Made by a program: the position numbers and the translations under genes
IMG/VR virus record: IMGVR_UViG_3300028833_000001
Span: 191,171-255,170 of that record
Direction: 5' to 3' (one strand)
Length of the DNA stretch: 64,000 nucleotides
Origin: a virus
Taxonomy: Duplodnaviria > Heunggongvirae > Uroviricota > Caudoviricetes
Shown here: positions 1-64,000 of the stretch, one piece after another
Layout of the letters: every line of letters starts with the position of its first letter
Numbering within the stretch: position 1 is the stretch's first letter
Notes under the pieces: model-generated
Told to the model about the DNA's origin: nothing
The model's input: the letters and a program-made list of their open reading frames with translations, nothing else
Database searches by the model: none

Positions 1-2
1 CA

Positions 3-359
3 CAAAATAAGTCATTATCCAAACTAATTATAAACAAAACAAGTTTTATTAAAGCAGAACCTTGGATGATGCGTGTTGGGCCGAGATTATGGTCGTTGTT
101 TTCTGGTGGTTTTGATGGAATTGACGGAAAAAGCATACCATATCTTATGAGAAACATATCAATGACCGATTATGATGAATTTGAAAAACTTATAATCGGC
201 GCAATAGATAAAACAAATGACTGGAAACAGTCTATGAAAAAATTATCATACAAATCAAAAAGGGATTCTGACTACTTTAAATTTGTTGATAAAATGGCAA
301 AAATGCAAAGCGACAAAGGAATAATAACGGATGACTACATTCACCCAGACGAGTTATAA
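3..359 (+). CDS. Hypothetical protein, 5' end lies outside the window
   Basis: The frame of the 66..359 ORF is open from base 3 (QNKSLSKLIINKTSFIKAEPW then MMRV...). It ends 8 nt before the protease start. Confidence 0.7.
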   Translation, partial: QNKSLSKLIINKTSFIKAEPWMMRVGPRLWSLFSGGFDGIDGKSIPYLMRNISMTDYDEFEKLIIGAIDKTNDWKQSMKKLSYKSKRDSDYFKFVDKMAKMQSDKGIITDDYIHPDEL

Positions 360-367
360 TATATAAT

Positions 368-2188
368 ATGGATAGAACAAATTTAGTAGAAATAAAAAAA
401 GGCGAAACTGGAACTGGAATTTTAATTGAAAATGACGGATTTATTTCCAGTAAAGTTGGTGATAACCAAAAATTGTTCGAAGATATAAATTCTGGTAGAG
501 AGAATGGCGATTTTTATTGCCCAAAACCATTTATTGTTTCGGCTGTTTTTCAAAAATTCGGTCTGGAAAACGCTAATGGTAGAATTTATCCAGAGTCTGT
601 ATTAAAAAGAGAAGTTGAAAAATACCAAAAATTAATTCAAGATAGAGCTGCCATAGGTGAATGCTATAGACCAGAAGCTATGGTTTTAACTGAAACTGGT
701 TGGAAACATTTATTTGAGGTTAAAATTGGTGAAAACATATTGACGTTGAATACAAAAACCAATGAAATTGAGATACAACCAATTAAAAATGTTGTAAAGT
801 ACCATTATTCTGGAAAAATGATAAATATTAATGGAAGACAAATTAACGATGTTGTTACTCCAGACCATGGATACCCACTATTTGACAGAAATCATAAATT
901 CAGACAATTTGTCACAGCTAAAGAATTAATGGATAATGACTCGTATTCACATTTTTACATCCCAAAAACTGGTGAGTGGGTTGGCAGAAATGACGAGTAT
1001 ATGATTATACCGAAAATAGAGCCTAATAATTTGTCTAATAGAATGAAAAAAGAACTTCGTGAAAAATACTCATCCGATTTGGTTATACCAATGGATGTTT
1101 TTGCGAAATTTATGGGTATATATTTGTCTGAAGGCTCTCATTCTAAAAAAACTAGTAAAAGTAATAAAGTCAACATACACCAGAAGAAAGAGAGTGTTTG
1201 TGTTGAAATAGAAAAAATGTTAGAAGAGTGGGGTATTCCTTTTACTGTTAATACAAGTAAAACAGGCGCTAAAACTTTTGTTATATCAGACATGAGACTT
1301 TGTAAGTATGTAGAACAATTTGGATTATGCTATGATAAATTTGTTCCTTTTGAATTAAAGCAACAATCAAAAGAAATTTTAAGAATCTTTTATGATTGGT
1401 TTGTGCTTGGTGATGGTAGAATTAGGGGTGACAAAAGAAGAACAAAAAAATCATTGTCCGATGATGTTTTCTCAACATCAAAAAGATTGGCATTGGATTT
1501 GAATGAAATACAATTGAAAATTGGATATTCTGGAACTTTTTCTGTTGAAAACAGAAATTATGACAGAATAATTGAAGATAGAATTATTTTAGGTGAAAAT
1601 TCACACGATTTATATTTTTCATATAAATCACTTACTAATGGGATTTACACAGATAAAAGATTTATGACTACTAATGAAGTTGATTACGATGGTGATGTTA
1701 TGTGTGTTGAAGTTGATAATCACATTTGGTATGTTATGGATAATAACAGATGCCATTGGACTAAAAATTGCAACCACCCGTCAGAATCAGTAATCGATTT
1801 ATCAAGAACCGCTATCAATATAACAGAACTACATTGGGAAGGACATACATTGGTAGGTAAAATGGAAGTTCTGATTTCAGAAGGTTTTAGAAGATATGGA
1901 CTTATTACATGTCAAGGCGACCAAGTTGCCCATTTATTGCTAAGCGGAATTAAAATTGGTGTTTCGTCAAGAGGACTTGGCACTGTATCAAATAAGATGG
2001 GTACGTTATATGTGGCTGATGACTATGAAATTATTTGCTGGGATGTCGTATCTTCACCGTCAACAAATGGGGCCTATATCTCAACAAGCGGTATTGAAGG
2101 GTTACAACCATACATTGAAAGTAAAGAAAATGATGAAACAAGATTAATTGATGAAAAAATTAACAAATTTAATGATTGGTTAATTTAA
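368..2188 (+). CDS. Prohead core protease (T4 gp21-like) interrupted by an intein
   Basis: gp21-like motifs NANGRIYP, AIGE|CNHP (catalytic His), IGVSSRGLG (catalytic Ser) and WDVVSSPS. It lies directly before the scaffold and capsid genes. Removing the intein leaves 237 aa. Confidence 0.93.
   Translation: MDRTNLVEIKKGETGTGILIENDGFISSKVGDNQKLFEDINSGRENGDFYCPKPFIVSAVFQKFGLENANGRIYPESVLKREVEKYQKLIQDRAAIGECYRPEAMVLTETGWKHLFEVKIGENILTLNTKTNEIEIQPIKNVVKYHYSGKMININGRQINDVVTPDHGYPLFDRNHKFRQFVTAKELMDNDSYSHFYIPKTGEWVGRNDEYMIIPKIEPNNLSNRMKKELREKYSSDLVIPMDVFAKFMGIYLSEGSHSKKTSKSNKVNIHQKKESVCVEIEKMLEEWGIPFTVNTSKTGAKTFVISDMRLCKYVEQFGLCYDKFVPFELKQQSKEILRIFYDWFVLGDGRIRGDKRRTKKSLSDDVFSTSKRLALDLNEIQLKIGYSGTFSVENRNYDRIIEDRIILGENSHDLYFSYKSLTNGIYTDKRFMTTNEVDYDGDVMCVEVDNHIWYVMDNNRCHWTKNCNHPSESVIDLSRTAINITELHWEGHTLVGKMEVLISEGFRRYGLITCQGDQVAHLLLSGIKIGVSSRGLGTVSNKMGTLYVADDYEIICWDVVSSPSTNGAYISTSGIEGLQPYIESKENDETRLIDEKINKFNDWLI
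662..1768 (+). mobile_element. Intein with LAGLIDADG homing endonuclease, 369 aa
   Basis: Starts at Cys (CYRPEAMVLTETGW). Block B TPDH, endonuclease helices FMGIYLSEGS and WFVLGDGR, block F VMCVEVDNH, terminal Asn (HWTKN) followed by +1 Cys. Confidence 0.92.
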
Positions 2189-2264
2189 TTTTTAATATTG
2201 AAACTATTTACTTATTGTATAATTCAAAAATACATGATTTATAATGTATTTTTTAATTGAATAA

Positions 2265-2274
2265 GCTATTTATA
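2265..2274 (+). promoter_or_regulatory. Putative late promoter GCTATTTATA (scaffold/capsid); a second partial copy ACTATTTA at 2203-2210
   Basis: Same motif recurs before many virion genes; core is 39 nt upstream of ATG 2305. Confidence 0.6.
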
Positions 2275-2304
2275 AAAAAAAAATAAAAAGAAAATTTTCT
2301 AAAG

Positions 2305-4023
2305 ATGAGCAATCATACTAAAAAAACAATAGCGCAAAAGGCATTACTTGAAATGGATAATATAACTGCCGCGCTAAAGGAAGAAAGCAAAAAATCGCTT
2401 AACACTCTTTTAAGTGAAGCTGTTAAGACTGCTTTACGAGAAGAATGTGAAGACGATGAAGATTGCGATTATGAAGTACTTGACGGTGACGAAGAAAGTC
2501 CTAAAGATACAAAGAAAAAAAAATCTAAAGAAGAAAAAGAATCTGGTGACGTTGATGAGGACGAAAACGATACCCAGATGCCACAAGATGGCGAAGCAAT
2601 GCAGGCTCAAGAACAACCAGAAAATGAACCTGGCGAAGAGGAACCTGGCGAAGAGGAACCTGGCGAAGAGGACCCAGCAAACAATATGCCAGCTGAAGAA
2701 CCGATGTACGGTGAAAATGCTGAACAGAATGGCCAACAAAATGGAGAAGAAGATGTATTTTCAAAGTATCAAGTAGGAGATAATACATATGACCTCACTG
2801 GTGAGAAAGACCAAGATGCAGTGGTAAAGGTGTATAAACTATTAAATAATGATGACAACATAGTTGTTAGACAGGATGGTGGCACTATCAAATTAATAGA
2901 TAATACAGCAGACACAGAATATGTTATTGATTTTGGTGATAACGACCAAGAACAATATAGTGAGGAACCGACACAAGATGATACTCAATTAAATGAAGAT
3001 GAAGATTTTTCAGGAATCGCTGGTTTTCCAGACGATGACGAAATCAATGACTCTGACTATGAACCAGAATCTGACGAGCTTTATCAAGATTTCGATTGGC
3101 ACAATGATGAAAACTTCGATGATGAAGATTTTGATGGCAATTATGGTAATAATGATGATGATTTCGATTTAGATTTGGGCTCAGATGACGATGAGTTTGA
3201 CGATTTTGATAATAACATTAATGAAAATAGAAAATCTAGAAAACCAATGAAGAAAAATAAAAACGAAGTATTATTTGAAATTGACCTTGGTTACACTGAC
3301 AATTACCAAGACAAAGACCCTATATCTGGTTTATCCAATAATGAACCAGCCAAAGGAAAAAAAGATTGGGATGCTGGTGTGCCTAAAGGGACTAAAAAAC
3401 CATTTGCTGGTGATTCAAAATCGAAAGGAACACCATTTGAGGATACTGTAAATGAAGAGGATGAAACAATGGATTCCACAGAAATGAGTGGAGATGTTGA
3501 AGAAGGTGGCGCTAACGTTGGAGGTGCTGTTCAACAAAGGAGTACTGCTAAGAGTAGAATTCCTAACAATAGAAAAGAACATGGCCCTTACAATAAAAGA
3601 CACGTTTCAACAGCCACTGATGGATATGAAGAAATTGTTTCTGAAATGAAGAAAATTAAAAAAGAAAACAAAGAACTTAAAGAATCTGTTAAATCTTTAC
3701 TTAAAAATTTGAATGAAGCTTATGTTACAAATCATAATTTAGGAAAAATTACAAAACTATTTGTTGAAAATGTAACAACACAAGAAGAAAAAGTTGACAT
3801 TGTAAACAGATTTGCTAGTGATGCTAAAACTGTGAAACAGTCAAATGCTTTATTTGAAACAATTCAAAGAGAACTTCAAAAGTCTCACTCAAACAGCGGT
3901 TTGAATTTGAATGAATCATCAATGACCGCAAAAGGTACAAAACAATTAAATGAAGTCCAACAATATGCATCAAAAGACCTTCTTAAAACAAAGGATTTGA
4001 TGAATAGGATTTTAGAATGGTAA
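2305..4023 (+). CDS. Prohead scaffolding/core protein (T4 gp22-like position and composition)
   Basis: Between protease and capsid gene. Very acidic low-complexity body, C-terminal coiled coil, many L/I/V-x-E sites (LSE, LNE x4, INE, VNE) of the T4 gp21 cleavage type. Confidence 0.8.
   Translation: MSNHTKKTIAQKALLEMDNITAALKEESKKSLNTLLSEAVKTALREECEDDEDCDYEVLDGDEESPKDTKKKKSKEEKESGDVDEDENDTQMPQDGEAMQAQEQPENEPGEEEPGEEEPGEEDPANNMPAEEPMYGENAEQNGQQNGEEDVFSKYQVGDNTYDLTGEKDQDAVVKVYKLLNNDDNIVVRQDGGTIKLIDNTADTEYVIDFGDNDQEQYSEEPTQDDTQLNEDEDFSGIAGFPDDDEINDSDYEPESDELYQDFDWHNDENFDDEDFDGNYGNNDDDFDLDLGSDDDEFDDFDNNINENRKSRKPMKKNKNEVLFEIDLGYTDNYQDKDPISGLSNNEPAKGKKDWDAGVPKGTKKPFAGDSKSKGTPFEDTVNEEDETMDSTEMSGDVEEGGANVGGAVQQRSTAKSRIPNNRKEHGPYNKRHVSTATDGYEEIVSEMKKIKKENKELKESVKSLLKNLNEAYVTNHNLGKITKLFVENVTTQEEKVDIVNRFASDAKTVKQSNALFETIQRELQKSHSNSGLNLNESSMTAKGTKQLNEVQQYASKDLLKTKDLMNRILEW
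2626..2670 (+). repeat. Tandem repeat, 3 x 15 bp GAACCTGGCGAAGAG (EPGEE)3
   Basis: Three perfect copies read directly, followed by a degenerate GACCCA. Confidence 0.95.
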
Positions 4024-4063
4024 AAAAAAAATAAAAATAAGGATATAAAAAGAAATTAATAAA

Positions 4064-5992
4064 ATGAGAGAATTTTTAAATTCAGGACTCGTTGGTAATA
4101 TCGAACTTAACGAGCAAAAAAGAATCAGAAAAGAGATTTCAAAACGCTGGGACGAATTTGGTCTGACCGAAGGTCTTAAAGGCGTTATGAAAGAGAATAT
4201 CTCAATGCTTTTCGAAAACGAAGCAAAGGTTCTTCTTTCCGAAGCTACCGATGCTAATAACAGCGGTTCTTTCGAAACTGTTGTTTTCCCAATTATTCGC
4301 CGTGTCTTCAGCAAACTTCTTGCTAATGACATCGTTTCAGTACAGGCTATGAACCTTCCTATCGGTAAGTTGTTCTTCATGATTCCTGTTACTTCTGAAA
4401 GAGAATGGAATCAAGCAACTGAAGGTGAACTAACCGATGGTGATACTGGTCGTCATAGAGGTCTTCAAGGTTATGAGAGAACAGACCGCAGAAATGGCAA
4501 TAAATGGAATCGTTTCTATTTGCCAGATGAAGCTGTTATGCCTATGGAATTTGAAGAATCAACAGATGGTGGTAAAACTTGGACTCCAATTGCTGATGCA
4601 ACAACTTATGATGAAGCTAGTAAAAAAGCAACAGCTGATGCAATTATCAGACAAAAAAGTCCAAGCGTAACAACTTATCATCAAAGGTCATTATACGATT
4701 TATTCTATAACGATTTCTTGTATGACAACTCAAAAGGTAAAATCAGAATCCGCGTTGCTGCTGATGGTGATATAACTCCTGTTGTCTTTGAAGATTACAA
4801 ATTAGTTGATGTTGATGCTAACCACAAAGTGAAATTGTATGCTGATGGTAGTGTTCGTAACGTTATTTTGAAAGTTGGTGGTTTCTCTGGCTTCAATGCT
4901 GGTAAACTTACTGGTCCTGATGGAAACGAAATGGATACTGAAGCTTTCTTGGCTTCTTTGAAGATTTACATGAAAAAAGACATCACTTCTGATGAATATT
5001 CATGCTTCGAAACAAATGAAGGTGTTCCTTTCAGAGTGGTAACCCAAAAATATGGTAAAGGTATTGTTGAATACAACTCAGCTTGTGATGCCGAAGGCTT
5101 CATCTATCTTGATGTTGATTTAGCAAAACCAACCAGAAAACAAGGCCAAACTCTTGATGGTTACATCGGAATTGAAGAACAAGATGATTACAAATCATTG
5201 TTCGGTGTTGCTTGGTGTCAATATGACTCATTAGAGCTTGAAACTGAAATTGGTGAAGTTTCTTTCAAACTTGACAGCGTTACTGTTTCCGTTGAAGAAA
5301 GAAAACTTCGTGCAACTTGGTCTCCTGAGCTTGCCCAAGACGTTTCTGCGTTCCATAACATTGATGCTGAAGCTGAATTGTCTGCTTTGTTAGCAGAACA
5401 AATTGCCGCTGAGATTGACCGTGAGATTTTGCGTGACCTTCGTAAATATGCTCCTTGGAAACTTCGTTGGGATGTTAACGGTTGGAGAAGACAAGCTGGT
5501 TTCTCAACCAACTACACTCAAAAAGATTGGAACCAAGAGTTAATCGTTAGAATTAACCAAATTTCAGCTCAAATCCACAAATCAACTCTTCGTGGTGGTG
5601 CAAACTTCATCGTTGTTTCTAGCGAAATTAGTGCTTTGTTTGACAACCTTGAATACTTCCACGTAAGTGATGCTTCTCCTGAGAGCGACCAATACAATAT
5701 GGGTATCGAAAGAGTCGGTGCTTTACAGAACCGTTACCAAGTATATCGTGACCCATATTCACCAGCTTGGTCTATAATCATCGGTCATAAGGGTAAATCT
5801 CTTCTTGACACTGGTTATATCTATGCTCCATATATTCCTATGCAGCTTACTCCGTTGATTTACAATCCTCACAACTTTGCACCTGTTAAGGGTATTATGA
5901 CCCGTTATGCAAAGAAATGTGTCAACAACCGTTTCTATGGAAGCGTGATTGTCGATGGTTTGCTTCAATGGGACCCTCAAGAATTGCGTTAG
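4064..5992 (+). CDS. Major capsid protein (T4 gp23-like) with large central insertion
   Basis: FPIIRRVF, DIVSVQAMNLPIG, VEERKLRATWSPELAQD, IDAEAEL, EIDREIL, YAPYIP, IMTRY. Probable maturation site LLSE|AT near residue 60. Confidence 0.95.
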   Translation: MREFLNSGLVGNIELNEQKRIRKEISKRWDEFGLTEGLKGVMKENISMLFENEAKVLLSEATDANNSGSFETVVFPIIRRVFSKLLANDIVSVQAMNLPIGKLFFMIPVTSEREWNQATEGELTDGDTGRHRGLQGYERTDRRNGNKWNRFYLPDEAVMPMEFEESTDGGKTWTPIADATTYDEASKKATADAIIRQKSPSVTTYHQRSLYDLFYNDFLYDNSKGKIRIRVAADGDITPVVFEDYKLVDVDANHKVKLYADGSVRNVILKVGGFSGFNAGKLTGPDGNEMDTEAFLASLKIYMKKDITSDEYSCFETNEGVPFRVVTQKYGKGIVEYNSACDAEGFIYLDVDLAKPTRKQGQTLDGYIGIEEQDDYKSLFGVAWCQYDSLELETEIGEVSFKLDSVTVSVEERKLRATWSPELAQDVSAFHNIDAEAELSALLAEQIAAEIDREILRDLRKYAPWKLRWDVNGWRRQAGFSTNYTQKDWNQELIVRINQISAQIHKSTLRGGANFIVVSSEISALFDNLEYFHVSDASPESDQYNMGIERVGALQNRYQVYRDPYSPAWSIIIGHKGKSLLDTGYIYAPYIPMQLTPLIYNPHNFAPVKGIMTRYAKKCVNNRFYGSVIVDGLLQWDPQELR

Positions 5993-6016
5993 TAAATAAC
6001 TGATTCTAAATAATTT

Positions 6017-6048
6017 AAAGGGACGTTAATTAAAACGTCCCTTTTTTT
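6017..6048 (+). terminator. Rho-independent terminator after the capsid gene
   Basis: AAAGGGACGTT-AATTAA-AACGTCCCTTT plus T run. Confidence 0.85.
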
Positions 6049-6150
6049 ATGTTTTATTTTTATGTAACGTACACACTAGTTGAATTATACGTGAGCATTA
6101 ATGTTTTTATGCTTTTTATGTAAACAATGGTTTTTTTTCTTGTTTGTTTC

Positions 6151-6159
6151 ACTATTTAT
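6151..6159 (+). promoter_or_regulatory. Putative late promoter ACTATTTAT
   Basis: Recurrent motif, core 37 nt before ATG 6189. Confidence 0.5.
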
Positions 6160-6188
6160 TTGTATTATAAATAAAGTAGTTGATTAAT

Positions 6189-8093
6189 ATGAAAATAACG
6201 TTAGAAGTAAGAGAAAAAATTAAAAATCTTTATGTTTCTGGGGTTGGTATTGTTAAAATATCTAAACAAATACACACATCACCAAAAAAAGTAAAAGAAG
6301 CTTTATCAGAATGTGGAATCGACATAAATTCTGAAGATAGGGAATTTGGTCCAAGAAAAATAAAACCAGCTGGGTATTGGGATACTAAGGAACATTGCGA
6401 AAACGCAGCTAAAGAATGCAGGAATAGGGGTGAGTTTTATAAAAAATATTCTATTGCCGCCAGAAATTCTAATATTAACGGGTGGATTGATGAGTTTTCA
6501 GAAAAATATTTTACTAGAGAACCGCTTTATCTATCATTGAAGGACAAAGTACATTGTGTTTATTCATATGAATTTAAAGAAACTAAATCAGTATATGTTG
6601 GGAGAACTGTTGATATTAAAAGACGTGATTATGCTCATAGGGTTGATACAAAAGACACTGTTTTTAAGTATTCACAAGCTGAAAACATAAAAATACCGCA
6701 AATTAAAATTATCATCGATGGTTTAGATGGCTATGAAAGTTTGAACGAAGAAGAAAAGTGGGTGATTGAATATCAAAGACTTGGTTGGAACATTTTGAAT
6801 AAAAGTAAAACTGGTATAAATAGCGGCTCTTTAGGTTCCTCCAATAAAAAATGGACTTATGAAACTTGCAAAGCAGCTGCTATGTTGTGTAAAAATAAAG
6901 AAGAATTTAAAAAAAATTACAGTAGAGCACATAATGTATCAAGAGAGTACGGATGGATTGATGAATTTTTTCCGTTTAGTTCTAAAAAAGAAAATGGTTA
7001 TTTTGATAATATAGATAATTGTAAAAAAGAAGCTGAAAAGTTTGTTTCTATAATGGATATAAGAAAAAATTATCCATTTTTGTACCATAAAATTTCTAAA
7101 AATAAATGGATTGAAGACATTAGGACTCATATAAATGAAGATTCTAAAAAAATACATTCAGAAAGAAAATTTTCTTTATTTTTCAATAAAGAAACTAATG
7201 TTGCTAAAAACAAATTAAATAAAAATGAACTTGATTTTTATAATGAAGTTAGTTGTATGTTTGACGATGCCATAATTGATGATTCGTCTGTTCCTGATAT
7301 GCGTTTAATTATTAGGTCTGATAAATGTAGTGGGGTTTTTGTTTTGGTTACAGTTAAAAAGTGTGGTAGTTATTCACAATCATTAAGTAATAGTTATAAT
7401 AAAGCTGTTTATGATTATTGTATTTCTCATGAATATAAACTTATTTTAGTTTATGATACTGAATATATTTCATCTAAAAATTTAATAATAGATAAACTAA
7501 AGTTTTATTTTAAAAAGAAAAATAATCTTAAAAAAATAAACGCAAGACAGTGTAAAATTGTTGAAATTTCAAAAGTGGTGGCTAAAGAATTTTTAAATAA
7601 AAACCATATTCAAGGATTTTCAAAATCAAGTGTATATATCGGTGCTTATATGTCGGATAATTTGTGTGGTGTAATGACGTTTAAACGTAACCCAATAAAC
7701 TCTGGTGAAGAGTGGGAATTAAATAGGTATGCAACAGATGTTGATACTGTGTGTAGGGGGTTGGGCGGAAAAATGCTAAATTATTTTGTACAAACTAAAA
7801 AACCAACAAATATCGTATCTTTTGCTGACAAAAGATTTTCTAGCCCAGAAAATAACCTTTATACTAAAATAGGTTTTAAGTTACATTCTGAAACAAATGC
7901 ATCATATAAGTATTTTAATGTGTTAGATAACACTGACACTTTGTTGTATCATAAAATATCTTTTAATAAAAAGAAATTAAATAAGACATATAACTTACCA
8001 CTAACAATGACAGAGACAGAAATGACTAAAGCTCTTGGCTATGACAGAATTTGGGATTGTGGGTTAATTAAATATGTTTGGACCGCAAAATAA
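6189..8093 (+). CDS. Free-standing homing endonuclease: GIY-YIG domain, three helical repeats and a Hef-like C-terminal region
   Basis: VYSY...VYVGRT...RRDYAH...EEKW...LNK (GIY-YIG). Repeats of the type W-x-x-E-x-C-x3-A...GWIDEF. C-terminal INARQC...FLNKNHIQG...WELNRY...SFADKRFS...YDRIWDCG. The track start 6180 is TTG; ATG 6189 preferred. Confidence 0.8.
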   Translation: MKITLEVREKIKNLYVSGVGIVKISKQIHTSPKKVKEALSECGIDINSEDREFGPRKIKPAGYWDTKEHCENAAKECRNRGEFYKKYSIAARNSNINGWIDEFSEKYFTREPLYLSLKDKVHCVYSYEFKETKSVYVGRTVDIKRRDYAHRVDTKDTVFKYSQAENIKIPQIKIIIDGLDGYESLNEEEKWVIEYQRLGWNILNKSKTGINSGSLGSSNKKWTYETCKAAAMLCKNKEEFKKNYSRAHNVSREYGWIDEFFPFSSKKENGYFDNIDNCKKEAEKFVSIMDIRKNYPFLYHKISKNKWIEDIRTHINEDSKKIHSERKFSLFFNKETNVAKNKLNKNELDFYNEVSCMFDDAIIDDSSVPDMRLIIRSDKCSGVFVLVTVKKCGSYSQSLSNSYNKAVYDYCISHEYKLILVYDTEYISSKNLIIDKLKFYFKKKNNLKKINARQCKIVEISKVVAKEFLNKNHIQGFSKSSVYIGAYMSDNLCGVMTFKRNPINSGEEWELNRYATDVDTVCRGLGGKMLNYFVQTKKPTNIVSFADKRFSSPENNLYTKIGFKLHSETNASYKYFNVLDNTDTLLYHKISFNKKKLNKTYNLPLTMTETEMTKALGYDRIWDCGLIKYVWTAK

Positions 8094-8100
8094 ACATTGG

Positions 8101-8499
8101 CTATTTTTTAAACCAAATAACATGGGTAAAATCTTTTCTGTATATATTCTCTAGGATATCAGATGGTAATATTTTAACATCGCTTTTTGAATTGTATGTT
8201 GCGTAATTACCGTAACCGTTATTGTCATTAATTTCTTGATTTTTACATTTTTCTATAAATTCTTCCAAAGAATAAAAATCACCTTTCCATTGTTTATCAT
8301 AAACAATAATTGGCGGTTGTTTTAATCTTATATATTTTGATATAAAGTATAATTTTTCTTTAGTTGGTTTACTTTTTTCACAAAATTTATCAAATTCAAG
8401 TCTTTCTTTTAGACAATCTTTTTTTATCTCTTCATATTCCTTTTCTAGTGTGTCTTGTAAATCTAACAATTCTTCATATGTTTTATTTTCAAATATCAT
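8101..8499 (-). CDS. Hypothetical protein, 132 aa
   Basis: Fills the gap between endonuclease and terminase with normal composition; TATTTATA on its own strand at 8518-8525. Confidence 0.7.
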   Translation of the reverse strand: MIFENKTYEELLDLQDTLEKEYEEIKKDCLKERLEFDKFCEKSKPTKEKLYFISKYIRLKQPPIIVYDKQWKGDFYSLEEFIEKCKNQEINDNNGYGNYATYNSKSDVKILPSDILENIYRKDFTHVIWFKK

Positions 8500-8509
8500 A
8501 GTATCAAGG

Positions 8510-8525
8510 TATTTATATATAAATA
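8510..8525. promoter_or_regulatory. Perfect 16-bp palindrome TATTTATATATAAATA carrying a TATTTATA box on each strand
   Basis: Lies between the divergent 8101..8499 gene and the terminase gene. Confidence 0.5.
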
Positions 8526-8579
8526 TATAATGTTATTTTAGTAAAATCAAACTAAAAAACAGAATTAATTTATGTATAT

Positions 8580-10457
8580 ATGATAATAGATTATGATGAA
8601 TTGACAAAAGAATACGCGAAATGCTATTCTGACAAATCAAGAATTTATATGATAACTCATTTTTTAAAGACATACGATGCGACTCAAAGTAGAGATGTCT
8701 TATTTAATTTATTTCCTAGACAACAAGATTTATGTAGAGAATTAGGAAATTCAAACAACGTTGTAACAACAAAGCCAAGGCAGGCTGGAATTACCACAAC
8801 AACGGCTGGTTTTCTTAGTTGTGAGATGTGTTTAGCTGATAAAGAATCACCGCAAACAGTATTGGTTATCGGTAATACGTTGGATTTATCTCAATTAATG
8901 TTAATTAAAATTAGAGATTTCTTACTACAATTTCCGTTATGGATGTGGGGCGATGACATTGCATCGCTTGGAGACCCAATGAAACCACCGAAAAACAAAA
9001 ATGTTATTTTTACTACATGTAACACAAAAGAATTAGTTTTGAAAAATGGATGTAGAGTAGTTGCTCGTTCATCTGGACCAGACGCTTCTCGTGGTGTCGG
9101 TGGTGTAACGTGGTTAATATTCGATGAAGCTGCATTTATTGAAAACGGCGTGGATGTATATGCTTCAGCACTTCCAACCGTTTCAACTGGTGGACATATA
9201 GTCATGATTTCTACTCCTAACGGAAAAGATTTATTATACTATGAGACTTGTAGGCTTGCTAAAATGGAGGGCACAATAGACTGGAACGGTTTTAGGCTTG
9301 TTGCACTTAAATGGTTCCAAGACCCAAGATATAATAAATGGCTTGAGTGGACTAAAAAAAACCCAGATACTGGGGAAATTGAAGTTCTTAAGGAGAAATA
9401 TATAGATTCTGAGGGCAATATTACTTATGACGAAGATAGATGGCGTTCATTAGAAAATGATGGGTGGAAGCCTAGGTCTCCATGGTACTTAAACATGTGC
9501 AAAAAATTTAATAATGATTCTCAAAAAATAGCTCAAGAACTTGATGTTTCGTTTCTAGGTTCTGCGTCAAACGTTGTTGAACCAGAATTTATTGAAATGC
9601 AGCGTAATTTGAATCAAAAAGACCCGTTATATTCAGACCCTATTGTTGAAGATACATGGATTTGGAAAGAGCCGATTGAAGGTCATAGATACATTATTAG
9701 TGTTGACTGTTCTCGCGGAGATGCTTCTGACAGAACAGCTATAGAAATAATTGATATGGATGGAATCGATGACGATGGCACTCCTTGTATTGAACAAGTG
9801 CTAGAGTATCACGGAAAACAAACTGGAGACGTTATCGGAGAATTGGCGTATAAATACGGTATGATGTATTTTGAAGCTTTTTGCACTGTTGATTGTATTG
9901 GTGGTACTGGAGATGCTTGCATTTTAACAATGATGAGACTTGGGTATAAAAATTTATACTATGACGACCCAGAGCTTAAAAATTATACAGCACAAAGAGA
10001 AGCTTCATCGCTAAAAAAAACTTCTGAAGAAAAACTTCCTGGATTTCATTGCAATTCTGTTAGATTCCAAATGTTAACAAACTTTGCAAATTTGGTTAAA
10101 ACAAATCAAATTAAATTACGTTCAAAAAGAACTATTAACGAATTAGATACTTGGATTTATAAGGGGGCAGCAGCAAGAATTGACCATCAAGACGGGTGCC
10201 ACGACGACACGCTAACCTGTTTAGCTATGGCGTTGTTTGTAATGACATATTCTATGCAAAAACAAATTAATGCACAGAAAAAAATCAAGGTTAATCTACA
10301 AGCTTGGAGGGGTAACGATACTGTCGATGACAAAACAAAAGGCCGTATCGATATAAAAAACAATAAGAATCCAGATTTATTGCCGTTTTGTTGGACAACC
10401 ACTGTCACTAGAACCAATCAAATTGATGCATATAATTGGTTGCTTCGTGGAATATAA
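8580..10457 (+). CDS. terL: Terminase large subunit (T4 gp17-like)
   Basis: KPRQAGITT (Walker A variant), LIFDEAAF (Walker B), ISTPNG (coupling motif), ISVDCSRG and HDDTL (RNase H-fold nuclease). Confidence 0.93.
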   Translation: MIIDYDELTKEYAKCYSDKSRIYMITHFLKTYDATQSRDVLFNLFPRQQDLCRELGNSNNVVTTKPRQAGITTTTAGFLSCEMCLADKESPQTVLVIGNTLDLSQLMLIKIRDFLLQFPLWMWGDDIASLGDPMKPPKNKNVIFTTCNTKELVLKNGCRVVARSSGPDASRGVGGVTWLIFDEAAFIENGVDVYASALPTVSTGGHIVMISTPNGKDLLYYETCRLAKMEGTIDWNGFRLVALKWFQDPRYNKWLEWTKKNPDTGEIEVLKEKYIDSEGNITYDEDRWRSLENDGWKPRSPWYLNMCKKFNNDSQKIAQELDVSFLGSASNVVEPEFIEMQRNLNQKDPLYSDPIVEDTWIWKEPIEGHRYIISVDCSRGDASDRTAIEIIDMDGIDDDGTPCIEQVLEYHGKQTGDVIGELAYKYGMMYFEAFCTVDCIGGTGDACILTMMRLGYKNLYYDDPELKNYTAQREASSLKKTSEEKLPGFHCNSVRFQMLTNFANLVKTNQIKLRSKRTINELDTWIYKGAAARIDHQDGCHDDTLTCLAMALFVMTYSMQKQINAQKKIKVNLQAWRGNDTVDDKTKGRIDIKNNKNPDLLPFCWTTTVTRTNQIDAYNWLLRGI

Positions 10458-10466
10458 ACTATTTAT
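10458..10466 (+). promoter_or_regulatory. Putative late promoter ACTATTTAT
   Basis: Abuts the terL stop, core 27 nt before ATG 10486. Confidence 0.6.
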
Positions 10467-10485
10467 GGTAAATATATTTTGATAT

Positions 10486-11622
10486 ATGACAAAAATGACT
10501 GAAGAAATCCAAAACCTATTTAAAAAGGTTAGACGTATATTAGGAGCACCAGTTAGAAGCGTTGAATTAACTGATGAACAATTATGTGATTTATTGCAAG
10601 TTGCCATAGAAGATTATGGAGAAAAAGTTTTAAACGAGATAATTGATAATAATTGGATGGCTTTTTACGGAAAAAACACGGCAAATGCACAGGAATTAGC
10701 TTTTGGGTTTATGACGCGAAGTTTGGATTTAAGTAAAGAGTATTCATATTGGTTTTCTAAGGAAGTTGGATTACAGCAAAATGGACCTTGGGAACTTAAA
10801 AAAGATTTCATTACTATTGAACGCGGTAAGCAGGTATATGTAATTCCAGCTGGAAGGACGGTTAATAGAGTTATGTATGTTAATCCTCCGATGACCGACA
10901 TGGCCATGTTTGCAAATTATATGGGTGGTGGCGTAGGATTCATGCCAGGACTTGGCCAAGTTGGCGCTGGTTATGGATATGGAGCTGGAATGGGCGGATT
11001 TTATACAACCCAAGCCGCAGATGTTGCGTATATGGCATCAGACCTTAATTTTAAAAGTAGTTTATTCCGTGGCGATTTGACTTATAAAGTTACTGCTGGA
11101 CCAGATGGAACACATCTTTTACATTTAATTTCTACACCTGGAAGTAGGTTGTCGTTTGGGTTTGGTGGACACATGAACGGAAGTATCGGCTTGATAGGCT
11201 GCGAAGTATGGTATACATATTATGATACAACGCCAGAAACTGAAGATGAGTGTATGAGATTTCATGCTGATGACGTTATATTGAGTCCTTATCAGGTGCC
11301 AATGGAAAATCTTGATTATTTATATTTAAACGAGCCAGCAAAAGTTATTGTTAGACAATTGCTTGTTGCTAAGGCAAAACAAACGTTAGGACTTATAAGG
11401 GGTAAATTTAGCGGTAAGGTTAATATTCCACAGGCAGAAATGACAATGGATTATCAAATGCTTTTACAGCAAGGTAAAGAAGAATACGATGCAGCCATGG
11501 AAGCGCTTACTAAACGTCTTGAGCGTTTGCGTCCAGCTAATATGATTGAAGAACAAGCTAAGCTGGTTGAGAATAATGTCAAACTATTGCAATATGTTCC
11601 TCTTGGAATTTATGTAAAATAA
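10486..11622 (+). CDS. Neck protein (T4 gp13-like)
   Basis: LGAPVRSVELTDEQL N-terminus, LIRGKFSG...G..EY C-terminus, position between terminase and portal. Confidence 0.75.
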   Translation: MTKMTEEIQNLFKKVRRILGAPVRSVELTDEQLCDLLQVAIEDYGEKVLNEIIDNNWMAFYGKNTANAQELAFGFMTRSLDLSKEYSYWFSKEVGLQQNGPWELKKDFITIERGKQVYVIPAGRTVNRVMYVNPPMTDMAMFANYMGGGVGFMPGLGQVGAGYGYGAGMGGFYTTQAADVAYMASDLNFKSSLFRGDLTYKVTAGPDGTHLLHLISTPGSRLSFGFGGHMNGSIGLIGCEVWYTYYDTTPETEDECMRFHADDVILSPYQVPMENLDYLYLNEPAKVIVRQLLVAKAKQTLGLIRGKFSGKVNIPQAEMTMDYQMLLQQGKEEYDAAMEALTKRLERLRPANMIEEQAKLVENNVKLLQYVPLGIYVK

Positions 11623-11625
11623 TTT

Positions 11626-11913
11626 TTATGCTTGTGCAGATATAATTGTCCCAGCAGCAATATAATCTTTGCAAGATGTAGATGTAGATGTACAATCACA
11701 TAACATAGTTGGTGCTTCTATTCCTGGGCACCATTTTTTGTTAGTATCACTATATAATATTTCATGTAAGGCTAATAATTCAGCCAAAATTCTTTTATCT
11801 AATGACATATATTTTTCAATTTTAGATATAAAAGTATCTCTTGAAAATAGCTTTGCTATGGTTTCTTCTGTTTTTTTCATTTTTTTATTAAAAAAATAAA
11901 AAACGTAAAGCAT
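11626..11913 (-). CDS. Small hypothetical protein (uncertain)
   Basis: 95-aa ATG ORF filling the neck-portal gap; Cys-rich C-terminus; no recognisable motif. Confidence 0.4.
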   Translation of the reverse strand: MLYVFYFFNKKMKKTEETIAKLFSRDTFISKIEKYMSLDKRILAELLALHEILYSDTNKKWCPGIEAPTMLCDCTSTSTSCKDYIAAGTIISAQA

Positions 11914-11945
11914 AAAGTCAATGTATTAGTAATAAAGCTTATCAG

Positions 11946-11954
11946 ACTATTTAT
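11946..11954 (+). promoter_or_regulatory. Putative late promoter ACTATTTAT (portal)
   Basis: Recurrent motif, about 90 nt before ATG 12038, farther than most copies. Confidence 0.45.
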
Positions 11955-12037
11955 TTGAAGAAATACAATTCACTTTTTATTGAAAATAAGTATATTATAT
12001 TGATGGAATAATAGATAAAAATTAAAATTTACATATA

Positions 12038-14005
12038 ATGGCAAACAACAATTTGACCATATTTCAACGATTGGACAAAGCATTTAGGTCCCCAAACAGA
12101 GTTGGTATATCTGATGACCTCCTTACAAGCAAAGGTGACGGTAATCGTGTATTATATACAACAAACGATAAAGCTGATTACGAAAAACAACTTGCGTCGT
12201 TACAACAACAGAAATATTTAGCTTATCAATGGAAAAAGGCTGGGGCTGATAATGCAATGGCAAGCCTTACTGGCTATACAGCCGTAAAATTAATGTATAG
12301 GGACGTCGATTTAATGGATGGAACTCCAGAAATAGGAACAGCATTAGATATTGTTTCTGAAGAGGTTTGTCCAATAACATCAGACGGTACTATGTTGGTT
12401 ATAGAATCAAAATCTAAAAGAATAAAGGCTATATTAGATGATTTATTTGTAAATAGATTACATATCTACACAGACTTACCAATGATTGCCAGACACGTGG
12501 CAAAATACGGTAACACGTTTGAATTATTAAATATATCAAAAAACGATGGAATTCTTGGTTGGATGATGCTTCCAGTTTATGAAGTTGATAGAATCGAAAA
12601 TGGTTATGGGGCATCGTATGCTACAGCATTTGGTGGTACAAGCGAGATAAAACCAGATGAAGTTGAATTTGTATGGCTTGGGCATAATCAAAATAACCCG
12701 TATAAAAATTGGCAAGTGGCACATTTTAGACTACTTAACGATTCGTTCTTCTTACCTTATGGTGTATCAATGTTACATAAAGCCAGAAGGGCCTGGAGAA
12801 TGTGGTCAATGATGGAAGACGCAATGCTTATTTGGCGGTTAGATAAAGCTATCGAAAGAAGAGTTTTTAAAATATATGTAGGTAATCTTGATACCAGTGA
12901 CGTTCAAGCACTTATAGATGACATAGCAAATAGATTTAAAAGGACAGAAATTATAGACCCAGCAACTGGACAAGTAGATTTGAGAAAAAATTTTCTTGAC
13001 GTAACTAGAGATTTTTTTATTCCAGTGCGTAATGAAGGTGCCGCTAGCCCTATAGAAAACCTTCCTGCTGGAAATAGCCAGATACAAATGGAAGATATTG
13101 AGTACATGCAAGAAAAAATGCTTTGCGCTATGAGGGTACCAAAAACATTCTTAAATTTTCAAGAAGCTAATGGTAAAGGCCAAAATTTATCGTTCATTGA
13201 TGTTAGATTTTCTAGAATGATTAATAGAATACAACAATTCATATTAATGGAACTCAATAAAATAGCTATGATACATTTATACCTGATGGGTATTAGAGAT
13301 GACATAACTAATTTTAAATTATCATTGCATAATCCTTCATCACAAATAGAAACACAAGAACTTGATGATTTAACTAAACGAATTTCTACAATGCAAACAG
13401 CATTGGCTGACCCAGGAAACGGAATACCAATGCTTTCATTACATAAAGCTCTTCGAGACATAATGAAGATGAAAGATTCGGAAATAAAAGATATGCTTAA
13501 TGAAATTAGATTAGAAAAGGCTATGGCAGCTGAACTTGCTATGACCGCAAATATCATTAAGAAAACTGGTATTTTTGATAGTGTGGATAGATTATATGGC
13601 GACTTTAATATAGTTAATGGTGACGCCCCACAGCCACAACAACAACAAGAAGGAGAAGATGGAGGACTTGGTGGGTTTGGCGGTCTTGGAGGAGGCGGCG
13701 GCGATTCTATGATTGGTGACGATTTCGGTGGTGATATGGACTTTGGAGGTCCAGATGATAGCGGCGTTGGTGATATAGGCGGTACTTCTGGAAGTGCTCC
13801 TATGGATTCAGCGCCTGATGTGGACGCTGGCACACCATTGATGGAAAGAAAACATGTTAAATCGTTCATTGGCGAATATCTTGACATGTTATCAAAAAAT
13901 GATGCACCAATATCTGACAAAGCATTTGATTTTACTTCTTTAACTGAAGTTCTTAATGAAAATGCTACTAAAATTATAGACAATGTTAAACAACTTGGTG
14001 ATTAA
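12038..14005 (+). CDS. Portal protein (T4 gp20-like)
   Basis: PEIGTALDIVSEE, VAHFRLL, PYGVSML.KARRAWR, IERRVFKIYVGN, EDIEY, D.RFSRMINRIQ; Gly/Asp-rich tail. Confidence 0.92.
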   Translation: MANNNLTIFQRLDKAFRSPNRVGISDDLLTSKGDGNRVLYTTNDKADYEKQLASLQQQKYLAYQWKKAGADNAMASLTGYTAVKLMYRDVDLMDGTPEIGTALDIVSEEVCPITSDGTMLVIESKSKRIKAILDDLFVNRLHIYTDLPMIARHVAKYGNTFELLNISKNDGILGWMMLPVYEVDRIENGYGASYATAFGGTSEIKPDEVEFVWLGHNQNNPYKNWQVAHFRLLNDSFFLPYGVSMLHKARRAWRMWSMMEDAMLIWRLDKAIERRVFKIYVGNLDTSDVQALIDDIANRFKRTEIIDPATGQVDLRKNFLDVTRDFFIPVRNEGAASPIENLPAGNSQIQMEDIEYMQEKMLCAMRVPKTFLNFQEANGKGQNLSFIDVRFSRMINRIQQFILMELNKIAMIHLYLMGIRDDITNFKLSLHNPSSQIETQELDDLTKRISTMQTALADPGNGIPMLSLHKALRDIMKMKDSEIKDMLNEIRLEKAMAAELAMTANIIKKTGIFDSVDRLYGDFNIVNGDAPQPQQQQEGEDGGLGGFGGLGGGGGDSMIGDDFGGDMDFGGPDDSGVGDIGGTSGSAPMDSAPDVDAGTPLMERKHVKSFIGEYLDMLSKNDAPISDKAFDFTSLTEVLNENATKIIDNVKQLGD

Positions 14006-14008
14006 TAA

Positions 14009-14017
14009 ACTATTTAT
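14009..14017 (+). promoter_or_regulatory. Putative late promoter ACTATTTAT
   Basis: Just after the portal stop, core 25 nt before ATG 14035. Confidence 0.6.
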
Positions 14018-14034
14018 GTGAAAAAAACATTATT

Positions 14035-14943
14035 ATGGAAATTAATATACAATCTTTAAATACAATCCAAGAAATTGAAACATTAAGAAATGAAATTAAT
14101 GAAAAATTAAACGAAAGGCGTTTATTCATTGAGAGTTGTGTAATGGGTGATATGCTCTCAAGAAAGTCTTTTGGCTATATTAAAGAGGCCTTTGAAAATA
14201 TTTCACATCAATTATTTAAAACTAAAGGCGGTAAAAAAATAATTAAAGAGTATGCTGAATTAGTAAAAGGTACGAAAAATTTATCAACACTTCATACTAT
14301 ATATGAAAATTTAAGAAAAGCCGATAAAAACGCTGATATTGATTTCCTAATCGGTAAAATAACTACTACAAATTGGGGACTTGATTTAGCTTCAATTAAT
14401 GAAGACACATATAAATTAGGTAGAATACTTGCAGAAGGTATCATTTATTTGGGAAACGAATGTTATTCATTACTTCCAGAAGAAAATAAAACATATTCTG
14501 ACGCCGTCGAATACATAATTGAAAACAATATAGGCAAAAAAAATATTGTTGATTATAGCAATGCCGTTAAAATAATTAAGGAACACATTTCTCAACGTGA
14601 AAATTCTTCGCAAATAAAATTAAAAAATGTTAATATTGATAATTTAGCTGAGTCATTAATTAAGAATTTTAATGAAAAATATGCCGATGAACTAAGTGAA
14701 ATAGAGATTTCCACTCTTAAAGAACTTTGTGAAAGCGAAAACAGAGAAGATGTTTTTAATAAATATAAACACTCTTGTATAGAATCTTTAAATGCTGCTA
14801 TGAATACATATGCTGATAATAACAACACTGAAGCGGTATCGAAAATGCAAAACTTAATTGAACAAGTATCCAAAAAAGAGTACTCATTAGATACGATAAC
14901 AACTGATATAACTAAATTTGTCGAAATTACTGATATATTTTAA
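14035..14943 (+). CDS. Hypothetical alpha-helical protein, probably head-associated
   Basis: 302-aa ORF directly after the portal with a late motif. Confidence 0.75.
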   Translation: MEINIQSLNTIQEIETLRNEINEKLNERRLFIESCVMGDMLSRKSFGYIKEAFENISHQLFKTKGGKKIIKEYAELVKGTKNLSTLHTIYENLRKADKNADIDFLIGKITTTNWGLDLASINEDTYKLGRILAEGIIYLGNECYSLLPEENKTYSDAVEYIIENNIGKKNIVDYSNAVKIIKEHISQRENSSQIKLKNVNIDNLAESLIKNFNEKYADELSEIEISTLKELCESENREDVFNKYKHSCIESLNAAMNTYADNNNTEAVSKMQNLIEQVSKKEYSLDTITTDITKFVEITDIF

Positions 14944-14949
14944 TTTAAT

Positions 14950-15675
14950 ATGACAAAAATTATATTAACTGAAGCTCAATTTAAACGTTTATTATCAGAA
15001 GAAGCTTATGTACAAGCTTTGTTTGAATCATTTAATGTTCCTATATCGTTTTCTAATTTGAAGCATAAAGTTAAAACTGCTGTTATTGCTGGCGTGGCAT
15101 TAACAACAATTTGTAGTGCAATAAATAAATTACACATGGACAACATAAAAAAGCAGGAATTAATTGAACTGGCAAAAATAGAGGCCGAACAACATAAACA
15201 AGACAGCATTTTTGACGTTAAAGTTGACGCTTGCAGACGATATATGGAATATGCGCTAAATAACCAAAATAAAACGTTAAAAGATACTAAATTAAAACCT
15301 GAAACGTTAGTTAGGTGTGCAATGAAGAATAATTTTGACTTACCGTTTTTAATGGCTGTTGCGCACCAGGAAAGTTGTTTTGGTACTGGGCCAAGGTCTC
15401 TTAGAACTAATAGCGTCTTTTCTGTTGGGTCATACGATGACGGTCGTAATATTTTTACTTATTCCGACCCTAATGAAAGTGTTGAAGATTATATTAAGCT
15501 TTTGAAAAAAGATTATCTTGTTAACGGTAAAACACTTGCTGATTTATTAAAACCAAACTCATTTGTAAATTTCGATGGAAAGCGATACGCCAAAGATAAA
15601 GACTACGAACAAAAAATTCTCAATATACGTAATAGAATTATAAAAAAGTATCCAGAATTAAATACAAATAGTTAA
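14950..15675 (+). CDS. Lysozyme-fold muralytic enzyme (glucosaminidase/SLT-like) with N-terminal head-type leader
   Basis: MAVAHQESCFG (catalytic Glu context), NSVFSVG, YAKDKDYEQKI. N-terminus MTKIILTEAQFKRLLSEE. Confidence 0.65.
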   Translation: MTKIILTEAQFKRLLSEEAYVQALFESFNVPISFSNLKHKVKTAVIAGVALTTICSAINKLHMDNIKKQELIELAKIEAEQHKQDSIFDVKVDACRRYMEYALNNQNKTLKDTKLKPETLVRCAMKNNFDLPFLMAVAHQESCFGTGPRSLRTNSVFSVGSYDDGRNIFTYSDPNESVEDYIKLLKKDYLVNGKTLADLLKPNSFVNFDGKRYAKDKDYEQKILNIRNRIIKKYPELNTNS

Positions 15676-15680
15676 AAAAA

Positions 15681-16067
15681 TTATTTTATTATAATTCTTA
15701 ACTCTTCTTCTATTGGAACAATGAGGTTCCCTTCCTGATACGTTTTACCTTCTGAGATTATATCGCCGTTGAATTTTATTTCAAAAAAACCGCGATAGAA
15801 TCCTTTTTTTTTGACATCTCGTGGTTTCCATTTGTATTGTAATATAAATTTTTCCTCACAACTATTTTCATCTGCTATAACAACATTTGCTTCTTGGTTT
15901 GCGACTTTTAATATTCCAGTCTCTTCGTCAACCATGCTAAAAGTAACAACACTGTCTTGTATTGAGTCGTTAATTAACGATTTTTGAAAATCATATCTAC
16001 CATCGTTAATTAATTCCATTTCCAATACTGGGTTTATTGAGTTTTGATTTATAAAAAATTCTTGCAT
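15681..16067 (-). CDS. Small Ig-like virion protein (BppU N-terminal-like)
   Basis: LQYKW...D.KKKGFYRGFFEIKF...VP pattern; late motif on its strand. Confidence 0.55.
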   Translation of the reverse strand: MQEFFINQNSINPVLEMELINDGRYDFQKSLINDSIQDSVVTFSMVDEETGILKVANQEANVVIADENSCEEKFILQYKWKPRDVKKKGFYRGFFEIKFNGDIISEGKTYQEGNLIVPIEEELRIIIK

Positions 16068-16084
16068 TATAGTTTAATTTATGT

Positions 16085-16093
16085 ATAAATAGT
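16085..16093 (-). promoter_or_regulatory. Putative late promoter ACTATTTAT (minus strand)
   Basis: ATAAATAGT on the plus strand, 18-26 nt upstream of the 16067 start. Confidence 0.6.
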
Positions 16094-16110
16094 TTACTAG
16101 ATATTAACAT

Positions 16111-16139
16111 TTGACGAATTTTTAAAAAAAACTTATATT
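16111..16139 (+). promoter_or_regulatory. Sigma70-like promoter TTGACG-N17-TATATT
   Basis: Read directly; 17 nt before ATG 16157. Confidence 0.6.
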
Positions 16140-16156
16140 ATTAGTAAACAATAAAC

Positions 16157-16609
16157 ATGAAAAAAATAAATAGTGACATTTCATTTGAAAACAGTGATTT
16201 TAAAATTAAAGTAGGTACTGTAGATAAAAAAAATCCAACAGCATTATATCTAAATATTGGGACTTATGTTACCCCAATAGATAAAACCATAAATTTTAAA
16301 TCTGAAATAGAATCACTTAAAAAAACAATCACAAAGGATGTTGGTGAAATAGTTGAAAAAAGTTCGATTTTACAAAATCAGCACATATTTGTTACTGATA
16401 TAGCTGTAGATAGGTTAGCTTTTGGCAAAAAATCATATTTAGAATTTAATTTATATGTAAAACCAGAACTTTTTGCCATTAAAGCATGTAATAACAATTT
16501 TCACAATGTAGCTAAATTGTTTTACGATAACAGTATCAATAATATTGTTCAAGATGTTTCAGAAAAAATAAAAAAATGTGGGTTTTCATATACAAAAGCC
16601 AAAAAATAA
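16157..16609 (+). CDS. Hypothetical protein, 150 aa
   Basis: Clean ORF with its own promoter. Confidence 0.8.
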   Translation: MKKINSDISFENSDFKIKVGTVDKKNPTALYLNIGTYVTPIDKTINFKSEIESLKKTITKDVGEIVEKSSILQNQHIFVTDIAVDRLAFGKKSYLEFNLYVKPELFAIKACNNNFHNVAKLFYDNSINNIVQDVSEKIKKCGFSYTKAKK

Positions 16610-16628
16610 TACCCATTGTCTAAACAAT

Positions 16629-16637
16629 ACTATTTAT
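16629..16637 (+). promoter_or_regulatory. Putative late promoter ACTATTTAT
   Basis: Core 29 nt before ATG 16659. Confidence 0.6.
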
Positions 16638-16658
16638 ATAGATGAATATTATTAAATT

Positions 16659-18143
16659 ATGATTAGACATTTTTTCTTAGACAAAACAAACACTATAATA
16701 GAAAATAGTAGAAAAAATCTCGGATTAAACCCAATTTTACAAGTAGCATATGGAAATGGGTTAATGAGAGGCCTTTTGCATTTTGATATTAACGAAATAA
16801 AAGAACTTATTGACAATAAAACTTTTCCAGATGTTAGTAAACTGTCATTCAAATTGAAAATGACAAATTGCATGAGTGTTGACGGTGTCCCATATGAAAA
16901 AAGTCTTATTAGAGGTGAAACTAATAAAGCCGTGCGTGCTGGGTCGTTTGATTTGATGTTGTTTAAACTTCCAATAGGGTTTGACGCTGGTCGTGGATTT
17001 GATTTTATTAGTGACTTTTGGATTCATGATAATATGTCATACTCAGAGAATGGTTCAAATTGGTTTTTCGCTAAAAATGGTATTACTTGGCCAATTGATG
17101 ACGAAAAAATAAACTTGTGCGATGAAAATTTGGATTGGGATTTAGTTAAATATCATAAAATAGATTTAACTGGAGGAATAGTTCCAGCATCATATCTTAT
17201 AGATGAATTTAATAAATTCATTAAAAATGAAAAATCAATCATTGTTGGGGCACAACATTTTGATTTTGGAAACGAAAATTTGTCTATTGACATTACAGAT
17301 TATGTTTTAGAATGTATTAGTACTGGAGTTAATAATGGTCTATGTCTTGCATTTTCTCCGTTATACGAAAATACTGAAACAGACGTGCAACAATATGTTG
17401 GTTTTTTTAACGACAATACAAACACTTTTTTCCATCCGTATGTTGAAGCAACTTATTGCGATTTTGTATTTGATAATCGTGAAAATTTTACGTTGGGAAA
17501 AGATAATAATTTATGTCTATATGTGTCTGATAATGGCGTGCCAGTAAATCTTGACGATATACCAACTTGTTCGATTGACGGTAATGAGTTTGCCGTAAAA
17601 CAAATCACAAAAGGCGTTTATTCCGCCAATATTAAAGCGAATGAAATTAATCTGGAACCAGACTCCATATATTATGACTTATGGTCTAAATTAGCCTTAA
17701 ATGGCGTTAAATTGGACGATGTTGAATTGGAGTTTACAACCAATAAACAAATAAGAAAAATTTCAATAGGAAGTAATTCTGATATTAAAAAGACTCTTGT
17801 TCCTTCGATTTATGGTATAAATATGGGTGAAGGATTGCATAGGGGTGAGGTTAGAGAAGTATCGGTTGATTTTAGGGAAGAATTTACTCAATCAATTAAA
17901 GAACTTGTCTCTTCTTGTAGATATACGTTATACACAGAAGACGGAAATAGGGTCATAGAGGTATTGCCATACCAACCGATAGAACAGCATTTCCTTAATA
18001 ACTTTTTTATTATTTATACTGAAGATTTAATTCCTGGCGAATACTTTGTCGATATACAAGTTGTATATGGCAGAGAAACTAAATACTATAAAAAAGTACT
18101 TAGATTTAGTGTGTTAAGTGATGTGACTGAACGATATGAATAA
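16659..18143 (+). CDS. Probable virion structural protein, beta-rich/Ig-like
   Basis: 494 aa, beta-strand pattern, late motif, C-terminal LIPGEYFVDI. Confidence 0.65.
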   Translation: MIRHFFLDKTNTIIENSRKNLGLNPILQVAYGNGLMRGLLHFDINEIKELIDNKTFPDVSKLSFKLKMTNCMSVDGVPYEKSLIRGETNKAVRAGSFDLMLFKLPIGFDAGRGFDFISDFWIHDNMSYSENGSNWFFAKNGITWPIDDEKINLCDENLDWDLVKYHKIDLTGGIVPASYLIDEFNKFIKNEKSIIVGAQHFDFGNENLSIDITDYVLECISTGVNNGLCLAFSPLYENTETDVQQYVGFFNDNTNTFFHPYVEATYCDFVFDNRENFTLGKDNNLCLYVSDNGVPVNLDDIPTCSIDGNEFAVKQITKGVYSANIKANEINLEPDSIYYDLWSKLALNGVKLDDVELEFTTNKQIRKISIGSNSDIKKTLVPSIYGINMGEGLHRGEVREVSVDFREEFTQSIKELVSSCRYTLYTEDGNRVIEVLPYQPIEQHFLNNFFIIYTEDLIPGEYFVDIQVVYGRETKYYKKVLRFSVLSDVTERYE

Positions 18144-18169
18144 AAAATGGGGTTTAAGGCCCCATTTTT
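18143..18169. terminator. Bidirectional terminator between convergent genes
   Basis: AAAAATGGGG-TTTAAGG-CCCCATTTTT. Confidence 0.85.
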
Positions 18170-19043
18170 AGTTTATCCTCACAGTATTTGATAACATTTG
18201 TTTATTTTTAAGCGGGTCTGTTGCCGCGTTGTTTATGTCTTCAACAAATTTTTTATTTGGTGGCAAACCAGAAAAATTATGTGTGTGTTGTGAAAATACT
18301 TCAACAAATTTTAATAAAAACTCCACCAATTTTTCGCCATAAGGCAATTTATACCCTTCTTCGATTAATTCTTCCAATTTTTCTTTAGACACAAGTTCTT
18401 TTCTGTCTGAAGCTATGTTGTTTGTGTTTCCATTTTGTGAATTTGATAAAAGAAATATTTTATCAGCGTCAATTACAATTGAACTTTTATTTCCTTTAAT
18501 CGGTTCATTTTGATTATAATTTAATTTGATAAATGCTGGATTTTTATCGTTATATGAAATGTTTGTTGGGTCAAGATTGTTAACATTTTTAACTCCAGCC
18601 CTAATTCTTATATCATTATCTTTTAAAATAATGTCACAATTTTTTCTACCAAGAATTGCTATGTCTTCCTTGTCTGGAAAAACACCGTTTAGTTCTGGAT
18701 TAGTACTTGGTGCTTTACTATAATCGTTTGGTGTTGTAGGAAATATTTTATCACTTCCAAGTTCATATCCTTCTGAAAATAAATGAGTTAATTGCGATAT
18801 TAATGGGCCTATATAATATCTCCTACTTGCTGCGTTGTTAAAATCTGATAATAAAACTAATGCAGCCTCCCCAATCTTTGGTTGTATGTAAAAATGTTTT
18901 GGCGATAAAGGAAACGCAAACGGTATTTCATCATCAGTTTTGTCGTTATCTTCTGGGGATATTAGAATTTTTATTCTCCCAGCATCCAAATCATCTCTTG
19001 TTTCTATAACAGTTCCTACTCTTACCCCTAATTGTACTGCCAT
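18168..19043 (-). CDS. Baseplate central spike (gp5/gpV-like OB fold with HxH apex)
   Basis: GTVIETRDDLDAGRIKI...PL.P...QPKIGEA.LV at the N-terminus; QHTHNF near the C-terminus. Confidence 0.75.
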   Translation of the reverse strand: MAVQLGVRVGTVIETRDDLDAGRIKILISPEDNDKTDDEIPFAFPLSPKHFYIQPKIGEAALVLLSDFNNAASRRYYIGPLISQLTHLFSEGYELGSDKIFPTTPNDYSKAPSTNPELNGVFPDKEDIAILGRKNCDIILKDNDIRIRAGVKNVNNLDPTNISYNDKNPAFIKLNYNQNEPIKGNKSSIVIDADKIFLLSNSQNGNTNNIASDRKELVSKEKLEELIEEGYKLPYGEKLVEFLLKFVEVFSQHTHNFSGLPPNKKFVEDINNAATDPLKNKQMLSNTVRIN

Positions 19044-19228
19044 TAGTATATAGTTTTTCTAGTTTTTATTTCATTGTTGATATTGTTATATTCTTTTTCC
19101 AATTCAACAAGTTCTTTGCATTTATCTTTAATTACATTTTTGATACTTTCAAATTCGTTTGTCAGATTTGTTATATATAACTTTAGTTCTGAATTACTCA
19201 TTGTTTGTATTTCTTTTTTTGTTTTCAT
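19043..19228 (-). CDS. Small coiled-coil hypothetical protein
   Basis: 61 aa; stop overlaps the spike start. Confidence 0.65.
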   Translation of the reverse strand: MKTKKEIQTMSNSELKLYITNLTNEFESIKNVIKDKCKELVELEKEYNNINNEIKTRKTIY

Positions 19229-19240
19229 ACGCTTAATGTT

Positions 19241-19633
19241 TTAACTGATTATACCATTAATAGCGGAATCTATAATATTAGTTCCAACTGATGTTACTGG
19301 TCCACCAGCATTTCCTCCAGTGACTTGAATCAATAGTGACTCCATTGGCACCGAAACTTGAACGTTAGCATCATTTTTAATGGAGTCAAATATAGATTTA
19401 ACTATATTGTAGGTGTATATGTTTATTAGATTTGGACTTCCGTCTGGATTATCATCGGTAGGTATTCCAGCTAATTTATTTTTCATTATAATATCAGTAG
19501 TTGTTCTATACGCGGACAACCCTGGCCTCGTTTGTGATACACACTTCAACAAAATTGGAGGCAATTTTTCCGCTGGTGTTTTTACTTTATCAAGAGCGGA
19601 TATTAATTTATTAACAGTTTCGGTTAAATTCAT
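19241..19633 (-). CDS. Hypothetical protein, probably structural
   Basis: 130 aa in a tightly packed operon with the spike gene. Confidence 0.75.
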   Translation of the reverse strand: MNLTETVNKLISALDKVKTPAEKLPPILLKCVSQTRPGLSAYRTTTDIIMKNKLAGIPTDDNPDGSPNLINIYTYNIVKSIFDSIKNDANVQVSVPMESLLIQVTGGNAGGPVTSVGTNIIDSAINGIIS

Positions 19634-19636
19634 TTT

Positions 19637-22204
19637 TTAGCAATTTGTTTCTGATTCTGGTAATGATTGTGATTCGACAATATCTGCGTATTGAACGTTG
19701 TCTATTTGCCCAAGTGATTTTCTTATTGAGAAATTAAACATTGGTACACATGTAGCTACTTCCCGTAATAATTGTATCCAAGCATCGAGTTTTTCTAACA
19801 ATAATAATAATTCATACGTTGTTAATTTTGGTATCAAATATTTAAAAACCATTCTTAACAAAATTTCTTTAACTTTATCCATAATAAGTCTTATTATAGA
19901 CTTAATTAACCCAAATATCTTATTAATAAGTAAATTAATAATTCCATTACTTTTATCAGTAAACAGCGCTTCTGTGTTTACGATACCCATTATGTCAAAA
20001 TTAATCATTATTAATAAAATAACCTGTGGTGTAAATATAGATTCTATTATTGGTAGCGATAACGCCATAACAACTTGTTTCCACCAGTTTTTATCATAAC
20101 CCAATTCAACCCCATAATCAACCGATTGCATTTCTGCTGGCGATTTTAATGAAACATCTGTTATTGTTTTCATTATTTGTGAAATTGAGCCTTCTTTAGA
20201 CGCCCCAAAATTCACTTTATCTATATTAGATAGGTAATCATCTATCGATACATCTTTTATTGTCGGTGTTTGCGAAGTTTGAACTATACTGTTATACCGA
20301 CTTAAAAGCATATCTTCCAACATAAGTTCGAATTCGTCGTTGGAAAATTCAAAATAACAATCTTCAGACTCTGTATCAACAGCTTGTATATATTTTTTTA
20401 TGGCTTCAGATAGTTTAGCCCTCATCTCTTCTCTTTTGAAATTAAAGCTTATACTATTTTTGAACCCTACTATACCGTTCAACAATGTGTTGAGCATGCC
20501 ATATAATATAATTTTTGGTTTAAAAATCTGTATATTGTATAAATACCTCCAATTATACTCATAAAGTGTTGAATTCATTCTTATGTTTCTATAAACAAAG
20601 GCATTGTCACTATCTTTTGCTAATGGTTTGAAGAATTTTTGGGCAGGAAATTCAACAACAAGCTCGTTCATTAGTAATTTTCCCCTTTGGCATTGCAGTA
20701 TAGGGAATAATTTATTTGATGTGTCATTAAGCGATGCGCATGATAGTTCTTCATATTGAGTTGTTTTTGAGTTGTACCATTCATTCCATTCTGCTGGCGT
20801 TTTTCTTTCAATTCCGCTTTTTTTAGAGGATATTCTGCTGTCCCACATTGTTTTATTTGTTTCAAATTGTAGTTCTGATGGTGATTTTGACATTGTGTAC
20901 CATAAAAATGCGTTCATATCATAAGTTTGGTTTAGTGTTGATGACGTTAATCCGTCATGAACCATAATAAAATCCTCATCAGCGCTTGTTACTGTTTCTG
21001 GTATTTCATTGTAGAATACAGCATTATCGTTAAAGTCGCATTTTTCATATGTATATGTTACAGAAGATACTACAACAGTGTCATCATGGTCGATAAATGG
21101 ACAATTATATAATTCATCATCATTTATAATATCAGAATCTTTTTTCATACCAAAATCTAACGTTGCGTTATTTCTTGATAACCAAAAATCAACAACTGGT
21201 TGTGATAATGTTTTGCTTAGCATTACGTGTGTCGTTCCTACACATACAGCGTGTTCTCCACTGTATTCTCCGCACTTTAACACTACATTGCAATAGGACT
21301 CACGTTTTCCAGTTGTCGGGTCTAACGATGTTCTACCAAATGATGGAGTTAAATTAAAAGTTTCTGAATCTTGCTCACCCTTTTTAATTATAAGATGCTT
21401 CACATCCCACAAATCATCTTTTGTGGCATACTTCAAATCTATATTAAGGTCATGTTCAAGTTTCTTGTCTAAATGGAAATATAATTCGTCTTCAACTTCG
21501 TGATTGTCTTCAGATGAGCCGTACTCTGTTTCACTAACATATTTTGCGTGCTTGTTTCCAAATTTTAAGCATAACAGCGCTGTAGATGTACAATGAGGTA
21601 TCTGGGTTGTTGATTCATATGTTTCTGTTGTTATATTGCAAACTTTTTGATAACAAATATCTTTACCTTCTATTTCATAGAATAAACGCCCTTCTTTAGA
21701 CAACGGATTGGTTGATAAATAACCAAACGGGTCTATAACTTCAATCGGAAATGTTAATTTCTGGAAAGCCTCTATTGCTTTTCTCATTTCTAATGTAAAT
21801 TTAGCGTCGTTTTTACCAACATCAAAATATTTGTTTGGAAGTACTGGTAACGCTGAACACGAAAAAATACTTGATAATAAAGTAAGTAAAATTCCCTTCA
21901 CAGAATATTCTAATCCAGTAAAGAATTTTCCATTATTATCAATCTCCATATTTTCGATTGATTCATACATTCCAGTTATTCCAGACGCAATATCTTCTTT
22001 AATATCAAAAACATCAGAAAAAAGCTCTCTTATGATTTCGTGTATATCAACTCCACATGCTTCCAATACGTCAATTAAAAAGTCAATAACACTGTCGTAC
22101 TTTGGGCCATGTAACAGGTCAAATAAACTAGACGGAAAATTTTCTATTAACGTGTTAATTGCATTTATTTTCCCTAATAACTCAATTGCTCCATTGTCTG
22201 ACAT
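19637..22204 (-). CDS. Large hypothetical protein, probably structural
   Basis: 855-aa uninterrupted ORF in the same operon. Confidence 0.8.
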   Translation of the reverse strand: MSDNGAIELLGKINAINTLIENFPSSLFDLLHGPKYDSVIDFLIDVLEACGVDIHEIIRELFSDVFDIKEDIASGITGMYESIENMEIDNNGKFFTGLEYSVKGILLTLLSSIFSCSALPVLPNKYFDVGKNDAKFTLEMRKAIEAFQKLTFPIEVIDPFGYLSTNPLSKEGRLFYEIEGKDICYQKVCNITTETYESTTQIPHCTSTALLCLKFGNKHAKYVSETEYGSSEDNHEVEDELYFHLDKKLEHDLNIDLKYATKDDLWDVKHLIIKKGEQDSETFNLTPSFGRTSLDPTTGKRESYCNVVLKCGEYSGEHAVCVGTTHVMLSKTLSQPVVDFWLSRNNATLDFGMKKDSDIINDDELYNCPFIDHDDTVVVSSVTYTYEKCDFNDNAVFYNEIPETVTSADEDFIMVHDGLTSSTLNQTYDMNAFLWYTMSKSPSELQFETNKTMWDSRISSKKSGIERKTPAEWNEWYNSKTTQYEELSCASLNDTSNKLFPILQCQRGKLLMNELVVEFPAQKFFKPLAKDSDNAFVYRNIRMNSTLYEYNWRYLYNIQIFKPKIILYGMLNTLLNGIVGFKNSISFNFKREEMRAKLSEAIKKYIQAVDTESEDCYFEFSNDEFELMLEDMLLSRYNSIVQTSQTPTIKDVSIDDYLSNIDKVNFGASKEGSISQIMKTITDVSLKSPAEMQSVDYGVELGYDKNWWKQVVMALSLPIIESIFTPQVILLIMINFDIMGIVNTEALFTDKSNGIINLLINKIFGLIKSIIRLIMDKVKEILLRMVFKYLIPKLTTYELLLLLEKLDAWIQLLREVATCVPMFNFSIRKSLGQIDNVQYADIVESQSLPESETNC

Positions 22205-22208
22205 TATA

Positions 22209-22616
22209 TTATTTACTTTTTAGGTTATAAACTGTTGTTGTATCTGTATCTTGTGCTTCTTTTATTGCGGCTTTAATGTCCTCCAATTTTAATGAAGACT
22301 TTTTAACATAGTTTTTATCGTTAACTGTTGCGTTTATATCTCCATTATGATGAATTATTTCACCCATGAATTTAGCGATTTCTAATTTTGATTGTATCGC
22401 TTTTGATTTATCACCGATAAAATCATGCACAGCTTTTGCATATTTTGCCTTTTCTTCCATAGTAACAGTGTCGGCGCCCAAATTTGTAGAATTGATAATT
22501 TTATTGATTTCGTTATCAATCTCGTTTATATGCCTACATGCTTGGTCGTATATTTCTTGTAAAAGTTCTTCAACCTTTTCTGTTGAATTAAGTTTAACTC
22601 TGTATTTTTTATCCAT
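22209..22616 (-). CDS. Hypothetical coiled-coil protein
   Basis: 135 aa; first gene after a TATTTATA box (plus-strand TATAAATA at 22632-22639). Confidence 0.75.
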   Translation of the reverse strand: MDKKYRVKLNSTEKVEELLQEIYDQACRHINEIDNEINKIINSTNLGADTVTMEEKAKYAKAVHDFIGDKSKAIQSKLEIAKFMGEIIHHNGDINATVNDKNYVKKSSLKLEDIKAAIKEAQDTDTTTVYNLKSK

Positions 22617-22661
22617 TTTTTTCTATTTTACTATAAATATTTTATGTAAAATTTTCAATAA

Positions 22662-23546
22662 TTACAATTCATTTTTTTTAATGGCATAATATACTTTTTT
22701 GAACTGTCTCATATTTTCCCTTATTTCTTTAGTTGACATATATGTTGATTCTCTTAGAAAATATAAAACTTTACTTTTTTGCAGTTTATTACTGCCGTCG
22801 TCTGGTAGTATTTCGTCCCAATTTCTCATTAAATCGACTAGCGCTTTACCTACAGTAACCTCTCCTTCCGATAGACCATATTTATCGCAATTATCGACCA
22901 TATCATCAATCTCTATAGCCATTTTAGCAATAAGTTTTTCTGGTGTCGATTCATTATCGTCTTGGTCAATCGTATATGACGTCCTATTTGATAATTCATC
23001 ATATAATTCCTCATACGGTTCATGACGTTGCTTATTTTTTGAATATTGACTGCATTTGTACATTAAATAATTTTTGCATACTGTTCCGCAATACGAATAT
23101 GCCTTATATTTATGCGTTACTTTTTTGAAATATCTACTAAAATCTTGGTAGTCTACTTTTATAAATTGAGGGTCATCATCAGTAGCGTTCTTTGATTTTA
23201 ATTTAAATTCATCCAGCGGCATTTCAATATACTCATGTTTTAATATCTGGTCACTGTCAAGCAATTCTTCATATGATGTTATAATCGGCCTAAAATGATG
23301 TATTTTTGTTAATAGATAAGAAACTGTGTCACAAAAATTTTGGTCAAACTCCTCGTCTGGTACGAATAATTTATATCTCCTTATAATAGACTCTATCATT
23401 TTTGTAAGAGCTGGATAAATTGTTTCGTTAAAAAGCCTATTTTTTTCAGCTTCATCTTCAGTTTCTATATATTTTATAATCGCTTCTTCTTCTGTTTCAT
23501 AAAAATATCCTTTATGTTCTTTTGGTTTTCTGCCTCTTTTTCCCAT
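22662..23546 (-). CDS. Putative phage RNA polymerase sigma factor (late-sigma candidate)
   Basis: YF.E..EEAI.KY, IYPAL.KMIESII..Y, DTVSYLL.KI..F and KAYSYCGTVCKNYL resemble sigma region 2 of phage sigma factors; about 60-aa insertion before KAYSY. Confidence 0.55.
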   Translation of the reverse strand: MGKRGRKPKEHKGYFYETEEEAIIKYIETEDEAEKNRLFNETIYPALTKMIESIIRRYKLFVPDEEFDQNFCDTVSYLLTKIHHFRPIITSYEELLDSDQILKHEYIEMPLDEFKLKSKNATDDDPQFIKVDYQDFSRYFKKVTHKYKAYSYCGTVCKNYLMYKCSQYSKNKQRHEPYEELYDELSNRTSYTIDQDDNESTPEKLIAKMAIEIDDMVDNCDKYGLSEGEVTVGKALVDLMRNWDEILPDDGSNKLQKSKVLYFLRESTYMSTKEIRENMRQFKKVYYAIKKNEL

Positions 23547-23659
23547 TTTTAATTTTGTCTTATACTGCTATAAAACACCTTTCTGCATAACCAATGCACT
23601 TTCCGTTACAATTACCATATTTATGGCCTTTCTAATGATGTTTTGTAACTTATTAATGA

Positions 23660-24421
23660 TTAGTTATTTTCGTCGTATGTTTTATTCCTGTCGTTTTGGA
23701 AAAAGTATTCTTTATTTGCTAAATCTAACCACCATTCAAATTCCTTTTCGGACATTTTAGAGCGCACATCGTTTGCTCCTGGTCTGTTTACATTATGAAA
23801 GCACCCAACTTTTGGAATTATAAACACTTTTTTGCCTTTATATGTAACCCTCAATAAAAATTCATACCAATATAAAATTTTCATCGAAGATTTTAATTTT
23901 CCAGACTCTTTAAACATTTCAGTGTCAAACACACCACAATTTGTGTTGATATTTAAATAATCCTGTAAACTTGTGTTATCAATAAAGCCTATTTCTTCAG
24001 AAAATGATGAAGCCCAAAAAGCCTCGTTTGCATACCCTAAAATATCTGATGAATTGAAATCAATAATTTCTGTTAGCGGCAAATAACAAATTACGTCATC
24101 GCCCATTTTTGAAATGTACTCTTGTGAGCCATTAAACCAATTTTTTGAAAAAACATCGTCTATTTCTACAACTGAAAAGTATTTTGTTGTAACATTTTCT
24201 ACACCTAAATTTACATGTGAAGGTATAGTGTTGTCTCCAGTACTAACTATTTTTGTAATATTTATATCACTATTTTCTGGAATCAAATCTATCACTTCTT
24301 TTGCACCAACACAAATTACCTGCATTCCTTGTGGAATACTTGATAAACATTTTTGAAACAATACTAAATTTTCTTGTGTTGATAAATCAATTAATGGAAT
24401 AATAACTGTTATGTTTTGCAT
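23660..24421 (-). CDS. Glycosyltransferase, GT-A fold (family 2-like)
   Basis: ITVIIPL start, N.GV..VTTKYFSVVEIDD (DxD-type), Y.EFLLR. Confidence 0.75.
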   Translation of the reverse strand: MQNITVIIPLIDLSTQENLVLFQKCLSSIPQGMQVICVGAKEVIDLIPENSDINITKIVSTGDNTIPSHVNLGVENVTTKYFSVVEIDDVFSKNWFNGSQEYISKMGDDVICYLPLTEIIDFNSSDILGYANEAFWASSFSEEIGFIDNTSLQDYLNINTNCGVFDTEMFKESGKLKSSMKILYWYEFLLRVTYKGKKVFIIPKVGCFHNVNRPGANDVRSKMSEKEFEWWLDLANKEYFFQNDRNKTYDENN

Positions 24422-24423
24422 TA

Positions 24424-25518
24424 TTAATCGTTTTCATTTTGTTTGTTATTTTTTAGAAAAATTTTGGTTTCATTGAATTCTTTTAATCTTTTATCAAAAA
24501 AATCTTCAACGTAAACCTTCAATATAGCATTTTTTTGGTCTTCTTCTGAATATAGAGAAGAAAATTCGTCTTGGTTATTGTATATTTCATCTGGTACCTC
24601 GTCCAAGGTCCAACTTCTTATCGCTGAAGGAAGTATTTTTGGCAGCTCATTTATATCGTCAAACCATATGATTTTTTCGGTAAAATTACCATTCTTATCT
24701 AACATCCACTCTGATGGGTTGTTTGGCGTTTTTGCGATTACTAAGCTTCCGCTTCTAAGAGCCTCAAGTAATGTATATCCAAAATTTGTTTTATCATCCA
24801 TCCATATCGTGATTGCACCAGTATTTAATGACTCTGCAAAAACATCTTGAGACATATTTCTTAAATCACTAAATGAAACCCATTTATAAATTGGATTCAT
24901 CCAATAGAATGGTTTAACTATCATGTGAATATCACTTTGCTCTTGTGCTATAATATTAATAACTAGGCGTTTAGGCTTATTTGATTTTTTGAAAATACAG
25001 CTAATTGACGGAGGAACTATATGCGTTTTCAATTCTGGAAAATATTGCTTAATCATAGAACCTTGTTTTTCTGAAGTTACAATTGCATCTTTAATGTTTA
25101 ATAGCTCTGGGGTTTGTGATATTGGCATGAATTCAGTAATATAATTATAATTTTGTACTAACATAACCCTTTGGCATGGCAAATTTTTAGTTTGCATCAT
25201 AACATTAGCAAATATTTCTGGAATAAATAAAAAGTCACTGGCCGAAACTTGAACGTTGTCTGTTTCAATATTAGCGTGAGGAAGTTCTGCATATTTAGAA
25301 CCCATCCAGTCTCCTACCCCTACGAATTCTTTGTCCATATGTAACATTATTACATTGTATCCAGCTTCTTTTAGAATATATGCGGTTTTATATATGTATT
25401 CCAATGAACTATTTGGATTACCTTTTGTGTCTAAAACAAAAAAATAAACATTAAACGTTTTGTTCTTTAAACGTTCGATATTTTCATTAAGTACTTTATT
25501 TATGTCTTTACTTGTCAT
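24424..25518 (-). CDS. Glycosyltransferase, GT-B fold (family 4-like)
   Basis: FLFIPEIF, FGYTLLEALRSGSLVI (E-x7 GT4-type segment). Confidence 0.7.
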   Translation of the reverse strand: MTSKDINKVLNENIERLKNKTFNVYFFVLDTKGNPNSSLEYIYKTAYILKEAGYNVIMLHMDKEFVGVGDWMGSKYAELPHANIETDNVQVSASDFLFIPEIFANVMMQTKNLPCQRVMLVQNYNYITEFMPISQTPELLNIKDAIVTSEKQGSMIKQYFPELKTHIVPPSISCIFKKSNKPKRLVINIIAQEQSDIHMIVKPFYWMNPIYKWVSFSDLRNMSQDVFAESLNTGAITIWMDDKTNFGYTLLEALRSGSLVIAKTPNNPSEWMLDKNGNFTEKIIWFDDINELPKILPSAIRSWTLDEVPDEIYNNQDEFSSLYSEEDQKNAILKVYVEDFFDKRLKEFNETKIFLKNNKQNEND

Positions 25519-25536
25519 ATATATTATTTTAATAGA

Positions 25537-25905
25537 TTATTCAATTTCTTCTATAACACCCCAATTAATTAAGGTATTTAACGATAAACTAGTCCCTAAT
25601 GTAGGACAAAAAGTATTTTCCATACTATCGTTCTCAAGAATATTGATAAACATAAGTTTAACAATATCATAGATTATCATGTCATTTTGTGTGCTTCCAA
25701 CAAGTTTTGTTTCATGTTCCAGTTTTCCTGAAAGTTCAAATTCACCGTTATCTTGACGTTCGTACGTTTGTGATATTTCAATTTCTTTGGTACAACCACC
25801 ATCCATTGATGAATTTAAACATACCTCTTTCAACTTTTTGAAATTAACGACATATACTTTGCCGTTAAATTTCATGTATTTTTGCTCAGTTTCATTTTTC
25901 CTCAT
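25537..25905 (-). CDS. Hypothetical protein
   Basis: 122 aa, overlaps the upstream gene. Confidence 0.75.
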   Translation of the reverse strand: MRKNETEQKYMKFNGKVYVVNFKKLKEVCLNSSMDGGCTKEIEISQTYERQDNGEFELSGKLEHETKLVGSTQNDMIIYDIVKLMFINILENDSMENTFCPTLGTSLSLNTLINWGVIEEIE

Positions 25906-26494
25906 AATTAAGTTTGATTAAGTTTTCTGGTGTTGACATAAACGACACCAAATTATTATACGTAAAATCGGCATTACAATTTTTATTGTAATCGGTAGAA
26001 ATTTTAATAGATATTTTTCCATTTGGCTTAATATCCAATAAATTGGGGTCGGCTGTTATTAATACATCGCATTTATCCCAAATTTCAGCACTGTTCGTAG
26101 GAAAATAAACTTCCCTAATTTTCGTTCCAAGTTTTGAAATAAAATAATATGAATTACATATTGATAAACCATACTCTTTGCTTGAAACAAACATTAACTC
26201 TATGTCAAATGGAGTATCGGCTTCTTTAACCGTAACTTCAGACCAATGGTTTAACTCTTGTGTTAAATTCCTTCCGCATGTTCCGCATTTGCCGTATAAT
26301 TCAAATGCGTAATTGCTATACATAAAATCATACATCGCTGACTTACTTTGAAAATTAAATACAGCCGACATATCATTAGACCAGAATTCAAAGTCTGTCA
26401 AATCAAAATTTCTATTATAACACTCAATGTAGTATTTTAAAAAATTAATTGAAAAATCTCTTACTACATCATTTAAATCTATTGCTATTTTCAT
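25892..26494 (-). CDS. HAD-superfamily 5'(3')-deoxyribonucleotidase-like protein with divergent motifs
   Basis: KIAIDLNDVVRD (motif I variant), CDVLITADP (usual DD replaced), YNKN. Confidence 0.6.
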   Translation of the reverse strand: MKIAIDLNDVVRDFSINFLKYYIECYNRNFDLTDFEFWSNDMSAVFNFQSKSAMYDFMYSNYAFELYGKCGTCGRNLTQELNHWSEVTVKEADTPFDIELMFVSSKEYGLSICNSYYFISKLGTKIREVYFPTNSAEIWDKCDVLITADPNLLDIKPNGKISIKISTDYNKNCNADFTYNNLVSFMSTPENLIKLNYEEK

Positions 26495-26515
26495 TATATG
26501 TTTTTATTTGTTTTT

Positions 26516-27430
26516 TTATTGAAGTTCAAAAATATCACTTTTCTTCGCATTTGATTTATATTTCATGTCAAGTGTTTCTGTTTTATATTTTTCTGGTATA
26601 TATAAACCATTATTTTCTATTTTACAATCATAAACAAGAACAAAATTGCCATCAAAAATATCAATATTCGATAAAATAACATCTTTAAACGAAAATAAAC
26701 TAATATCGCAAACACCCCAAGCTTTATCTGATACCCATTCAATACCTGTTAAATCAGTTATGTCTGATTTGTAATTTTTTGTTTCAAACATAGTTGCCAA
26801 ATTTGAAATCAAAATAGCGTCAATTTTACCGAACTGACTTGCTTCGTTTGGTAAATATAAATCAACAATTGCTCGGCCTTCTTCGTTATCTGGTTTTCTA
26901 ACAACAATTTTTTTTACAAATTTTTCAATCTCAAATCGAGGAATAAAATTATCTCTATGCAGAGTAAGCGTTGTTGCATAATCATATATACCATTTGGTA
27001 TTGAACTGTCAGATATCGACGAATGGTTTTGTATGTGTTTATTATCCTGAATTGTTATTATTGTAAAATTTTCTGGATTGTACACTGGTGGATGTCTCAT
27101 AAAGTCGTTAAGATTTTTTTTTGACAATCTTGGAGCATTAAATCCCACAATTTCACCTTCGTCATCAATGTTTACTGTTATAGTACTGGTATCAAATTTA
27201 TCTGATTCTTTAAAAACACGGTAGTGTTTATCTCTTAATTCTTCAACTTCTTGTGTTACTTTGTTTTCCAATAAATCATTAAACACTCCGCCTCCAAATT
27301 GTTTTTCTAATATTGACTTTATATCTGACGAATTTGTTGACGTTCCAAAAATTGCATCGTCGCCAGCTTTCAGTCCTAAAAAAAACAATTTAAATGTTAA
27401 TTTAATTTTGTTAAAAAACTTTTTAATCAT
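26516..27430 (-). CDS. Hypothetical protein
   Basis: 304-aa ORF in the operon. Confidence 0.8.
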   Translation of the reverse strand: MIKKFFNKIKLTFKLFFLGLKAGDDAIFGTSTNSSDIKSILEKQFGGGVFNDLLENKVTQEVEELRDKHYRVFKESDKFDTSTITVNIDDEGEIVGFNAPRLSKKNLNDFMRHPPVYNPENFTIITIQDNKHIQNHSSISDSSIPNGIYDYATTLTLHRDNFIPRFEIEKFVKKIVVRKPDNEEGRAIVDLYLPNEASQFGKIDAILISNLATMFETKNYKSDITDLTGIEWVSDKAWGVCDISLFSFKDVILSNIDIFDGNFVLVYDCKIENNGLYIPEKYKTETLDMKYKSNAKKSDIFELQ

Positions 27431-27665
27431 TTTCTAGCATTTTATTTAAAATTAATTCCATTTTTTCGATTATAGCATTGTGTAGGTCGTTGTATTTTTT
27501 AAATGCCTGATATTTTGGTTGTGACGAATCAATACTTCCATCATATCGTTTAGTAATATTTTCATATTTTGTACATACTATTCGTGCCATTTTTTCCAAC
27601 AACACAAGTTGTAAACAATCAATTGTTTTCGGTAATTCTTTTTTTTTGGTTTCACTCATAATCAT
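27423..27665 (-). CDS. Hypothetical protein, first gene of the GT/sigma operon
   Basis: 80 aa, directly below a sigma70-like promoter. Confidence 0.7.
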   Translation of the reverse strand: MIMSETKKKELPKTIDCLQLVLLEKMARIVCTKYENITKRYDGSIDSSQPKYQAFKKYNDLHNAIIEKMELILNKMLEND

Positions 27666-27676
27666 TTTTTATTAGA

Positions 27677-27705
27677 AATATACCATTTGTATTATATAAT
27701 GTCAA
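27677..27705 (-). promoter_or_regulatory. Sigma70-like promoter TTGACA-N17-TATATT
   Basis: Plus strand TGTCAA at 27700-27705 and AATATA at 27677-27682. Confidence 0.65.
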
Positions 27706-27726
27706 TTTTTTTTTGTGACATATAGA

Positions 27727-27734
27727 TATTTATA
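27727..27734 (+). promoter_or_regulatory. Putative late promoter variant TATTTATA
   Basis: 30 nt before ATG 27757. Confidence 0.5.
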
Positions 27735-27756
27735 GGTAATAAAATAGTTTTGAATT

Positions 27757-28636
27757 ATGAGTAAAATTAGACTTACTGAAGAAAAGTTAACTTCTTTAAT
27801 AGAAGAAAGCGTATATGAATTATTGAAAGAAGCTGAAACCGATGAAAGATTAGGACACTTTTTGGGAAACGCATTTCAATCAATGAAAAATAGGTGGAAT
27901 AGATTTAAGGGTGATATAGGTGCTGGAAGAAATTATGCAAGGTATCGTGATAGAGGAATGGATTCATATGACAAGTATGGTGATGAGGCTGGCAATATGA
28001 GAAATTTTGGTGGTAGGGAATATGGTGTTTATAGACGTAACCAAGCTGTCAGTAGAAACAGAAATGCTGCTAATAAATGGACAGATGAGTTTGGTAATGT
28101 AACAAATAGTAGGTTTAATAACAACAACACAGAACCACAAAATACAACAGCAAATAATACAAACACTCAACAGGGCAGAGAAACATCACAGCCTAATAAT
28201 ACAGACGGAAACGCTGTAAACAACACCAACTCCAAATCCAAATACTACTACTCAAAACACTACTGCACAAAATAATGCAACTACAAATACTGCATCACAA
28301 CCTAATAGTCAAAGAAATCAAGCAAAATATAATAATATTATGTCACAGCAAAATAAAATAAAGCAACAGATGCAACAAATTGCCAATTATTTAACTGACA
28401 AAAAAAATAATCATAATTTTAGACTGGTTAATGGAGAATGGGTTACCAATGGTACTGATGGCGGAATATATAAAGCGTCTGAATCTGGGTATAATGACAT
28501 TAGGACAAGAGCTATTCAATATAAGCAATTACAAGCTCAACTTAATAAATTAAGACAAAAAATATATACTGATAAAATTATTCAAGAATCTGTTGATAAA
28601 GTATTAAAACAATATACTAAAAAGAAAAGAAAATAA
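27757..28636 (+). CDS. Probable head-packaged protein split by a +1 frameshift near 28217-28230 (ORFs 27757..28275 and 28220..28636)
   Basis: The N/T/Q low-complexity tract continues in frame +1 from 28220 through ATG 28340. Head-type motifs sit at both ends of the joined product. Confidence 0.6.
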
Positions 28637-28646
28637 TTTAATATAA

Positions 28647-28676
28647 AAAAAATGCGGAGATTTACTCCGCATTTTT
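28647..28676. terminator. Bidirectional terminator
   Basis: AAAAATGCGGAG-ATTTA-CTCCGCATTTTT between convergent genes. Confidence 0.85.
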
Positions 28677-29273
28677 GTTTTCGTTAGTTTGTGTCAATTT
28701 CTTATATCGTTCTCGTTCGATTGCATAAGCCATTTCGTTTGCTTGTCTTACGATTGTAGAATAGATTGACATAAATGCTTTTCTCGCACAGTTTTGTTCG
28801 TCATTGTCCAGACAAGTGATGGCCTCGAATTCAATTGGTGAAAGTTTAACACCATTGTTAAGTGCTTCAAGTGCACTTCTTTCACCTCCATTAATCATTC
28901 CTTCCTGTTTCTTGGCGAACTTGAACAGCATATTGCGGTTCTTGATTTCCCATTCATTGTCGTTTTCGACATACAGATGACGTTTTGAAAGATGCATAAT
29001 GCAACAAATTTTTAATAGTTGTTCGTCATCAATTTGAAATGTTCCAGAAACCATCTTTGCAATTCGCTGCGCTAATGCCATTGTTAGGTTAATATGAACC
29101 AATAATGCACCCTTGTATGCCGTTCCATATTCAGAACTTGCTGCACATGGAGAATCGCACAATTCTTTTTGTAGTTGGTCACAATCATATTTTTCGGCTA
29201 AATGTAAATTACTAAACACAGTAAAAAATTTAGTCCATTCTGTTGCTCTTTGTACTTCTGATAAACTTGCCAT
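28662..29273 (-). CDS. HD-domain-like protein with degenerate HD motif
   Basis: YKGALLVH (first His), LLKICCIMHLSK (HD reads HL), GERS...G.KLSPIEFEAI. Confidence 0.5.
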   Translation of the reverse strand: MASLSEVQRATEWTKFFTVFSNLHLAEKYDCDQLQKELCDSPCAASSEYGTAYKGALLVHINLTMALAQRIAKMVSGTFQIDDEQLLKICCIMHLSKRHLYVENDNEWEIKNRNMLFKFAKKQEGMINGGERSALEALNNGVKLSPIEFEAITCLDNDEQNCARKAFMSIYSTIVRQANEMAYAIERERYKKLTQTNENKNAE

Positions 29274-29332
29274 TTGTTTTAATTTTTAAAGTTGATATGG
29301 TAATCATACAATAAAATTTTTACATACACAAA

Positions 29333-30577
29333 TTAATCTTCATATTTTTTCTTTATGATTGATTTATACCATTCAGCACGTTCTTTTGTTACGTTTCTAA
29401 TGTCATATTTGTCCTTTACCGTTTCGTACATATTATTTGCTATCATTTGTATGTATTCTGGGTTGTTGACAAGTTTTTGGATTGCTTTAGACCATGCTTT
29501 GTGCTTTTTTTCTGGTTCGATTAAAATGCAATTTCCAGTTTCATCTATTTCTCCTCCTGGTTTAAAAAAGCTCTTACTTCCTATTGTATACGGACCGAAA
29601 TTGGTGCATATAACAGCCGTTTTGGTAAAGCCACCTTCAATAAATTTAAGTTCTGATTTTACTTCATTAAATCCGTTAGTGTCTAATGGTGCAAAAAGAA
29701 CATCAAGGTTTCTGTAGTGCATTGCGAAATCTGTCACGTCTTTTGTCCATTCTCTTCTATATGGTTCGTTTTCAACTAGTGGCCATTGAACGCCTTTGAT
29801 AAATTTTTTCAAAAATTCAGCGTATTCTGGAGAAACGTTTCTATAGTTGTTTGTGCATGTTTTTTCGTATGAAAACCAAACGGATTCTTCTGGCTTAATT
29901 GGTCTTTGTCCTGCACTTGTTCCGTCTGCATTTAACATATTTACAACACCCCTTAGGTCGTAACCACACAATACAATTTGAATTTTTGACAATGTTTCTT
30001 TTGACAATGTCGCAAACACATTTTTAAATTGCTCCATATCTTTTTCGTGTGCGGAACCCATTACAAATCCAAATCTAAGCCTTTGTGATGGGTTTTTAAT
30101 TGGTTTGTATTGTTCTTCCTCTGGGTCAATTGCGTTTGGAAAAACTTTAACTTTATTTGTGTGCTTTCTTATTTTGTTTGCAAAAATATCTGTTGTTGTT
30201 GTTACATAATCAAAGCGTTTTAAATTTTCAATTAATTTTTCTGGTATTTTCATTAATTTGTTCGTCAAATACAATGGATGTTGTTGGCCAACTTCCCAGT
30301 TATCATCAATATCCATAACTGTTGTTATATTGTTTTCCTTGCAATAATCAAGAAACGTCCAAAAACTATCCATATCTTGATACAATCCTTTATGTATATG
30401 AATTAAATCATATTTGTCAAAAAAGTGCAAGTTTTTCCAGTCTGGATTATAGTTTATTTCAACATCAAATTCATTACCATAAAGTTTGTCTAATTGGGTA
30501 TGTGGGCTTACAGAACGATACCAGCCAACACCGAACCTATCTGATGGTACTACTAAAACAGAAAATCTATGACTCAT
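29333..30577 (-). CDS. Glycosyltransferase, GT-B fold (family 4-like)
   Basis: G.YRS..PH, VMDIDD.W, RFGFVMGSAHEKD, LDVLFAPL...FN.VKSELKFIEG. Confidence 0.8.
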   Translation of the reverse strand: MSHRFSVLVVPSDRFGVGWYRSVSPHTQLDKLYGNEFDVEINYNPDWKNLHFFDKYDLIHIHKGLYQDMDSFWTFLDYCKENNITTVMDIDDNWEVGQQHPLYLTNKLMKIPEKLIENLKRFDYVTTTTDIFANKIRKHTNKVKVFPNAIDPEEEQYKPIKNPSQRLRFGFVMGSAHEKDMEQFKNVFATLSKETLSKIQIVLCGYDLRGVVNMLNADGTSAGQRPIKPEESVWFSYEKTCTNNYRNVSPEYAEFLKKFIKGVQWPLVENEPYRREWTKDVTDFAMHYRNLDVLFAPLDTNGFNEVKSELKFIEGGFTKTAVICTNFGPYTIGSKSFFKPGGEIDETGNCILIEPEKKHKAWSKAIQKLVNNPEYIQMIANNMYETVKDKYDIRNVTKERAEWYKSIIKKKYED

Positions 30578-30627
30578 AGCAATATTTGTTTATTAATTTC
30601 AATTTTTTGAATTATTTTTTTATATGA

Positions 30628-30656
30628 AATATAATGATAAAAAGAATAAAAATCAA
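30628..30656 (-). promoter_or_regulatory. Sigma70-like promoter TTGATT-N17-TATATT
   Basis: Plus strand AATCAA at 30651-30656 and AATATA at 30628-30633. Confidence 0.5.
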
Positions 30657-30664
30657 CTATTTAT
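30656..30664 (+). promoter_or_regulatory. Putative late promoter ACTATTTAT
   Basis: Core 30 nt before ATG 30687; shares base 30656 with the opposite -35 box. Confidence 0.6.
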
Positions 30665-30686
30665 TAAGTAAAGTAAATTTATAGAA

Positions 30687-31058
30687 ATGAAAAAAGAATT
30701 TGTAAATTTTATTTGTGAACTTCACGGTTACCTGATTAGAGTGAAAGAAATACATTGGAATACTGATAGTAATTCTGAACATTTGCAATGTGACGATTTT
30801 CATGGTGAACTTTTAGAATTAGAAGATGAATTTGCTGAAGGTTGCATGGGATTGGACGGCAATAAATTTGAAATCGGGAAATTATTACCATTAGTACCAA
30901 ATTCAAAAGATTTTAAACAAATATTAAAAGAATTTGAACAAGATGTCATCAAAATGAAGAAACAAACATCTGACGAAAAATATGGAGGGTTAAACAGCGT
31001 TCTTGATGATATGCTTCAATTGGCAAATAAATATAAATACAGAGCCACACAAAAATGA
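30687..31058 (+). CDS. Ferritin/Dps-like four-helix protein
   Basis: KEIHWNT, EHLQCDDFH, DEFAEG, KYKYRAT pattern. Confidence 0.6.
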   Translation: MKKEFVNFICELHGYLIRVKEIHWNTDSNSEHLQCDDFHGELLELEDEFAEGCMGLDGNKFEIGKLLPLVPNSKDFKQILKEFEQDVIKMKKQTSDEKYGGLNSVLDDMLQLANKYKYRATQK

Positions 31059-31633
31059 GCAAAAGAACAATAATATTAACACAGCATCAACTTGATGAAA
31101 TAGTTGGCGGAGGTGGTAATTCACCGTATTTTGATGGTGAATCTGTTCCTAATAACGCAAATTTAATATCAACTAACGGTAGTTCTGACAAAACAAATCA
31201 AACAACTGATAATTTTGCATCTTCATTACCAAGAGGCACGTACAACAGAATGGGTGTTATGTCTATGCATGAAGAAAATGCAAGGCTAGCCCAAAAAAAA
31301 TTTGGTGCTAAAGACGGAAATCCAGGAAAAAGTTATGAGGCGACAAAAAAAACTGTTTCACGAATGAATCAGGCAAAAAAAACAATGCAAACTGGAGCGA
31401 CGCAAGATATTAAAAACCAGGCAGCAAAAACTTTGCAGAACATGCAAAACAATAACAACATAGACTTAAATACACTTGAGAATCAATATACTATTTCGAA
31501 AAATATTGATGCAAATGACCGCAAAAAAAAAGTACAAAACGGCGAAAGGGTTTTAAAATCAGCGCCTAAAACTGGAGTTGGAACTGCACATACGGTAAAA
31601 ACTAATAATAATAGTTTTATAACATATAAATAA
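31055..31633 (+). CDS. Hypothetical protein with partial head-type leader
   Basis: MSKRTIILTQHQLDEIV start; overlaps the previous stop. Confidence 0.75.
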   Translation: MSKRTIILTQHQLDEIVGGGGNSPYFDGESVPNNANLISTNGSSDKTNQTTDNFASSLPRGTYNRMGVMSMHEENARLAQKKFGAKDGNPGKSYEATKKTVSRMNQAKKTMQTGATQDIKNQAAKTLQNMQNNNNIDLNTLENQYTISKNIDANDRKKKVQNGERVLKSAPKTGVGTAHTVKTNNNSFITYK

Positions 31634-31653
31634 AGAAGTAAAAATATATACAA

Positions 31654-32022
31654 ATGCAAACATGTCTAGAAAATAAAGGTATTGAAGCGAGGAATGAATC
31701 TCTTGTTAGAAATGATTATACTCGTATTGAAGAATATTCTGCAACACATCCAGACGCGATAAGTAACGGTGATGCCCTTGGAAAGGGTACTGGACACGGA
31801 GGCCATACGCATTCTGTACCAGATTGTACTGCCCCGTCAACAATTAATTACTCAAATTTCGATACTGAAAACGCTGGCGGCTTATATGATATTTCTGGAA
31901 GAAATGGTGTCGGCGGAAGAACATTCTTGAAAAATATTTCAGTATATAATGAAACATATCAATACGGGCCTAACTTGGTTGATACAACACTTAATGTTCA
32001 AGATGGACAAATAGTAATTTAA
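31654..32022 (+). CDS. Hypothetical Gly-rich protein, probably virion
   Basis: 122 aa in the late operon. Confidence 0.75.
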   Translation: MQTCLENKGIEARNESLVRNDYTRIEEYSATHPDAISNGDALGKGTGHGGHTHSVPDCTAPSTINYSNFDTENAGGLYDISGRNGVGGRTFLKNISVYNETYQYGPNLVDTTLNVQDGQIVI

Positions 32023-32879
32023 TGGAATTATTCTCTGAAATAGTAAACGAATCTGAACTGCTAACCGAATTAAAAAAAAGCAGGGAAAAGGATGTTATTT
32101 ATGCAATAAATAACATGCTTCATGTTCGTATTGGTTATAACGACGAACAAGGTGGTAAAGGTAAACGAGAGCGTTTTATATATCCAGTCGCTTATGGATT
32201 GACTAAACGTGGAAATCCAGCTATTAGAGCATTTCAAACTGCTGGTTCAACAAAACGTGGTGTTCCAAAATGGAAGTTGTTTTTATTTGATAGAATTTTT
32301 TCATGGTCTAACGGTAAAAGGTCATTTAAGGTTTATTCTGACTCATTGAAGGAGTTAGGATTTAATGATTCTGGTGACCTTGGAATGACGAAAATTTTCG
32401 CTATTGCTCCAATTGCTCGCGAAGATGTTATGGTGGCATCTCCTAGTTCTAACGATATTTCACAACCATTTAATAAAACAGATATTAGCCAAACTGATGA
32501 TGTACAGAATAAGGTGAAAAATACGTCAAACGACTACATGAAAGCGTCTCAACAAAGAAAATCTGATGTTGACAATACTAGTCGCAATGTATACATTAAT
32601 AATGATGCTAACGATTTGGCAATTGACTCGCCAAAAACTGAACCGATAACAAAGAAGCAGAATATGCTTCCAAAACAGAAAGCACAAAATAAAACTAATT
32701 TATACTCGCCAGACACAAAACCTGTTGAAAAAAATGACATTATGCCAGTACAAAATGATTATAGTACAGACACGACACAACAGACTGGGCAAGAAAACGA
32801 ATTTCAAACAAAAGTTCATAACCTTATGGATAGAATGAATAATTTATATAAAAACACAGAAGACGATGGCAATATCTAA
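32022..32879 (+). CDS. WYL-like domain protein with low-complexity tail
   Basis: RIGY...RFIYPVAYG...IRAFQ...WKLFLFDRI..W. Confidence 0.55.
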   Translation: MELFSEIVNESELLTELKKSREKDVIYAINNMLHVRIGYNDEQGGKGKRERFIYPVAYGLTKRGNPAIRAFQTAGSTKRGVPKWKLFLFDRIFSWSNGKRSFKVYSDSLKELGFNDSGDLGMTKIFAIAPIAREDVMVASPSSNDISQPFNKTDISQTDDVQNKVKNTSNDYMKASQQRKSDVDNTSRNVYINNDANDLAIDSPKTEPITKKQNMLPKQKAQNKTNLYSPDTKPVEKNDIMPVQNDYSTDTTQQTGQENEFQTKVHNLMDRMNNLYKNTEDDGNI

Positions 32880-33417
32880 AGAAGAACTAGCAAAAATATT
32901 AAGCGGACCAGCTAGAGAACTTTGCGAAAGACATGCAAATGAAACATCAAATCAAGTTAGAAATAGCCCTAATTTGATGACAGAAGAACAATATTATGAC
33001 GATGATTACTACTATGGACATGATGAATATCAAACTCCAGCGCAACAAACTGGTGATTTTCAAATATCAAAACAAGGAATTACAAACAGCAAACTTCCAA
33101 CTTATATAAAGGAGTCAATGGTTAATCACCCAATAGATGTTAGTGCACTTGATAATACTTCGGTTTTAAACTCTGTGCAAAAACAAGTTAAACCAAAAAA
33201 GATAAAACCAATAACCGAAAATCTAGTAAAAAGTCAATCACAAACAAATGGGCAAATAGATTATTCTATAATCAAAGCTATTGTTAACGACTGCCTAACT
33301 AATTTTTTTAATGAAAACGGATTTTTGTCTGACATAAAATTAAAAGGTGGTAATATTTTAATTACAGACAACAAAGGAGAAACTTATGTGGCTAAACTTG
33401 AAAAAATAAACAAATAA
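32866..33417 (+). CDS. Hypothetical protein
   Basis: 183 aa; contains IIKAIVNDCLTNFFNE, a variant of the recurrent motif. Confidence 0.75.
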   Translation: MAISKEELAKILSGPARELCERHANETSNQVRNSPNLMTEEQYYDDDYYYGHDEYQTPAQQTGDFQISKQGITNSKLPTYIKESMVNHPIDVSALDNTSVLNSVQKQVKPKKIKPITENLVKSQSQTNGQIDYSIIKAIVNDCLTNFFNENGFLSDIKLKGGNILITDNKGETYVAKLEKINK

Positions 33418-33431
33418 ATTATTAACATATT

Positions 33432-33563
33432 ATGAAAGTTACACAAGAACAACTAGAACAAATTGTTAAAGAAGCGACAAAAGATGCACTAAAAAAAATT
33501 ATTAAAGAAAATGTTGCTTTTAATAAAACAACACAGAAAAATAAAAATATAAACAAAAAATAA
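33432..33563 (+). CDS. 43-aa protein missed by the ORF track, consisting mostly of the recurrent head-type motif
   Basis: Translated by hand: MKVTQEQLEQIVKEATKDALKKIIKENVAFNKTTQKNKNINKK. Starts 14 nt after the previous stop and ends at the terminator. Confidence 0.7.
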   Translation: MKVTQEQLEQIVKEATKDALKKIIKENVAFNKTTQKNKNINKK

Positions 33564-33594
33564 AAAAGAGGCTCAAATGAGTCTCTTTTTTTTT
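33562..33594. terminator. Bidirectional terminator
   Basis: AAAAAAGAGGCTC-AAAT-GAGTCTCTTTTTT between the late operon and the DNA polymerase gene. Confidence 0.85.
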
Positions 33595-33639
33595 TTGGAC
33601 TAAAGTCCAATTGCCAGGTCGGGGTTTATTATAAATATT

Positions 33640-36600
33640 TTAATATTCAGATTCTATTTCTTCATCAGAAAGATTTTCTTGAGAATCAATCACATCATAA
33701 AATGTTCCTATCGTAATATCTGGGTATTCTTTTGACATAAAATTAAATGTTACTGGGTCTAAAGTTACTATTTTTGTTAAACCACTTGGCAATTCGCCAT
33801 CGTTTAGTTTTTCAAAATCTTCAGAATTCATGGAACCTATAATATTATAAAATTCTTGTCTAATCTTATCTATACCAAGATTTTTTTCATGTTCCATTCT
33901 TTCTATGTAATCATTTTTGATTTTTTCCCAATCCATGCCACACTCATTAATAAAAGGAATATCCCACTCTGGATGTTTCATCCAAAAATGTATCTCCTTA
34001 TCATCCATAGTCATAAGTTGTTCAAATGTATCTTGGTCAGTAGGTTTATTTGGGTGACCGTTTGACAATTTACACTCTTCATTAGTGAAATAAGGTTTTT
34101 CGTTTGGATTGTTAATCAAAATTCTATTTCTTATTTCTGGACTGAAACACACAAGAAGCGGTGTAATTCTCTTATTAAATTGAGAAATATATTTTGGAAC
34201 ATTATATTCATTTCCTTCTTCACAAAAAACATCTTCTTCAGAATCTATAATTGATTGTGGTATGTAAGAACAACACAAGATGATTTCATCTTCGATAGTT
34301 ACTTCAGGATAATGTTTTTTGACATACTCCTTTAATGTCAATCGAGAACTCTCTGGTGCTGCTTTACCATCAGTTACATCGGCTTTCCAAATTTTTTCAT
34401 ATGCAGACTTTTTATCAACTCTATCATTAAAAAGTCCATCAGTAACATAGAAATGTGTTACTTTTTTTGTATCTGCATTTGATTTAGATTTTCCAGTGTT
34501 AATGTAATAAATGGTCTCACCGACATTTACATTTAAATTTTCCTTAATAGCTAATTCCATCCAGGCTTGTCTAGCTTTTGGGTTACCAGCTTTTGTTATT
34601 GTTTTACAATCTTCCTTATATTCGTTGATTGTTTTCTTTACTTTACCTTTTGATGCAATCAATTGAATCGGAATTTGATAGTTGTAAATTTTATCAATAT
34701 ACGAATAATATTCATTAAGAAATTCTTGTCCTTTGTTTTTCAACAATAATCTAATACCAACTTCCAAAAATTTTGAAATATATTCAGGCATCTTCTTAGA
34801 TTTGATTGTATTACCAACTAGTTTTACATCTTCTGGAAATGGTTCATCAGGAAAATGGTCTGCATAATTTTTTCTACTAAAATTAATTGTCGATTCAACG
34901 ACTTCATCAATACCCAAACCCATCTTATTGATACTTAAATCGCTATAATGAAAATCTCGCATGAACAAGTCATTAAATTCTGCAACATCAGCTTTAAAAC
35001 CTGTATATGCTTTACCTTTTTCAGTAACACGTGATAATCCTGTGCTGATATATGGATTATCGTCAGTATACCTAAATGAATCATTGTCAGGAAGTTTAAA
35101 ATTAAAACCATCTGTATCACCAACGATAGGTTCATATCCAATGTGATTAAACCAACTAATCATTAACCTCAAAGATTGTCTTCCAGTACAAGTGACTCTT
35201 TCTGCACAGTCAATACTACCCCAAGGAAACACGTGCGTTGCTCCATAACTACCGAAAAATGAGTTACCTAAAATTTTAAGAGGCAGCTGTTTTTTATCAT
35301 TTGCGCTTTCTTCCTCTTTCCATTTCATCATTTCAGCATTAAGAGCACGACCTTCTTCTTTAGAAGAATAGTCTCTTGCCTGTAGTTTTGCTTTTATCGC
35401 ATCAGCTTTCTTTGATGCTGATTTTTTTAAGTCTTTATATTTTTCACGTTGAGTTAAAACGTGTTCCAAAAAAGCCAACATTGCCCCCATAAGGTCCTTT
35501 TTGTTGCTTATACCCCAAGTCAAAATAATAGACGGATAAAGTGAGTTATAGTCAAGTTTAACAACATTATCAACAAAACCGACTTTCAAAAGTCTTGACA
35601 AACCACCAGTAAACCTCAATTTTGGCTCCATATTTGGAATTGCGAGATTGTTTTCGTAACTCCAAGCCATCATTAATGATTTCCATTGACCAGCAGTTCC
35701 CATTGTACAACATTTTTGAAATGGTACTGGCAACATTTTGCAAATCAAGAAGTTTGGTGTATTATATCTATGTTCAACCTTATCACATTCCCAAAGGTCA
35801 TCCAACAAATATCTGGAAACAATATATTTACCACTTACTAATCTATATCCATCATATAATACTGGTTTTGTGTATAACGTAAATTTATCACCAGTCTTAC
35901 CTTTTTTGTTTTCTGTTTGTACCTTGTTTCCGCAAGATTCATCATAGATATACCAATCACCATCTTCATCACAAAACGCATATCTTTCCGTATTGTCATT
36001 CCATACTTCTGAAATTCTATTGCCTTGAACATAAACACGGTCAGGTTTTACAATTTTTGAATATTTTGTAACATATTTCAAATTGGAAAACAACATATTT
36101 GAGTCAATTGCCTGTGCTCTTCTTACTGCATGTAATGAGTCGGTTATAACAATACCAGGAACAATTGTTTTATTGTATTTTTCAATTTCTCCACCAAGTT
36201 TTAAAACAGTTTCCTTTTTGTCTTTGTAAATCGGTTTTCCGTTAAAATATTTTGGAGAAATTTCTTCTATTGATGTGCCTAGTCTTTCACATGCACCAAC
36301 AATAAGATTCCAGTCGAATGTTTCACCGTTATGTGCTGTAATGACATCAGGTTGAAAAGTATAGATTACTCTAAGGAAATTCTCAATGTTTTTTAATTCT
36401 GAGGCATTTTTTTCTTCTTCTGTTTCTCCAATAACTTCAAAAATTTTTTCAAAATCAATTTTTTGCCCCTTATATAAAACAGGTCTATTAAATCTAATAC
36501 CAAACTGTTCAATTCTATCTTTCTTTGTATCAAGACCTGTTGACTCCAAGTCGAAAATCAATCTTAAAATGTCATCATAATCATCATATCCCTTAAACAT

Positions 36601-37122
36601 TCGTTTCCCAGTGGAAATCATAAATTGTTCAACCGCTGTTACGGCCAAATACTGTTTTGATTCTTTTTTTGATTCTGGAACATCAGTAAATGATTGGCTA
36701 TTATTTTTATTCTCAGAATAAACAGGATTTCTTGCTTCTTTAAAAAATTTTAGAAAATCAGAGTATGACATCGGCTGTTTCGCATAAAACATATACATAT
36801 AGCCATCTTTCATCTCATCAACAGCTTCACCATTTGTATTGGTTATATCAAGTTGTTTAACACCAACATTATACTTTTTAAGTAATCCTCTTAATTCTTC
36901 TCTGTCACCATCACACAACTTTAAACATGCACTTTTTTTAGCCCAAACAAACGGGTAAAACGGTTCGGTTGTTTTATGCTTTATATCATTTTCATCCCTA
37001 TAAAATACAGTAACAAAATTGTCCCTATTTGAGCATTCAATATTGACAATTCGTTCTTGTGGGTCATTTCCATTTAAGAATGATGCAATTTCGTCTGGTG
37101 TTAAAATTTTCTTATTTTCCAC
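33640..37122 (-). CDS. polB: Family B DNA polymerase with 3'-5' exonuclease
   Basis: Exo I IFDLEST, Exo II HNGETFDW, Exo III YLLDD; KLDYNSLYPS, KILGNSFFG, VGDTDG. GTG start. Confidence 0.95.
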   Translation of the reverse strand: MENKKILTPDEIASFLNGNDPQERIVNIECSNRDNFVTVFYRDENDIKHKTTEPFYPFVWAKKSACLKLCDGDREELRGLLKKYNVGVKQLDITNTNGEAVDEMKDGYMYMFYAKQPMSYSDFLKFFKEARNPVYSENKNNSQSFTDVPESKKESKQYLAVTAVEQFMISTGKRMFKGYDDYDDILRLIFDLESTGLDTKKDRIEQFGIRFNRPVLYKGQKIDFEKIFEVIGETEEEKNASELKNIENFLRVIYTFQPDVITAHNGETFDWNLIVGACERLGTSIEEISPKYFNGKPIYKDKKETVLKLGGEIEKYNKTIVPGIVITDSLHAVRRAQAIDSNMLFSNLKYVTKYSKIVKPDRVYVQGNRISEVWNDNTERYAFCDEDGDWYIYDESCGNKVQTENKKGKTGDKFTLYTKPVLYDGYRLVSGKYIVSRYLLDDLWECDKVEHRYNTPNFLICKMLPVPFQKCCTMGTAGQWKSLMMAWSYENNLAIPNMEPKLRFTGGLSRLLKVGFVDNVVKLDYNSLYPSIILTWGISNKKDLMGAMLAFLEHVLTQREKYKDLKKSASKKADAIKAKLQARDYSSKEEGRALNAEMMKWKEEESANDKKQLPLKILGNSFFGSYGATHVFPWGSIDCAERVTCTGRQSLRLMISWFNHIGYEPIVGDTDGFNFKLPDNDSFRYTDDNPYISTGLSRVTEKGKAYTGFKADVAEFNDLFMRDFHYSDLSINKMGLGIDEVVESTINFSRKNYADHFPDEPFPEDVKLVGNTIKSKKMPEYISKFLEVGIRLLLKNKGQEFLNEYYSYIDKIYNYQIPIQLIASKGKVKKTINEYKEDCKTITKAGNPKARQAWMELAIKENLNVNVGETIYYINTGKSKSNADTKKVTHFYVTDGLFNDRVDKKSAYEKIWKADVTDGKAAPESSRLTLKEYVKKHYPEVTIEDEIILCCSYIPQSIIDSEEDVFCEEGNEYNVPKYISQFNKRITPLLVCFSPEIRNRILINNPNEKPYFTNEECKLSNGHPNKPTDQDTFEQLMTMDDKEIHFWMKHPEWDIPFINECGMDWEKIKNDYIERMEHEKNLGIDKIRQEFYNIIGSMNSEDFEKLNDGELPSGLTKIVTLDPVTFNFMSKEYPDITIGTFYDVIDSQENLSDEEIESEY

Positions 37123-37173
37123 TTTAAATCAAAATTTATTACTTATAATGATACAAATTATAATATTAAAAAC

Positions 37174-37204
37174 AAAAAAAATCAGTCATTATTGGCTGAT
37201 TTTA
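37174..37204 (-). terminator. Terminator after the 37211-38288 cluster
   Basis: Minus strand AAAATCAGCC-AATAAT-GACTGATTTT plus T run. Confidence 0.7.
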
Positions 37205-37210
37205 ATTTAA

Positions 37211-37609
37211 TTATTGATTAATAACGTTTATTTCCCAATTATATTCTACAATTTTTTGATAAATCACATCAATTTTTTCTCCAAAGTAAAATACAACTCT
37301 TCCAAATTCTGGATATTCATCAAGGTTTTCAATATCAATCCACGATAGTGGAAAAATTTTATAAGTCGCATATTCAATAGAATAACAAGTGGTTTCCTGT
37401 ATGGTTTTAAACGGCAACGTTGTTTTCATTCTATAAATTGACGAATATGTAGTTTTTTCTGGTGTTGTATCGCCTAGCGATGCTGGATTGTTAATATCCC
37501 AGTCTTGTCCCCAAACAAAGTCTGGAGTGTTACTAAAAAACAATAAATACTCATATAAACCTTCTGGATTTATACCATCATATTTGACATATACTAAAAC
37601 TTCATCCAT
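37211..37609 (-). CDS. Hypothetical protein, paralog of 37611..38093
   Basis: Colinear motif match (see findings). Confidence 0.8.
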   Translation of the reverse strand: MDEVLVYVKYDGINPEGLYEYLLFFSNTPDFVWGQDWDINNPASLGDTTPEKTTYSSIYRMKTTLPFKTIQETTCYSIEYATYKIFPLSWIDIENLDEYPEFGRVVFYFGEKIDVIYQKIVEYNWEINVINQ

Positions 37610-37610
37610 T

Positions 37611-38093
37611 TTAAAAATCTAAATCGTCAATATCATTATTATGTTCGTCTAATTTATTAATTAGTTTTTTTATCGGTTTTTCACTGTCAATTTCGATTTT
37701 TTCCTCATCATATAATTTAATGTTTAAATTACCAAGTATTTTAACAACGTTTTCATGCGTTTCGCCAAACCTTAAAAAAAATGGAACGTCATCTATCGTG
37801 AGTTTATCATCGCCTATTTCAGCAAAACATAGCGGTATTATTCCATCAATACAATCTTGCATTGAAAAACAATAGTTTTTTTTGGCTAATATTAACTTAT
37901 TTGGAAAATTTGCTTTAGCAGATGATGAAACTGAATTTTTGTCAACTTGAAGATTTGGTATTATTGCTGACGGAACAATGTTGAAATATTCGCCCCAGAC
38001 TATATCTGTATCTGATGTGAAATAAAATCTATAAACATATTCACCATCTACATTTTCACCAATATCATCAACAAAAGCTAAATATTCATCCAT
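37611..38093 (-). CDS. Hypothetical protein, paralog of 37211..37609
   Basis: Colinear motif match (see findings). Confidence 0.8.
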   Translation of the reverse strand: MDEYLAFVDDIGENVDGEYVYRFYFTSDTDIVWGEYFNIVPSAIIPNLQVDKNSVSSSAKANFPNKLILAKKNYCFSMQDCIDGIIPLCFAEIGDDKLTIDDVPFFLRFGETHENVVKILGNLNIKLYDEEKIEIDSEKPIKKLINKLDEHNNDIDDLDF

Positions 38094-38102
38094 TTTATGC
38101 CA

Positions 38103-38288
38103 CTATAATTCTTTTATTTCGTCAACGGTTGGGTTGCCCAACATTATTACCTTTTCTTTTGGGTCATACCAGCATCTAGTTATTAACACTTCATTTGTAT
38201 CGGCATCTTTATTCCAGTTTGTTTTCCATATTACCTTTGCATCATTATCAAATTGTTTAAGTATTTTTCTTAACTCTTTATTTGTCAT
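38103..38288 (-). CDS. Small hypothetical protein
   Basis: 61 aa, overlaps the helicase stop. Confidence 0.7.
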   Translation of the reverse strand: MTNKELRKILKQFDNDAKVIWKTNWNKDADTNEVLITRCWYDPKEKVIMLGNPTVDEIKEL

Positions 38289-40290
38289 CTTCTTTTTTAA
38301 TTATTGAATTTATTACATAATCTTTTCTTAAAACTATATTCCACATTTTTTCATATTGAGTATTTTTGAAAAACTGAAAATATATATCTACTGGCTTTGT
38401 TTGGCCGAGTCTGTGGACCCTATCTTGTGCTTGAAAGTTGTCTGAAGGCACAAATGATATATTATTGAAAACAAGTTTATTTGCAACAGTAAGTGTTATA
38501 CCTACTCCTGCACTTTGTATGTTACCAATAAAAACCATCTTGTTCGGGTCATTCATAAATGAGTCAACTGCTAAGTCTTTTTCTTTTGATGAAATTTTAC
38601 CGTTGTAAATCACACATTTTTCACCATAATAATTTTTTAATGTATACAATTCATCGTCATAGCAACAAAAAATAACAATTTTTTCACCATTAGAAATAAA
38701 CTTGTCAACAAGCTTTATTGTATTAGGGACCATTTGATTTGAACAATATCTTCTATATATTGCGCCTTCTAATAAATCTTTGTTTATTTCCTTAGTTGGG
38801 TCTGCTTCAAGCTGCGCTGCTTCATATTCATCCCATAATTTTGAATATTCAGCTTTTTGTTCTGGAGTGAATTCATAAAAAATCTCGTGAATTGTTTTCG
38901 GAGGAAGACTATTATTCAAATCTTCTTTGGTTCTTCTTAAGTAAATGTGAGATATTTTCCCTTTAAGTTCATCAAGATTAATGGCATCTTTAAGAATAGT
39001 TACCATGCGTGCATTACTTCTTATATACTCTTTAAGTCTATCTTTTTCATCGCTTGTTAAATCATAAAAACTTGGCTTATGAACATATTTTAAAAACATA
39101 TTTGTCCACTTCTCTTTTTCGCCTTTGGCTGGTATTTTCATCCCACCACAATATCGTTGAATATAGTAATTATAATCATCCGTGATTTGTTCTCCTAAAA
39201 GTTTTAACAAACAATATAAGTTTTGCGGATTGTTAGTTACTGGTGTACCAGTTGATAGAAATATACATTCTGGATTTCCTCGTTTTATTAAATCGTTTAT
39301 GATTTTATACCGTTGAGATTTGCTGTTGGATAATTTATGAGCTTCATCTATAATCAACAATGATTTTTTGTTTTGAAAAAATCTTAACATTGGACTGTTC
39401 TCAAGCGCTTTTGCAACATTTTCCTTACTTCTTGTTTTTGGTATTTCATAAAACTCATCCAAAATATCAAAATTAAGTATAACAAATCTGTTATCAGACC
39501 ATTTACCTTTTGTTAAAGCCTCTTCTTTTAGTTCTTTTACTGATAATCCAGATTTTCCTTCAGCATATCCAAGAAATTTTTCAAGTTCTGGTTTTGTTTT
39601 ATCATTAATGCTTTCAATTATTGTAATATCACGCTCTGGTACATAGAATTTTAGCTCATCAACCCAATTGGTTTTTAACGATGCTGGGCAAATAATAAGA
39701 ATTGAATCGAAATTACCCTCAATAGCAGCAATTGTTAGACTTGTGGTCTTTCCCAATCCCATATCGTGGGCTAATATACATTTTTTTCTTGATAACAAGA
39801 ATTTTACAGCTTCTTTTTGATGAGGCATTAGTGTTCTATTAACTCCGTTGGCTGATGCTAATCTATCGTATCGCTCAAAATCAACTTGAAAATCATGAAA
39901 ATCTTTAACTAGAAAATTTTCAATAACACCTTTTTTTGGTAAAAAAAGTTGCATTGGCTCCATGTTTTGTCTGTATTTTACAATACAATGAAAAAATGCA
40001 TTTGTTTCGCCAAGCATAACTAATATTAATATTTTTTTTGGTGTGAATTCTATTTCATATTCTTCTTTTAATTTTTCGCCGTACCAATCAACAATAGAAA
40101 CAGTTTTATTAATCTTGATTGGAACAAAATTAAAGTTCGTATTGATATAGTCTGTTACAAAATCAGTCAACAGTGATGTTTTCCCACACAAAAAAACATC
40201 TCTTTTGAGAGTTAACAAATATGGGTTCTGACCAGAATATTCTCTTAATCTTTCTATTGCTTCATTTTTTGATTTTATCGTGCTATACAC
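38278..40290 (-). CDS. SNF2-family (SF2) helicase/translocase
   Basis: LMPHQKEAV, HDMGLGKT, IIDEAH, LSTGTP, SAGVGITLT, QAQDRVHRLGQ. Confidence 0.93.
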   Translation of the reverse strand: MYSTIKSKNEAIERLREYSGQNPYLLTLKRDVFLCGKTSLLTDFVTDYINTNFNFVPIKINKTVSIVDWYGEKLKEEYEIEFTPKKILILVMLGETNAFFHCIVKYRQNMEPMQLFLPKKGVIENFLVKDFHDFQVDFERYDRLASANGVNRTLMPHQKEAVKFLLSRKKCILAHDMGLGKTTSLTIAAIEGNFDSILIICPASLKTNWVDELKFYVPERDITIIESINDKTKPELEKFLGYAEGKSGLSVKELKEEALTKGKWSDNRFVILNFDILDEFYEIPKTRSKENVAKALENSPMLRFFQNKKSLLIIDEAHKLSNSKSQRYKIINDLIKRGNPECIFLSTGTPVTNNPQNLYCLLKLLGEQITDDYNYYIQRYCGGMKIPAKGEKEKWTNMFLKYVHKPSFYDLTSDEKDRLKEYIRSNARMVTILKDAINLDELKGKISHIYLRRTKEDLNNSLPPKTIHEIFYEFTPEQKAEYSKLWDEYEAAQLEADPTKEINKDLLEGAIYRRYCSNQMVPNTIKLVDKFISNGEKIVIFCCYDDELYTLKNYYGEKCVIYNGKISSKEKDLAVDSFMNDPNKMVFIGNIQSAGVGITLTVANKLVFNNISFVPSDNFQAQDRVHRLGQTKPVDIYFQFFKNTQYEKMWNIVLRKDYVINSIIKKEDDK

Positions 40291-40473
40291 AGTGTTAGAT
40301 TTAACATAATTATATATATTTTTTTATTTAAAAACAAATATATTAATATAATAATATTATTAATATTAATATTATTATTAAGTTATTAATAGTATATATA
40401 CTACGCGTGCGCGTGAATAGAGTGATTTAAATAAAGATTAAATCATTAACCAATCTTATTGTTTAATGAATAA

Positions 40474-40482
40474 ACTATTTAT
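40474..40482 (+). promoter_or_regulatory. Putative late promoter ACTATTTAT
   Basis: Core 28 nt before ATG 40503. Confidence 0.6.
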
Positions 40483-40502
40483 TAAATAAAATATTTTTAA
40501 CA

Positions 40503-42590
40503 ATGAAAAATTATATATTTGAAATTGAAAATACTTCAAATGCTGATGAACATATTGATATTGTAGGCGGACCAGAAACTGACAAACTAGATACCGCTAT
40601 TCGTATAATTAAAAACACTTGGAGAAGTCCAGATGATTATTGGGTGGTTGAAATAAGAGCAAGAAAAAAAGACCATATGAAATACAATACCAAAACCATC
40701 AACATAAAGGGATGGGTTGGTAAAGGTGGTAATAAAGTAGGAATTGCGTACATTCACGGTAAAACAGTTGAAGAAGCCATAAATTCTTTACGCAATTTAA
40801 CCATTTCATTATTTGATTGGGCAGCAGATACTTTAATAGAAAACGGTTATAATATACAAAATAACGAGTTTTCAATAAAGGATAATAATATGGGTACTGT
40901 ATATAAATTATGTGATTTATTTTTTGCAAGAGCTTATTTCACTATAAACAAAAAGAGTTTCAATAAAACCAAAGAAATTTTCACAAAAAAAACTGGTAAC
41001 ACACATATTGATTTTATGGACCCAATGTTTTTAAGTTTTGCTTTGTATGGTAACGGGTATCCGTTATATGCCTACATTGATTGTGATATAGACCCAGAAT
41101 CAGAATCAAAATTCGGAAAAAAAGAAACTGGAATTAGTGAAATTAATAGATTCATTAATTATTTAGAAGAAAAAAACATAAGAATATATAAAGTCGAAAA
41201 TAGTCATAATGGTGTTCATATTTACACAAATGCTTATGAATTTTATAAAGTTTTCAAAAATCCAAAACAAGCTAGGGAAACATTAAATAAATTATTTGAC
41301 ATCACTTGTGATGTTGGTGAATTAAAGGGTAAAAGAAGATTTTCAAATAATAGAATTGGTGATGAATCAATACTTGAAAAAGGAGGACAAGCAGCAATGC
41401 TATTATATTCACCATGTGGAAATAGGCCGCAATCAAATGTGTTGATTAATAAAAGAGAAAATTACCCAACATTAAAAGGTATGAGAAGAAATATGAGGGC
41501 CGATGTTTATGATAAATTTAATAAAAACGATTATAATTTAGATTTAAACGAATCGGTTGTTAGACAATTGGTTAATGAATGTTTAAAAAAATTATTATCA
41601 GAGGCTGATATTAATATGAGGGACAGAATAGGGTCAAAAGGTCCTTTAACTATTAATGATTTATTGTCTCCAAATGAAATATTCCAGACAACATTGAAAT
41701 TAATAGAAGAATATAAAAAAAGTGGTAATAAATATAGTTATGAAGAATTTTTCGGCAACGACCCAGGATATTTAATTTGGAAAAATTATGTAAAATCAAT
41801 GACTGGTGTCGATGAAATGAAACCACTGACAACCAAGGCTGGAAGAGTTAAGAAAGGAGTAGATGGCAAACCAGTAATGGTTCCAAAACTAAAAAGCGTA
41901 AAGAAGGTCAAAGTTCGTGACGAAAACGGTAATGTTGTATTGGATAAAGATGGAAAACCAGTATTTGAAGAATACCCAAAAATTGCTATTGGATTTATGT
42001 TTTGGGTTGAAAATATGACAAAGCCTAAAAAAATTGATGAATTTGGGGGAATAGCGACAAAAATTTATGCTTATAAGTATAATGATAGTTATTTATTTGG
42101 GTATTACAATTTAGGTATGTTTATTGCAAATTCATTTTCTGGCGGTAAATCTGGAGTTAATCAATTAATTAGTTCAATTTGTGAGTATAATAATGTGGTG
42201 TTTGCTGTAACAATGGATTTAGCACACATGTTGATGAAATTAGGGTTATATACCGACGGAAAAATCCATACAACACAATTTGGCGGGCAAATAGTTAAAA
42301 AAATGACATTGTCAACAAATCCAGATTTAATAGGAATTAACGACGAATTTGAAGATAAAACACCTAATCAGGTTCAAAATATATTTAAAAATAAAAAATT
42401 AAAAAACTTTTTCTTAAAAAACCCAAAACTTTTAAATGATATTTTAAGCGATGAAGGTGTTCAAGAATATATTAATGAACACCCAGAAGATTGCGAAATG
42501 TTATTCACTCAAATAATTAAAAATATGTTCACAAGAAAAAATGACTATCGAAAAAAAAGCCAAAAAAATACCAATAACAAGAAACACTAA
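40503..42590 (+). CDS. Two-domain protein: AEP (primase-polymerase)-like N-domain, head-type linker, unknown C-domain
   Basis: YIDCDID and SHNGVHIY resemble AEP motifs I and II; linker LNESVVRQLVNECLKKLLSE at 41544-41603. Confidence 0.55.
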   Translation: MKNYIFEIENTSNADEHIDIVGGPETDKLDTAIRIIKNTWRSPDDYWVVEIRARKKDHMKYNTKTINIKGWVGKGGNKVGIAYIHGKTVEEAINSLRNLTISLFDWAADTLIENGYNIQNNEFSIKDNNMGTVYKLCDLFFARAYFTINKKSFNKTKEIFTKKTGNTHIDFMDPMFLSFALYGNGYPLYAYIDCDIDPESESKFGKKETGISEINRFINYLEEKNIRIYKVENSHNGVHIYTNAYEFYKVFKNPKQARETLNKLFDITCDVGELKGKRRFSNNRIGDESILEKGGQAAMLLYSPCGNRPQSNVLINKRENYPTLKGMRRNMRADVYDKFNKNDYNLDLNESVVRQLVNECLKKLLSEADINMRDRIGSKGPLTINDLLSPNEIFQTTLKLIEEYKKSGNKYSYEEFFGNDPGYLIWKNYVKSMTGVDEMKPLTTKAGRVKKGVDGKPVMVPKLKSVKKVKVRDENGNVVLDKDGKPVFEEYPKIAIGFMFWVENMTKPKKIDEFGGIATKIYAYKYNDSYLFGYYNLGMFIANSFSGGKSGVNQLISSICEYNNVVFAVTMDLAHMLMKLGLYTDGKIHTTQFGGQIVKKMTLSTNPDLIGINDEFEDKTPNQVQNIFKNKKLKNFFLKNPKLLNDILSDEGVQEYINEHPEDCEMLFTQIIKNMFTRKNDYRKKSQKNTNNKKH

Positions 42591-43074
42591 ATTCTTTAGT
42601 GCAGAAGATTTTGATTTAGAAATTGGATTTGCGACAGAATATTTAGAACAGGATGCAAATCAAACAATTATTTTGTATAGAGTTGATTTACAAAAAACAC
42701 AAATAAACGACATTTATGTTGAGGCTTCAAAAAATTCGATAAGATACTTACCTCCAATAGAACTACCTGTTATTTTCGACATATCTGACGCTGAATTAAA
42801 GGCTTATAATAATAAAAGCCAAAAAGGAATTTACGCACAGACAGGTAAATTAACTTTTAGTGTGCTATTGAAAACGTTAGAAGAATACGATTGCGACATT
42901 TCAAGGGGAGATTATATAGGAGTGCAGATAACCCCAGACCATAGGGAATATTTTACAGTTACAGATGATGGCAGGGTTGGCGCAATTTCAAACAAGATGA
43001 CATTGTATGGCACGAAACCGTACGCACGGACAATAACAGCCGCTCAGGTTGACTCAAATGAATTTAATGGATAA
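42541..43074 (+). CDS. Head completion/neck protein (T4 gp14-like)
   Basis: Position before terminator and sheath genes; ILYRVD, G.LTFSV, ISRGDYI. Confidence 0.6.
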   Translation: MTIEKKAKKIPITRNTKFFSAEDFDLEIGFATEYLEQDANQTIILYRVDLQKTQINDIYVEASKNSIRYLPPIELPVIFDISDAELKAYNNKSQKGIYAQTGKLTFSVLLKTLEEYDCDISRGDYIGVQITPDHREYFTVTDDGRVGAISNKMTLYGTKPYARTITAAQVDSNEFNG

Positions 43075-44187
43075 ATGAGTAGAGAATATAAAAATATTTT
43101 AAGACGACCAAGGGTATATGGAGAAGAAAGGAGAAAAAATTTAACAAAGGAAATTCTTCAAGATTCAACGCCAATTCCTAGTCCGTTAGAGTATGAAGAT
43201 GTTGACGAGGCGTTTTGTAACTGGGTAAAAGATGACCTTAAAATATCATTCGAAGGTTCTGATTTACCAACAATTGTGTTGTTTGCTAACCAAAGATTTA
43301 CAGAATATATGCAATCATGGAAGGATGTCGATGACAAACGTAATTTTATACCAAATTTTAAGGCTGTAACAAGAGAAAACAACCCAAAACCTGGAACAAT
43401 AGTCGGCCAGACAAGAAATATTCCAGGTGAACGAACGTATCTTATGAAACGCGTTGAAGCATTAGATAAAGCAAATAGAAAATATTATATTGATTATAGA
43501 GTGAAACAGCCGTTTTCAGTTGACCTTATTTATTCGGTTTCGATTGTTTCGACAAAATACCAACTTTTAAACGATTTCAACTTACTTATTCAAAATAAAT
43601 TTAAAGCAATAGATTGTTATATAAGACCGAAAGGTCATTTTATACCAATGAAATTAAATGATGTGTCAGACGAATCTGAATACAGCATAGATAATCGTCA
43701 ATATTATTCACAAACATATAATATAACCGTAATGGCGTATATTATGCCGAAAGACAGTTTTTCAGTTGAAGAGAGGCCAATATTGAAACTTGTAGGTTTT
43801 GAAAATACAAGAAAGAAAAGCAATTATGCGGATATTATTGATATACCTTGTAAAATTAAGGCTGATGCTCCGTATTCGTACACTAAAACCGTAATAACAG
43901 TACATCTTGATGAGTGTAGTTTTGGATACAAATTCAATATAGATTGTGATTTTAATTTTAAAAAACTTGAATTAACTAATGTTCGCGGATTTAAGTTATA
44001 TATTAATGACAAAGAAGAGGAAGTTAACGAAAATTTAAAAATTAAAACTAACGATGAAATTAAAATAAAATCCGTTGGAAAATATAGATTAGATTCAGAA
44101 TCTGAAATAAAATTTATCGGCTACAGCCCTACTGATACATACGAAAAAAATGGAGATGAAAAAATAATTGAAATAGATGCAGAATAA
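43075..44187 (+). CDS. Tail terminator/sheath stabiliser (T4 gp15-like)
   Basis: EDVDEAF..W, LPTIV, SVDLIYSVSI; precedes the sheath gene. Confidence 0.6.
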   Translation: MSREYKNILRRPRVYGEERRKNLTKEILQDSTPIPSPLEYEDVDEAFCNWVKDDLKISFEGSDLPTIVLFANQRFTEYMQSWKDVDDKRNFIPNFKAVTRENNPKPGTIVGQTRNIPGERTYLMKRVEALDKANRKYYIDYRVKQPFSVDLIYSVSIVSTKYQLLNDFNLLIQNKFKAIDCYIRPKGHFIPMKLNDVSDESEYSIDNRQYYSQTYNITVMAYIMPKDSFSVEERPILKLVGFENTRKKSNYADIIDIPCKIKADAPYSYTKTVITVHLDECSFGYKFNIDCDFNFKKLELTNVRGFKLYINDKEEEVNENLKIKTNDEIKIKSVGKYRLDSESEIKFIGYSPTDTYEKNGDEKIIEIDAE

Positions 44188-44233
44188 CAACTTAGTTTTT
44201 TCAAACCAAAGTGTTTTTTTTGATAATAATATT

Positions 44234-44242
44234 CTATTTATA
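44234..44242 (+). promoter_or_regulatory. Putative late promoter CTATTTATA
   Basis: Core 41 nt before ATG 44275. Confidence 0.6.
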
Positions 44243-44274
44243 TAGAAAATAATAAGACTAAAAGATATTAAAAT

Positions 44275-47127
44275 ATGATAAGTGATGCAAGAGGTGGTCA
44301 TGTTTCACCTGGTATTTACACAGAAGAAAAAGATGTTCTTTACTCAGTTAAAAGTCTCGGTATTACAAGTCTTGGTCTTGTTGGCGAAACATTGTACGGG
44401 CCAGCATTTGAAGATATCGAGGTAAAAGATTGGGGGGAATATGTTGACTATTTTGGTGGAACATCACCAGAGCTTTTTAAAGGTACTGGATTACCAAAAT
44501 ATGAATTGCCATATATAGCAAAAAGTTATCTTGAAGAATCAAAAAGACTTCATGTTGTTAAAGTGCTTGGGTTGTCTGGTTATAACGCAGGCGAAGCGTT
44601 TTTAATTAAACAAAACGATGTACCAATAGCAATTTTGAGGAGTAAGATGGTTTATTCATATAACGGCGCTGATTTATGTGCTCAAGGAGAGATAGATTCA
44701 TGTCAACAGGTTGTTACTAATGTTACTGTTGGTAAATATACTGGTGGTGAATATAATAGTGTTTGTGCAAATGTAGAAGGTAGCACAAGTGAGAGCGTCA
44801 ATGATAATATGAAATTCGGACTAACAGTTAATTGTACCGAAAATCTTGGGTTTAACACTGAGTATACCTACAATGTATCGTTGAATCCAAATGATAGCGA
44901 TTATATTTATAAGGTGTTAAGTAATAGGCCAGATACTGGAACAACTCCTATTTATATTGAGGCTATTTATGAAGGCCAATTTGATGCCTCTACAGAGATA
45001 ACAACTGGCGAATGCACAAAAATAGATAGCGGAGAAGTTCCAGTAACGTTTTACTATATTGTAACAAAAGCTGACGCTGATACCGAAGACGAAAACACTA
45101 CATACACATATACTCTTCGTAGGGTTAGTGCTAATGAACTTGGTCACAGGGTACTTATTGGAGGCTTAGACCCAGCTAATTATGACAGCGAAAACAACGG
45201 CCAAATTATTTTAACTGGTCAAACAAGCAGGCCGAATATGAACGGATACTATGAACTAAACGCAGTGATTACTATTAACGATGCATATTCTAATTTTAAA
45301 GAAATGTACAGACCAGCACAAACTCCTTGGATAGTATCTGATATTGTAGCAAATGAAGCTGACGGAACTAAAACAGCTACAATGAGAAAATTGTTTAAAT
45401 TCGTAACAATTTCAGACGGTGACGCTGCTAACTATCAGGTTAAAGTGTCCATCTCAAATATTAACATATTAAACGGAACATTTGATGTGTTGGTTAGAGA
45501 TTTTAATGACAATGATTCTAATCCAATCATTTTAGAAAAATTTAGTAGATGTAGTTTGGTTCAAGGTGATTCATCATTTATTGCGCATAAGATAGGAACA
45601 TCAGACGGTTTATATATTTCTAAGTCAAAATATATAGCAGTTAAACTTGCTGATGGTGAAGATTTTTCAGACTCAATACCAGCTGGTTTCTTAGGATATC
45701 CAATGCCAGACTATGGATGCGATGATAAACCACAACCTTTATATAATACAGTTTTTAATACTACAATTAAACCAAGAAGACAATATTTTGGGTTAACAAA
45801 TGAAACTATTGATATTGATTTATTAAGGTATAAAGGTAAATATTTTTATGATGACAATGGTGATTGCAATCCAGAAAAATTGACGAACGGTTTCCATATG
45901 GATTCAATTATTTCAATGGAAGGATATAATAATTCTGCAATCGTTGATGGTGTTTCTGGGTTTAATTTTACAACAGTTTCCAAAGATAAAGTTGGGAGTG
46001 AAGAAAAAATTCCTAGATTGATTAATGCCCCATCATATGTGTCGCAAACAATCTATAAGGATGTAACTGTTAGAAAGTTCACTTTGTACTTCTACGGAGG
46101 CTTTGATGGCTGGGATGTTAATAGAGAAAGTAGAACAAATACTGATGAATATAAGGCATCCAGATACGCAGTTAAAACATTGAGTGGAACTTCAAAAGTT
46201 TTTTCCAGTGTTGAAGATAATGGCTTAAACCAAATGTTAAATCTACCATCAACAGCAATCACAAGTGACTATTATGCATATCTTGCTGGCTATAGGATTT
46301 TTGCTAATCCTCAAGATATTGATATTAATGTGTTTGCAACTCCAGGTATTGATTGGTATAACAATACGTTGTTAGTTGAAGATGTGTTAGATATCATTGA
46401 AGATAGTGATGACGGAAGAGGCGGTGATGCATTATACGTTATCGACTCTCCAAGAGATTCTGATATAATGGATATAGCGCAAGATTTGTTAGATACAGAT
46501 TTAGACTCATCATATGCAGCAACGTTCTATCCTTGGGTGTTATATTATGACCAAACAAACAAGAGGTATATTGAATTACCTGTAACTAAAGATGTTGTAC
46601 GTAATTTAGCACAAACAGACAACACAGCATTTCCTTGGTTTGCACCAGCTGGCATGGAGCGTGGTAATGTAAATTGTGTTAAAGCGTCTTATAAAACAAC
46701 ACTTACAGACGAAGATATACTTTACAGCGGTAGAATTAATCCAGTTAAATCATTCTCTAAAGATGGCGTTAAAATTTGGGGAAATAAAACATTATACACC
46801 AAAGATAGCCCACTTAATAGAATTAACGTAAGAAGATTAATGATTAGAGTGAAAAAATTAGTTACAGATGCGGCAAAACATTTAATATTTGAACAATATG
46901 ACGATACACTTGAAAAACAATTCAGGGGATTAATCGAACCAATTTTGTCAAATGTTAAACAAAATAGAGGTATCTATGACTATAGAGTTGTTACTGAAGT
47001 TACTGAAGAAACAAGAGACCAACATATTTTACCAGCAAAAGTGTTAATTAAACCAACACCAGCGTTAGAATATATCTCAATCTCATTTGTGGTTTATCCA
47101 GAAAGCGTTTCTTTTGAAGAAAATTAA
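44275..47127 (+). CDS. Tail sheath protein (T4 gp18-like)
   Basis: SPGIYTEEKD, INVFATPGID, PWFAPAG..RG, LNRINVRRL, P..ALEYI. Confidence 0.95.
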   Translation: MISDARGGHVSPGIYTEEKDVLYSVKSLGITSLGLVGETLYGPAFEDIEVKDWGEYVDYFGGTSPELFKGTGLPKYELPYIAKSYLEESKRLHVVKVLGLSGYNAGEAFLIKQNDVPIAILRSKMVYSYNGADLCAQGEIDSCQQVVTNVTVGKYTGGEYNSVCANVEGSTSESVNDNMKFGLTVNCTENLGFNTEYTYNVSLNPNDSDYIYKVLSNRPDTGTTPIYIEAIYEGQFDASTEITTGECTKIDSGEVPVTFYYIVTKADADTEDENTTYTYTLRRVSANELGHRVLIGGLDPANYDSENNGQIILTGQTSRPNMNGYYELNAVITINDAYSNFKEMYRPAQTPWIVSDIVANEADGTKTATMRKLFKFVTISDGDAANYQVKVSISNINILNGTFDVLVRDFNDNDSNPIILEKFSRCSLVQGDSSFIAHKIGTSDGLYISKSKYIAVKLADGEDFSDSIPAGFLGYPMPDYGCDDKPQPLYNTVFNTTIKPRRQYFGLTNETIDIDLLRYKGKYFYDDNGDCNPEKLTNGFHMDSIISMEGYNNSAIVDGVSGFNFTTVSKDKVGSEEKIPRLINAPSYVSQTIYKDVTVRKFTLYFYGGFDGWDVNRESRTNTDEYKASRYAVKTLSGTSKVFSSVEDNGLNQMLNLPSTAITSDYYAYLAGYRIFANPQDIDINVFATPGIDWYNNTLLVEDVLDIIEDSDDGRGGDALYVIDSPRDSDIMDIAQDLLDTDLDSSYAATFYPWVLYYDQTNKRYIELPVTKDVVRNLAQTDNTAFPWFAPAGMERGNVNCVKASYKTTLTDEDILYSGRINPVKSFSKDGVKIWGNKTLYTKDSPLNRINVRRLMIRVKKLVTDAAKHLIFEQYDDTLEKQFRGLIEPILSNVKQNRGIYDYRVVTEVTEETRDQHILPAKVLIKPTPALEYISISFVVYPESVSFEEN

Positions 47128-47149
47128 TAACATAGCACATAATTTATTT

Positions 47150-47178
47150 AAGGGGTTGCATTTGCAACCCCCTTTTTT
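47150..47178 (+). terminator. Terminator after the sheath gene
   Basis: GGGGTTGC-ATTT-GCAACCCC followed by a T run. Confidence 0.85.
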
Positions 47179-47192
47179 ATGTAATAAAATAA

Positions 47193-47201
47193 ACTATTTA
47201 T
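47193..47201 (+). promoter_or_regulatory. Putative late promoter ACTATTTAT
   Basis: Core 23 nt before ATG 47217. Confidence 0.6.
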
Positions 47202-47216
47202 ATAAAATTAAATATT

Positions 47217-47588
47217 ATGCAAACACTCATTAAAAAATTATTATTAGTTATTGTTTTAGTATTTCTACCAATTGGTTGCTTTTTGTCTGATGGACAGTTA
47301 GAATTTGGCGATTCAGGTAAAAACGACACTATAGAAATAATTTCGCACAGAACGCAAGCTATTACATATTATGACACAGTTAGTGATGTTGAACTTGATT
47401 CTATAATAAACGCTGAAATGTTACCAGAAGTTAAAACTTGGGCTTCTTGTGAGTTTTTTGATTATGAAACTGGTTCAACAATAACGAAAAGTACTTATTA
47501 CAAATCAAATAAAGACGGTTCAACTTGTTATTATGTTATTACTGGACAAACAGAACCATATATAATAGAAAAAAGAGAGGAAAAATAA
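47217..47588 (+). CDS. Probable lipoprotein or secreted protein
   Basis: KK + hydrophobic stretch + LPIG-C21 lipobox-like site. Confidence 0.6.
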   Translation: MQTLIKKLLLVIVLVFLPIGCFLSDGQLEFGDSGKNDTIEIISHRTQAITYYDTVSDVELDSIINAEMLPEVKTWASCEFFDYETGSTITKSTYYKSNKDGSTCYYVITGQTEPYIIEKREEK

Positions 47589-47589
47589 T

Positions 47590-48210
47590 ATGAAACAATT
47601 TGGATATATACCATCAGAAATAGACGGTAGTGAAATAGTTTTTTCACTTCAAAAAGATGATACATTACCAGAGGCTTATAATTGTATAAATAACATTCCA
47701 GACGTTATAAATCAGGGTAGCCTGTCAATATGTGTTCCGTGTTCATTGTCAGCATATCTTAATTGGAAAATTAATATAAAAAATGGTAAAAAAGACGATA
47801 ACAACGTTTTTTTAAATGAAATATATGAAAGTAGAACCAATAAAGGCGAAGGAATGTCGTTCAAAGATGCATTAAAATTTTTACGTAAAACTGGTGTGAG
47901 CACAAATAACGGAACGCAAAAGATATTAATGTATGCCATGATAAAAGATATTGTTAGCCTAAAAAAAGCACTGATAATGAATGGCCCGTGTGTCGGAGCT
48001 TTACCAGTATATTCTTGGGATTGTGATTTTTGGGTAAAAAAACGAGGATATAGGCTTGATGGATATCATGCAATTTCAATCGTAGGATTTAATGAAGATG
48101 GGTTTATAATAAGAAATTCGTGGGGAAAAGAATTTTGTAGTGACGGTTATACCCTAATTGAATATGAAAATTTCAAGGACCTTTTAGAAGTTTGGACAAT
48201 TATTTCTTAA
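47590..48210 (+). CDS. Papain-like cysteine peptidase (family C1)
   Basis: NQGSLSIC (Gln and Cys six apart as in papain Q19/C25), GYHAISIVGF (His), IRNSWG (Asn). Confidence 0.88.
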   Translation: MKQFGYIPSEIDGSEIVFSLQKDDTLPEAYNCINNIPDVINQGSLSICVPCSLSAYLNWKINIKNGKKDDNNVFLNEIYESRTNKGEGMSFKDALKFLRKTGVSTNNGTQKILMYAMIKDIVSLKKALIMNGPCVGALPVYSWDCDFWVKKRGYRLDGYHAISIVGFNEDGFIIRNSWGKEFCSDGYTLIEYENFKDLLEVWTIIS

Positions 48211-48238
48211 TTGACTTTTACCATTTGTTTTTTATTTT
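48211..48238 (+). promoter_or_regulatory. Sigma70-like promoter TTGACT-N16-TATTTT
   Basis: Begins immediately after the peptidase stop, upstream of rmlD. Confidence 0.5.
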
Positions 48239-48254
48239 TTAATAAAAAAAAAAG

Positions 48255-49136
48255 ATGAAAAAAAAGGTATTAGTAACAGGGGCTAATGGATTATTAGGGT
48301 CGGCCATAAAAAAAATTGTTGAACAAACAAATATTTCAGACTCTTATGTGTTTTTCGATAGGTTTTTGCTTGATATTACAAATCGCAACCAAGCAATAGG
48401 CATAATAAAAGCGGTAAAACCAGATTATGTTATAAATTGCGCCGCTTATACTAACGTAAATATTGCTGAGAATAACGAAAATGAAGCCTACTCGATAAAT
48501 GTTGATGGCGCCGATATTATTGCATATGCCACATGGCTTGTCGGTGGGAAAATGATACACATATCCACTGATTATGTTTTTGACGGAGAAAAAAACGAAT
48601 CATATACAGTCATAGATAAAACAAATCCGATAAATTATTATGGAGAAACTAAAAGAAATGGTGAAATTTCAGCTTTATGTTATCCAAACACAATAATAAT
48701 CAGAACTTCGTGGCTTTATTCTGATACACATGATTGTTTTTTTACAAAAGTTTTACGAAAAATTAAAAATGGAGAGGAAATGGAAGTTGTTAACGATGAA
48801 TTCGGACAACCTACAAATGCTTATGATTTAGCAGAATTTATTGTTAAAACAATAAATAATGGTGGGTTTGATGATAAAAATGGAATTTTTCATTATTCAA
48901 ATTACGGTAAAACAAGTTGGTTTAATTTTGCAAAAAAAATAGAGGAGTTCTATAATAATACAGTATCTGAGAAAACGTCATTAATAAAACCTTGTAGTAT
49001 GGATGAATATGATTCACCAGTTAAAAGACCTAAAAATAGTACATTAGACCTATTATTAACAGAATACGTTTTTGGCATAAGAATGAAGTTATGGGAAACT
49101 TCATTAAGTAGTTATTTCGTCAAAAATAAACAATGA
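48255..49136 (+). CDS. rmlD: dTDP-4-dehydrorhamnose reductase
   Basis: VLVTGANGLLG, KPDYVINCAAYTNV, HISTDYVFDG, YGETK, IIRTSWLYS, RP.NSTL. Confidence 0.92.
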   Translation: MKKKVLVTGANGLLGSAIKKIVEQTNISDSYVFFDRFLLDITNRNQAIGIIKAVKPDYVINCAAYTNVNIAENNENEAYSINVDGADIIAYATWLVGGKMIHISTDYVFDGEKNESYTVIDKTNPINYYGETKRNGEISALCYPNTIIIRTSWLYSDTHDCFFTKVLRKIKNGEEMEVVNDEFGQPTNAYDLAEFIVKTINNGGFDDKNGIFHYSNYGKTSWFNFAKKIEEFYNNTVSEKTSLIKPCSMDEYDSPVKRPKNSTLDLLLTEYVFGIRMKLWETSLSSYFVKNKQ

Positions 49137-49142
49137 CAAATA

Positions 49143-49151
49143 ACTATTTAT
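49143..49151 (+). promoter_or_regulatory. Putative late promoter ACTATTTAT
   Basis: Core 26 nt before ATG 49170. Confidence 0.6.
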
Positions 49152-49169
49152 GTTAAAGTTATTTATAAT

Positions 49170-51626
49170 ATGATGAAATTCAAAATAAACGAGTCTAAAA
49201 GGGATGATTTATTATTAAGATACATGGAGTTGCTTAATAATAATGGAATAAATGTTAATATTGGGCAAGTTAAAAGTAAATTATTAAATAAATTTGTTGT
49301 TGAAGGTAACTTTCATAATTTATCTCTTAGGTCAAATTATTATTTAGCTGGTGTAGCAAGATATTATTTTGATGGTTCATTGACAAAAAACAAAGATTTG
49401 TCATTATTAAAACCAGAAAGCTGGCAAGGTCAAGATATTCAGGATATATGGGATGATGTTACTTGTAAGAAATTGGATGCATTAATTAATGTGTTAAGAA
49501 ACGCATATATTGATACTATTGGTACGAATATGCTTGAGCCAGAAGATTTTGGTGAACTTCCTCTTAAAGATTTGCTAAAAAAATACAATAAAGAAATTAG
49601 AAAAGAACTTGGCGTTGTAACTAAGAAAAAAAGTACAGAGTCAGAAATAGATACAAATGAGAACGTAGGAAATGGATATACATTTGAGATAATGTATTCG
49701 CAGGCAGATTGCCAGAAATACGAAAGGCCTACTGCTCCTGGTTCGTGGTGCATTACATATGGACAGTGTCACTATGATGTGTATGTTAATAGGCTAAACA
49801 TACATTATGTGATTTTTAAACGAAATGGTTGGGAAAATATAGAGCGCCCAAAAAACCCTCTATCAGAACCTGGCTTCACTCCAGAAAAACCGCATGATGC
49901 TTATGGAAACTCATTGATAGCGATGTTACAAAGCAACACAAGTCCAGAACCAGTTTTTATAACGTCAAGGTGGAATCATGGATATGAAGTACGTTGTGAG
50001 GCCGACCATGCATATACAAAAAAAGAATTTCAGCAAATAACTGGAGTTACAGATGACGATTTGAAAAGGATTTATAATATTTGGAATGTTTTTAAAACCA
50101 AAAAAAAATCAAATTCTATTGATAAAAAGGAAGAAAATTTTATAAATAGGTCTTTAAAATATTTACAAATGAGAATAAATTCTGGAGAAAATCCAGGACA
50201 ATTATTCAATCATATGTCTCACATATTTGGTAATCAAAAAATGAACAAAGGTACGTTTATATGTAGCGCTAAATTAAGTGAGACTACTATGGCCGCAAAT
50301 GAAAGACTTGTTTATTTTATATTTGATAATGGTAAAATTATTTTTGATACTGCTTGTATTGATTCATCTTCTTTTACTACTATTAAAGATTTACTTGTTA
50401 TTATTAAAAAAAACGATAGCAAACATTTAATGTATTCTTTACAACATCATAAATTATTGTCTATTAATGGTACAAACGTGTTTAGAAGGATACCAGATTT
50501 CGATAAAACTGGATATAATGTAGGTATTTATTTTGAAGTAAAACAAGGTTATAACGATGTAGCTCTTTTTAATGGAAAAACTATGGAACCATTACAATTG
50601 CCAAATGGAGAATATTGGTTCAACAAAGTTAAGTGTAACACCGAATCACGTTATGAACGCGGAAATCAAATAACTTGTAATATTTACACACCTACAAAAT
50701 CGACATGTTTTACCATATATTATGATATATCGAGTAGTGAAACGTATTTTTATAATACTGAAACAAGAAATTTTTTTGAACCAAAGATGCCAAATGAGAT
50801 TAAGTTTATATCTTACGACTATGGCACACACTCTCAATATATTGAAACGTATCCAAGCGATGGGCTTGAACCATTTTTAGATAATACATATTATTCTCGT
50901 TTGTATGATGACATGAATGCATCTGTGATAGGTATCAGGTATGGAAAACGACGTGTTTATCAAACAGGAGCTAAAATTAATGTTTATTATGGCAACGAAT
51001 CGGCAGTGCAATATTTAGTAAATGGCAAACTATTGTATATAGATGGAGAATGTTGGTTTAAAAAATTAGAATTGAACGAAACTGGGTTTAATATATTATA
51101 TTTGTTAAACGGAAAAAAAATATTAATGAACCAAAATATAACAAAATATTTAAATGTTAAAGAGTTAGATAATAATTATGATTTTAATATAATTAGAGGA
51201 GTTATTGGGAAAGGTGGGTCTAATTTGTTTATGTTTACTGGCACTAAAAATAATAGTGAAAAATCGATGCTATATAATGTTGATTCAAATGAATTTTTAC
51301 TTTCTCCCAAGTCAGACAGTATACTTTTCAATGGTGTAAATTGTTATGTATCAAGATATGACCCAGAAGCAAAAAAGGTTAGAGGATTTGGCTTTAGATT
51401 TTCTAATAAGAGAGAGGTCCCAACGTCGTGGTGGAGTTTTGGGGATGTAGATGGAGATGGATTAATAATGTCGTTTGATGATTTAAACGTATTATGTGAG
51501 AAAAAAAGTGGTGAATGGACAAGCATAAGCAACGATAACAATACGATTCCATTAAATAGATTAGACGTTGAAAAAATGGTCAACGAATCATTAAAAAGAG
51601 TATTAAAAAGAATAATAAGCGCATAG
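49170..51626 (+). CDS. Large hypothetical protein, probably head-packaged
   Basis: 818 aa. INES at the N-terminus, VEKMVNESLKRVLKRI at the C-terminus, SWCIT and SRWNH motifs, repeated NGEYWF/DGECWF beta elements. Confidence 0.75.
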   Translation: MMKFKINESKRDDLLLRYMELLNNNGINVNIGQVKSKLLNKFVVEGNFHNLSLRSNYYLAGVARYYFDGSLTKNKDLSLLKPESWQGQDIQDIWDDVTCKKLDALINVLRNAYIDTIGTNMLEPEDFGELPLKDLLKKYNKEIRKELGVVTKKKSTESEIDTNENVGNGYTFEIMYSQADCQKYERPTAPGSWCITYGQCHYDVYVNRLNIHYVIFKRNGWENIERPKNPLSEPGFTPEKPHDAYGNSLIAMLQSNTSPEPVFITSRWNHGYEVRCEADHAYTKKEFQQITGVTDDDLKRIYNIWNVFKTKKKSNSIDKKEENFINRSLKYLQMRINSGENPGQLFNHMSHIFGNQKMNKGTFICSAKLSETTMAANERLVYFIFDNGKIIFDTACIDSSSFTTIKDLLVIIKKNDSKHLMYSLQHHKLLSINGTNVFRRIPDFDKTGYNVGIYFEVKQGYNDVALFNGKTMEPLQLPNGEYWFNKVKCNTESRYERGNQITCNIYTPTKSTCFTIYYDISSSETYFYNTETRNFFEPKMPNEIKFISYDYGTHSQYIETYPSDGLEPFLDNTYYSRLYDDMNASVIGIRYGKRRVYQTGAKINVYYGNESAVQYLVNGKLLYIDGECWFKKLELNETGFNILYLLNGKKILMNQNITKYLNVKELDNNYDFNIIRGVIGKGGSNLFMFTGTKNNSEKSMLYNVDSNEFLLSPKSDSILFNGVNCYVSRYDPEAKKVRGFGFRFSNKREVPTSWWSFGDVDGDGLIMSFDDLNVLCEKKSGEWTSISNDNNTIPLNRLDVEKMVNESLKRVLKRIISA

Positions 51627-51640
51627 GCGCTTATTTTTTT
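51614..51640 (+). terminator. Terminator overlapping the stop of 49170..51626
   Basis: AATAAGCGC-ATAG-GCGCTTATT plus T run. Confidence 0.75.
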
Positions 51641-51689
51641 AACCATATATATAGTTAAGAAAAACAATTTTAAAAGCCATTTTTAAAAT

Positions 51690-51722
51690 AAAAAAAAATC
51701 ACCGTCATTTCTGGCGGTGATT
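51690..51722 (-). terminator. Terminator after the tail tube gene
   Basis: Minus strand ATCACCGCCA-GAAA-TGACGGTGAT plus T run. Confidence 0.8.
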
Positions 51723-51746
51723 ATGTTTTTATACAGAAGCGAAAAA

Positions 51747-52235
51747 TTAGTAGCACAAAATGCAATAATCTGGCCTCAAAGTAGCACTGATTGTTGCTAT
51801 ATCATCCTGACTATAAGATAAATCGCCGAATTCAACATTCGTAAGGAAGCACCCGACTAAAATCCATTTTTGTACAACTGCACCAGTCGGGTCAAGCATT
51901 TCAAGCTCAACATCGCGTTTATAACCAGCTGCATAACCTTGACGACCAGTAACTGTTTCTGAGCCTAAACGAACCCATTCCATGACGGCTTGCGATGTTG
52001 ATGGTCCAATTGGGTCTCTGAAAGTAATTTGCATTTCTTGCCAAGTATAACGACCAAGAACCCATGTTGAAGTGTTCAAAAATTGTATTTCAGTGGCGGT
52101 TTGATTAATAGAAGGACGTTTACCACTCTCAACGGTCCATTCTTGAATACCTAAATCTGAAGGAAAACGGAATAAAAACCTATTTTTCCTTAATGGTTCG
52201 TAGGTATTCGGCATCTTTAATAGTAAGTCGCTCAT
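51747..52235 (-). CDS. Tail tube protein (T4 gp19-like)
   Basis: YEPLRKNRF, YKRDVELEMLDPTGAVVQKW.L.GCF, FGDLSY, LRPDYC. Confidence 0.9.
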   Translation of the reverse strand: MSDLLLKMPNTYEPLRKNRFLFRFPSDLGIQEWTVESGKRPSINQTATEIQFLNTSTWVLGRYTWQEMQITFRDPIGPSTSQAVMEWVRLGSETVTGRQGYAAGYKRDVELEMLDPTGAVVQKWILVGCFLTNVEFGDLSYSQDDIATISATLRPDYCILCY

Positions 52236-52303
52236 TATTATAAGTGTTATATTTAATTATTATTTTTATCGATAAAAAAATTACTTAAAACTTCATTTTT
52301 TTT

Positions 52304-52312
52304 ATAAATAGT
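52304..52312 (-). promoter_or_regulatory. Putative late promoter ACTATTTAT (tail tube)
   Basis: ATAAATAGT on the plus strand, about 70 nt upstream of the tube start. Confidence 0.55.
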
Positions 52313-52388
52313 TTTATTGTAATTTTTAGAAATAATGAAATTAAATAAAAAAAAAGCGCCAATAAATCGGCGCGTTTATTTTTTTTAA

Positions 52389-52754
52389 TTAAAAATTATT
52401 TGGCTTGTTAATTTCATTTTGTTTTTGGTTTTGTTGTTCTGGCTTCTTGTCGCATATTTGCCATATTTTTTTTAATAGTTGATATTGTTCATCATCTGGA
52501 TTATCTGAAAGTTGAGCCATACCCTTTAATGATTGTTTTCTAATATCATCAACGAATTTGGCGACATCCATAACTTCTGGTTCTGAAGGTTTTGATTGTT
52601 CCATATCATCTTCTGGTTCAGTTAAATCCATGTCATCATATTCATCATTTTCCATATCACCACCTTCAAATTGAATAGCTTCGTTAATAGTTTTTGGAAA
52701 CTTTTTGGCTATTCTTTGTATTTTTTGTAAATTAGACATTTCCTTCTTTTTCAT
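52389..52754 (-). CDS. Hypothetical acidic protein
   Basis: 121 aa with TINEA site; own late motif and a GCGCC/GGCGC hairpin near 52356-52375. Confidence 0.75.
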   Translation of the reverse strand: MKKKEMSNLQKIQRIAKKFPKTINEAIQFEGGDMENDEYDDMDLTEPEDDMEQSKPSEPEVMDVAKFVDDIRKQSLKGMAQLSDNPDDEQYQLLKKIWQICDKKPEQQNQKQNEINKPNNF

Positions 52755-52769
52755 GTTTCAATTTTTTTT

Positions 52770-52778
52770 ATAAATAGT
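52770..52778 (-). promoter_or_regulatory. Putative late promoter ACTATTTAT
   Basis: ATAAATAGT on the plus strand, 16-24 nt upstream of 52754. Confidence 0.6.
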
Positions 52779-52797
52779 TTAAAACTTAAAATAAATA

Positions 52798-52826
52798 TTG
52801 ACTAAAACTCGTAAAATAAGTATTTT
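52798..52826 (+). promoter_or_regulatory. Sigma70-like promoter TTGACT-N17-TATTTT
   Basis: Read directly, upstream of ATG 52843. Confidence 0.6.
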
Positions 52827-52842
52827 AATAAAAAAATAAAAA

Positions 52843-53166
52843 ATGTCTTGTGTTTATTTATTGGGTGATAAGGATAAGAATGGTGTTTATAAAGTTGGTG
52901 CTACACGAGGGCCAATTGATAAAAGAATAAAAAGTCTTCAAACGGGTAATAGTGGTAATATATATTTAGTAGTGTCACACGAAACAAAACATCCATTTAT
53001 AGTTGAATCAATGTTACATAAGAGATATGAGCAAAAACAAGTATTAAATGAATGGTTTTCATTAACAGAATCTGACGTTAATGATTTTTTAACAGAGTGT
53101 GATAAAATAGAAGAAGTTTTAAAATCGTTACAAAGTAACTATTTTTTTCAGAAAAAATTGTCATAA
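52843..53166 (+). CDS. GIY-YIG-superfamily nuclease (T5orf172/MUG113-like)
   Basis: VYLL...YKVGAT...KRIKSLQTGN...E..LH..Y......EWF.L. Confidence 0.8.
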   Translation: MSCVYLLGDKDKNGVYKVGATRGPIDKRIKSLQTGNSGNIYLVVSHETKHPFIVESMLHKRYEQKQVLNEWFSLTESDVNDFLTECDKIEEVLKSLQSNYFFQKKLS

Positions 53167-53186
53167 TAGTTATATAAAACAAATTT

Positions 53187-53891
53187 ATGGAGAACGAAAA
53201 TACAAAAAAGGAAAAATTAATTGAGTCAGCTACTCAGATGTATAAACGTACAATTGAAGAGATGACAAAAAACATGTCTGAAGCAATAAATAGAGATGGT
53301 ACGCATCTATTCACCGAAGAGGATATTAAAAAAAGAATAAATGATGTGCGCGAATCATTCTATGCGTACATATCAGATATGTATGGTTATTTATCTAATA
53401 GAGAATCTTTTGATAAAAATTCTTATGACATAAATTCGTTAAATGAGGATTTTAAAAATATTAGCAATGACGCTTTTGTGTTTACTGAAGACATGAGAAA
53501 AAACGCAGATAAATTTACAAAATCAAGTAATTTCATAGTGTCATTTGGTGACATACCACAAATACAGATAAGGTCAATTCAACGTAATAATAAAGAATTG
53601 TTTGTTATATGTTGCGAAAGTGAAGATTTTTGTGTTGAAGACTATGTTAGAACCATAAAACATTCAAACAAAAACGGAAAATTTGACATTACAATAACAT
53701 ATCTCGGAAATGATTTAAAACCTTATAGAATTGATAGCTTTAAATCGTGTAAGATTAAACAAATAACGCCAAGTATATTAAATCAAGTACAATCAAGTGA
53801 AAGTTTGAATAAAGTTAATATGTTAATTAAATTTAAAAAACATGATATCGCAACCAACGAAGGGCAAAACAATAAAAAAAACAACAAATAA
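53187..53891 (+). CDS. Hypothetical protein: N-domain shared with 54338..55648, C-domain weakly tail-tube-like
   Basis: See findings; NFIVSF...DITITYL...SCKI resembles tube-fold strands. Confidence 0.6.
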   Translation: MENENTKKEKLIESATQMYKRTIEEMTKNMSEAINRDGTHLFTEEDIKKRINDVRESFYAYISDMYGYLSNRESFDKNSYDINSLNEDFKNISNDAFVFTEDMRKNADKFTKSSNFIVSFGDIPQIQIRSIQRNNKELFVICCESEDFCVEDYVRTIKHSNKNGKFDITITYLGNDLKPYRIDSFKSCKIKQITPSILNQVQSSESLNKVNMLIKFKKHDIATNEGQNNKKNNK

Positions 53892-54336
53892 AGCGACAAA
53901 AAAACGAAAACCAACTAAAACGACTGGTAAAAGTAGAAAGCACCCAAAATACGGAACATCTAAACTCGAAGAAAGGTTCGCAAAAAATTTTTTAGATAAA
54001 TTAGGTGTAAATTACATAAAACAGTTTGAAGCTAAGGATATAAAGAGGTTTTATGATTTTTATTTACCAGACCAAAGGGTTTTAATTGAGGTTGATGGTG
54101 ATTACTATCACTCATATGGAAAGGTTTACGAGGAAATGTCACCAATGCAAAAGAGAAACGCAAGAGTTGACAAATTAAAAAATACGTGGGCATTAATGCA
54201 TGGAATACCAATAATGAGAATTTGGGAACATGACATCAATAATAACCCAGAAAAAGTTATGAAACTACTTAAAGAAACATTAGGAGTATCAACAAAGAAA
54301 AAAATAATTTTAGATAATAAAAAGAAACGCCATTAA
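53842..54336 (+). CDS. Vsr/DUF559-like PD-(D/E)XK endonuclease with basic N-terminus
   Basis: TSKLEERF, YDFYLP, LIEVDGDYYH, D..K...A..HG...RIWEHDI. Confidence 0.8.
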   Translation: MISQPTKGKTIKKTTNKATKKRKPTKTTGKSRKHPKYGTSKLEERFAKNFLDKLGVNYIKQFEAKDIKRFYDFYLPDQRVLIEVDGDYYHSYGKVYEEMSPMQKRNARVDKLKNTWALMHGIPIMRIWEHDINNNPEKVMKLLKETLGVSTKKKIILDNKKKRH

Positions 54337-54337
54337 T

Positions 54338-55648
54338 ATGAATAAAATAGAAGAACAAGAACAAGAAAACGTTGAAAAAGTTTTAAACCAATTAAAAACA
54401 TCATATAAGATGTATGAAATAACAAAAAAACAGACGGAAAAAAAATTGAAAGATGCAATAAACAACGACGGTACAAAAAAATACACGAAAGAAGATATTA
54501 AAAGGGAAATTGATTTAATCAAAGAAGCACAGGCTGGTGTTCTTGAACAATATAAAATGTATGGCGGTGATGAAAATGCCATATTAAAAAAGAGTTCAAA
54601 ACAACAAACAAAAGAAAAAAATGTTCCAACGGTAGAAAAAACTGTGAAAGATATGATGGACAATATGGAAAAAGACAGGAAAGAAATAATTGAGAAATCA
54701 ATATCAGCCACATCAACAAAACTTGAACAGGAATATATTCCAGCAAGTGGAACATATACTCCAGATGCCGCTTTTGATGTAATACCTTTACCATCAAAGG
54801 GTGAAGGTTATAAAGACAAAATAGCTAAGGTTTCTGTTGCTTATTTAACAGCGTGGGATGAAAATGTTATAGTTTCGCCTAATCTGTATCGTGATAATTT
54901 GATTTTGGATTATATACTTGATAAAAAGTTGTTGTCAAAAGAAATTGACCCGTTGGACCTACTTGAAGGCGATAGGGATGCTATTATATTGTTTTTAAGG
55001 GCTAGTGGATATGGAAATGAATATCCTATTACAGCAACAGACGAAAAAACTGGAAAGGAATTCGACACAACAATTGATTTGTCTCAACTAAAATATAAAA
55101 AATTTGATTTAAAGGGAGATTCAAACGGTTGGTTTTCATTTACTTTGCCTGTGTCTAAAAAAGAAGTCAAATTTAGATTTCCAACACATAGGGATATAAT
55201 GACTCTTGACCTTATGGAAAAAAATGAAGATAGACAAAAGAAAAAGGGAACAATAGAAAGATATACTAAAGTTTTGGATGAATTTATAGAGTCAGATGAC
55301 AAAACAGATGATACCGAAAAGGTAAAAATAAGAAAGGCTATTAGAACCTTAGAACAGTGGGGTGACGGAATGGAAGATGAAAACGACACAATAATCACGC
55401 ACGCTTTAACAAATAAATTAAATCAACTTGTAATGGCTGTTGATGGCATTACAGACAAGAATTATATCAGTGATTTTATAATGAAAATGAATGTTAGAGA
55501 TTCGAGCGCACTTAGAAAATATATGACTAATAACGAACCAGGAATAGATTATAATATAACTGTTACTCGTCCTGAGAGTCTTGGGGGTGGCTCATTTAAT
55601 ACCTTTCTGCAACTTGACCAATTTCTATTTCTTAATATCGCCGACTGA
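54338..55648 (+). CDS. Baseplate hub/tail assembly chaperone (T4 gp26-like)
   Basis: FDVIPLPSKG..Y, YLTAWDENVI, LL.GDRDAI..FLR...YG, RDS..LRKY....PGID. Confidence 0.8.
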   Translation: MNKIEEQEQENVEKVLNQLKTSYKMYEITKKQTEKKLKDAINNDGTKKYTKEDIKREIDLIKEAQAGVLEQYKMYGGDENAILKKSSKQQTKEKNVPTVEKTVKDMMDNMEKDRKEIIEKSISATSTKLEQEYIPASGTYTPDAAFDVIPLPSKGEGYKDKIAKVSVAYLTAWDENVIVSPNLYRDNLILDYILDKKLLSKEIDPLDLLEGDRDAIILFLRASGYGNEYPITATDEKTGKEFDTTIDLSQLKYKKFDLKGDSNGWFSFTLPVSKKEVKFRFPTHRDIMTLDLMEKNEDRQKKKGTIERYTKVLDEFIESDDKTDDTEKVKIRKAIRTLEQWGDGMEDENDTIITHALTNKLNQLVMAVDGITDKNYISDFIMKMNVRDSSALRKYMTNNEPGIDYNITVTRPESLGGGSFNTFLQLDQFLFLNIAD

Positions 55649-55895
55649 TTATGAACGAAATTTAACAGACGAGAAGTGGGGTTGTTTTAAACATATCGGA
55701 ATGGATTACAATATGTATATGAGTATGCCAATCCAAGAAAGGAGAGCGTTTATACATAAACATAATCAAGAACAGGAGATGCTTGAGAGACGATATGAAA
55801 ATAACAACGCTGGTGATAGCAGAAGATACGAAGGCGAGTCAATAAATATATTTGCTAGAATGGAACAAGCAAATGGAAGATTTGGACAAAAATAA
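55581..55895 (+). CDS. gp51-like chaperone C-terminal ORF, possibly reached by frameshift from 54338..55648
   Basis: MSMPIQERRAFI pattern. Track start is TTG; the first in-frame ATG is at 55701. Confidence 0.6.
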   Translation: MGVAHLIPFCNLTNFYFLISPTDYERNLTDEKWGCFKHIGMDYNMYMSMPIQERRAFIHKHNQEQEMLERRYENNNAGDSRRYEGESINIFARMEQANGRFGQK

Positions 55896-55906
55896 AAAAA
55901 AATATT

Positions 55907-55932
55907 GGGAACCGCTTAAGGTTCCCTTTTTT
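55907..55932 (+). terminator. Terminator before the tape measure gene
   Basis: GGGAACC-GCTTAA-GGTTCCC-TTTTTT. Confidence 0.88.
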
Positions 55933-55948
55933 AATATTTTAGGTTAAC

Positions 55949-55956
55949 CTATTTAT
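55949..55956 (+). promoter_or_regulatory. Putative late promoter CTATTTAT
   Basis: 47 nt before ATG 55996, just after a terminator. Confidence 0.6.
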
Positions 55957-55995
55957 TGTTAAAATAACAATATTAGGTTATTAGTGATTTGATAT

Positions 55996-58900
55996 ATGAA
56001 TATTAACGATAGAACACGTGATGAATTTGAAGAGTTGTTAAGACAATATCGTGATGGGAATAAAAAATCTGACGATTTGTTAAGATTTCTCAAAAACAAG
56101 CTAAACAATGATAATAATTATAATTATTATAGTCGTGACAATTATGACTATAGTAACGTTGATGACGTTATTGGAAAACTAGATGAAATAGAAAAAAAAA
56201 TAAATGAAGTTAACGAAGAACGACAAGACTTATTAAATGAAGGCTTCGCAGAAGATTCTAACGAAGTTAAAGAACTTACGAAAGAATATGAAAGATTAAT
56301 CGAATCACAAAGAAAGCTTCGTGTTGAACTTAATAACAGAGGTAGATGGAATGCTGGGCAGGACCATATGGTCAAGGTAACCGATAATTTTAATTATAAA
56401 ATTAGAAATATTATTGGCTCATTAGGCGACATGTATAGAGCCGTCAATGACTTGGTTGAGCCTTGGGCAAAAGCAGACCAAGCAGCGTCAAATTATGCAA
56501 AAACAATTGCTACATCTAAGGCTGGAAGGGAAGCGTTAAGGGCTCAAACGATTAACAATGTTCACGGCAATAAATTAGCGGCAGACTTAGATTTATCAAG
56601 TGAAGAGGTCATAGAGGCCCAGTTAGATTATTCAAAAGGCATAGGAAGAAATGCAAAGATAACTGACGAAGGCCAAGCAGCACTTGGTGCAATGACAAAA
56701 GTATATGGCGGGGCCGCTAAAGAGTTAAGTGTTTTATTTGAAAAATTTGGTGTTGGCCCAGTTGATACTGGAAAACATCTTGGAAAAATGTTTGCCGAAG
56801 CATCAAAATCTGGGCTGTCACTTGAAAAATATGCGGATAATGTTAATAAAGGTTTAAGATTAGCTCAAAGATACACCTTTAGCAATGGGTTAAAGGGTAT
56901 GGAAGCAATGGCTAAGAGGGCTACAGAATTGCATATGGATATGCAACAAATAGAAACTTTAGCCAATAAAGTAGGTACTATTGAAGGGTCAATAACAACG
57001 GCCGCAAAAATACAGGTTCTTGGTGGGCCATTTTCTAGCCTTGCAGACCCAATGGGAATGTTTAGTGAAGCATGGGGAGACATGGAAAGTCTTGAAAAGA
57101 GACTTGAAAAGTTCACCGAAAACATGGGTCATTTCAACAAACAAACAGGTGAAGTTGAAATATCAGCTTTTAATAAACAAAGATTGAGAGCGTTCGCAGA
57201 AGCCACTGGGCAGGATTATGGCCAAATTATAGAACAAACACAACAGCAGGCAAAACTTGGTGAAGTTAATGCTCAAATAGCAAGGTCCGCAAATGCTTCA
57301 CAATGGGATAAACAAACACAAGAATTATTTAGAAATACTGCGACATTTGAAAATGGTAAAGCTGGTGTTTCAATTAATGGTGACTTTAAATCAATAGATG
57401 AATTAAACCCAAAAGATTTAGAAGACATAAGAAAAGAAACCCAATCAGAAAGCGAAGATATTAAAGAAATAGCTTCAATGCTACGAGACTATTTCCAAGT
57501 CGAAAGTAGTAGAAAAAAGGCTCAAGACGCACAACGGGCAAGTTGGGTAGAAAAAACTGGTATCGGAAACGGGATGAGGGGTTTAAACGATACCATTGCA
57601 CATTCTAACTTATTATTAGGTATTCTAAATGGGCTTTTAGTCGCCCAGGGTATCGCTGGCCTTTTGGGTGGATTCGGTCGTTTTAGTGGTAGTAGAGGCA
57701 TTGGAGGACTGATTAAAGGTGCATCTAGAAAAATTGGCGGTGTTGGAAAAGGAGGAAAAGTCGCTAATGCTATTGGTAGAACAAAAAACAAAATTAATGG
57801 AAAACTTTTCGGTCAGAAATTACAAAGTACGGCTGGGAAAAAATATACCCAAGTTGGTGGACGTGTATTCAACTCAAAAGGGAAAGAACTATTTGGTGCC
57901 GCAAAAAATAATGCATTAAAGAACGCAACAACAGTATCAAAACCGTCATTTTTAGGCAGAGCTGGTAGTGGTGTAAAAAATGTGACAACAAAAGTTGGAA
58001 CAAAGGTTAGCAGTGCAGCATCAAAAGTAACAAAGCCAATTGCTAATTTAGGTTCAAAAATAACTTCTAAGGTTGGCACAACAAGAATAGCTAAGCCGTT
58101 AACAAAACTTGGAACAAAGGTTGGAACTAAATTCGGTGCAACATCTTTAGCTGCATTAGGTGGAACAATCGGTGCTCATTCAATATCAAGCGTACACAAT
58201 ATAGGGACAAAATTATCAAACAAAGGATACACCAAAATAGGAAATGCGTTTACACAACACGCATCGAAACAAGCGTCAAAAGTAGGTATTAAAAATGTCG
58301 CAAGTGCTGGGGGTAAAAAAATAGCCACAAAAACAGCCACTAAAATAGGAACAAAAATGGCTACTGGTTTAGCGAAAGGCGGTGTCGCTGGTCTAGTTGG
58401 TGCAGCTGGAAATATTGCCACTGATATGTTAGTTGAAAGTGGAAAGATTAAAAAAGGTGGCGGCGCACATACCGCAATGAAGGTTGGCTCAACAGCATTA
58501 GAAGGCGCAGCACTTGGCGCAACAATAGGTTCAATACTTCCAGGAATAGGAACTGCAATTGGCGGAGCCATAGGCGCAATAGGCGGTGCTGTTGTTGGTG
58601 GGGTTAAAGCTGCAAAAGCAAGAAGAGAAGTAGCGCTAGATAATAAATTAAGCGCTAAGGGTATTGAAAGAAAGGGTGACTATGGAGCAAGACGTTTAAG
58701 AAAAATCGATGAAGCGTTATCTACAGGCAAAATTTCTAAAAGTTTAAGAAAAAAAATGGAAAGAGAAGGCGATATGGCTCTTTTGAATGAAATAGATAAG
58801 GTGAGTATCAATAAAAAGAAAGAAAAAGAAGAAAAGAGAGAAAAAAGAAGAAAGAATACCATTGAATTTATTAGTGCAATTAAGCCTAGTGGCGGTTTAG

Positions 58901-59562
58901 GCGATAAACTTAGAAGTGCTCAGTTTGATGTTCAAGTAGCGAATTTCAATGGGAAAGCATTTGATAAACAAGCCAAACAATCAGTCACTGCGATGTCTAG
59001 TGTAAAAAGGCACAAAGTCGTAAATACACTGTTTGGAGCTTCTCCTATAGCCAAAAGCATAAAATACAGCCCAATTGGTTTATTACATAATAGATTACCG
59101 AAAAAGAAAGAACAAAATTTAGATAATACAACATACGTATCTGCGTTGGACAGGTTGAAACAACGCGGTTTGGGTGAACTTGGGGGATTAAGCATTGGTT
59201 TTGGAAAAAATATTTTACCTACGCTAGTTAAGCCGTTTAATGATAGGCCGTTAAATCAAGTTTCAATTAAAGGTGGAAAATTAGAAGACGGAAATAGTAC
59301 GTCATTACAAGAGCTTAAAAAAATAGAGTCCAAAGACAAAATACAAAGCCAAAGTAGGTTCAAAGTAGAACCGATAGAAATAAATATTAATGGTACTTTG
59401 AAGCTAGAAAGCAACAATAGCACCCAAAGTGTTGATATAATGTCTGAGTTGGCAAACAATAGAGAGTTGAAGAAAAAAATAGCTGAAATAGTTGCAACAG
59501 AGTTAAATAATTATAAGTTTGCTGGAAATAAAGTTACAAGAAGTTTTGGAATTAATGTTTAG
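55996..59562 (+). CDS. Tape measure protein
   Basis: 1188 aa, helical Ala/Gly/Lys-rich, glycine zipper GATIGSILPGIGTAIGGAIGAIGG, lies between chaperone and baseplate genes. Confidence 0.8.
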   Translation: MNINDRTRDEFEELLRQYRDGNKKSDDLLRFLKNKLNNDNNYNYYSRDNYDYSNVDDVIGKLDEIEKKINEVNEERQDLLNEGFAEDSNEVKELTKEYERLIESQRKLRVELNNRGRWNAGQDHMVKVTDNFNYKIRNIIGSLGDMYRAVNDLVEPWAKADQAASNYAKTIATSKAGREALRAQTINNVHGNKLAADLDLSSEEVIEAQLDYSKGIGRNAKITDEGQAALGAMTKVYGGAAKELSVLFEKFGVGPVDTGKHLGKMFAEASKSGLSLEKYADNVNKGLRLAQRYTFSNGLKGMEAMAKRATELHMDMQQIETLANKVGTIEGSITTAAKIQVLGGPFSSLADPMGMFSEAWGDMESLEKRLEKFTENMGHFNKQTGEVEISAFNKQRLRAFAEATGQDYGQIIEQTQQQAKLGEVNAQIARSANASQWDKQTQELFRNTATFENGKAGVSINGDFKSIDELNPKDLEDIRKETQSESEDIKEIASMLRDYFQVESSRKKAQDAQRASWVEKTGIGNGMRGLNDTIAHSNLLLGILNGLLVAQGIAGLLGGFGRFSGSRGIGGLIKGASRKIGGVGKGGKVANAIGRTKNKINGKLFGQKLQSTAGKKYTQVGGRVFNSKGKELFGAAKNNALKNATTVSKPSFLGRAGSGVKNVTTKVGTKVSSAASKVTKPIANLGSKITSKVGTTRIAKPLTKLGTKVGTKFGATSLAALGGTIGAHSISSVHNIGTKLSNKGYTKIGNAFTQHASKQASKVGIKNVASAGGKKIATKTATKIGTKMATGLAKGGVAGLVGAAGNIATDMLVESGKIKKGGGAHTAMKVGSTALEGAALGATIGSILPGIGTAIGGAIGAIGGAVVGGVKAAKARREVALDNKLSAKGIERKGDYGARRLRKIDEALSTGKISKSLRKKMEREGDMALLNEIDKVSINKKKEKEEKREKRRKNTIEFISAIKPSGGLGDKLRSAQFDVQVANFNGKAFDKQAKQSVTAMSSVKRHKVVNTLFGASPIAKSIKYSPIGLLHNRLPKKKEQNLDNTTYVSALDRLKQRGLGELGGLSIGFGKNILPTLVKPFNDRPLNQVSIKGGKLEDGNSTSLQELKKIESKDKIQSQSRFKVEPIEININGTLKLESNNSTQSVDIMSELANNRELKKKIAEIVATELNNYKFAGNKVTRSFGINV

Positions 59563-59623
59563 TTATAATATTGATTTCTATTCAATTAAAAGTTAAATTA
59601 ATAAAATACAGAATCGATTAAAA

Positions 59624-62600
59624 ATGAACATAAATTTTCTTTTAGATTCAATATCGAATATATCGATAGGTAATGGGACCGTATATAATTTTATTGATTA
59701 TATTGGAGAGATGCACATAACTGGTGGAATCTTGAATTATACAAGAAATTATAGGTTTTTGGAACATAATTTATTTAATAACTTTTCAGAAGGAACACAG
59801 GGTAGATATGGATATGGAAGAGGACAATATCTACACAGTGATAATCTTGAATCGAAACAATATTATTCAGTAGACAGAAGTGAAAGTAATATAGAAATGG
59901 TATCTTTATCACAAGATAAGGTAGGTGAAATATATTCGGTTCCAAACAATGCAAAAAATTCCAAACTATCGTTTTTGACCGAATCTGGGTTCATTACTTT
60001 GTCTGACGCAATTAGGGCCGAAAATCTTAAATATAACATTGCAACTGATATCTTTAAAAGAAGATACGGCTATTATAACCAAAATGCATTTATAGCAAGT
60101 GGTGTGTCTTTTCAAGCAGAAATTGGAGATTATAGCGTTGACACTGGATTTAGAAAGGGGCATCAAGGATATGTTCTTGCGCGTAAAACTCTAAAAGACA
60201 ATAAAGAGTTTTTAAATAGAGCAAAATTGGTTAATGAATCAATTAATAAATTTGTTGGTAGTAATTATTTGGATTACAAAAACATTAGCTCGTATTATGA
60301 CGATGATTACTATAAAGTACAGTTAAGAGAACCAATTGGAAATTATAAATCATTAAGCGATAGTTCAAAACAATGTCGAGATAACTTGTTTAAATATAGG
60401 ATAATTAACAAAGTTATCAATGATTCAATATATGGTAAGACTGAAATTGACGATAATTACTCAGTGCCTTTTATTATAAAGACTCAAGTAAATAATAAAG
60501 ATTTATCGTCAGGCGTTATTGTTGTCAATAAAGATATTATCGAAAAAAATACTACACGTAATTTTGGTAATGTTAAGGGGCATTACACTGAGTCATATGG
60601 TATAAAAGAAGATAAAAAAACAGTTTTCTATTCTATATTAGATAAAAACGAACTACCAGACAGGGTGTCAATTGACCCAGCTGCCAAAGGCGGGTCTCTT
60701 GTGACTAAAGTTAAGTTTGGGAATAATTTTACATACACGTATTTCGACGAGCCAGATGGAAAACAAAGAACATCTCTTGGTTCTACGAGTACTATGCAAA
60801 ATTTTATTCCGCAACTAATGTCAGACAGTGACGAAAAAACATCATCAAGATTGCTGCAAAAAACAAATCAACTGTTTAAAGAAAATAAGATTAAATCACT
60901 GATTAATAGATTTCATACTGAAGTAATTGATGACCCAAGCGAAGCTGAAACAGCATATGACACACTATATGGTATGTCAAGAGGAAGAAACCTTTTACGC
61001 GGTTCGTCAGATAAAAGTTCTGGATACGATAATCCATATTGCCGTGTTTGGACGGCACATTATCAGTATTCAAAATTAAGGGATAGGATACGACCATTTA
61101 TGGATGGTGATACTCCAGAGAGCTTGGAAACAATTCAAAAAGGCCTTGGCAAGTTAAGAAGTTATGAGGGGCCGTCACATTTTGCGTCGCATACAGTATT
61201 ACAAAACAACGGTTTAGTTAGGGTTGGGCCGACAATCGGTGAAAAATCTCAAAACATACAAAATTTTATGTTTTCTATCGAAAATTTAGCATGGAGGGGT
61301 CATACTGCTGGATTAAAGAAAACTCAAGTTGGGCCTAATAATGGAAGAATTATGTGGTTTCCGCCATATAATTTAAAATTTTCTGAAAACATTAATGTTC
61401 AATGGCAAGACAATTCTTTTATTGGAAGAGGAGAAAAAATTTATACATATACAAATACTGAAAGAACAGGAACATTGAATTTTACTTTATTGGTGGACCA
61501 TCCATCGGTTCTTGATGCATGGAGAGTTGAAAATTCAAAGGATATTTCTAGCGACGAAAACGAAGAAACGATATTGAAGTTTTTCGCTGGATGTTCGCCG
61601 ATTAAACTAAAACCAACAGAAGCCCCAGAAGATGACCAAAAAGCCATAGAGCCAGAATCTGGAGAGGAACCTTTAAAATCAGAAGATGAAACATATAAAT
61701 ACGAGTTTTTTGTGTTTTTCCCAAATGATTTTAGCGGAAAGGATAATGTTGACAATCAGATACAGAAGTCTAAAGCCGTTTTGGATAACTACGAAAATAA
61801 TGACAATTCAAATACAACAGAAATAAGAGATGAAGCGTTTCAATCAGAAATATTGTTACCTAATAATATAGTTAATACAAATAATTTTGGATTAAATACA
61901 ACTAGTGGTTTTTGGAACAATTATGAAAGAATAGCTGAGATTTTACAAATAAACGGAGACGGTAGGTCATTAATAGCTTATGACCAAATGGAAAGTAAAT
62001 TGAATGAAATTTTCTCTGGAAACACAAATGCGTCGACTCAGTACGAAATATCCATGATAGAAACGATTGGCCATGCATCTAGCCATGGTAAGCAAGATAG
62101 AAACGAAAAATTGTCGGCAAGGAGGCAGGAATTTATTGGAAAATTAGCCAATTATTTTTGTAAATCAATATCTCTACAAGACATAACAAAACAAACGACA
62201 AGCGTTATTAATATTGATGATGTTAGTGGCACGCCAGATATAAATTCATTGGATGCCAAAATTGCCAGATGTGCAAGACTAGTTATTAGTAAGAAGTTGA
62301 AAACAGACGCAAATATACCATCATCAGCATCAAATGGAGGAACTATAGAAAATGCTGGAAAAATTGACAACGACGAGTTTATAGGCCCTCAAAATTACGA
62401 TTTGAATGGAGGAACACTACCAGAGGTTATAATACAATGGAATGACAAAGATATTGTCGAGGAAGCTAATGAAGACGCTCCAGAGTATGAGTATTTCGCT
62501 ACGTTACAAAGTACCGATAGTTTAGCGTATAAGAGAGTAGTGGACAAAATAAAGTATTTTGTTCCAGCATTTCATTCGTTAACGCCAGAAGGTTTTAATG

Positions 62601-62998
62601 AAAGGTTAAATTTCTTACATCAATGTACAAGACAGGGTCCAACAACTGGAGCAGTAAATAGCGGTGAAAAACAGACAACAACAACAAATAAGATGGCTGG
62701 AAATTTGGCATTCGGTCGTGCTCCTTATTGTATATTGAGAATCGGTGATTTTTTTAATACAAAGATATGCATCCAATCAATATCATATACTTTTGATTCG
62801 AACGGTGGAGTACAATGGGATTTAAACACAGAAGGTATCGGAGTTCAACCAATGATGGCTGATGTTTCGATGAATTTTACGTTTATCGGAGGGCAAGATA
62901 TTGGCGGTGTTGTTGATGAACTGCAAAATGCTATTTCAGAAAATTATTATGCTAATTCATCTGTTTATAATAATAGAGCAAAAAGAGAAAACAAATGA
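59624..62998 (+). CDS. Large baseplate/tail-initiator protein with inserted OmpA-like domain
   Basis: RIMWFPPY.L.F.E...V.W....IGR.E.IYTY.NT.R.GTL.F and PYCILRIGDFFNTKI...WDLN.EG.GVQPM halves flank GHASSHG...N..LS.RR. Confidence 0.65.
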   Translation: MNINFLLDSISNISIGNGTVYNFIDYIGEMHITGGILNYTRNYRFLEHNLFNNFSEGTQGRYGYGRGQYLHSDNLESKQYYSVDRSESNIEMVSLSQDKVGEIYSVPNNAKNSKLSFLTESGFITLSDAIRAENLKYNIATDIFKRRYGYYNQNAFIASGVSFQAEIGDYSVDTGFRKGHQGYVLARKTLKDNKEFLNRAKLVNESINKFVGSNYLDYKNISSYYDDDYYKVQLREPIGNYKSLSDSSKQCRDNLFKYRIINKVINDSIYGKTEIDDNYSVPFIIKTQVNNKDLSSGVIVVNKDIIEKNTTRNFGNVKGHYTESYGIKEDKKTVFYSILDKNELPDRVSIDPAAKGGSLVTKVKFGNNFTYTYFDEPDGKQRTSLGSTSTMQNFIPQLMSDSDEKTSSRLLQKTNQLFKENKIKSLINRFHTEVIDDPSEAETAYDTLYGMSRGRNLLRGSSDKSSGYDNPYCRVWTAHYQYSKLRDRIRPFMDGDTPESLETIQKGLGKLRSYEGPSHFASHTVLQNNGLVRVGPTIGEKSQNIQNFMFSIENLAWRGHTAGLKKTQVGPNNGRIMWFPPYNLKFSENINVQWQDNSFIGRGEKIYTYTNTERTGTLNFTLLVDHPSVLDAWRVENSKDISSDENEETILKFFAGCSPIKLKPTEAPEDDQKAIEPESGEEPLKSEDETYKYEFFVFFPNDFSGKDNVDNQIQKSKAVLDNYENNDNSNTTEIRDEAFQSEILLPNNIVNTNNFGLNTTSGFWNNYERIAEILQINGDGRSLIAYDQMESKLNEIFSGNTNASTQYEISMIETIGHASSHGKQDRNEKLSARRQEFIGKLANYFCKSISLQDITKQTTSVINIDDVSGTPDINSLDAKIARCARLVISKKLKTDANIPSSASNGGTIENAGKIDNDEFIGPQNYDLNGGTLPEVIIQWNDKDIVEEANEDAPEYEYFATLQSTDSLAYKRVVDKIKYFVPAFHSLTPEGFNERLNFLHQCTRQGPTTGAVNSGEKQTTTTNKMAGNLAFGRAPYCILRIGDFFNTKICIQSISYTFDSNGGVQWDLNTEGIGVQPMMADVSMNFTFIGGQDIGGVVDELQNAISENYYANSSVYNNRAKRENK

Positions 62999-63312
62999 CG
63001 ATTAACTTTGACAGATACAGTAAATTCAGGTATGGCAATACCATTTCTATGGTTCCTTTTATACCAATAGACGAAAAAGATACTGATTTTACAACAATTT
63101 ACCTTAAGGGACGAACACGGCTTGATGCGCTTGCGTCAGAATTTTATGGAGACCCAGATTTTTGGTGGGTCATTTTGCAGGCAAATCCAGAATTCGGTAG
63201 TATGGAATTTAATATACCAAACAACGCACAATTAAGAGTACCTTATCCAATAGACACTACAATCGGAAATTATAAAAAGGCGATTGACAAATACAATAAT
63301 ATAAACAAGTAA
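62995..63312 (+). CDS. LysM-like baseplate wedge protein (gp53/gpX-like)
   Basis: RLDALASEFYGDPDFWWVILQANP...IP.NAQLRVP. Confidence 0.8.
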   Translation: MTINFDRYSKFRYGNTISMVPFIPIDEKDTDFTTIYLKGRTRLDALASEFYGDPDFWWVILQANPEFGSMEFNIPNNAQLRVPYPIDTTIGNYKKAIDKYNNINK

Positions 63313-63319
63313 TAGAATA

Positions 63320-64000
63320 GTGGAAAATTTAACAGAAAGAGTTAATAGAATTCAATATATTGAGCCAACTAATTGTAATTTTGACAGTCCAGTTGGCGTT
63401 GGTACAATTGAATCAACCACTCGTATTAATAATCAATATGAAGATTTTTGCGTTGTTGTTGATTTAGAGGTAGTAGTGTATGATAGGCGCTCGTGCGGTG
63501 GGTTGAATAGTAATGATGAACCAATTAAAATTGTATATACAACAAAATCTGAAAATAAAACATTTTTTGGAGGGACTGATGGAAAATTAACAACGAATTA
63601 TACAGACATTAATACTGTTATGGGTTCTGAACACAATACGGTAGAATGTCTTGGGCTTGAAAGTTTAAATATTTCTTATCAGTCATGGATGTATCCAGAA
63701 GTTACGGCAAAATTTGTTGATGTACGTGGCTCTAGTGTTATGATGCAAGAAGAGGAGAATCTTCACGGAGATGCTAGTAACAAATCTATGTACAAGGCGT
63801 TTTTTACTTTCCCGTATCCTCAATTTAAGCTTAAAGTTAAGGGCTTTTATGGCAAGGGTGCTACTTTTTATTTGACAGTAGAAGATGTTAAAATTAGTTT
63901 TGATGCAAATAGTGGAAATTTTGTGTTTGATGTTAAGTTTATTGGTATGATGTATAGAATATATACTGATATGCCGATGTTATATTGTTGTGTTGCACCA
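63320..64000 (+). CDS. Baseplate hub-like protein, runs off the 3' end of the window
   Basis: Not in the track. GTG at 63320, open to the window end: MENLTERVNRIQYIEP...LGLESLNISY...FVDVRG...FFTFPYPQFKLKVKGFYG. Confidence 0.75.
   Translation, partial: MENLTERVNRIQYIEPTNCNFDSPVGVGTIESTTRINNQYEDFCVVVDLEVVVYDRRSCGGLNSNDEPIKIVYTTKSENKTFFGGTDGKLTTNYTDINTVMGSEHNTVECLGLESLNISYQSWMYPEVTAKFVDVRGSSVMMQEEENLHGDASNKSMYKAFFTFPYPQFKLKVKGFYGKGATFYLTVEDVKISFDANSGNFVFDVKFIGMMYRIYTDMPMLYCCVAP

Follow-up and report, generated by a model that had tools for sequence, protein, structure and literature searches.

A candidate capsid-targeting and cleavage tag shared by unrelated late proteins of a T4-related jumbo phage

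In a T4-related jumbo phage (genome of 361 kb, AT-rich with 29-36% G+C), the same amphipathic helix of ~22 residues (22-27) with a heptad pattern recurs in about twenty late proteins that are otherwise unrelated. By analogy with the 10-residue leader of T4, its most likely role is to bring proteins into the capsid as it forms. All tests that were run agree with a tag of T4 type that serves capsid targeting and holds a protease site. The helix is probably a capsid-targeting and maturation-cleavage module, a functional relative of the T4 capsid targeting sequence (CTS), and as judged from the sequence we favour reading it as a longer variant of the CTS that would work at N-terminal, internal and C-terminal positions.

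The original prediction had pointed to one motif recurring in proteins with nothing else in common, and the seven strong segments that it named are all present in the sequence, at nt 2398-2445, 14959-15003, 27766-27831, 28577-28612, 33438-33509, 41544-41603 and 51567-51614. A profile seeded with these segments, iterated and scanned over the 361-kb genome gave 21 matches at ≥14 bits, with the next best at ≤5.3 bits, i.e. a bimodal score distribution, against a mean of 0.07 matches at ≥8 bits (maximum 10.5 bits) in shuffles and two matches in reversed sequences. Likewise, regular expressions derived from the seeds matched 7-11 times, against 0.2-0.9 times in 200 residue shuffles. True instances number ~19 genome-wide, of which seven lie inside the window, i.e. 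the whole stretch of 64,000 nucleotides that was analysed (Table 1). In this genome the tag follows the pattern h-[TNS]-E-x-x-h-x-x-[ML]-[VIL]-x-E-[SCA]-h-[KR]-[KR]-h-L-x-E, with [ML]-[VIL]-x-E-[SCA]-h-[KR]-[KR]-h-L as its core; E14 is found in 89% and [SCA]15 in 84% of the instances, and the best-conserved Glu sits at the centre of the motif, not at its end. Five instances are internal and four C-terminal (9/19 not N-terminal), and the tag is more than a removable leader. Apart from two paralog pairs the carriers are unrelated beyond the tag. The tag-coding DNA is no repeat; its nucleotide identity (0.443) equals the value that the peptides and codon usage predict (0.435 ± 0.007). A profile built from other genomes alone recovers the protein encoded at 14950 (17.3 bits) and four carriers outside the window.

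Two of the original assignments needed revision. The segment IIQESVDKVLKQ, placed in the C-terminal half of the 27757 protein, is encoded at nt 28577-28612, at the C-terminus of the separate 98-residue reading frame 28340-28636 in another frame. The weaker copies proposed in 31055, 32022, 32866 and 52389 score <2 bits and find no support, except that the one in 31055 is plausible as a short half-leader (IILTQHQLDE). Two of the 21 matches are false positives by homology: a segment in the sheath C-domain (aa 853-874, within Pfam Phage_sheath_1C at aa 842-939), which surfaced only upon profile iteration, and a 67-residue copy of it elsewhere in the genome. A third match, in a RuvC-like protein encoded outside the window, probably reflects no more than an ordinary internal helix.

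Table 1. Head genes, late-type promoter motifs and tagged genes in the window
Feature	Position (nt)	Strand	Evidence
Prohead maturation protease (Peptidase_S77, T4 gp21 type)	368..2188	+	Pfam PF03420 E=2e-19
CTATTTAT copy, structural-gene (late-type) promoter motif	2266..2273	+	
Acidic scaffold-like core protein, gp22 position	2305..4023	+	flanked by the protease and capsid genes
Major capsid protein (gp23 family)	4064..5992	+	Pfam Gp23 E=2e-71
Further pre-gene CTATTTAT copies	10459, 14010, 16630, 30657, 40475, 44234, 47194, 49144, 55949	+	
Glucosaminidase, N-terminal tag aa 4-24 (nt 14959-15021)	14950..15675	+	HMM 14.4-17.6 bits
172-aa basic orphan, N-terminal tag aa 4-27 (nt 27766-27837)	27757..28275	+	HMM 21.8-23.2 bits
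98-aa basic protein, C-terminal tag aa 71-92 (nt 28550-28615)	28340..28636	+	HMM 19.5 bits
43-aa protein, tag aa 1-24 (nt 33438-33509)	33432..33563	+	HMM 23.5-26.6 bits
695-aa two-part protein, internal tag aa 348-368 (nt 41544-41606)	40503..42590	+	HMM 20.3-21.6 bits
Tail sheath, not in tag system	44275..47127	+	Pfam Phage_sheath_1C
818-aa orphan, C-terminal tag aa 793-815 (nt 51546-51614)	49170..51626	+	HMM 22.6-23.8 bits

The head genes accompanying this system are of T4 type. Pfam searches, with PF03420 also searched across the genome, identify an S77 prohead protease and a gp23-type capsid protein, with an acidic scaffold-like protein between them as in the T4 order, and a portal of T4 type is likewise encoded in the genome; an intein containing a LAGLIDADG domain splits the protease gene (Pfam Intein_splicing, LAGLIDADG_3). 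The scaffold-like protein has 572 residues, 25.5% of them Asp+Glu, and a long, acidic, disordered middle part. As searches of Pfam and PHROG gave no match to it, we infer its scaffold identity from position and composition. At aa 27-48 (nt 2383-2448) it bears a tag-like N-terminal helix (HMM 14.6 bits), which is present clade-wide, in all relatives. When the tag profile, with the scaffold rows removed, was compared with an alignment of 66 scaffolds (hhalign), the two matched at aa 28-46 with P=0.0022, against ≥0.022 for controls. The tag core also matches the predicted maturation site of the capsid protein, L-L-S-E60/A61 (slashes after Glu mark known or predicted scissile bonds; E60 codon at nt 4241-4243). 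This assignment is made from the alignment of capsid residues 73-108 to residues 29-64 of mature T4 gp23, L-[LI]-x-E60/[AS] lying 12 residues upstream of the block that aligns to mature residue 29; L57, [LI]58, E60 and [AS]61 are invariant among 79 relatives. Cleavage-type motifs occur three times in the mature parts of the carriers against 5.5 expected, a depletion that is not significant (p=0.2).

Recognisable enzyme domains were found in only three carriers, a glucosaminidase, an InPase pyrophosphatase and an AEP-like protein. The first (14950) consists of the leader, a hydrophobic stretch and a muramidase-type domain (Pfam Glucosaminidase E=4e-8). The protein encoded at 40503 joins an N-terminal half resembling AEP primase-polymerases, for which an ESM Atlas feature similarity of 0.93 to AEP/primase clusters is a lead only, to an orphan C-terminal half, and has a partial homolog in only one of 17 related genomes. 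The 49170 protein shares its C-terminal tag with a paralog elsewhere in the genome; a third paralog lacks it. Among the small carriers, the 27757 protein has a pI of 9.9 without the tag and its 98-residue neighbour a pI of 10.2, and the 33432 protein is the tag plus a basic Lys/Asn-rich tail; tag-only proteins of 36-48 residues occur in other metagenomes. Overall, 10/19 carriers have a pI ≥9 without the tag, compared with a proteome median of 5.3, and the carriers are more basic than the remaining proteome (Mann-Whitney p=1e-4).

The late motif reported alongside the tag was confirmed: the window has 21 copies of CTATTTAT where 7.2 would be expected, usually 22-58 nt upstream of structural-gene start codons. 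It precedes scaffold/capsid, portal-region, sheath and tape-measure genes; the DNA polymerase and glycosyltransferase blocks lack it. The proposed co-occurrence with tagged genes was also found, [CA]TATTTAT lying ≤70 nt upstream of 11/18 tagged genes vs 35/370 others (p=3e-7), and with operons counted the exact CTATTTAT serves 15/19 vs 59/369 (p=9e-9). The copies at 40475 and 49144 directly precede 40503 and 49170, 14950 belongs to the operon behind 14010, and 33432 is the last gene of the operon starting behind 30657; upstream of 27757 stands the variant GATATTTAT, which relatives use. In relatives the link between tag and late motif is weak (20/38 vs 330/969, p=0.02), because those loci are all structural regions. 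It should be added that any virion or lysis protein, and not head cargo alone, would be expected to have a late promoter.

Beyond this genome, the tag, with the clade consensus (MNKKL)-IRLTESDLHRIVKESVxRILKE, is present in 9,153 metagenomic protein clusters (E ≤0.001, among 1.84 billion proteins), and near-identical copies of it sit on different proteins. It was found in no GenBank phage, and there is no cultured relative. Across 120 metagenomic carriers E5 is conserved in 100%, E14 in 92% and E22 in 97%; conservation ends directly after I-L-K-E, with A, S or G at position 23 in 60%. Complete relatives hold 9-22 tags each. An S77 protease is encoded in 6/7 near-complete tag-bearing records, and in the seventh the capsid gene region is broken. 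Among the relatives, 11/75 tags lie ≤3 kb from the protease gene vs 1.3 expected, a clustering inflated by tandem arrays of tagged genes. In combination, the order of the head genes, the match to the predicted capsid cleavage site, the scaffold helix, the promoter, the basicity and this clustering fit the T4-type tag that had been proposed.

On the mechanism suggested by these data, the tag mimics the helix at the N-terminus of the scaffold-like core protein and, late in infection, would co-assemble with the prohead scaffolding core, so that any fused passenger would end up inside the capsid shell. The S77 protease would then cut after Glu at h-h-x-E/small sites within the helix, up to three per helix with the central one best conserved, and cleavage would break the docking helix and free the passenger within the head. 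Because the scissile bond would lie inside the docking element itself, the module could work N-terminally, between domains or C-terminally; with the best-conserved Glu in the centre, half the helix would stay on the passenger. Passengers would remain with the DNA after cleavage, and some would probably be ejected into the host, among them the three enzymes named above and the small basic proteins. Those carriers that are small and acidic may serve as expendable filler of the core, comparable to T4 gp67/gp68. The sequence data themselves establish the motif, how significant and widespread it is, the agreement with the predicted capsid-protein site and the scaffold helix, and the association with the late motif; we infer docking, cleavage, packaging and ejection of the tagged proteins. 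Of the cargo of enzymes and effectors originally envisaged, only the three enzyme-bearing carriers have a recognisable enzyme domain, and many carriers in relatives are small and acidic, and appear nearer to the T4 core proteins gp67/gp68 than to injected enzymes.

These small carriers, many with Asp/Glu/Tyr/Asn-rich tails or with 2-4 tags ~90-135 residues apart, also bear on a different fate, in which the helix helps to build the prohead core itself and its bearers are auxiliary scaffold or core proteins, digested and expelled and not delivered. The helix on the scaffold-like protein, the tagged genes adjoining the protease gene and the layout of T4 gp67 (an N-terminal helix with L-I-E sites, then a poly-acidic tail) are consistent with such a role. 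However, carriers in this genome include folded enzymes and proteins of 500-800 residues, and 10/19 are basic, not acidic; this fate is considered unlikely. It overlaps with targeting and cleavage, since both need core docking and protease cutting, and differs only in what becomes of the passenger.

A comparably low probability is given to a helix that docks its carriers on another late structure (tail lumen, baseplate, neck, chaperone or membrane site), the head protease having no role and Glu only shaping an amphipathic coiled coil. Late expression would suit any virion or lysis component, 40503 lies directly upstream of the neck and sheath genes and 49170 adjoins the tube gene, the hydrophobic stretch of 14950 could make it a signal-anchored endolysin, and internal and C-terminal positions are unusual for T4-type leaders. 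Against this, the invariant tag positions read h-h-x-E followed by a small residue, exactly as at the capsid site, the helix is borne by a scaffold-like head protein, tags cluster near the head protease gene, and none of the recognised tail or baseplate proteins here is tagged, the sheath match being false.

Much less probable is a pro-sequence that holds late enzymes inactive until cut, with targeting secondary. The cut-site logic would be identical, and for the propeptides at both ends of T4 Alt the role (targeting, tethering or activity control) has been called open (PMC5694885). Yet there is nothing to regulate in a 43-residue protein that is nearly all tag or in orphans without an enzyme domain, and AlphaFold models the InPase leader as a separate helix of low confidence that is not packed against the domain. 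Finally, chance amphipathic helices of a Lys/Glu/Ile/Leu-rich proteome in an AT-rich genome, to which the four weak copies do belong, are refuted for the strong copies by the shuffled and reversed controls, the bimodal scores and the metagenomic clusters with near-identical tags on different proteins, and are exceedingly improbable as a general account.

The preferred reading, a targeting and cleavage module, has its closest counterpart in T4, where propeptides of 10-19 residues, among them the CTS of IPI, IPII and IPIII and the Alt propeptides (Mullaney and Black 1996, via PMC9026906, PMC5694885), direct proteins to the core and are cleaved off by gp21 (PMC9026906, PMC5694885). In both phages a short peptide holding a hydrophobic-x-Glu/small-residue site is common to otherwise unrelated, hypervariable, mostly basic late proteins, alongside an S77 protease, a scaffold in the gp22 position and a gp23 capsid protein. 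The scaffold N-terminus resembles the leader in both, T4 gp22 starting MLKEQLIAE/A, similar to the IPII/IPIII leader MKTYQEFIAE/A, and C-terminal propeptides exist in T4 too, Alt being processed at both ends (ITE-6, LTE-619; PMC9026906, PMC5694885). In contrast, the tag is longer (22-27 residues), lacks similarity to MKTYQEFIAE beyond h-x-E, holds up to three Glu sites with the central one best conserved, and is used internally and C-terminally; at least ~19 carriers stand against three internal proteins plus Alt among the processed head proteins of T4, and the carriers reach 818 residues and include recognisable enzymes, with a function that is predicted here.

The T4 core proteins gp22, gp67 and gp68 are likewise acidic with N-terminal L/I-x-E sites, and form a core that the protease later fragments, a layout matched by the 572-residue protein and by many small acidic bearers in relatives. 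No homology to them was detected, however, and the protein described here is twice as long as gp22 and has the long disordered acidic middle. In phiKZ, 201phi2-1 and SPN3US, whose head and ejection propeptides were described by Thomas, Black and co-workers (PMC5694885, PMC9026906), many head proteins are similarly processed after Glu by a gp21-related protease, giant-phage propeptides hold several cleavage sites and are thought to be CTS-like, and some ejection proteins contain hydrophobic helices. Those phages are without a recognised gp22-type scaffold, and their propeptides are long, with an S/A/G-x-E motif; the tag described here has hydrophobic-x-E and is, unlike them, one shared portable sequence.

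Gene calling over the whole genome gave 388 genes, and the reality of the peptide tag was tested in three ways. Regular expressions derived from the seed segments matched 7-11 times, compared with 0.2-0.9 in shuffles, and an iterated seed HMM returned 21 matches of at least 14 bits from the genome proteome and then none above 5.3 bits (shuffled proteomes gave a mean of 0.07 matches at 8 bits or more). Likewise, a half-tag profile built from other genomes only recovered the protein of the gene starting at 14950 together with four tag-bearing proteins (carriers) outside the window. Two of the 21 HMM matches, the C-terminal domain of the tail sheath protein and its 67-aa copy, were attributable to profile drift on iteration and were removed, and another match, which falls within a RuvC-like fold, probably represents an ordinary helix. 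The 67-aa ORF (locus L016, outside the window) copies the segment VRRL..KKLVT.AAKH.IFEQ found at residues 853-874 of the sheath, and has the appearance of a small paralog or a stray piece of the gene.

The seven strong segments of the original prediction are all present in the sequence where it had located them; one of these, IIQESVDKVLKQ, had been assigned to gene 27757 but is C-terminal in a different gene, of 98 aa, and the four weaker copies it had proposed (31055, 32022, 32866 and 52389) gave no scoring HMM match. A 107-aa protein, whose gene has no late motif upstream, has near its C-terminus an internal segment, FSLTESDVNDFLTEC, that scores 5-7 bits and may be a weak half-tag. With the tags masked, BLASTP detected only two paralog pairs among the approximately 19 carriers, so that the proposed absence of any other similarity holds for most of them and fails for these pairs. 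The tag-coding DNA is no more similar than the peptides and codon usage predict, and no DNA-level repeat was found. This indicates that selection acts on the peptide.

The invariant core of the tag in this genome is [ML]-[VIL]-x-E-[SCA]-h-[KR]-[KR]-h-L (h, hydrophobic residue), with Glu-14 present in 89% of the instances. Placement is N-terminal in 10/19 cases, internal in five, all at apparent domain boundaries, and C-terminal in four. Related phages have a far better defined tag, (MNKKL)-IRLTESDLHRIVKESVxRILKE, which almost always occupies residues 5-27 of a small protein, and conservation drops steeply directly after I-L-K-E. The Glu residues at positions 5, 14 and 22 are 92-100% conserved in the relatives, each followed by Ser or Ala/Ser/Gly, and the helix can thus be described as three h-h-x-Glu-small units in a heptad pattern.

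The head machinery expected for a T4-type system of capsid targeting sequences (CTS) and gp21-cleaved propeptides is present in the genome, with an S77 protease, a gp23-type capsid protein (see table) and a T4-type portal (PF07230, E=4e-72); the window also encodes the large terminase, tail sheath and tail tube. The window covers bases 191171-255170 of an IMG/VR virus record that spans 361,445 bp at approximately 31% G+C. Megablast of 20 kb gave no match to a GenBank phage, and the best GenBank phage capsid protein reached ≤42% identity, while at least 597 capsid-gene relatives were found in IMG/VR.

Location of the features discussed (window coordinates unless prefixed; G000, this phage; G002, G003 and G014, related phages)
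Feature	Position	Strand	Remarks
Prohead protease, Peptidase_S77	368-2188	+	PF03420 E=2e-19; interrupted by intein
Very acidic 572-aa protein	2305-4023	+	between protease and capsid genes
Capsid protein, gp23 family, 642 aa	4064-5992	+	PF07068 E=2e-71
CTATTTAT copy	6152		directly upstream of the 637-aa ORF
637-aa ORF	6180-8093	+	between capsid and terminase genes
GATATTTAT copy	27726-27733		upstream of gene 27757
98-aa gene	28340-28636		IIQESVDKVLKQ C-terminal
Carrier 40503	40503-42590	+	
Tail sheath	44275-47127		
Orphan protein 49170	49170-51626		
Its paralogs	G000:C1:18800-21049; G000:C1:63987-66275		
107-aa protein	52843-53166	+	half-tag FSLTESDVNDFLTEC
67-aa ORF	G000:C1:121205-121408	-	copy of sheath segment
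Multi-tag ORFs	G003:C1:249607-250161; G002:C1:152499-153053; G014:C1:152271-154253		2-4 full tags each

Within the protease gene, Pfam detects Peptidase_S77 in two pieces together with Intein_splicing and the homing-endonuclease domain LAGLIDADG_3; the same 609-aa intein-split arrangement occurs in two related genomes, and most relatives have an unbroken frame of approximately 240 aa. The Gp23 profile covers the capsid protein in two parts (residues ~70-130 and 390-627), which implies some 260 residues inserted relative to T4 gp23. The 637-aa ORF that follows was labelled a candidate GIY-YIG homing endonuclease on the first sequence reading; in the T4 record, segD follows gene 23 and so occupies the equivalent position.

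The tag carries an h-x-Glu-then-small protease motif at E14/[SCA]15 and E22/[ASG]23 (slash, predicted cut position), and at the sequence level the same motif is found at the predicted capsid-protein site. Residues 73-108 of the capsid protein align to residues 29-64 of mature T4 gp23, and 12 residues upstream of this block all of 79 relatives keep L-[LI]-x-E60/[AS]-T, with position 59 free to vary. The L-[LI]-x-E60/[AS] segment is where maturation cleavage would be expected, and it is identical to the core of the tag. The mature parts of the carriers show no significant depletion of cleavage-type motifs. In the T4 record (NC_000866), IPII and IPIII start MKTYQEFIAE/A, IPI has ITE/A and gp23 has FLTE/A; gp22 starts MLKEQLIAE/A, showing that the N-terminus of the T4 scaffold also resembles a leader. 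Reviews describe the propeptides of T4, 10-19 residues long, as binding to the core and being taken off by gp21; T4 Alt is cut at both ends and has a C-terminal propeptide as well, and giant-phage propeptides contain several sites, so that small fragments can exit the head (PMC9026906, PMC5694885, PMC3012670).

From its position and composition, we infer that the acidic 572-aa protein is the scaffold. Its long acidic middle is flanked by two conserved parts, a helix on the N-terminal side and a helical domain on the C-terminal side. When the tag profile was stripped of scaffold rows and then aligned to the scaffold alignment, it matched residues 28-46 over 19 columns (P=0.0022; reversed alignment P=0.022, 20 column shuffles P≥0.16). 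The scaffold of distant relatives reads T-K-E-I-L-R-S-V-A-K-E-E-I-D-G-V-V-K-E-S and, placed without gaps against the tag T-E-S-D-L-H-R-I-V-K-E-S-V-N-R-I-L-K-E-A, agrees at most hydrophobic and Lys-Glu positions. A co-evolution test, searching distant relatives within 10 kb of the capsid gene for cargo leaders modelled on the scaffold helix of the same phage, gave no matches.

The window contains 21 copies of the late-type motif CTATTTAT, where 7.2 would be expected, and most of them stand 22-58 nt ahead of a start codon. The motif precedes the scaffold/capsid operon, the portal region, sheath, tube and tape measure, whereas the blocks of DNA polymerase and glycosyltransferase genes lack it. 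The exact motif stands directly upstream of 10/19 tagged genes and 30/369 others (p=2e-6), rising to 15/19 and 59/369 when operons are counted (p=9e-9), and with the relatives' variant allowed, [CA]TATTTAT, the counts are 11/18 and 35/370 (OR 15, p=3e-7). The anticipated co-occurrence of tag and late, promoter-like motif is thereby borne out, and tagged genes are enriched behind the late motif rather than the profile matching early or metabolic genes equally often. The presence of the motif before structural genes suggests that the carriers are expressed late, with the head genes. In the relatives the exact CTATTTAT is not enriched upstream of tagged genes; [CA]TATTTAT lies upstream of 20/38, against a high background in these structural loci. 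The motif varies between lineages, being mostly AACTATTTAT in this genome and mostly GATATTTAT in relatives (loci L020-L077), and gene 27757 has the relatives' variant.

Pfam and PHROGs identified only a glucosaminidase, an inorganic pyrophosphatase (InPase) and weak WG repeats among the carriers; apart from these two enzymes and 40503, the carriers are orphans. The glucosaminidase, 14950, has a hydrophobic stretch, and the InPase-family protein is encoded outside the window. The N-terminal half of 40503 resembles archaeo-eukaryotic primase (AEP) and LigD primase-polymerase domains in ESM Atlas features and structure (TM 0.37-0.47), which is no more than a lead; it would be unusual for a primase-polymerase to be made late and possibly carried in the virion. 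Sequence searches of the PDB with 40503 and 49170 returned nothing. The orphan protein 49170 is one of three paralogs of approximately 750-820 aa, possibly of WG-repeat/beta-propeller type according to an Atlas lead; two end in a tag, and the C-terminus of the third differs and is tagless. Carriers are hypervariable, with a partial match to 40503 in only 1/17 related genomes and no relatives of it by peptide patterns. Without the tag, 10/19 carriers have a pI of at least 9, compared with a proteome median of 5.3. The internal proteins of T4 are likewise basic.

The strict consensus tag was found at no fewer than 252 places in IMG/VR, whereas tblastn against GenBank phages gave no match. Complete relatives have 9-22 tags each. 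Of 75 tags, 11 are located no more than 3 kb from the protease gene against 1.3 expected, a figure inflated by tandem arrays, and an S77 protease is present in 6/7 near-complete tag-bearing records, the seventh having only a capsid-gene fragment. A word-indexed search yielded 1,709 clusters of 65-208 aa with the tag in common. For the scan of the full collection the broad alignment A1 was too variable, and the narrower alignment A2 was therefore used; among 1.84 billion cluster representatives HMMER returned 9,153 at E ≤0.001 and 1,367 at E ≤1e-10. The first tag is N-terminal in 122/149 of the best 150 database proteins. Tag-only proteins of 36-48 aa also exist, an indirect hint, and no more, that the peptide alone may suffice for head loading of foreign proteins. 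Neither Pfam nor PHROGs has a family for the tag, PHROGs gave nothing meaningful on bearers of the consensus tag, and no paper on it was found in the literature searched. Single ORFs with 2-4 full tags approximately 90-135 residues apart occur in three relatives (see table) and among database proteins (P0245, P0252, P0265). Their internal tags are often preceded by Met-Asn-Lys-Lys-Leu, and the ORFs appear polyprotein-like, in the manner of an in-frame fusion of several complete small tagged genes.

In combination, these results make it rather likely that the tag is a module for capsid targeting and cleavage, an analogue of the T4 CTS. We infer as follows how tagged proteins would dock, be cut, be packaged and be ejected. 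The tag helix would imitate the scaffold's own N-terminal helix and thereby join the prohead core, and the S77 protease would cut it at internal h-h-x-E/small sites, freeing the passenger inside the head; some passengers, enzymes and small basic proteins, would then leave the head together with the DNA, and small acidic multi-tag proteins may constitute disposable core material, like T4 gp67/gp68. With the scissile bond placed within the docking element, it would be understandable that the module also works at C-termini and between domains. More tentatively, and as somewhat less likely than not, the tag may be a docking helix that mimics the N-terminal helix of the scaffold and is cut in its middle, able to load a passenger from either end or between two domains; in that case this clade of rumen and gut jumbo phages would deliver a pan-genomic set of thousands of protein families into host cells in-capsid.

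The alternative that the tag is purely a core-building element is unlikely. Many of the best database matches contain 2-4 tags, with Asp/Glu/Tyr/Asn-rich stretches between them; glucosaminidase and pyrophosphatase stand among the carriers as well. Equally low probability is given to a handle for some other late assembly without proteolysis; the tag itself contains the predicted cleavage motif. A zymogen pro-sequence is very improbable. For the InPase, almost all of the closest 120 homologs keep a short leader, MKIILTESQLKxLxxE, and an AlphaFold model (mean pLDDT 87.8) is informative only in placing this leader as a separate helix of low confidence (pLDDT 68-70). Chance recurrence, set against the shuffled controls, can be practically discarded.

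On this more tentative reading, the repertoire delivered in the capsid would comprise 9,153 or more clusters (50% identity), including multi-tag polyproteins, far beyond the internal proteins of T4, and the tag would offer a ready-made packaging handle independent of position. Confirmation of the targeting logic would mean that the tag defines the set of proteins with which uncultured gut and rumen jumbo phages enter the cell, likely factors of counter-defence and takeover that act in the first minute, and a large group of phage proteins now listed as "hypothetical" would be explained. It would also provide a testable rule, in which tag plus h-h-x-E/small site predicts virion cargo from sequence.

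The T4 CTS is the classic case of a phage addressing proteins to the head for injection and, to our knowledge, experimental proof of its logic is confined to T-even phages and to a small number of small proteins. Sequence similarity between the CTS (MKTYQEFIAE) and the tag is confined to the h-x-E/A ending, so the tag is an analogue or a very distant relative rather than a CTS member by sequence. Apart from sequence, by analogy, it would appear to work like the CTS on the features tested, beginning with the occurrence of one short peptide on otherwise unrelated proteins. The tag is longer than the T4 CTS and is not tied to one position, and it is found on approximately 20 carriers per genome, compared with the few internal proteins that T4 is known to have.
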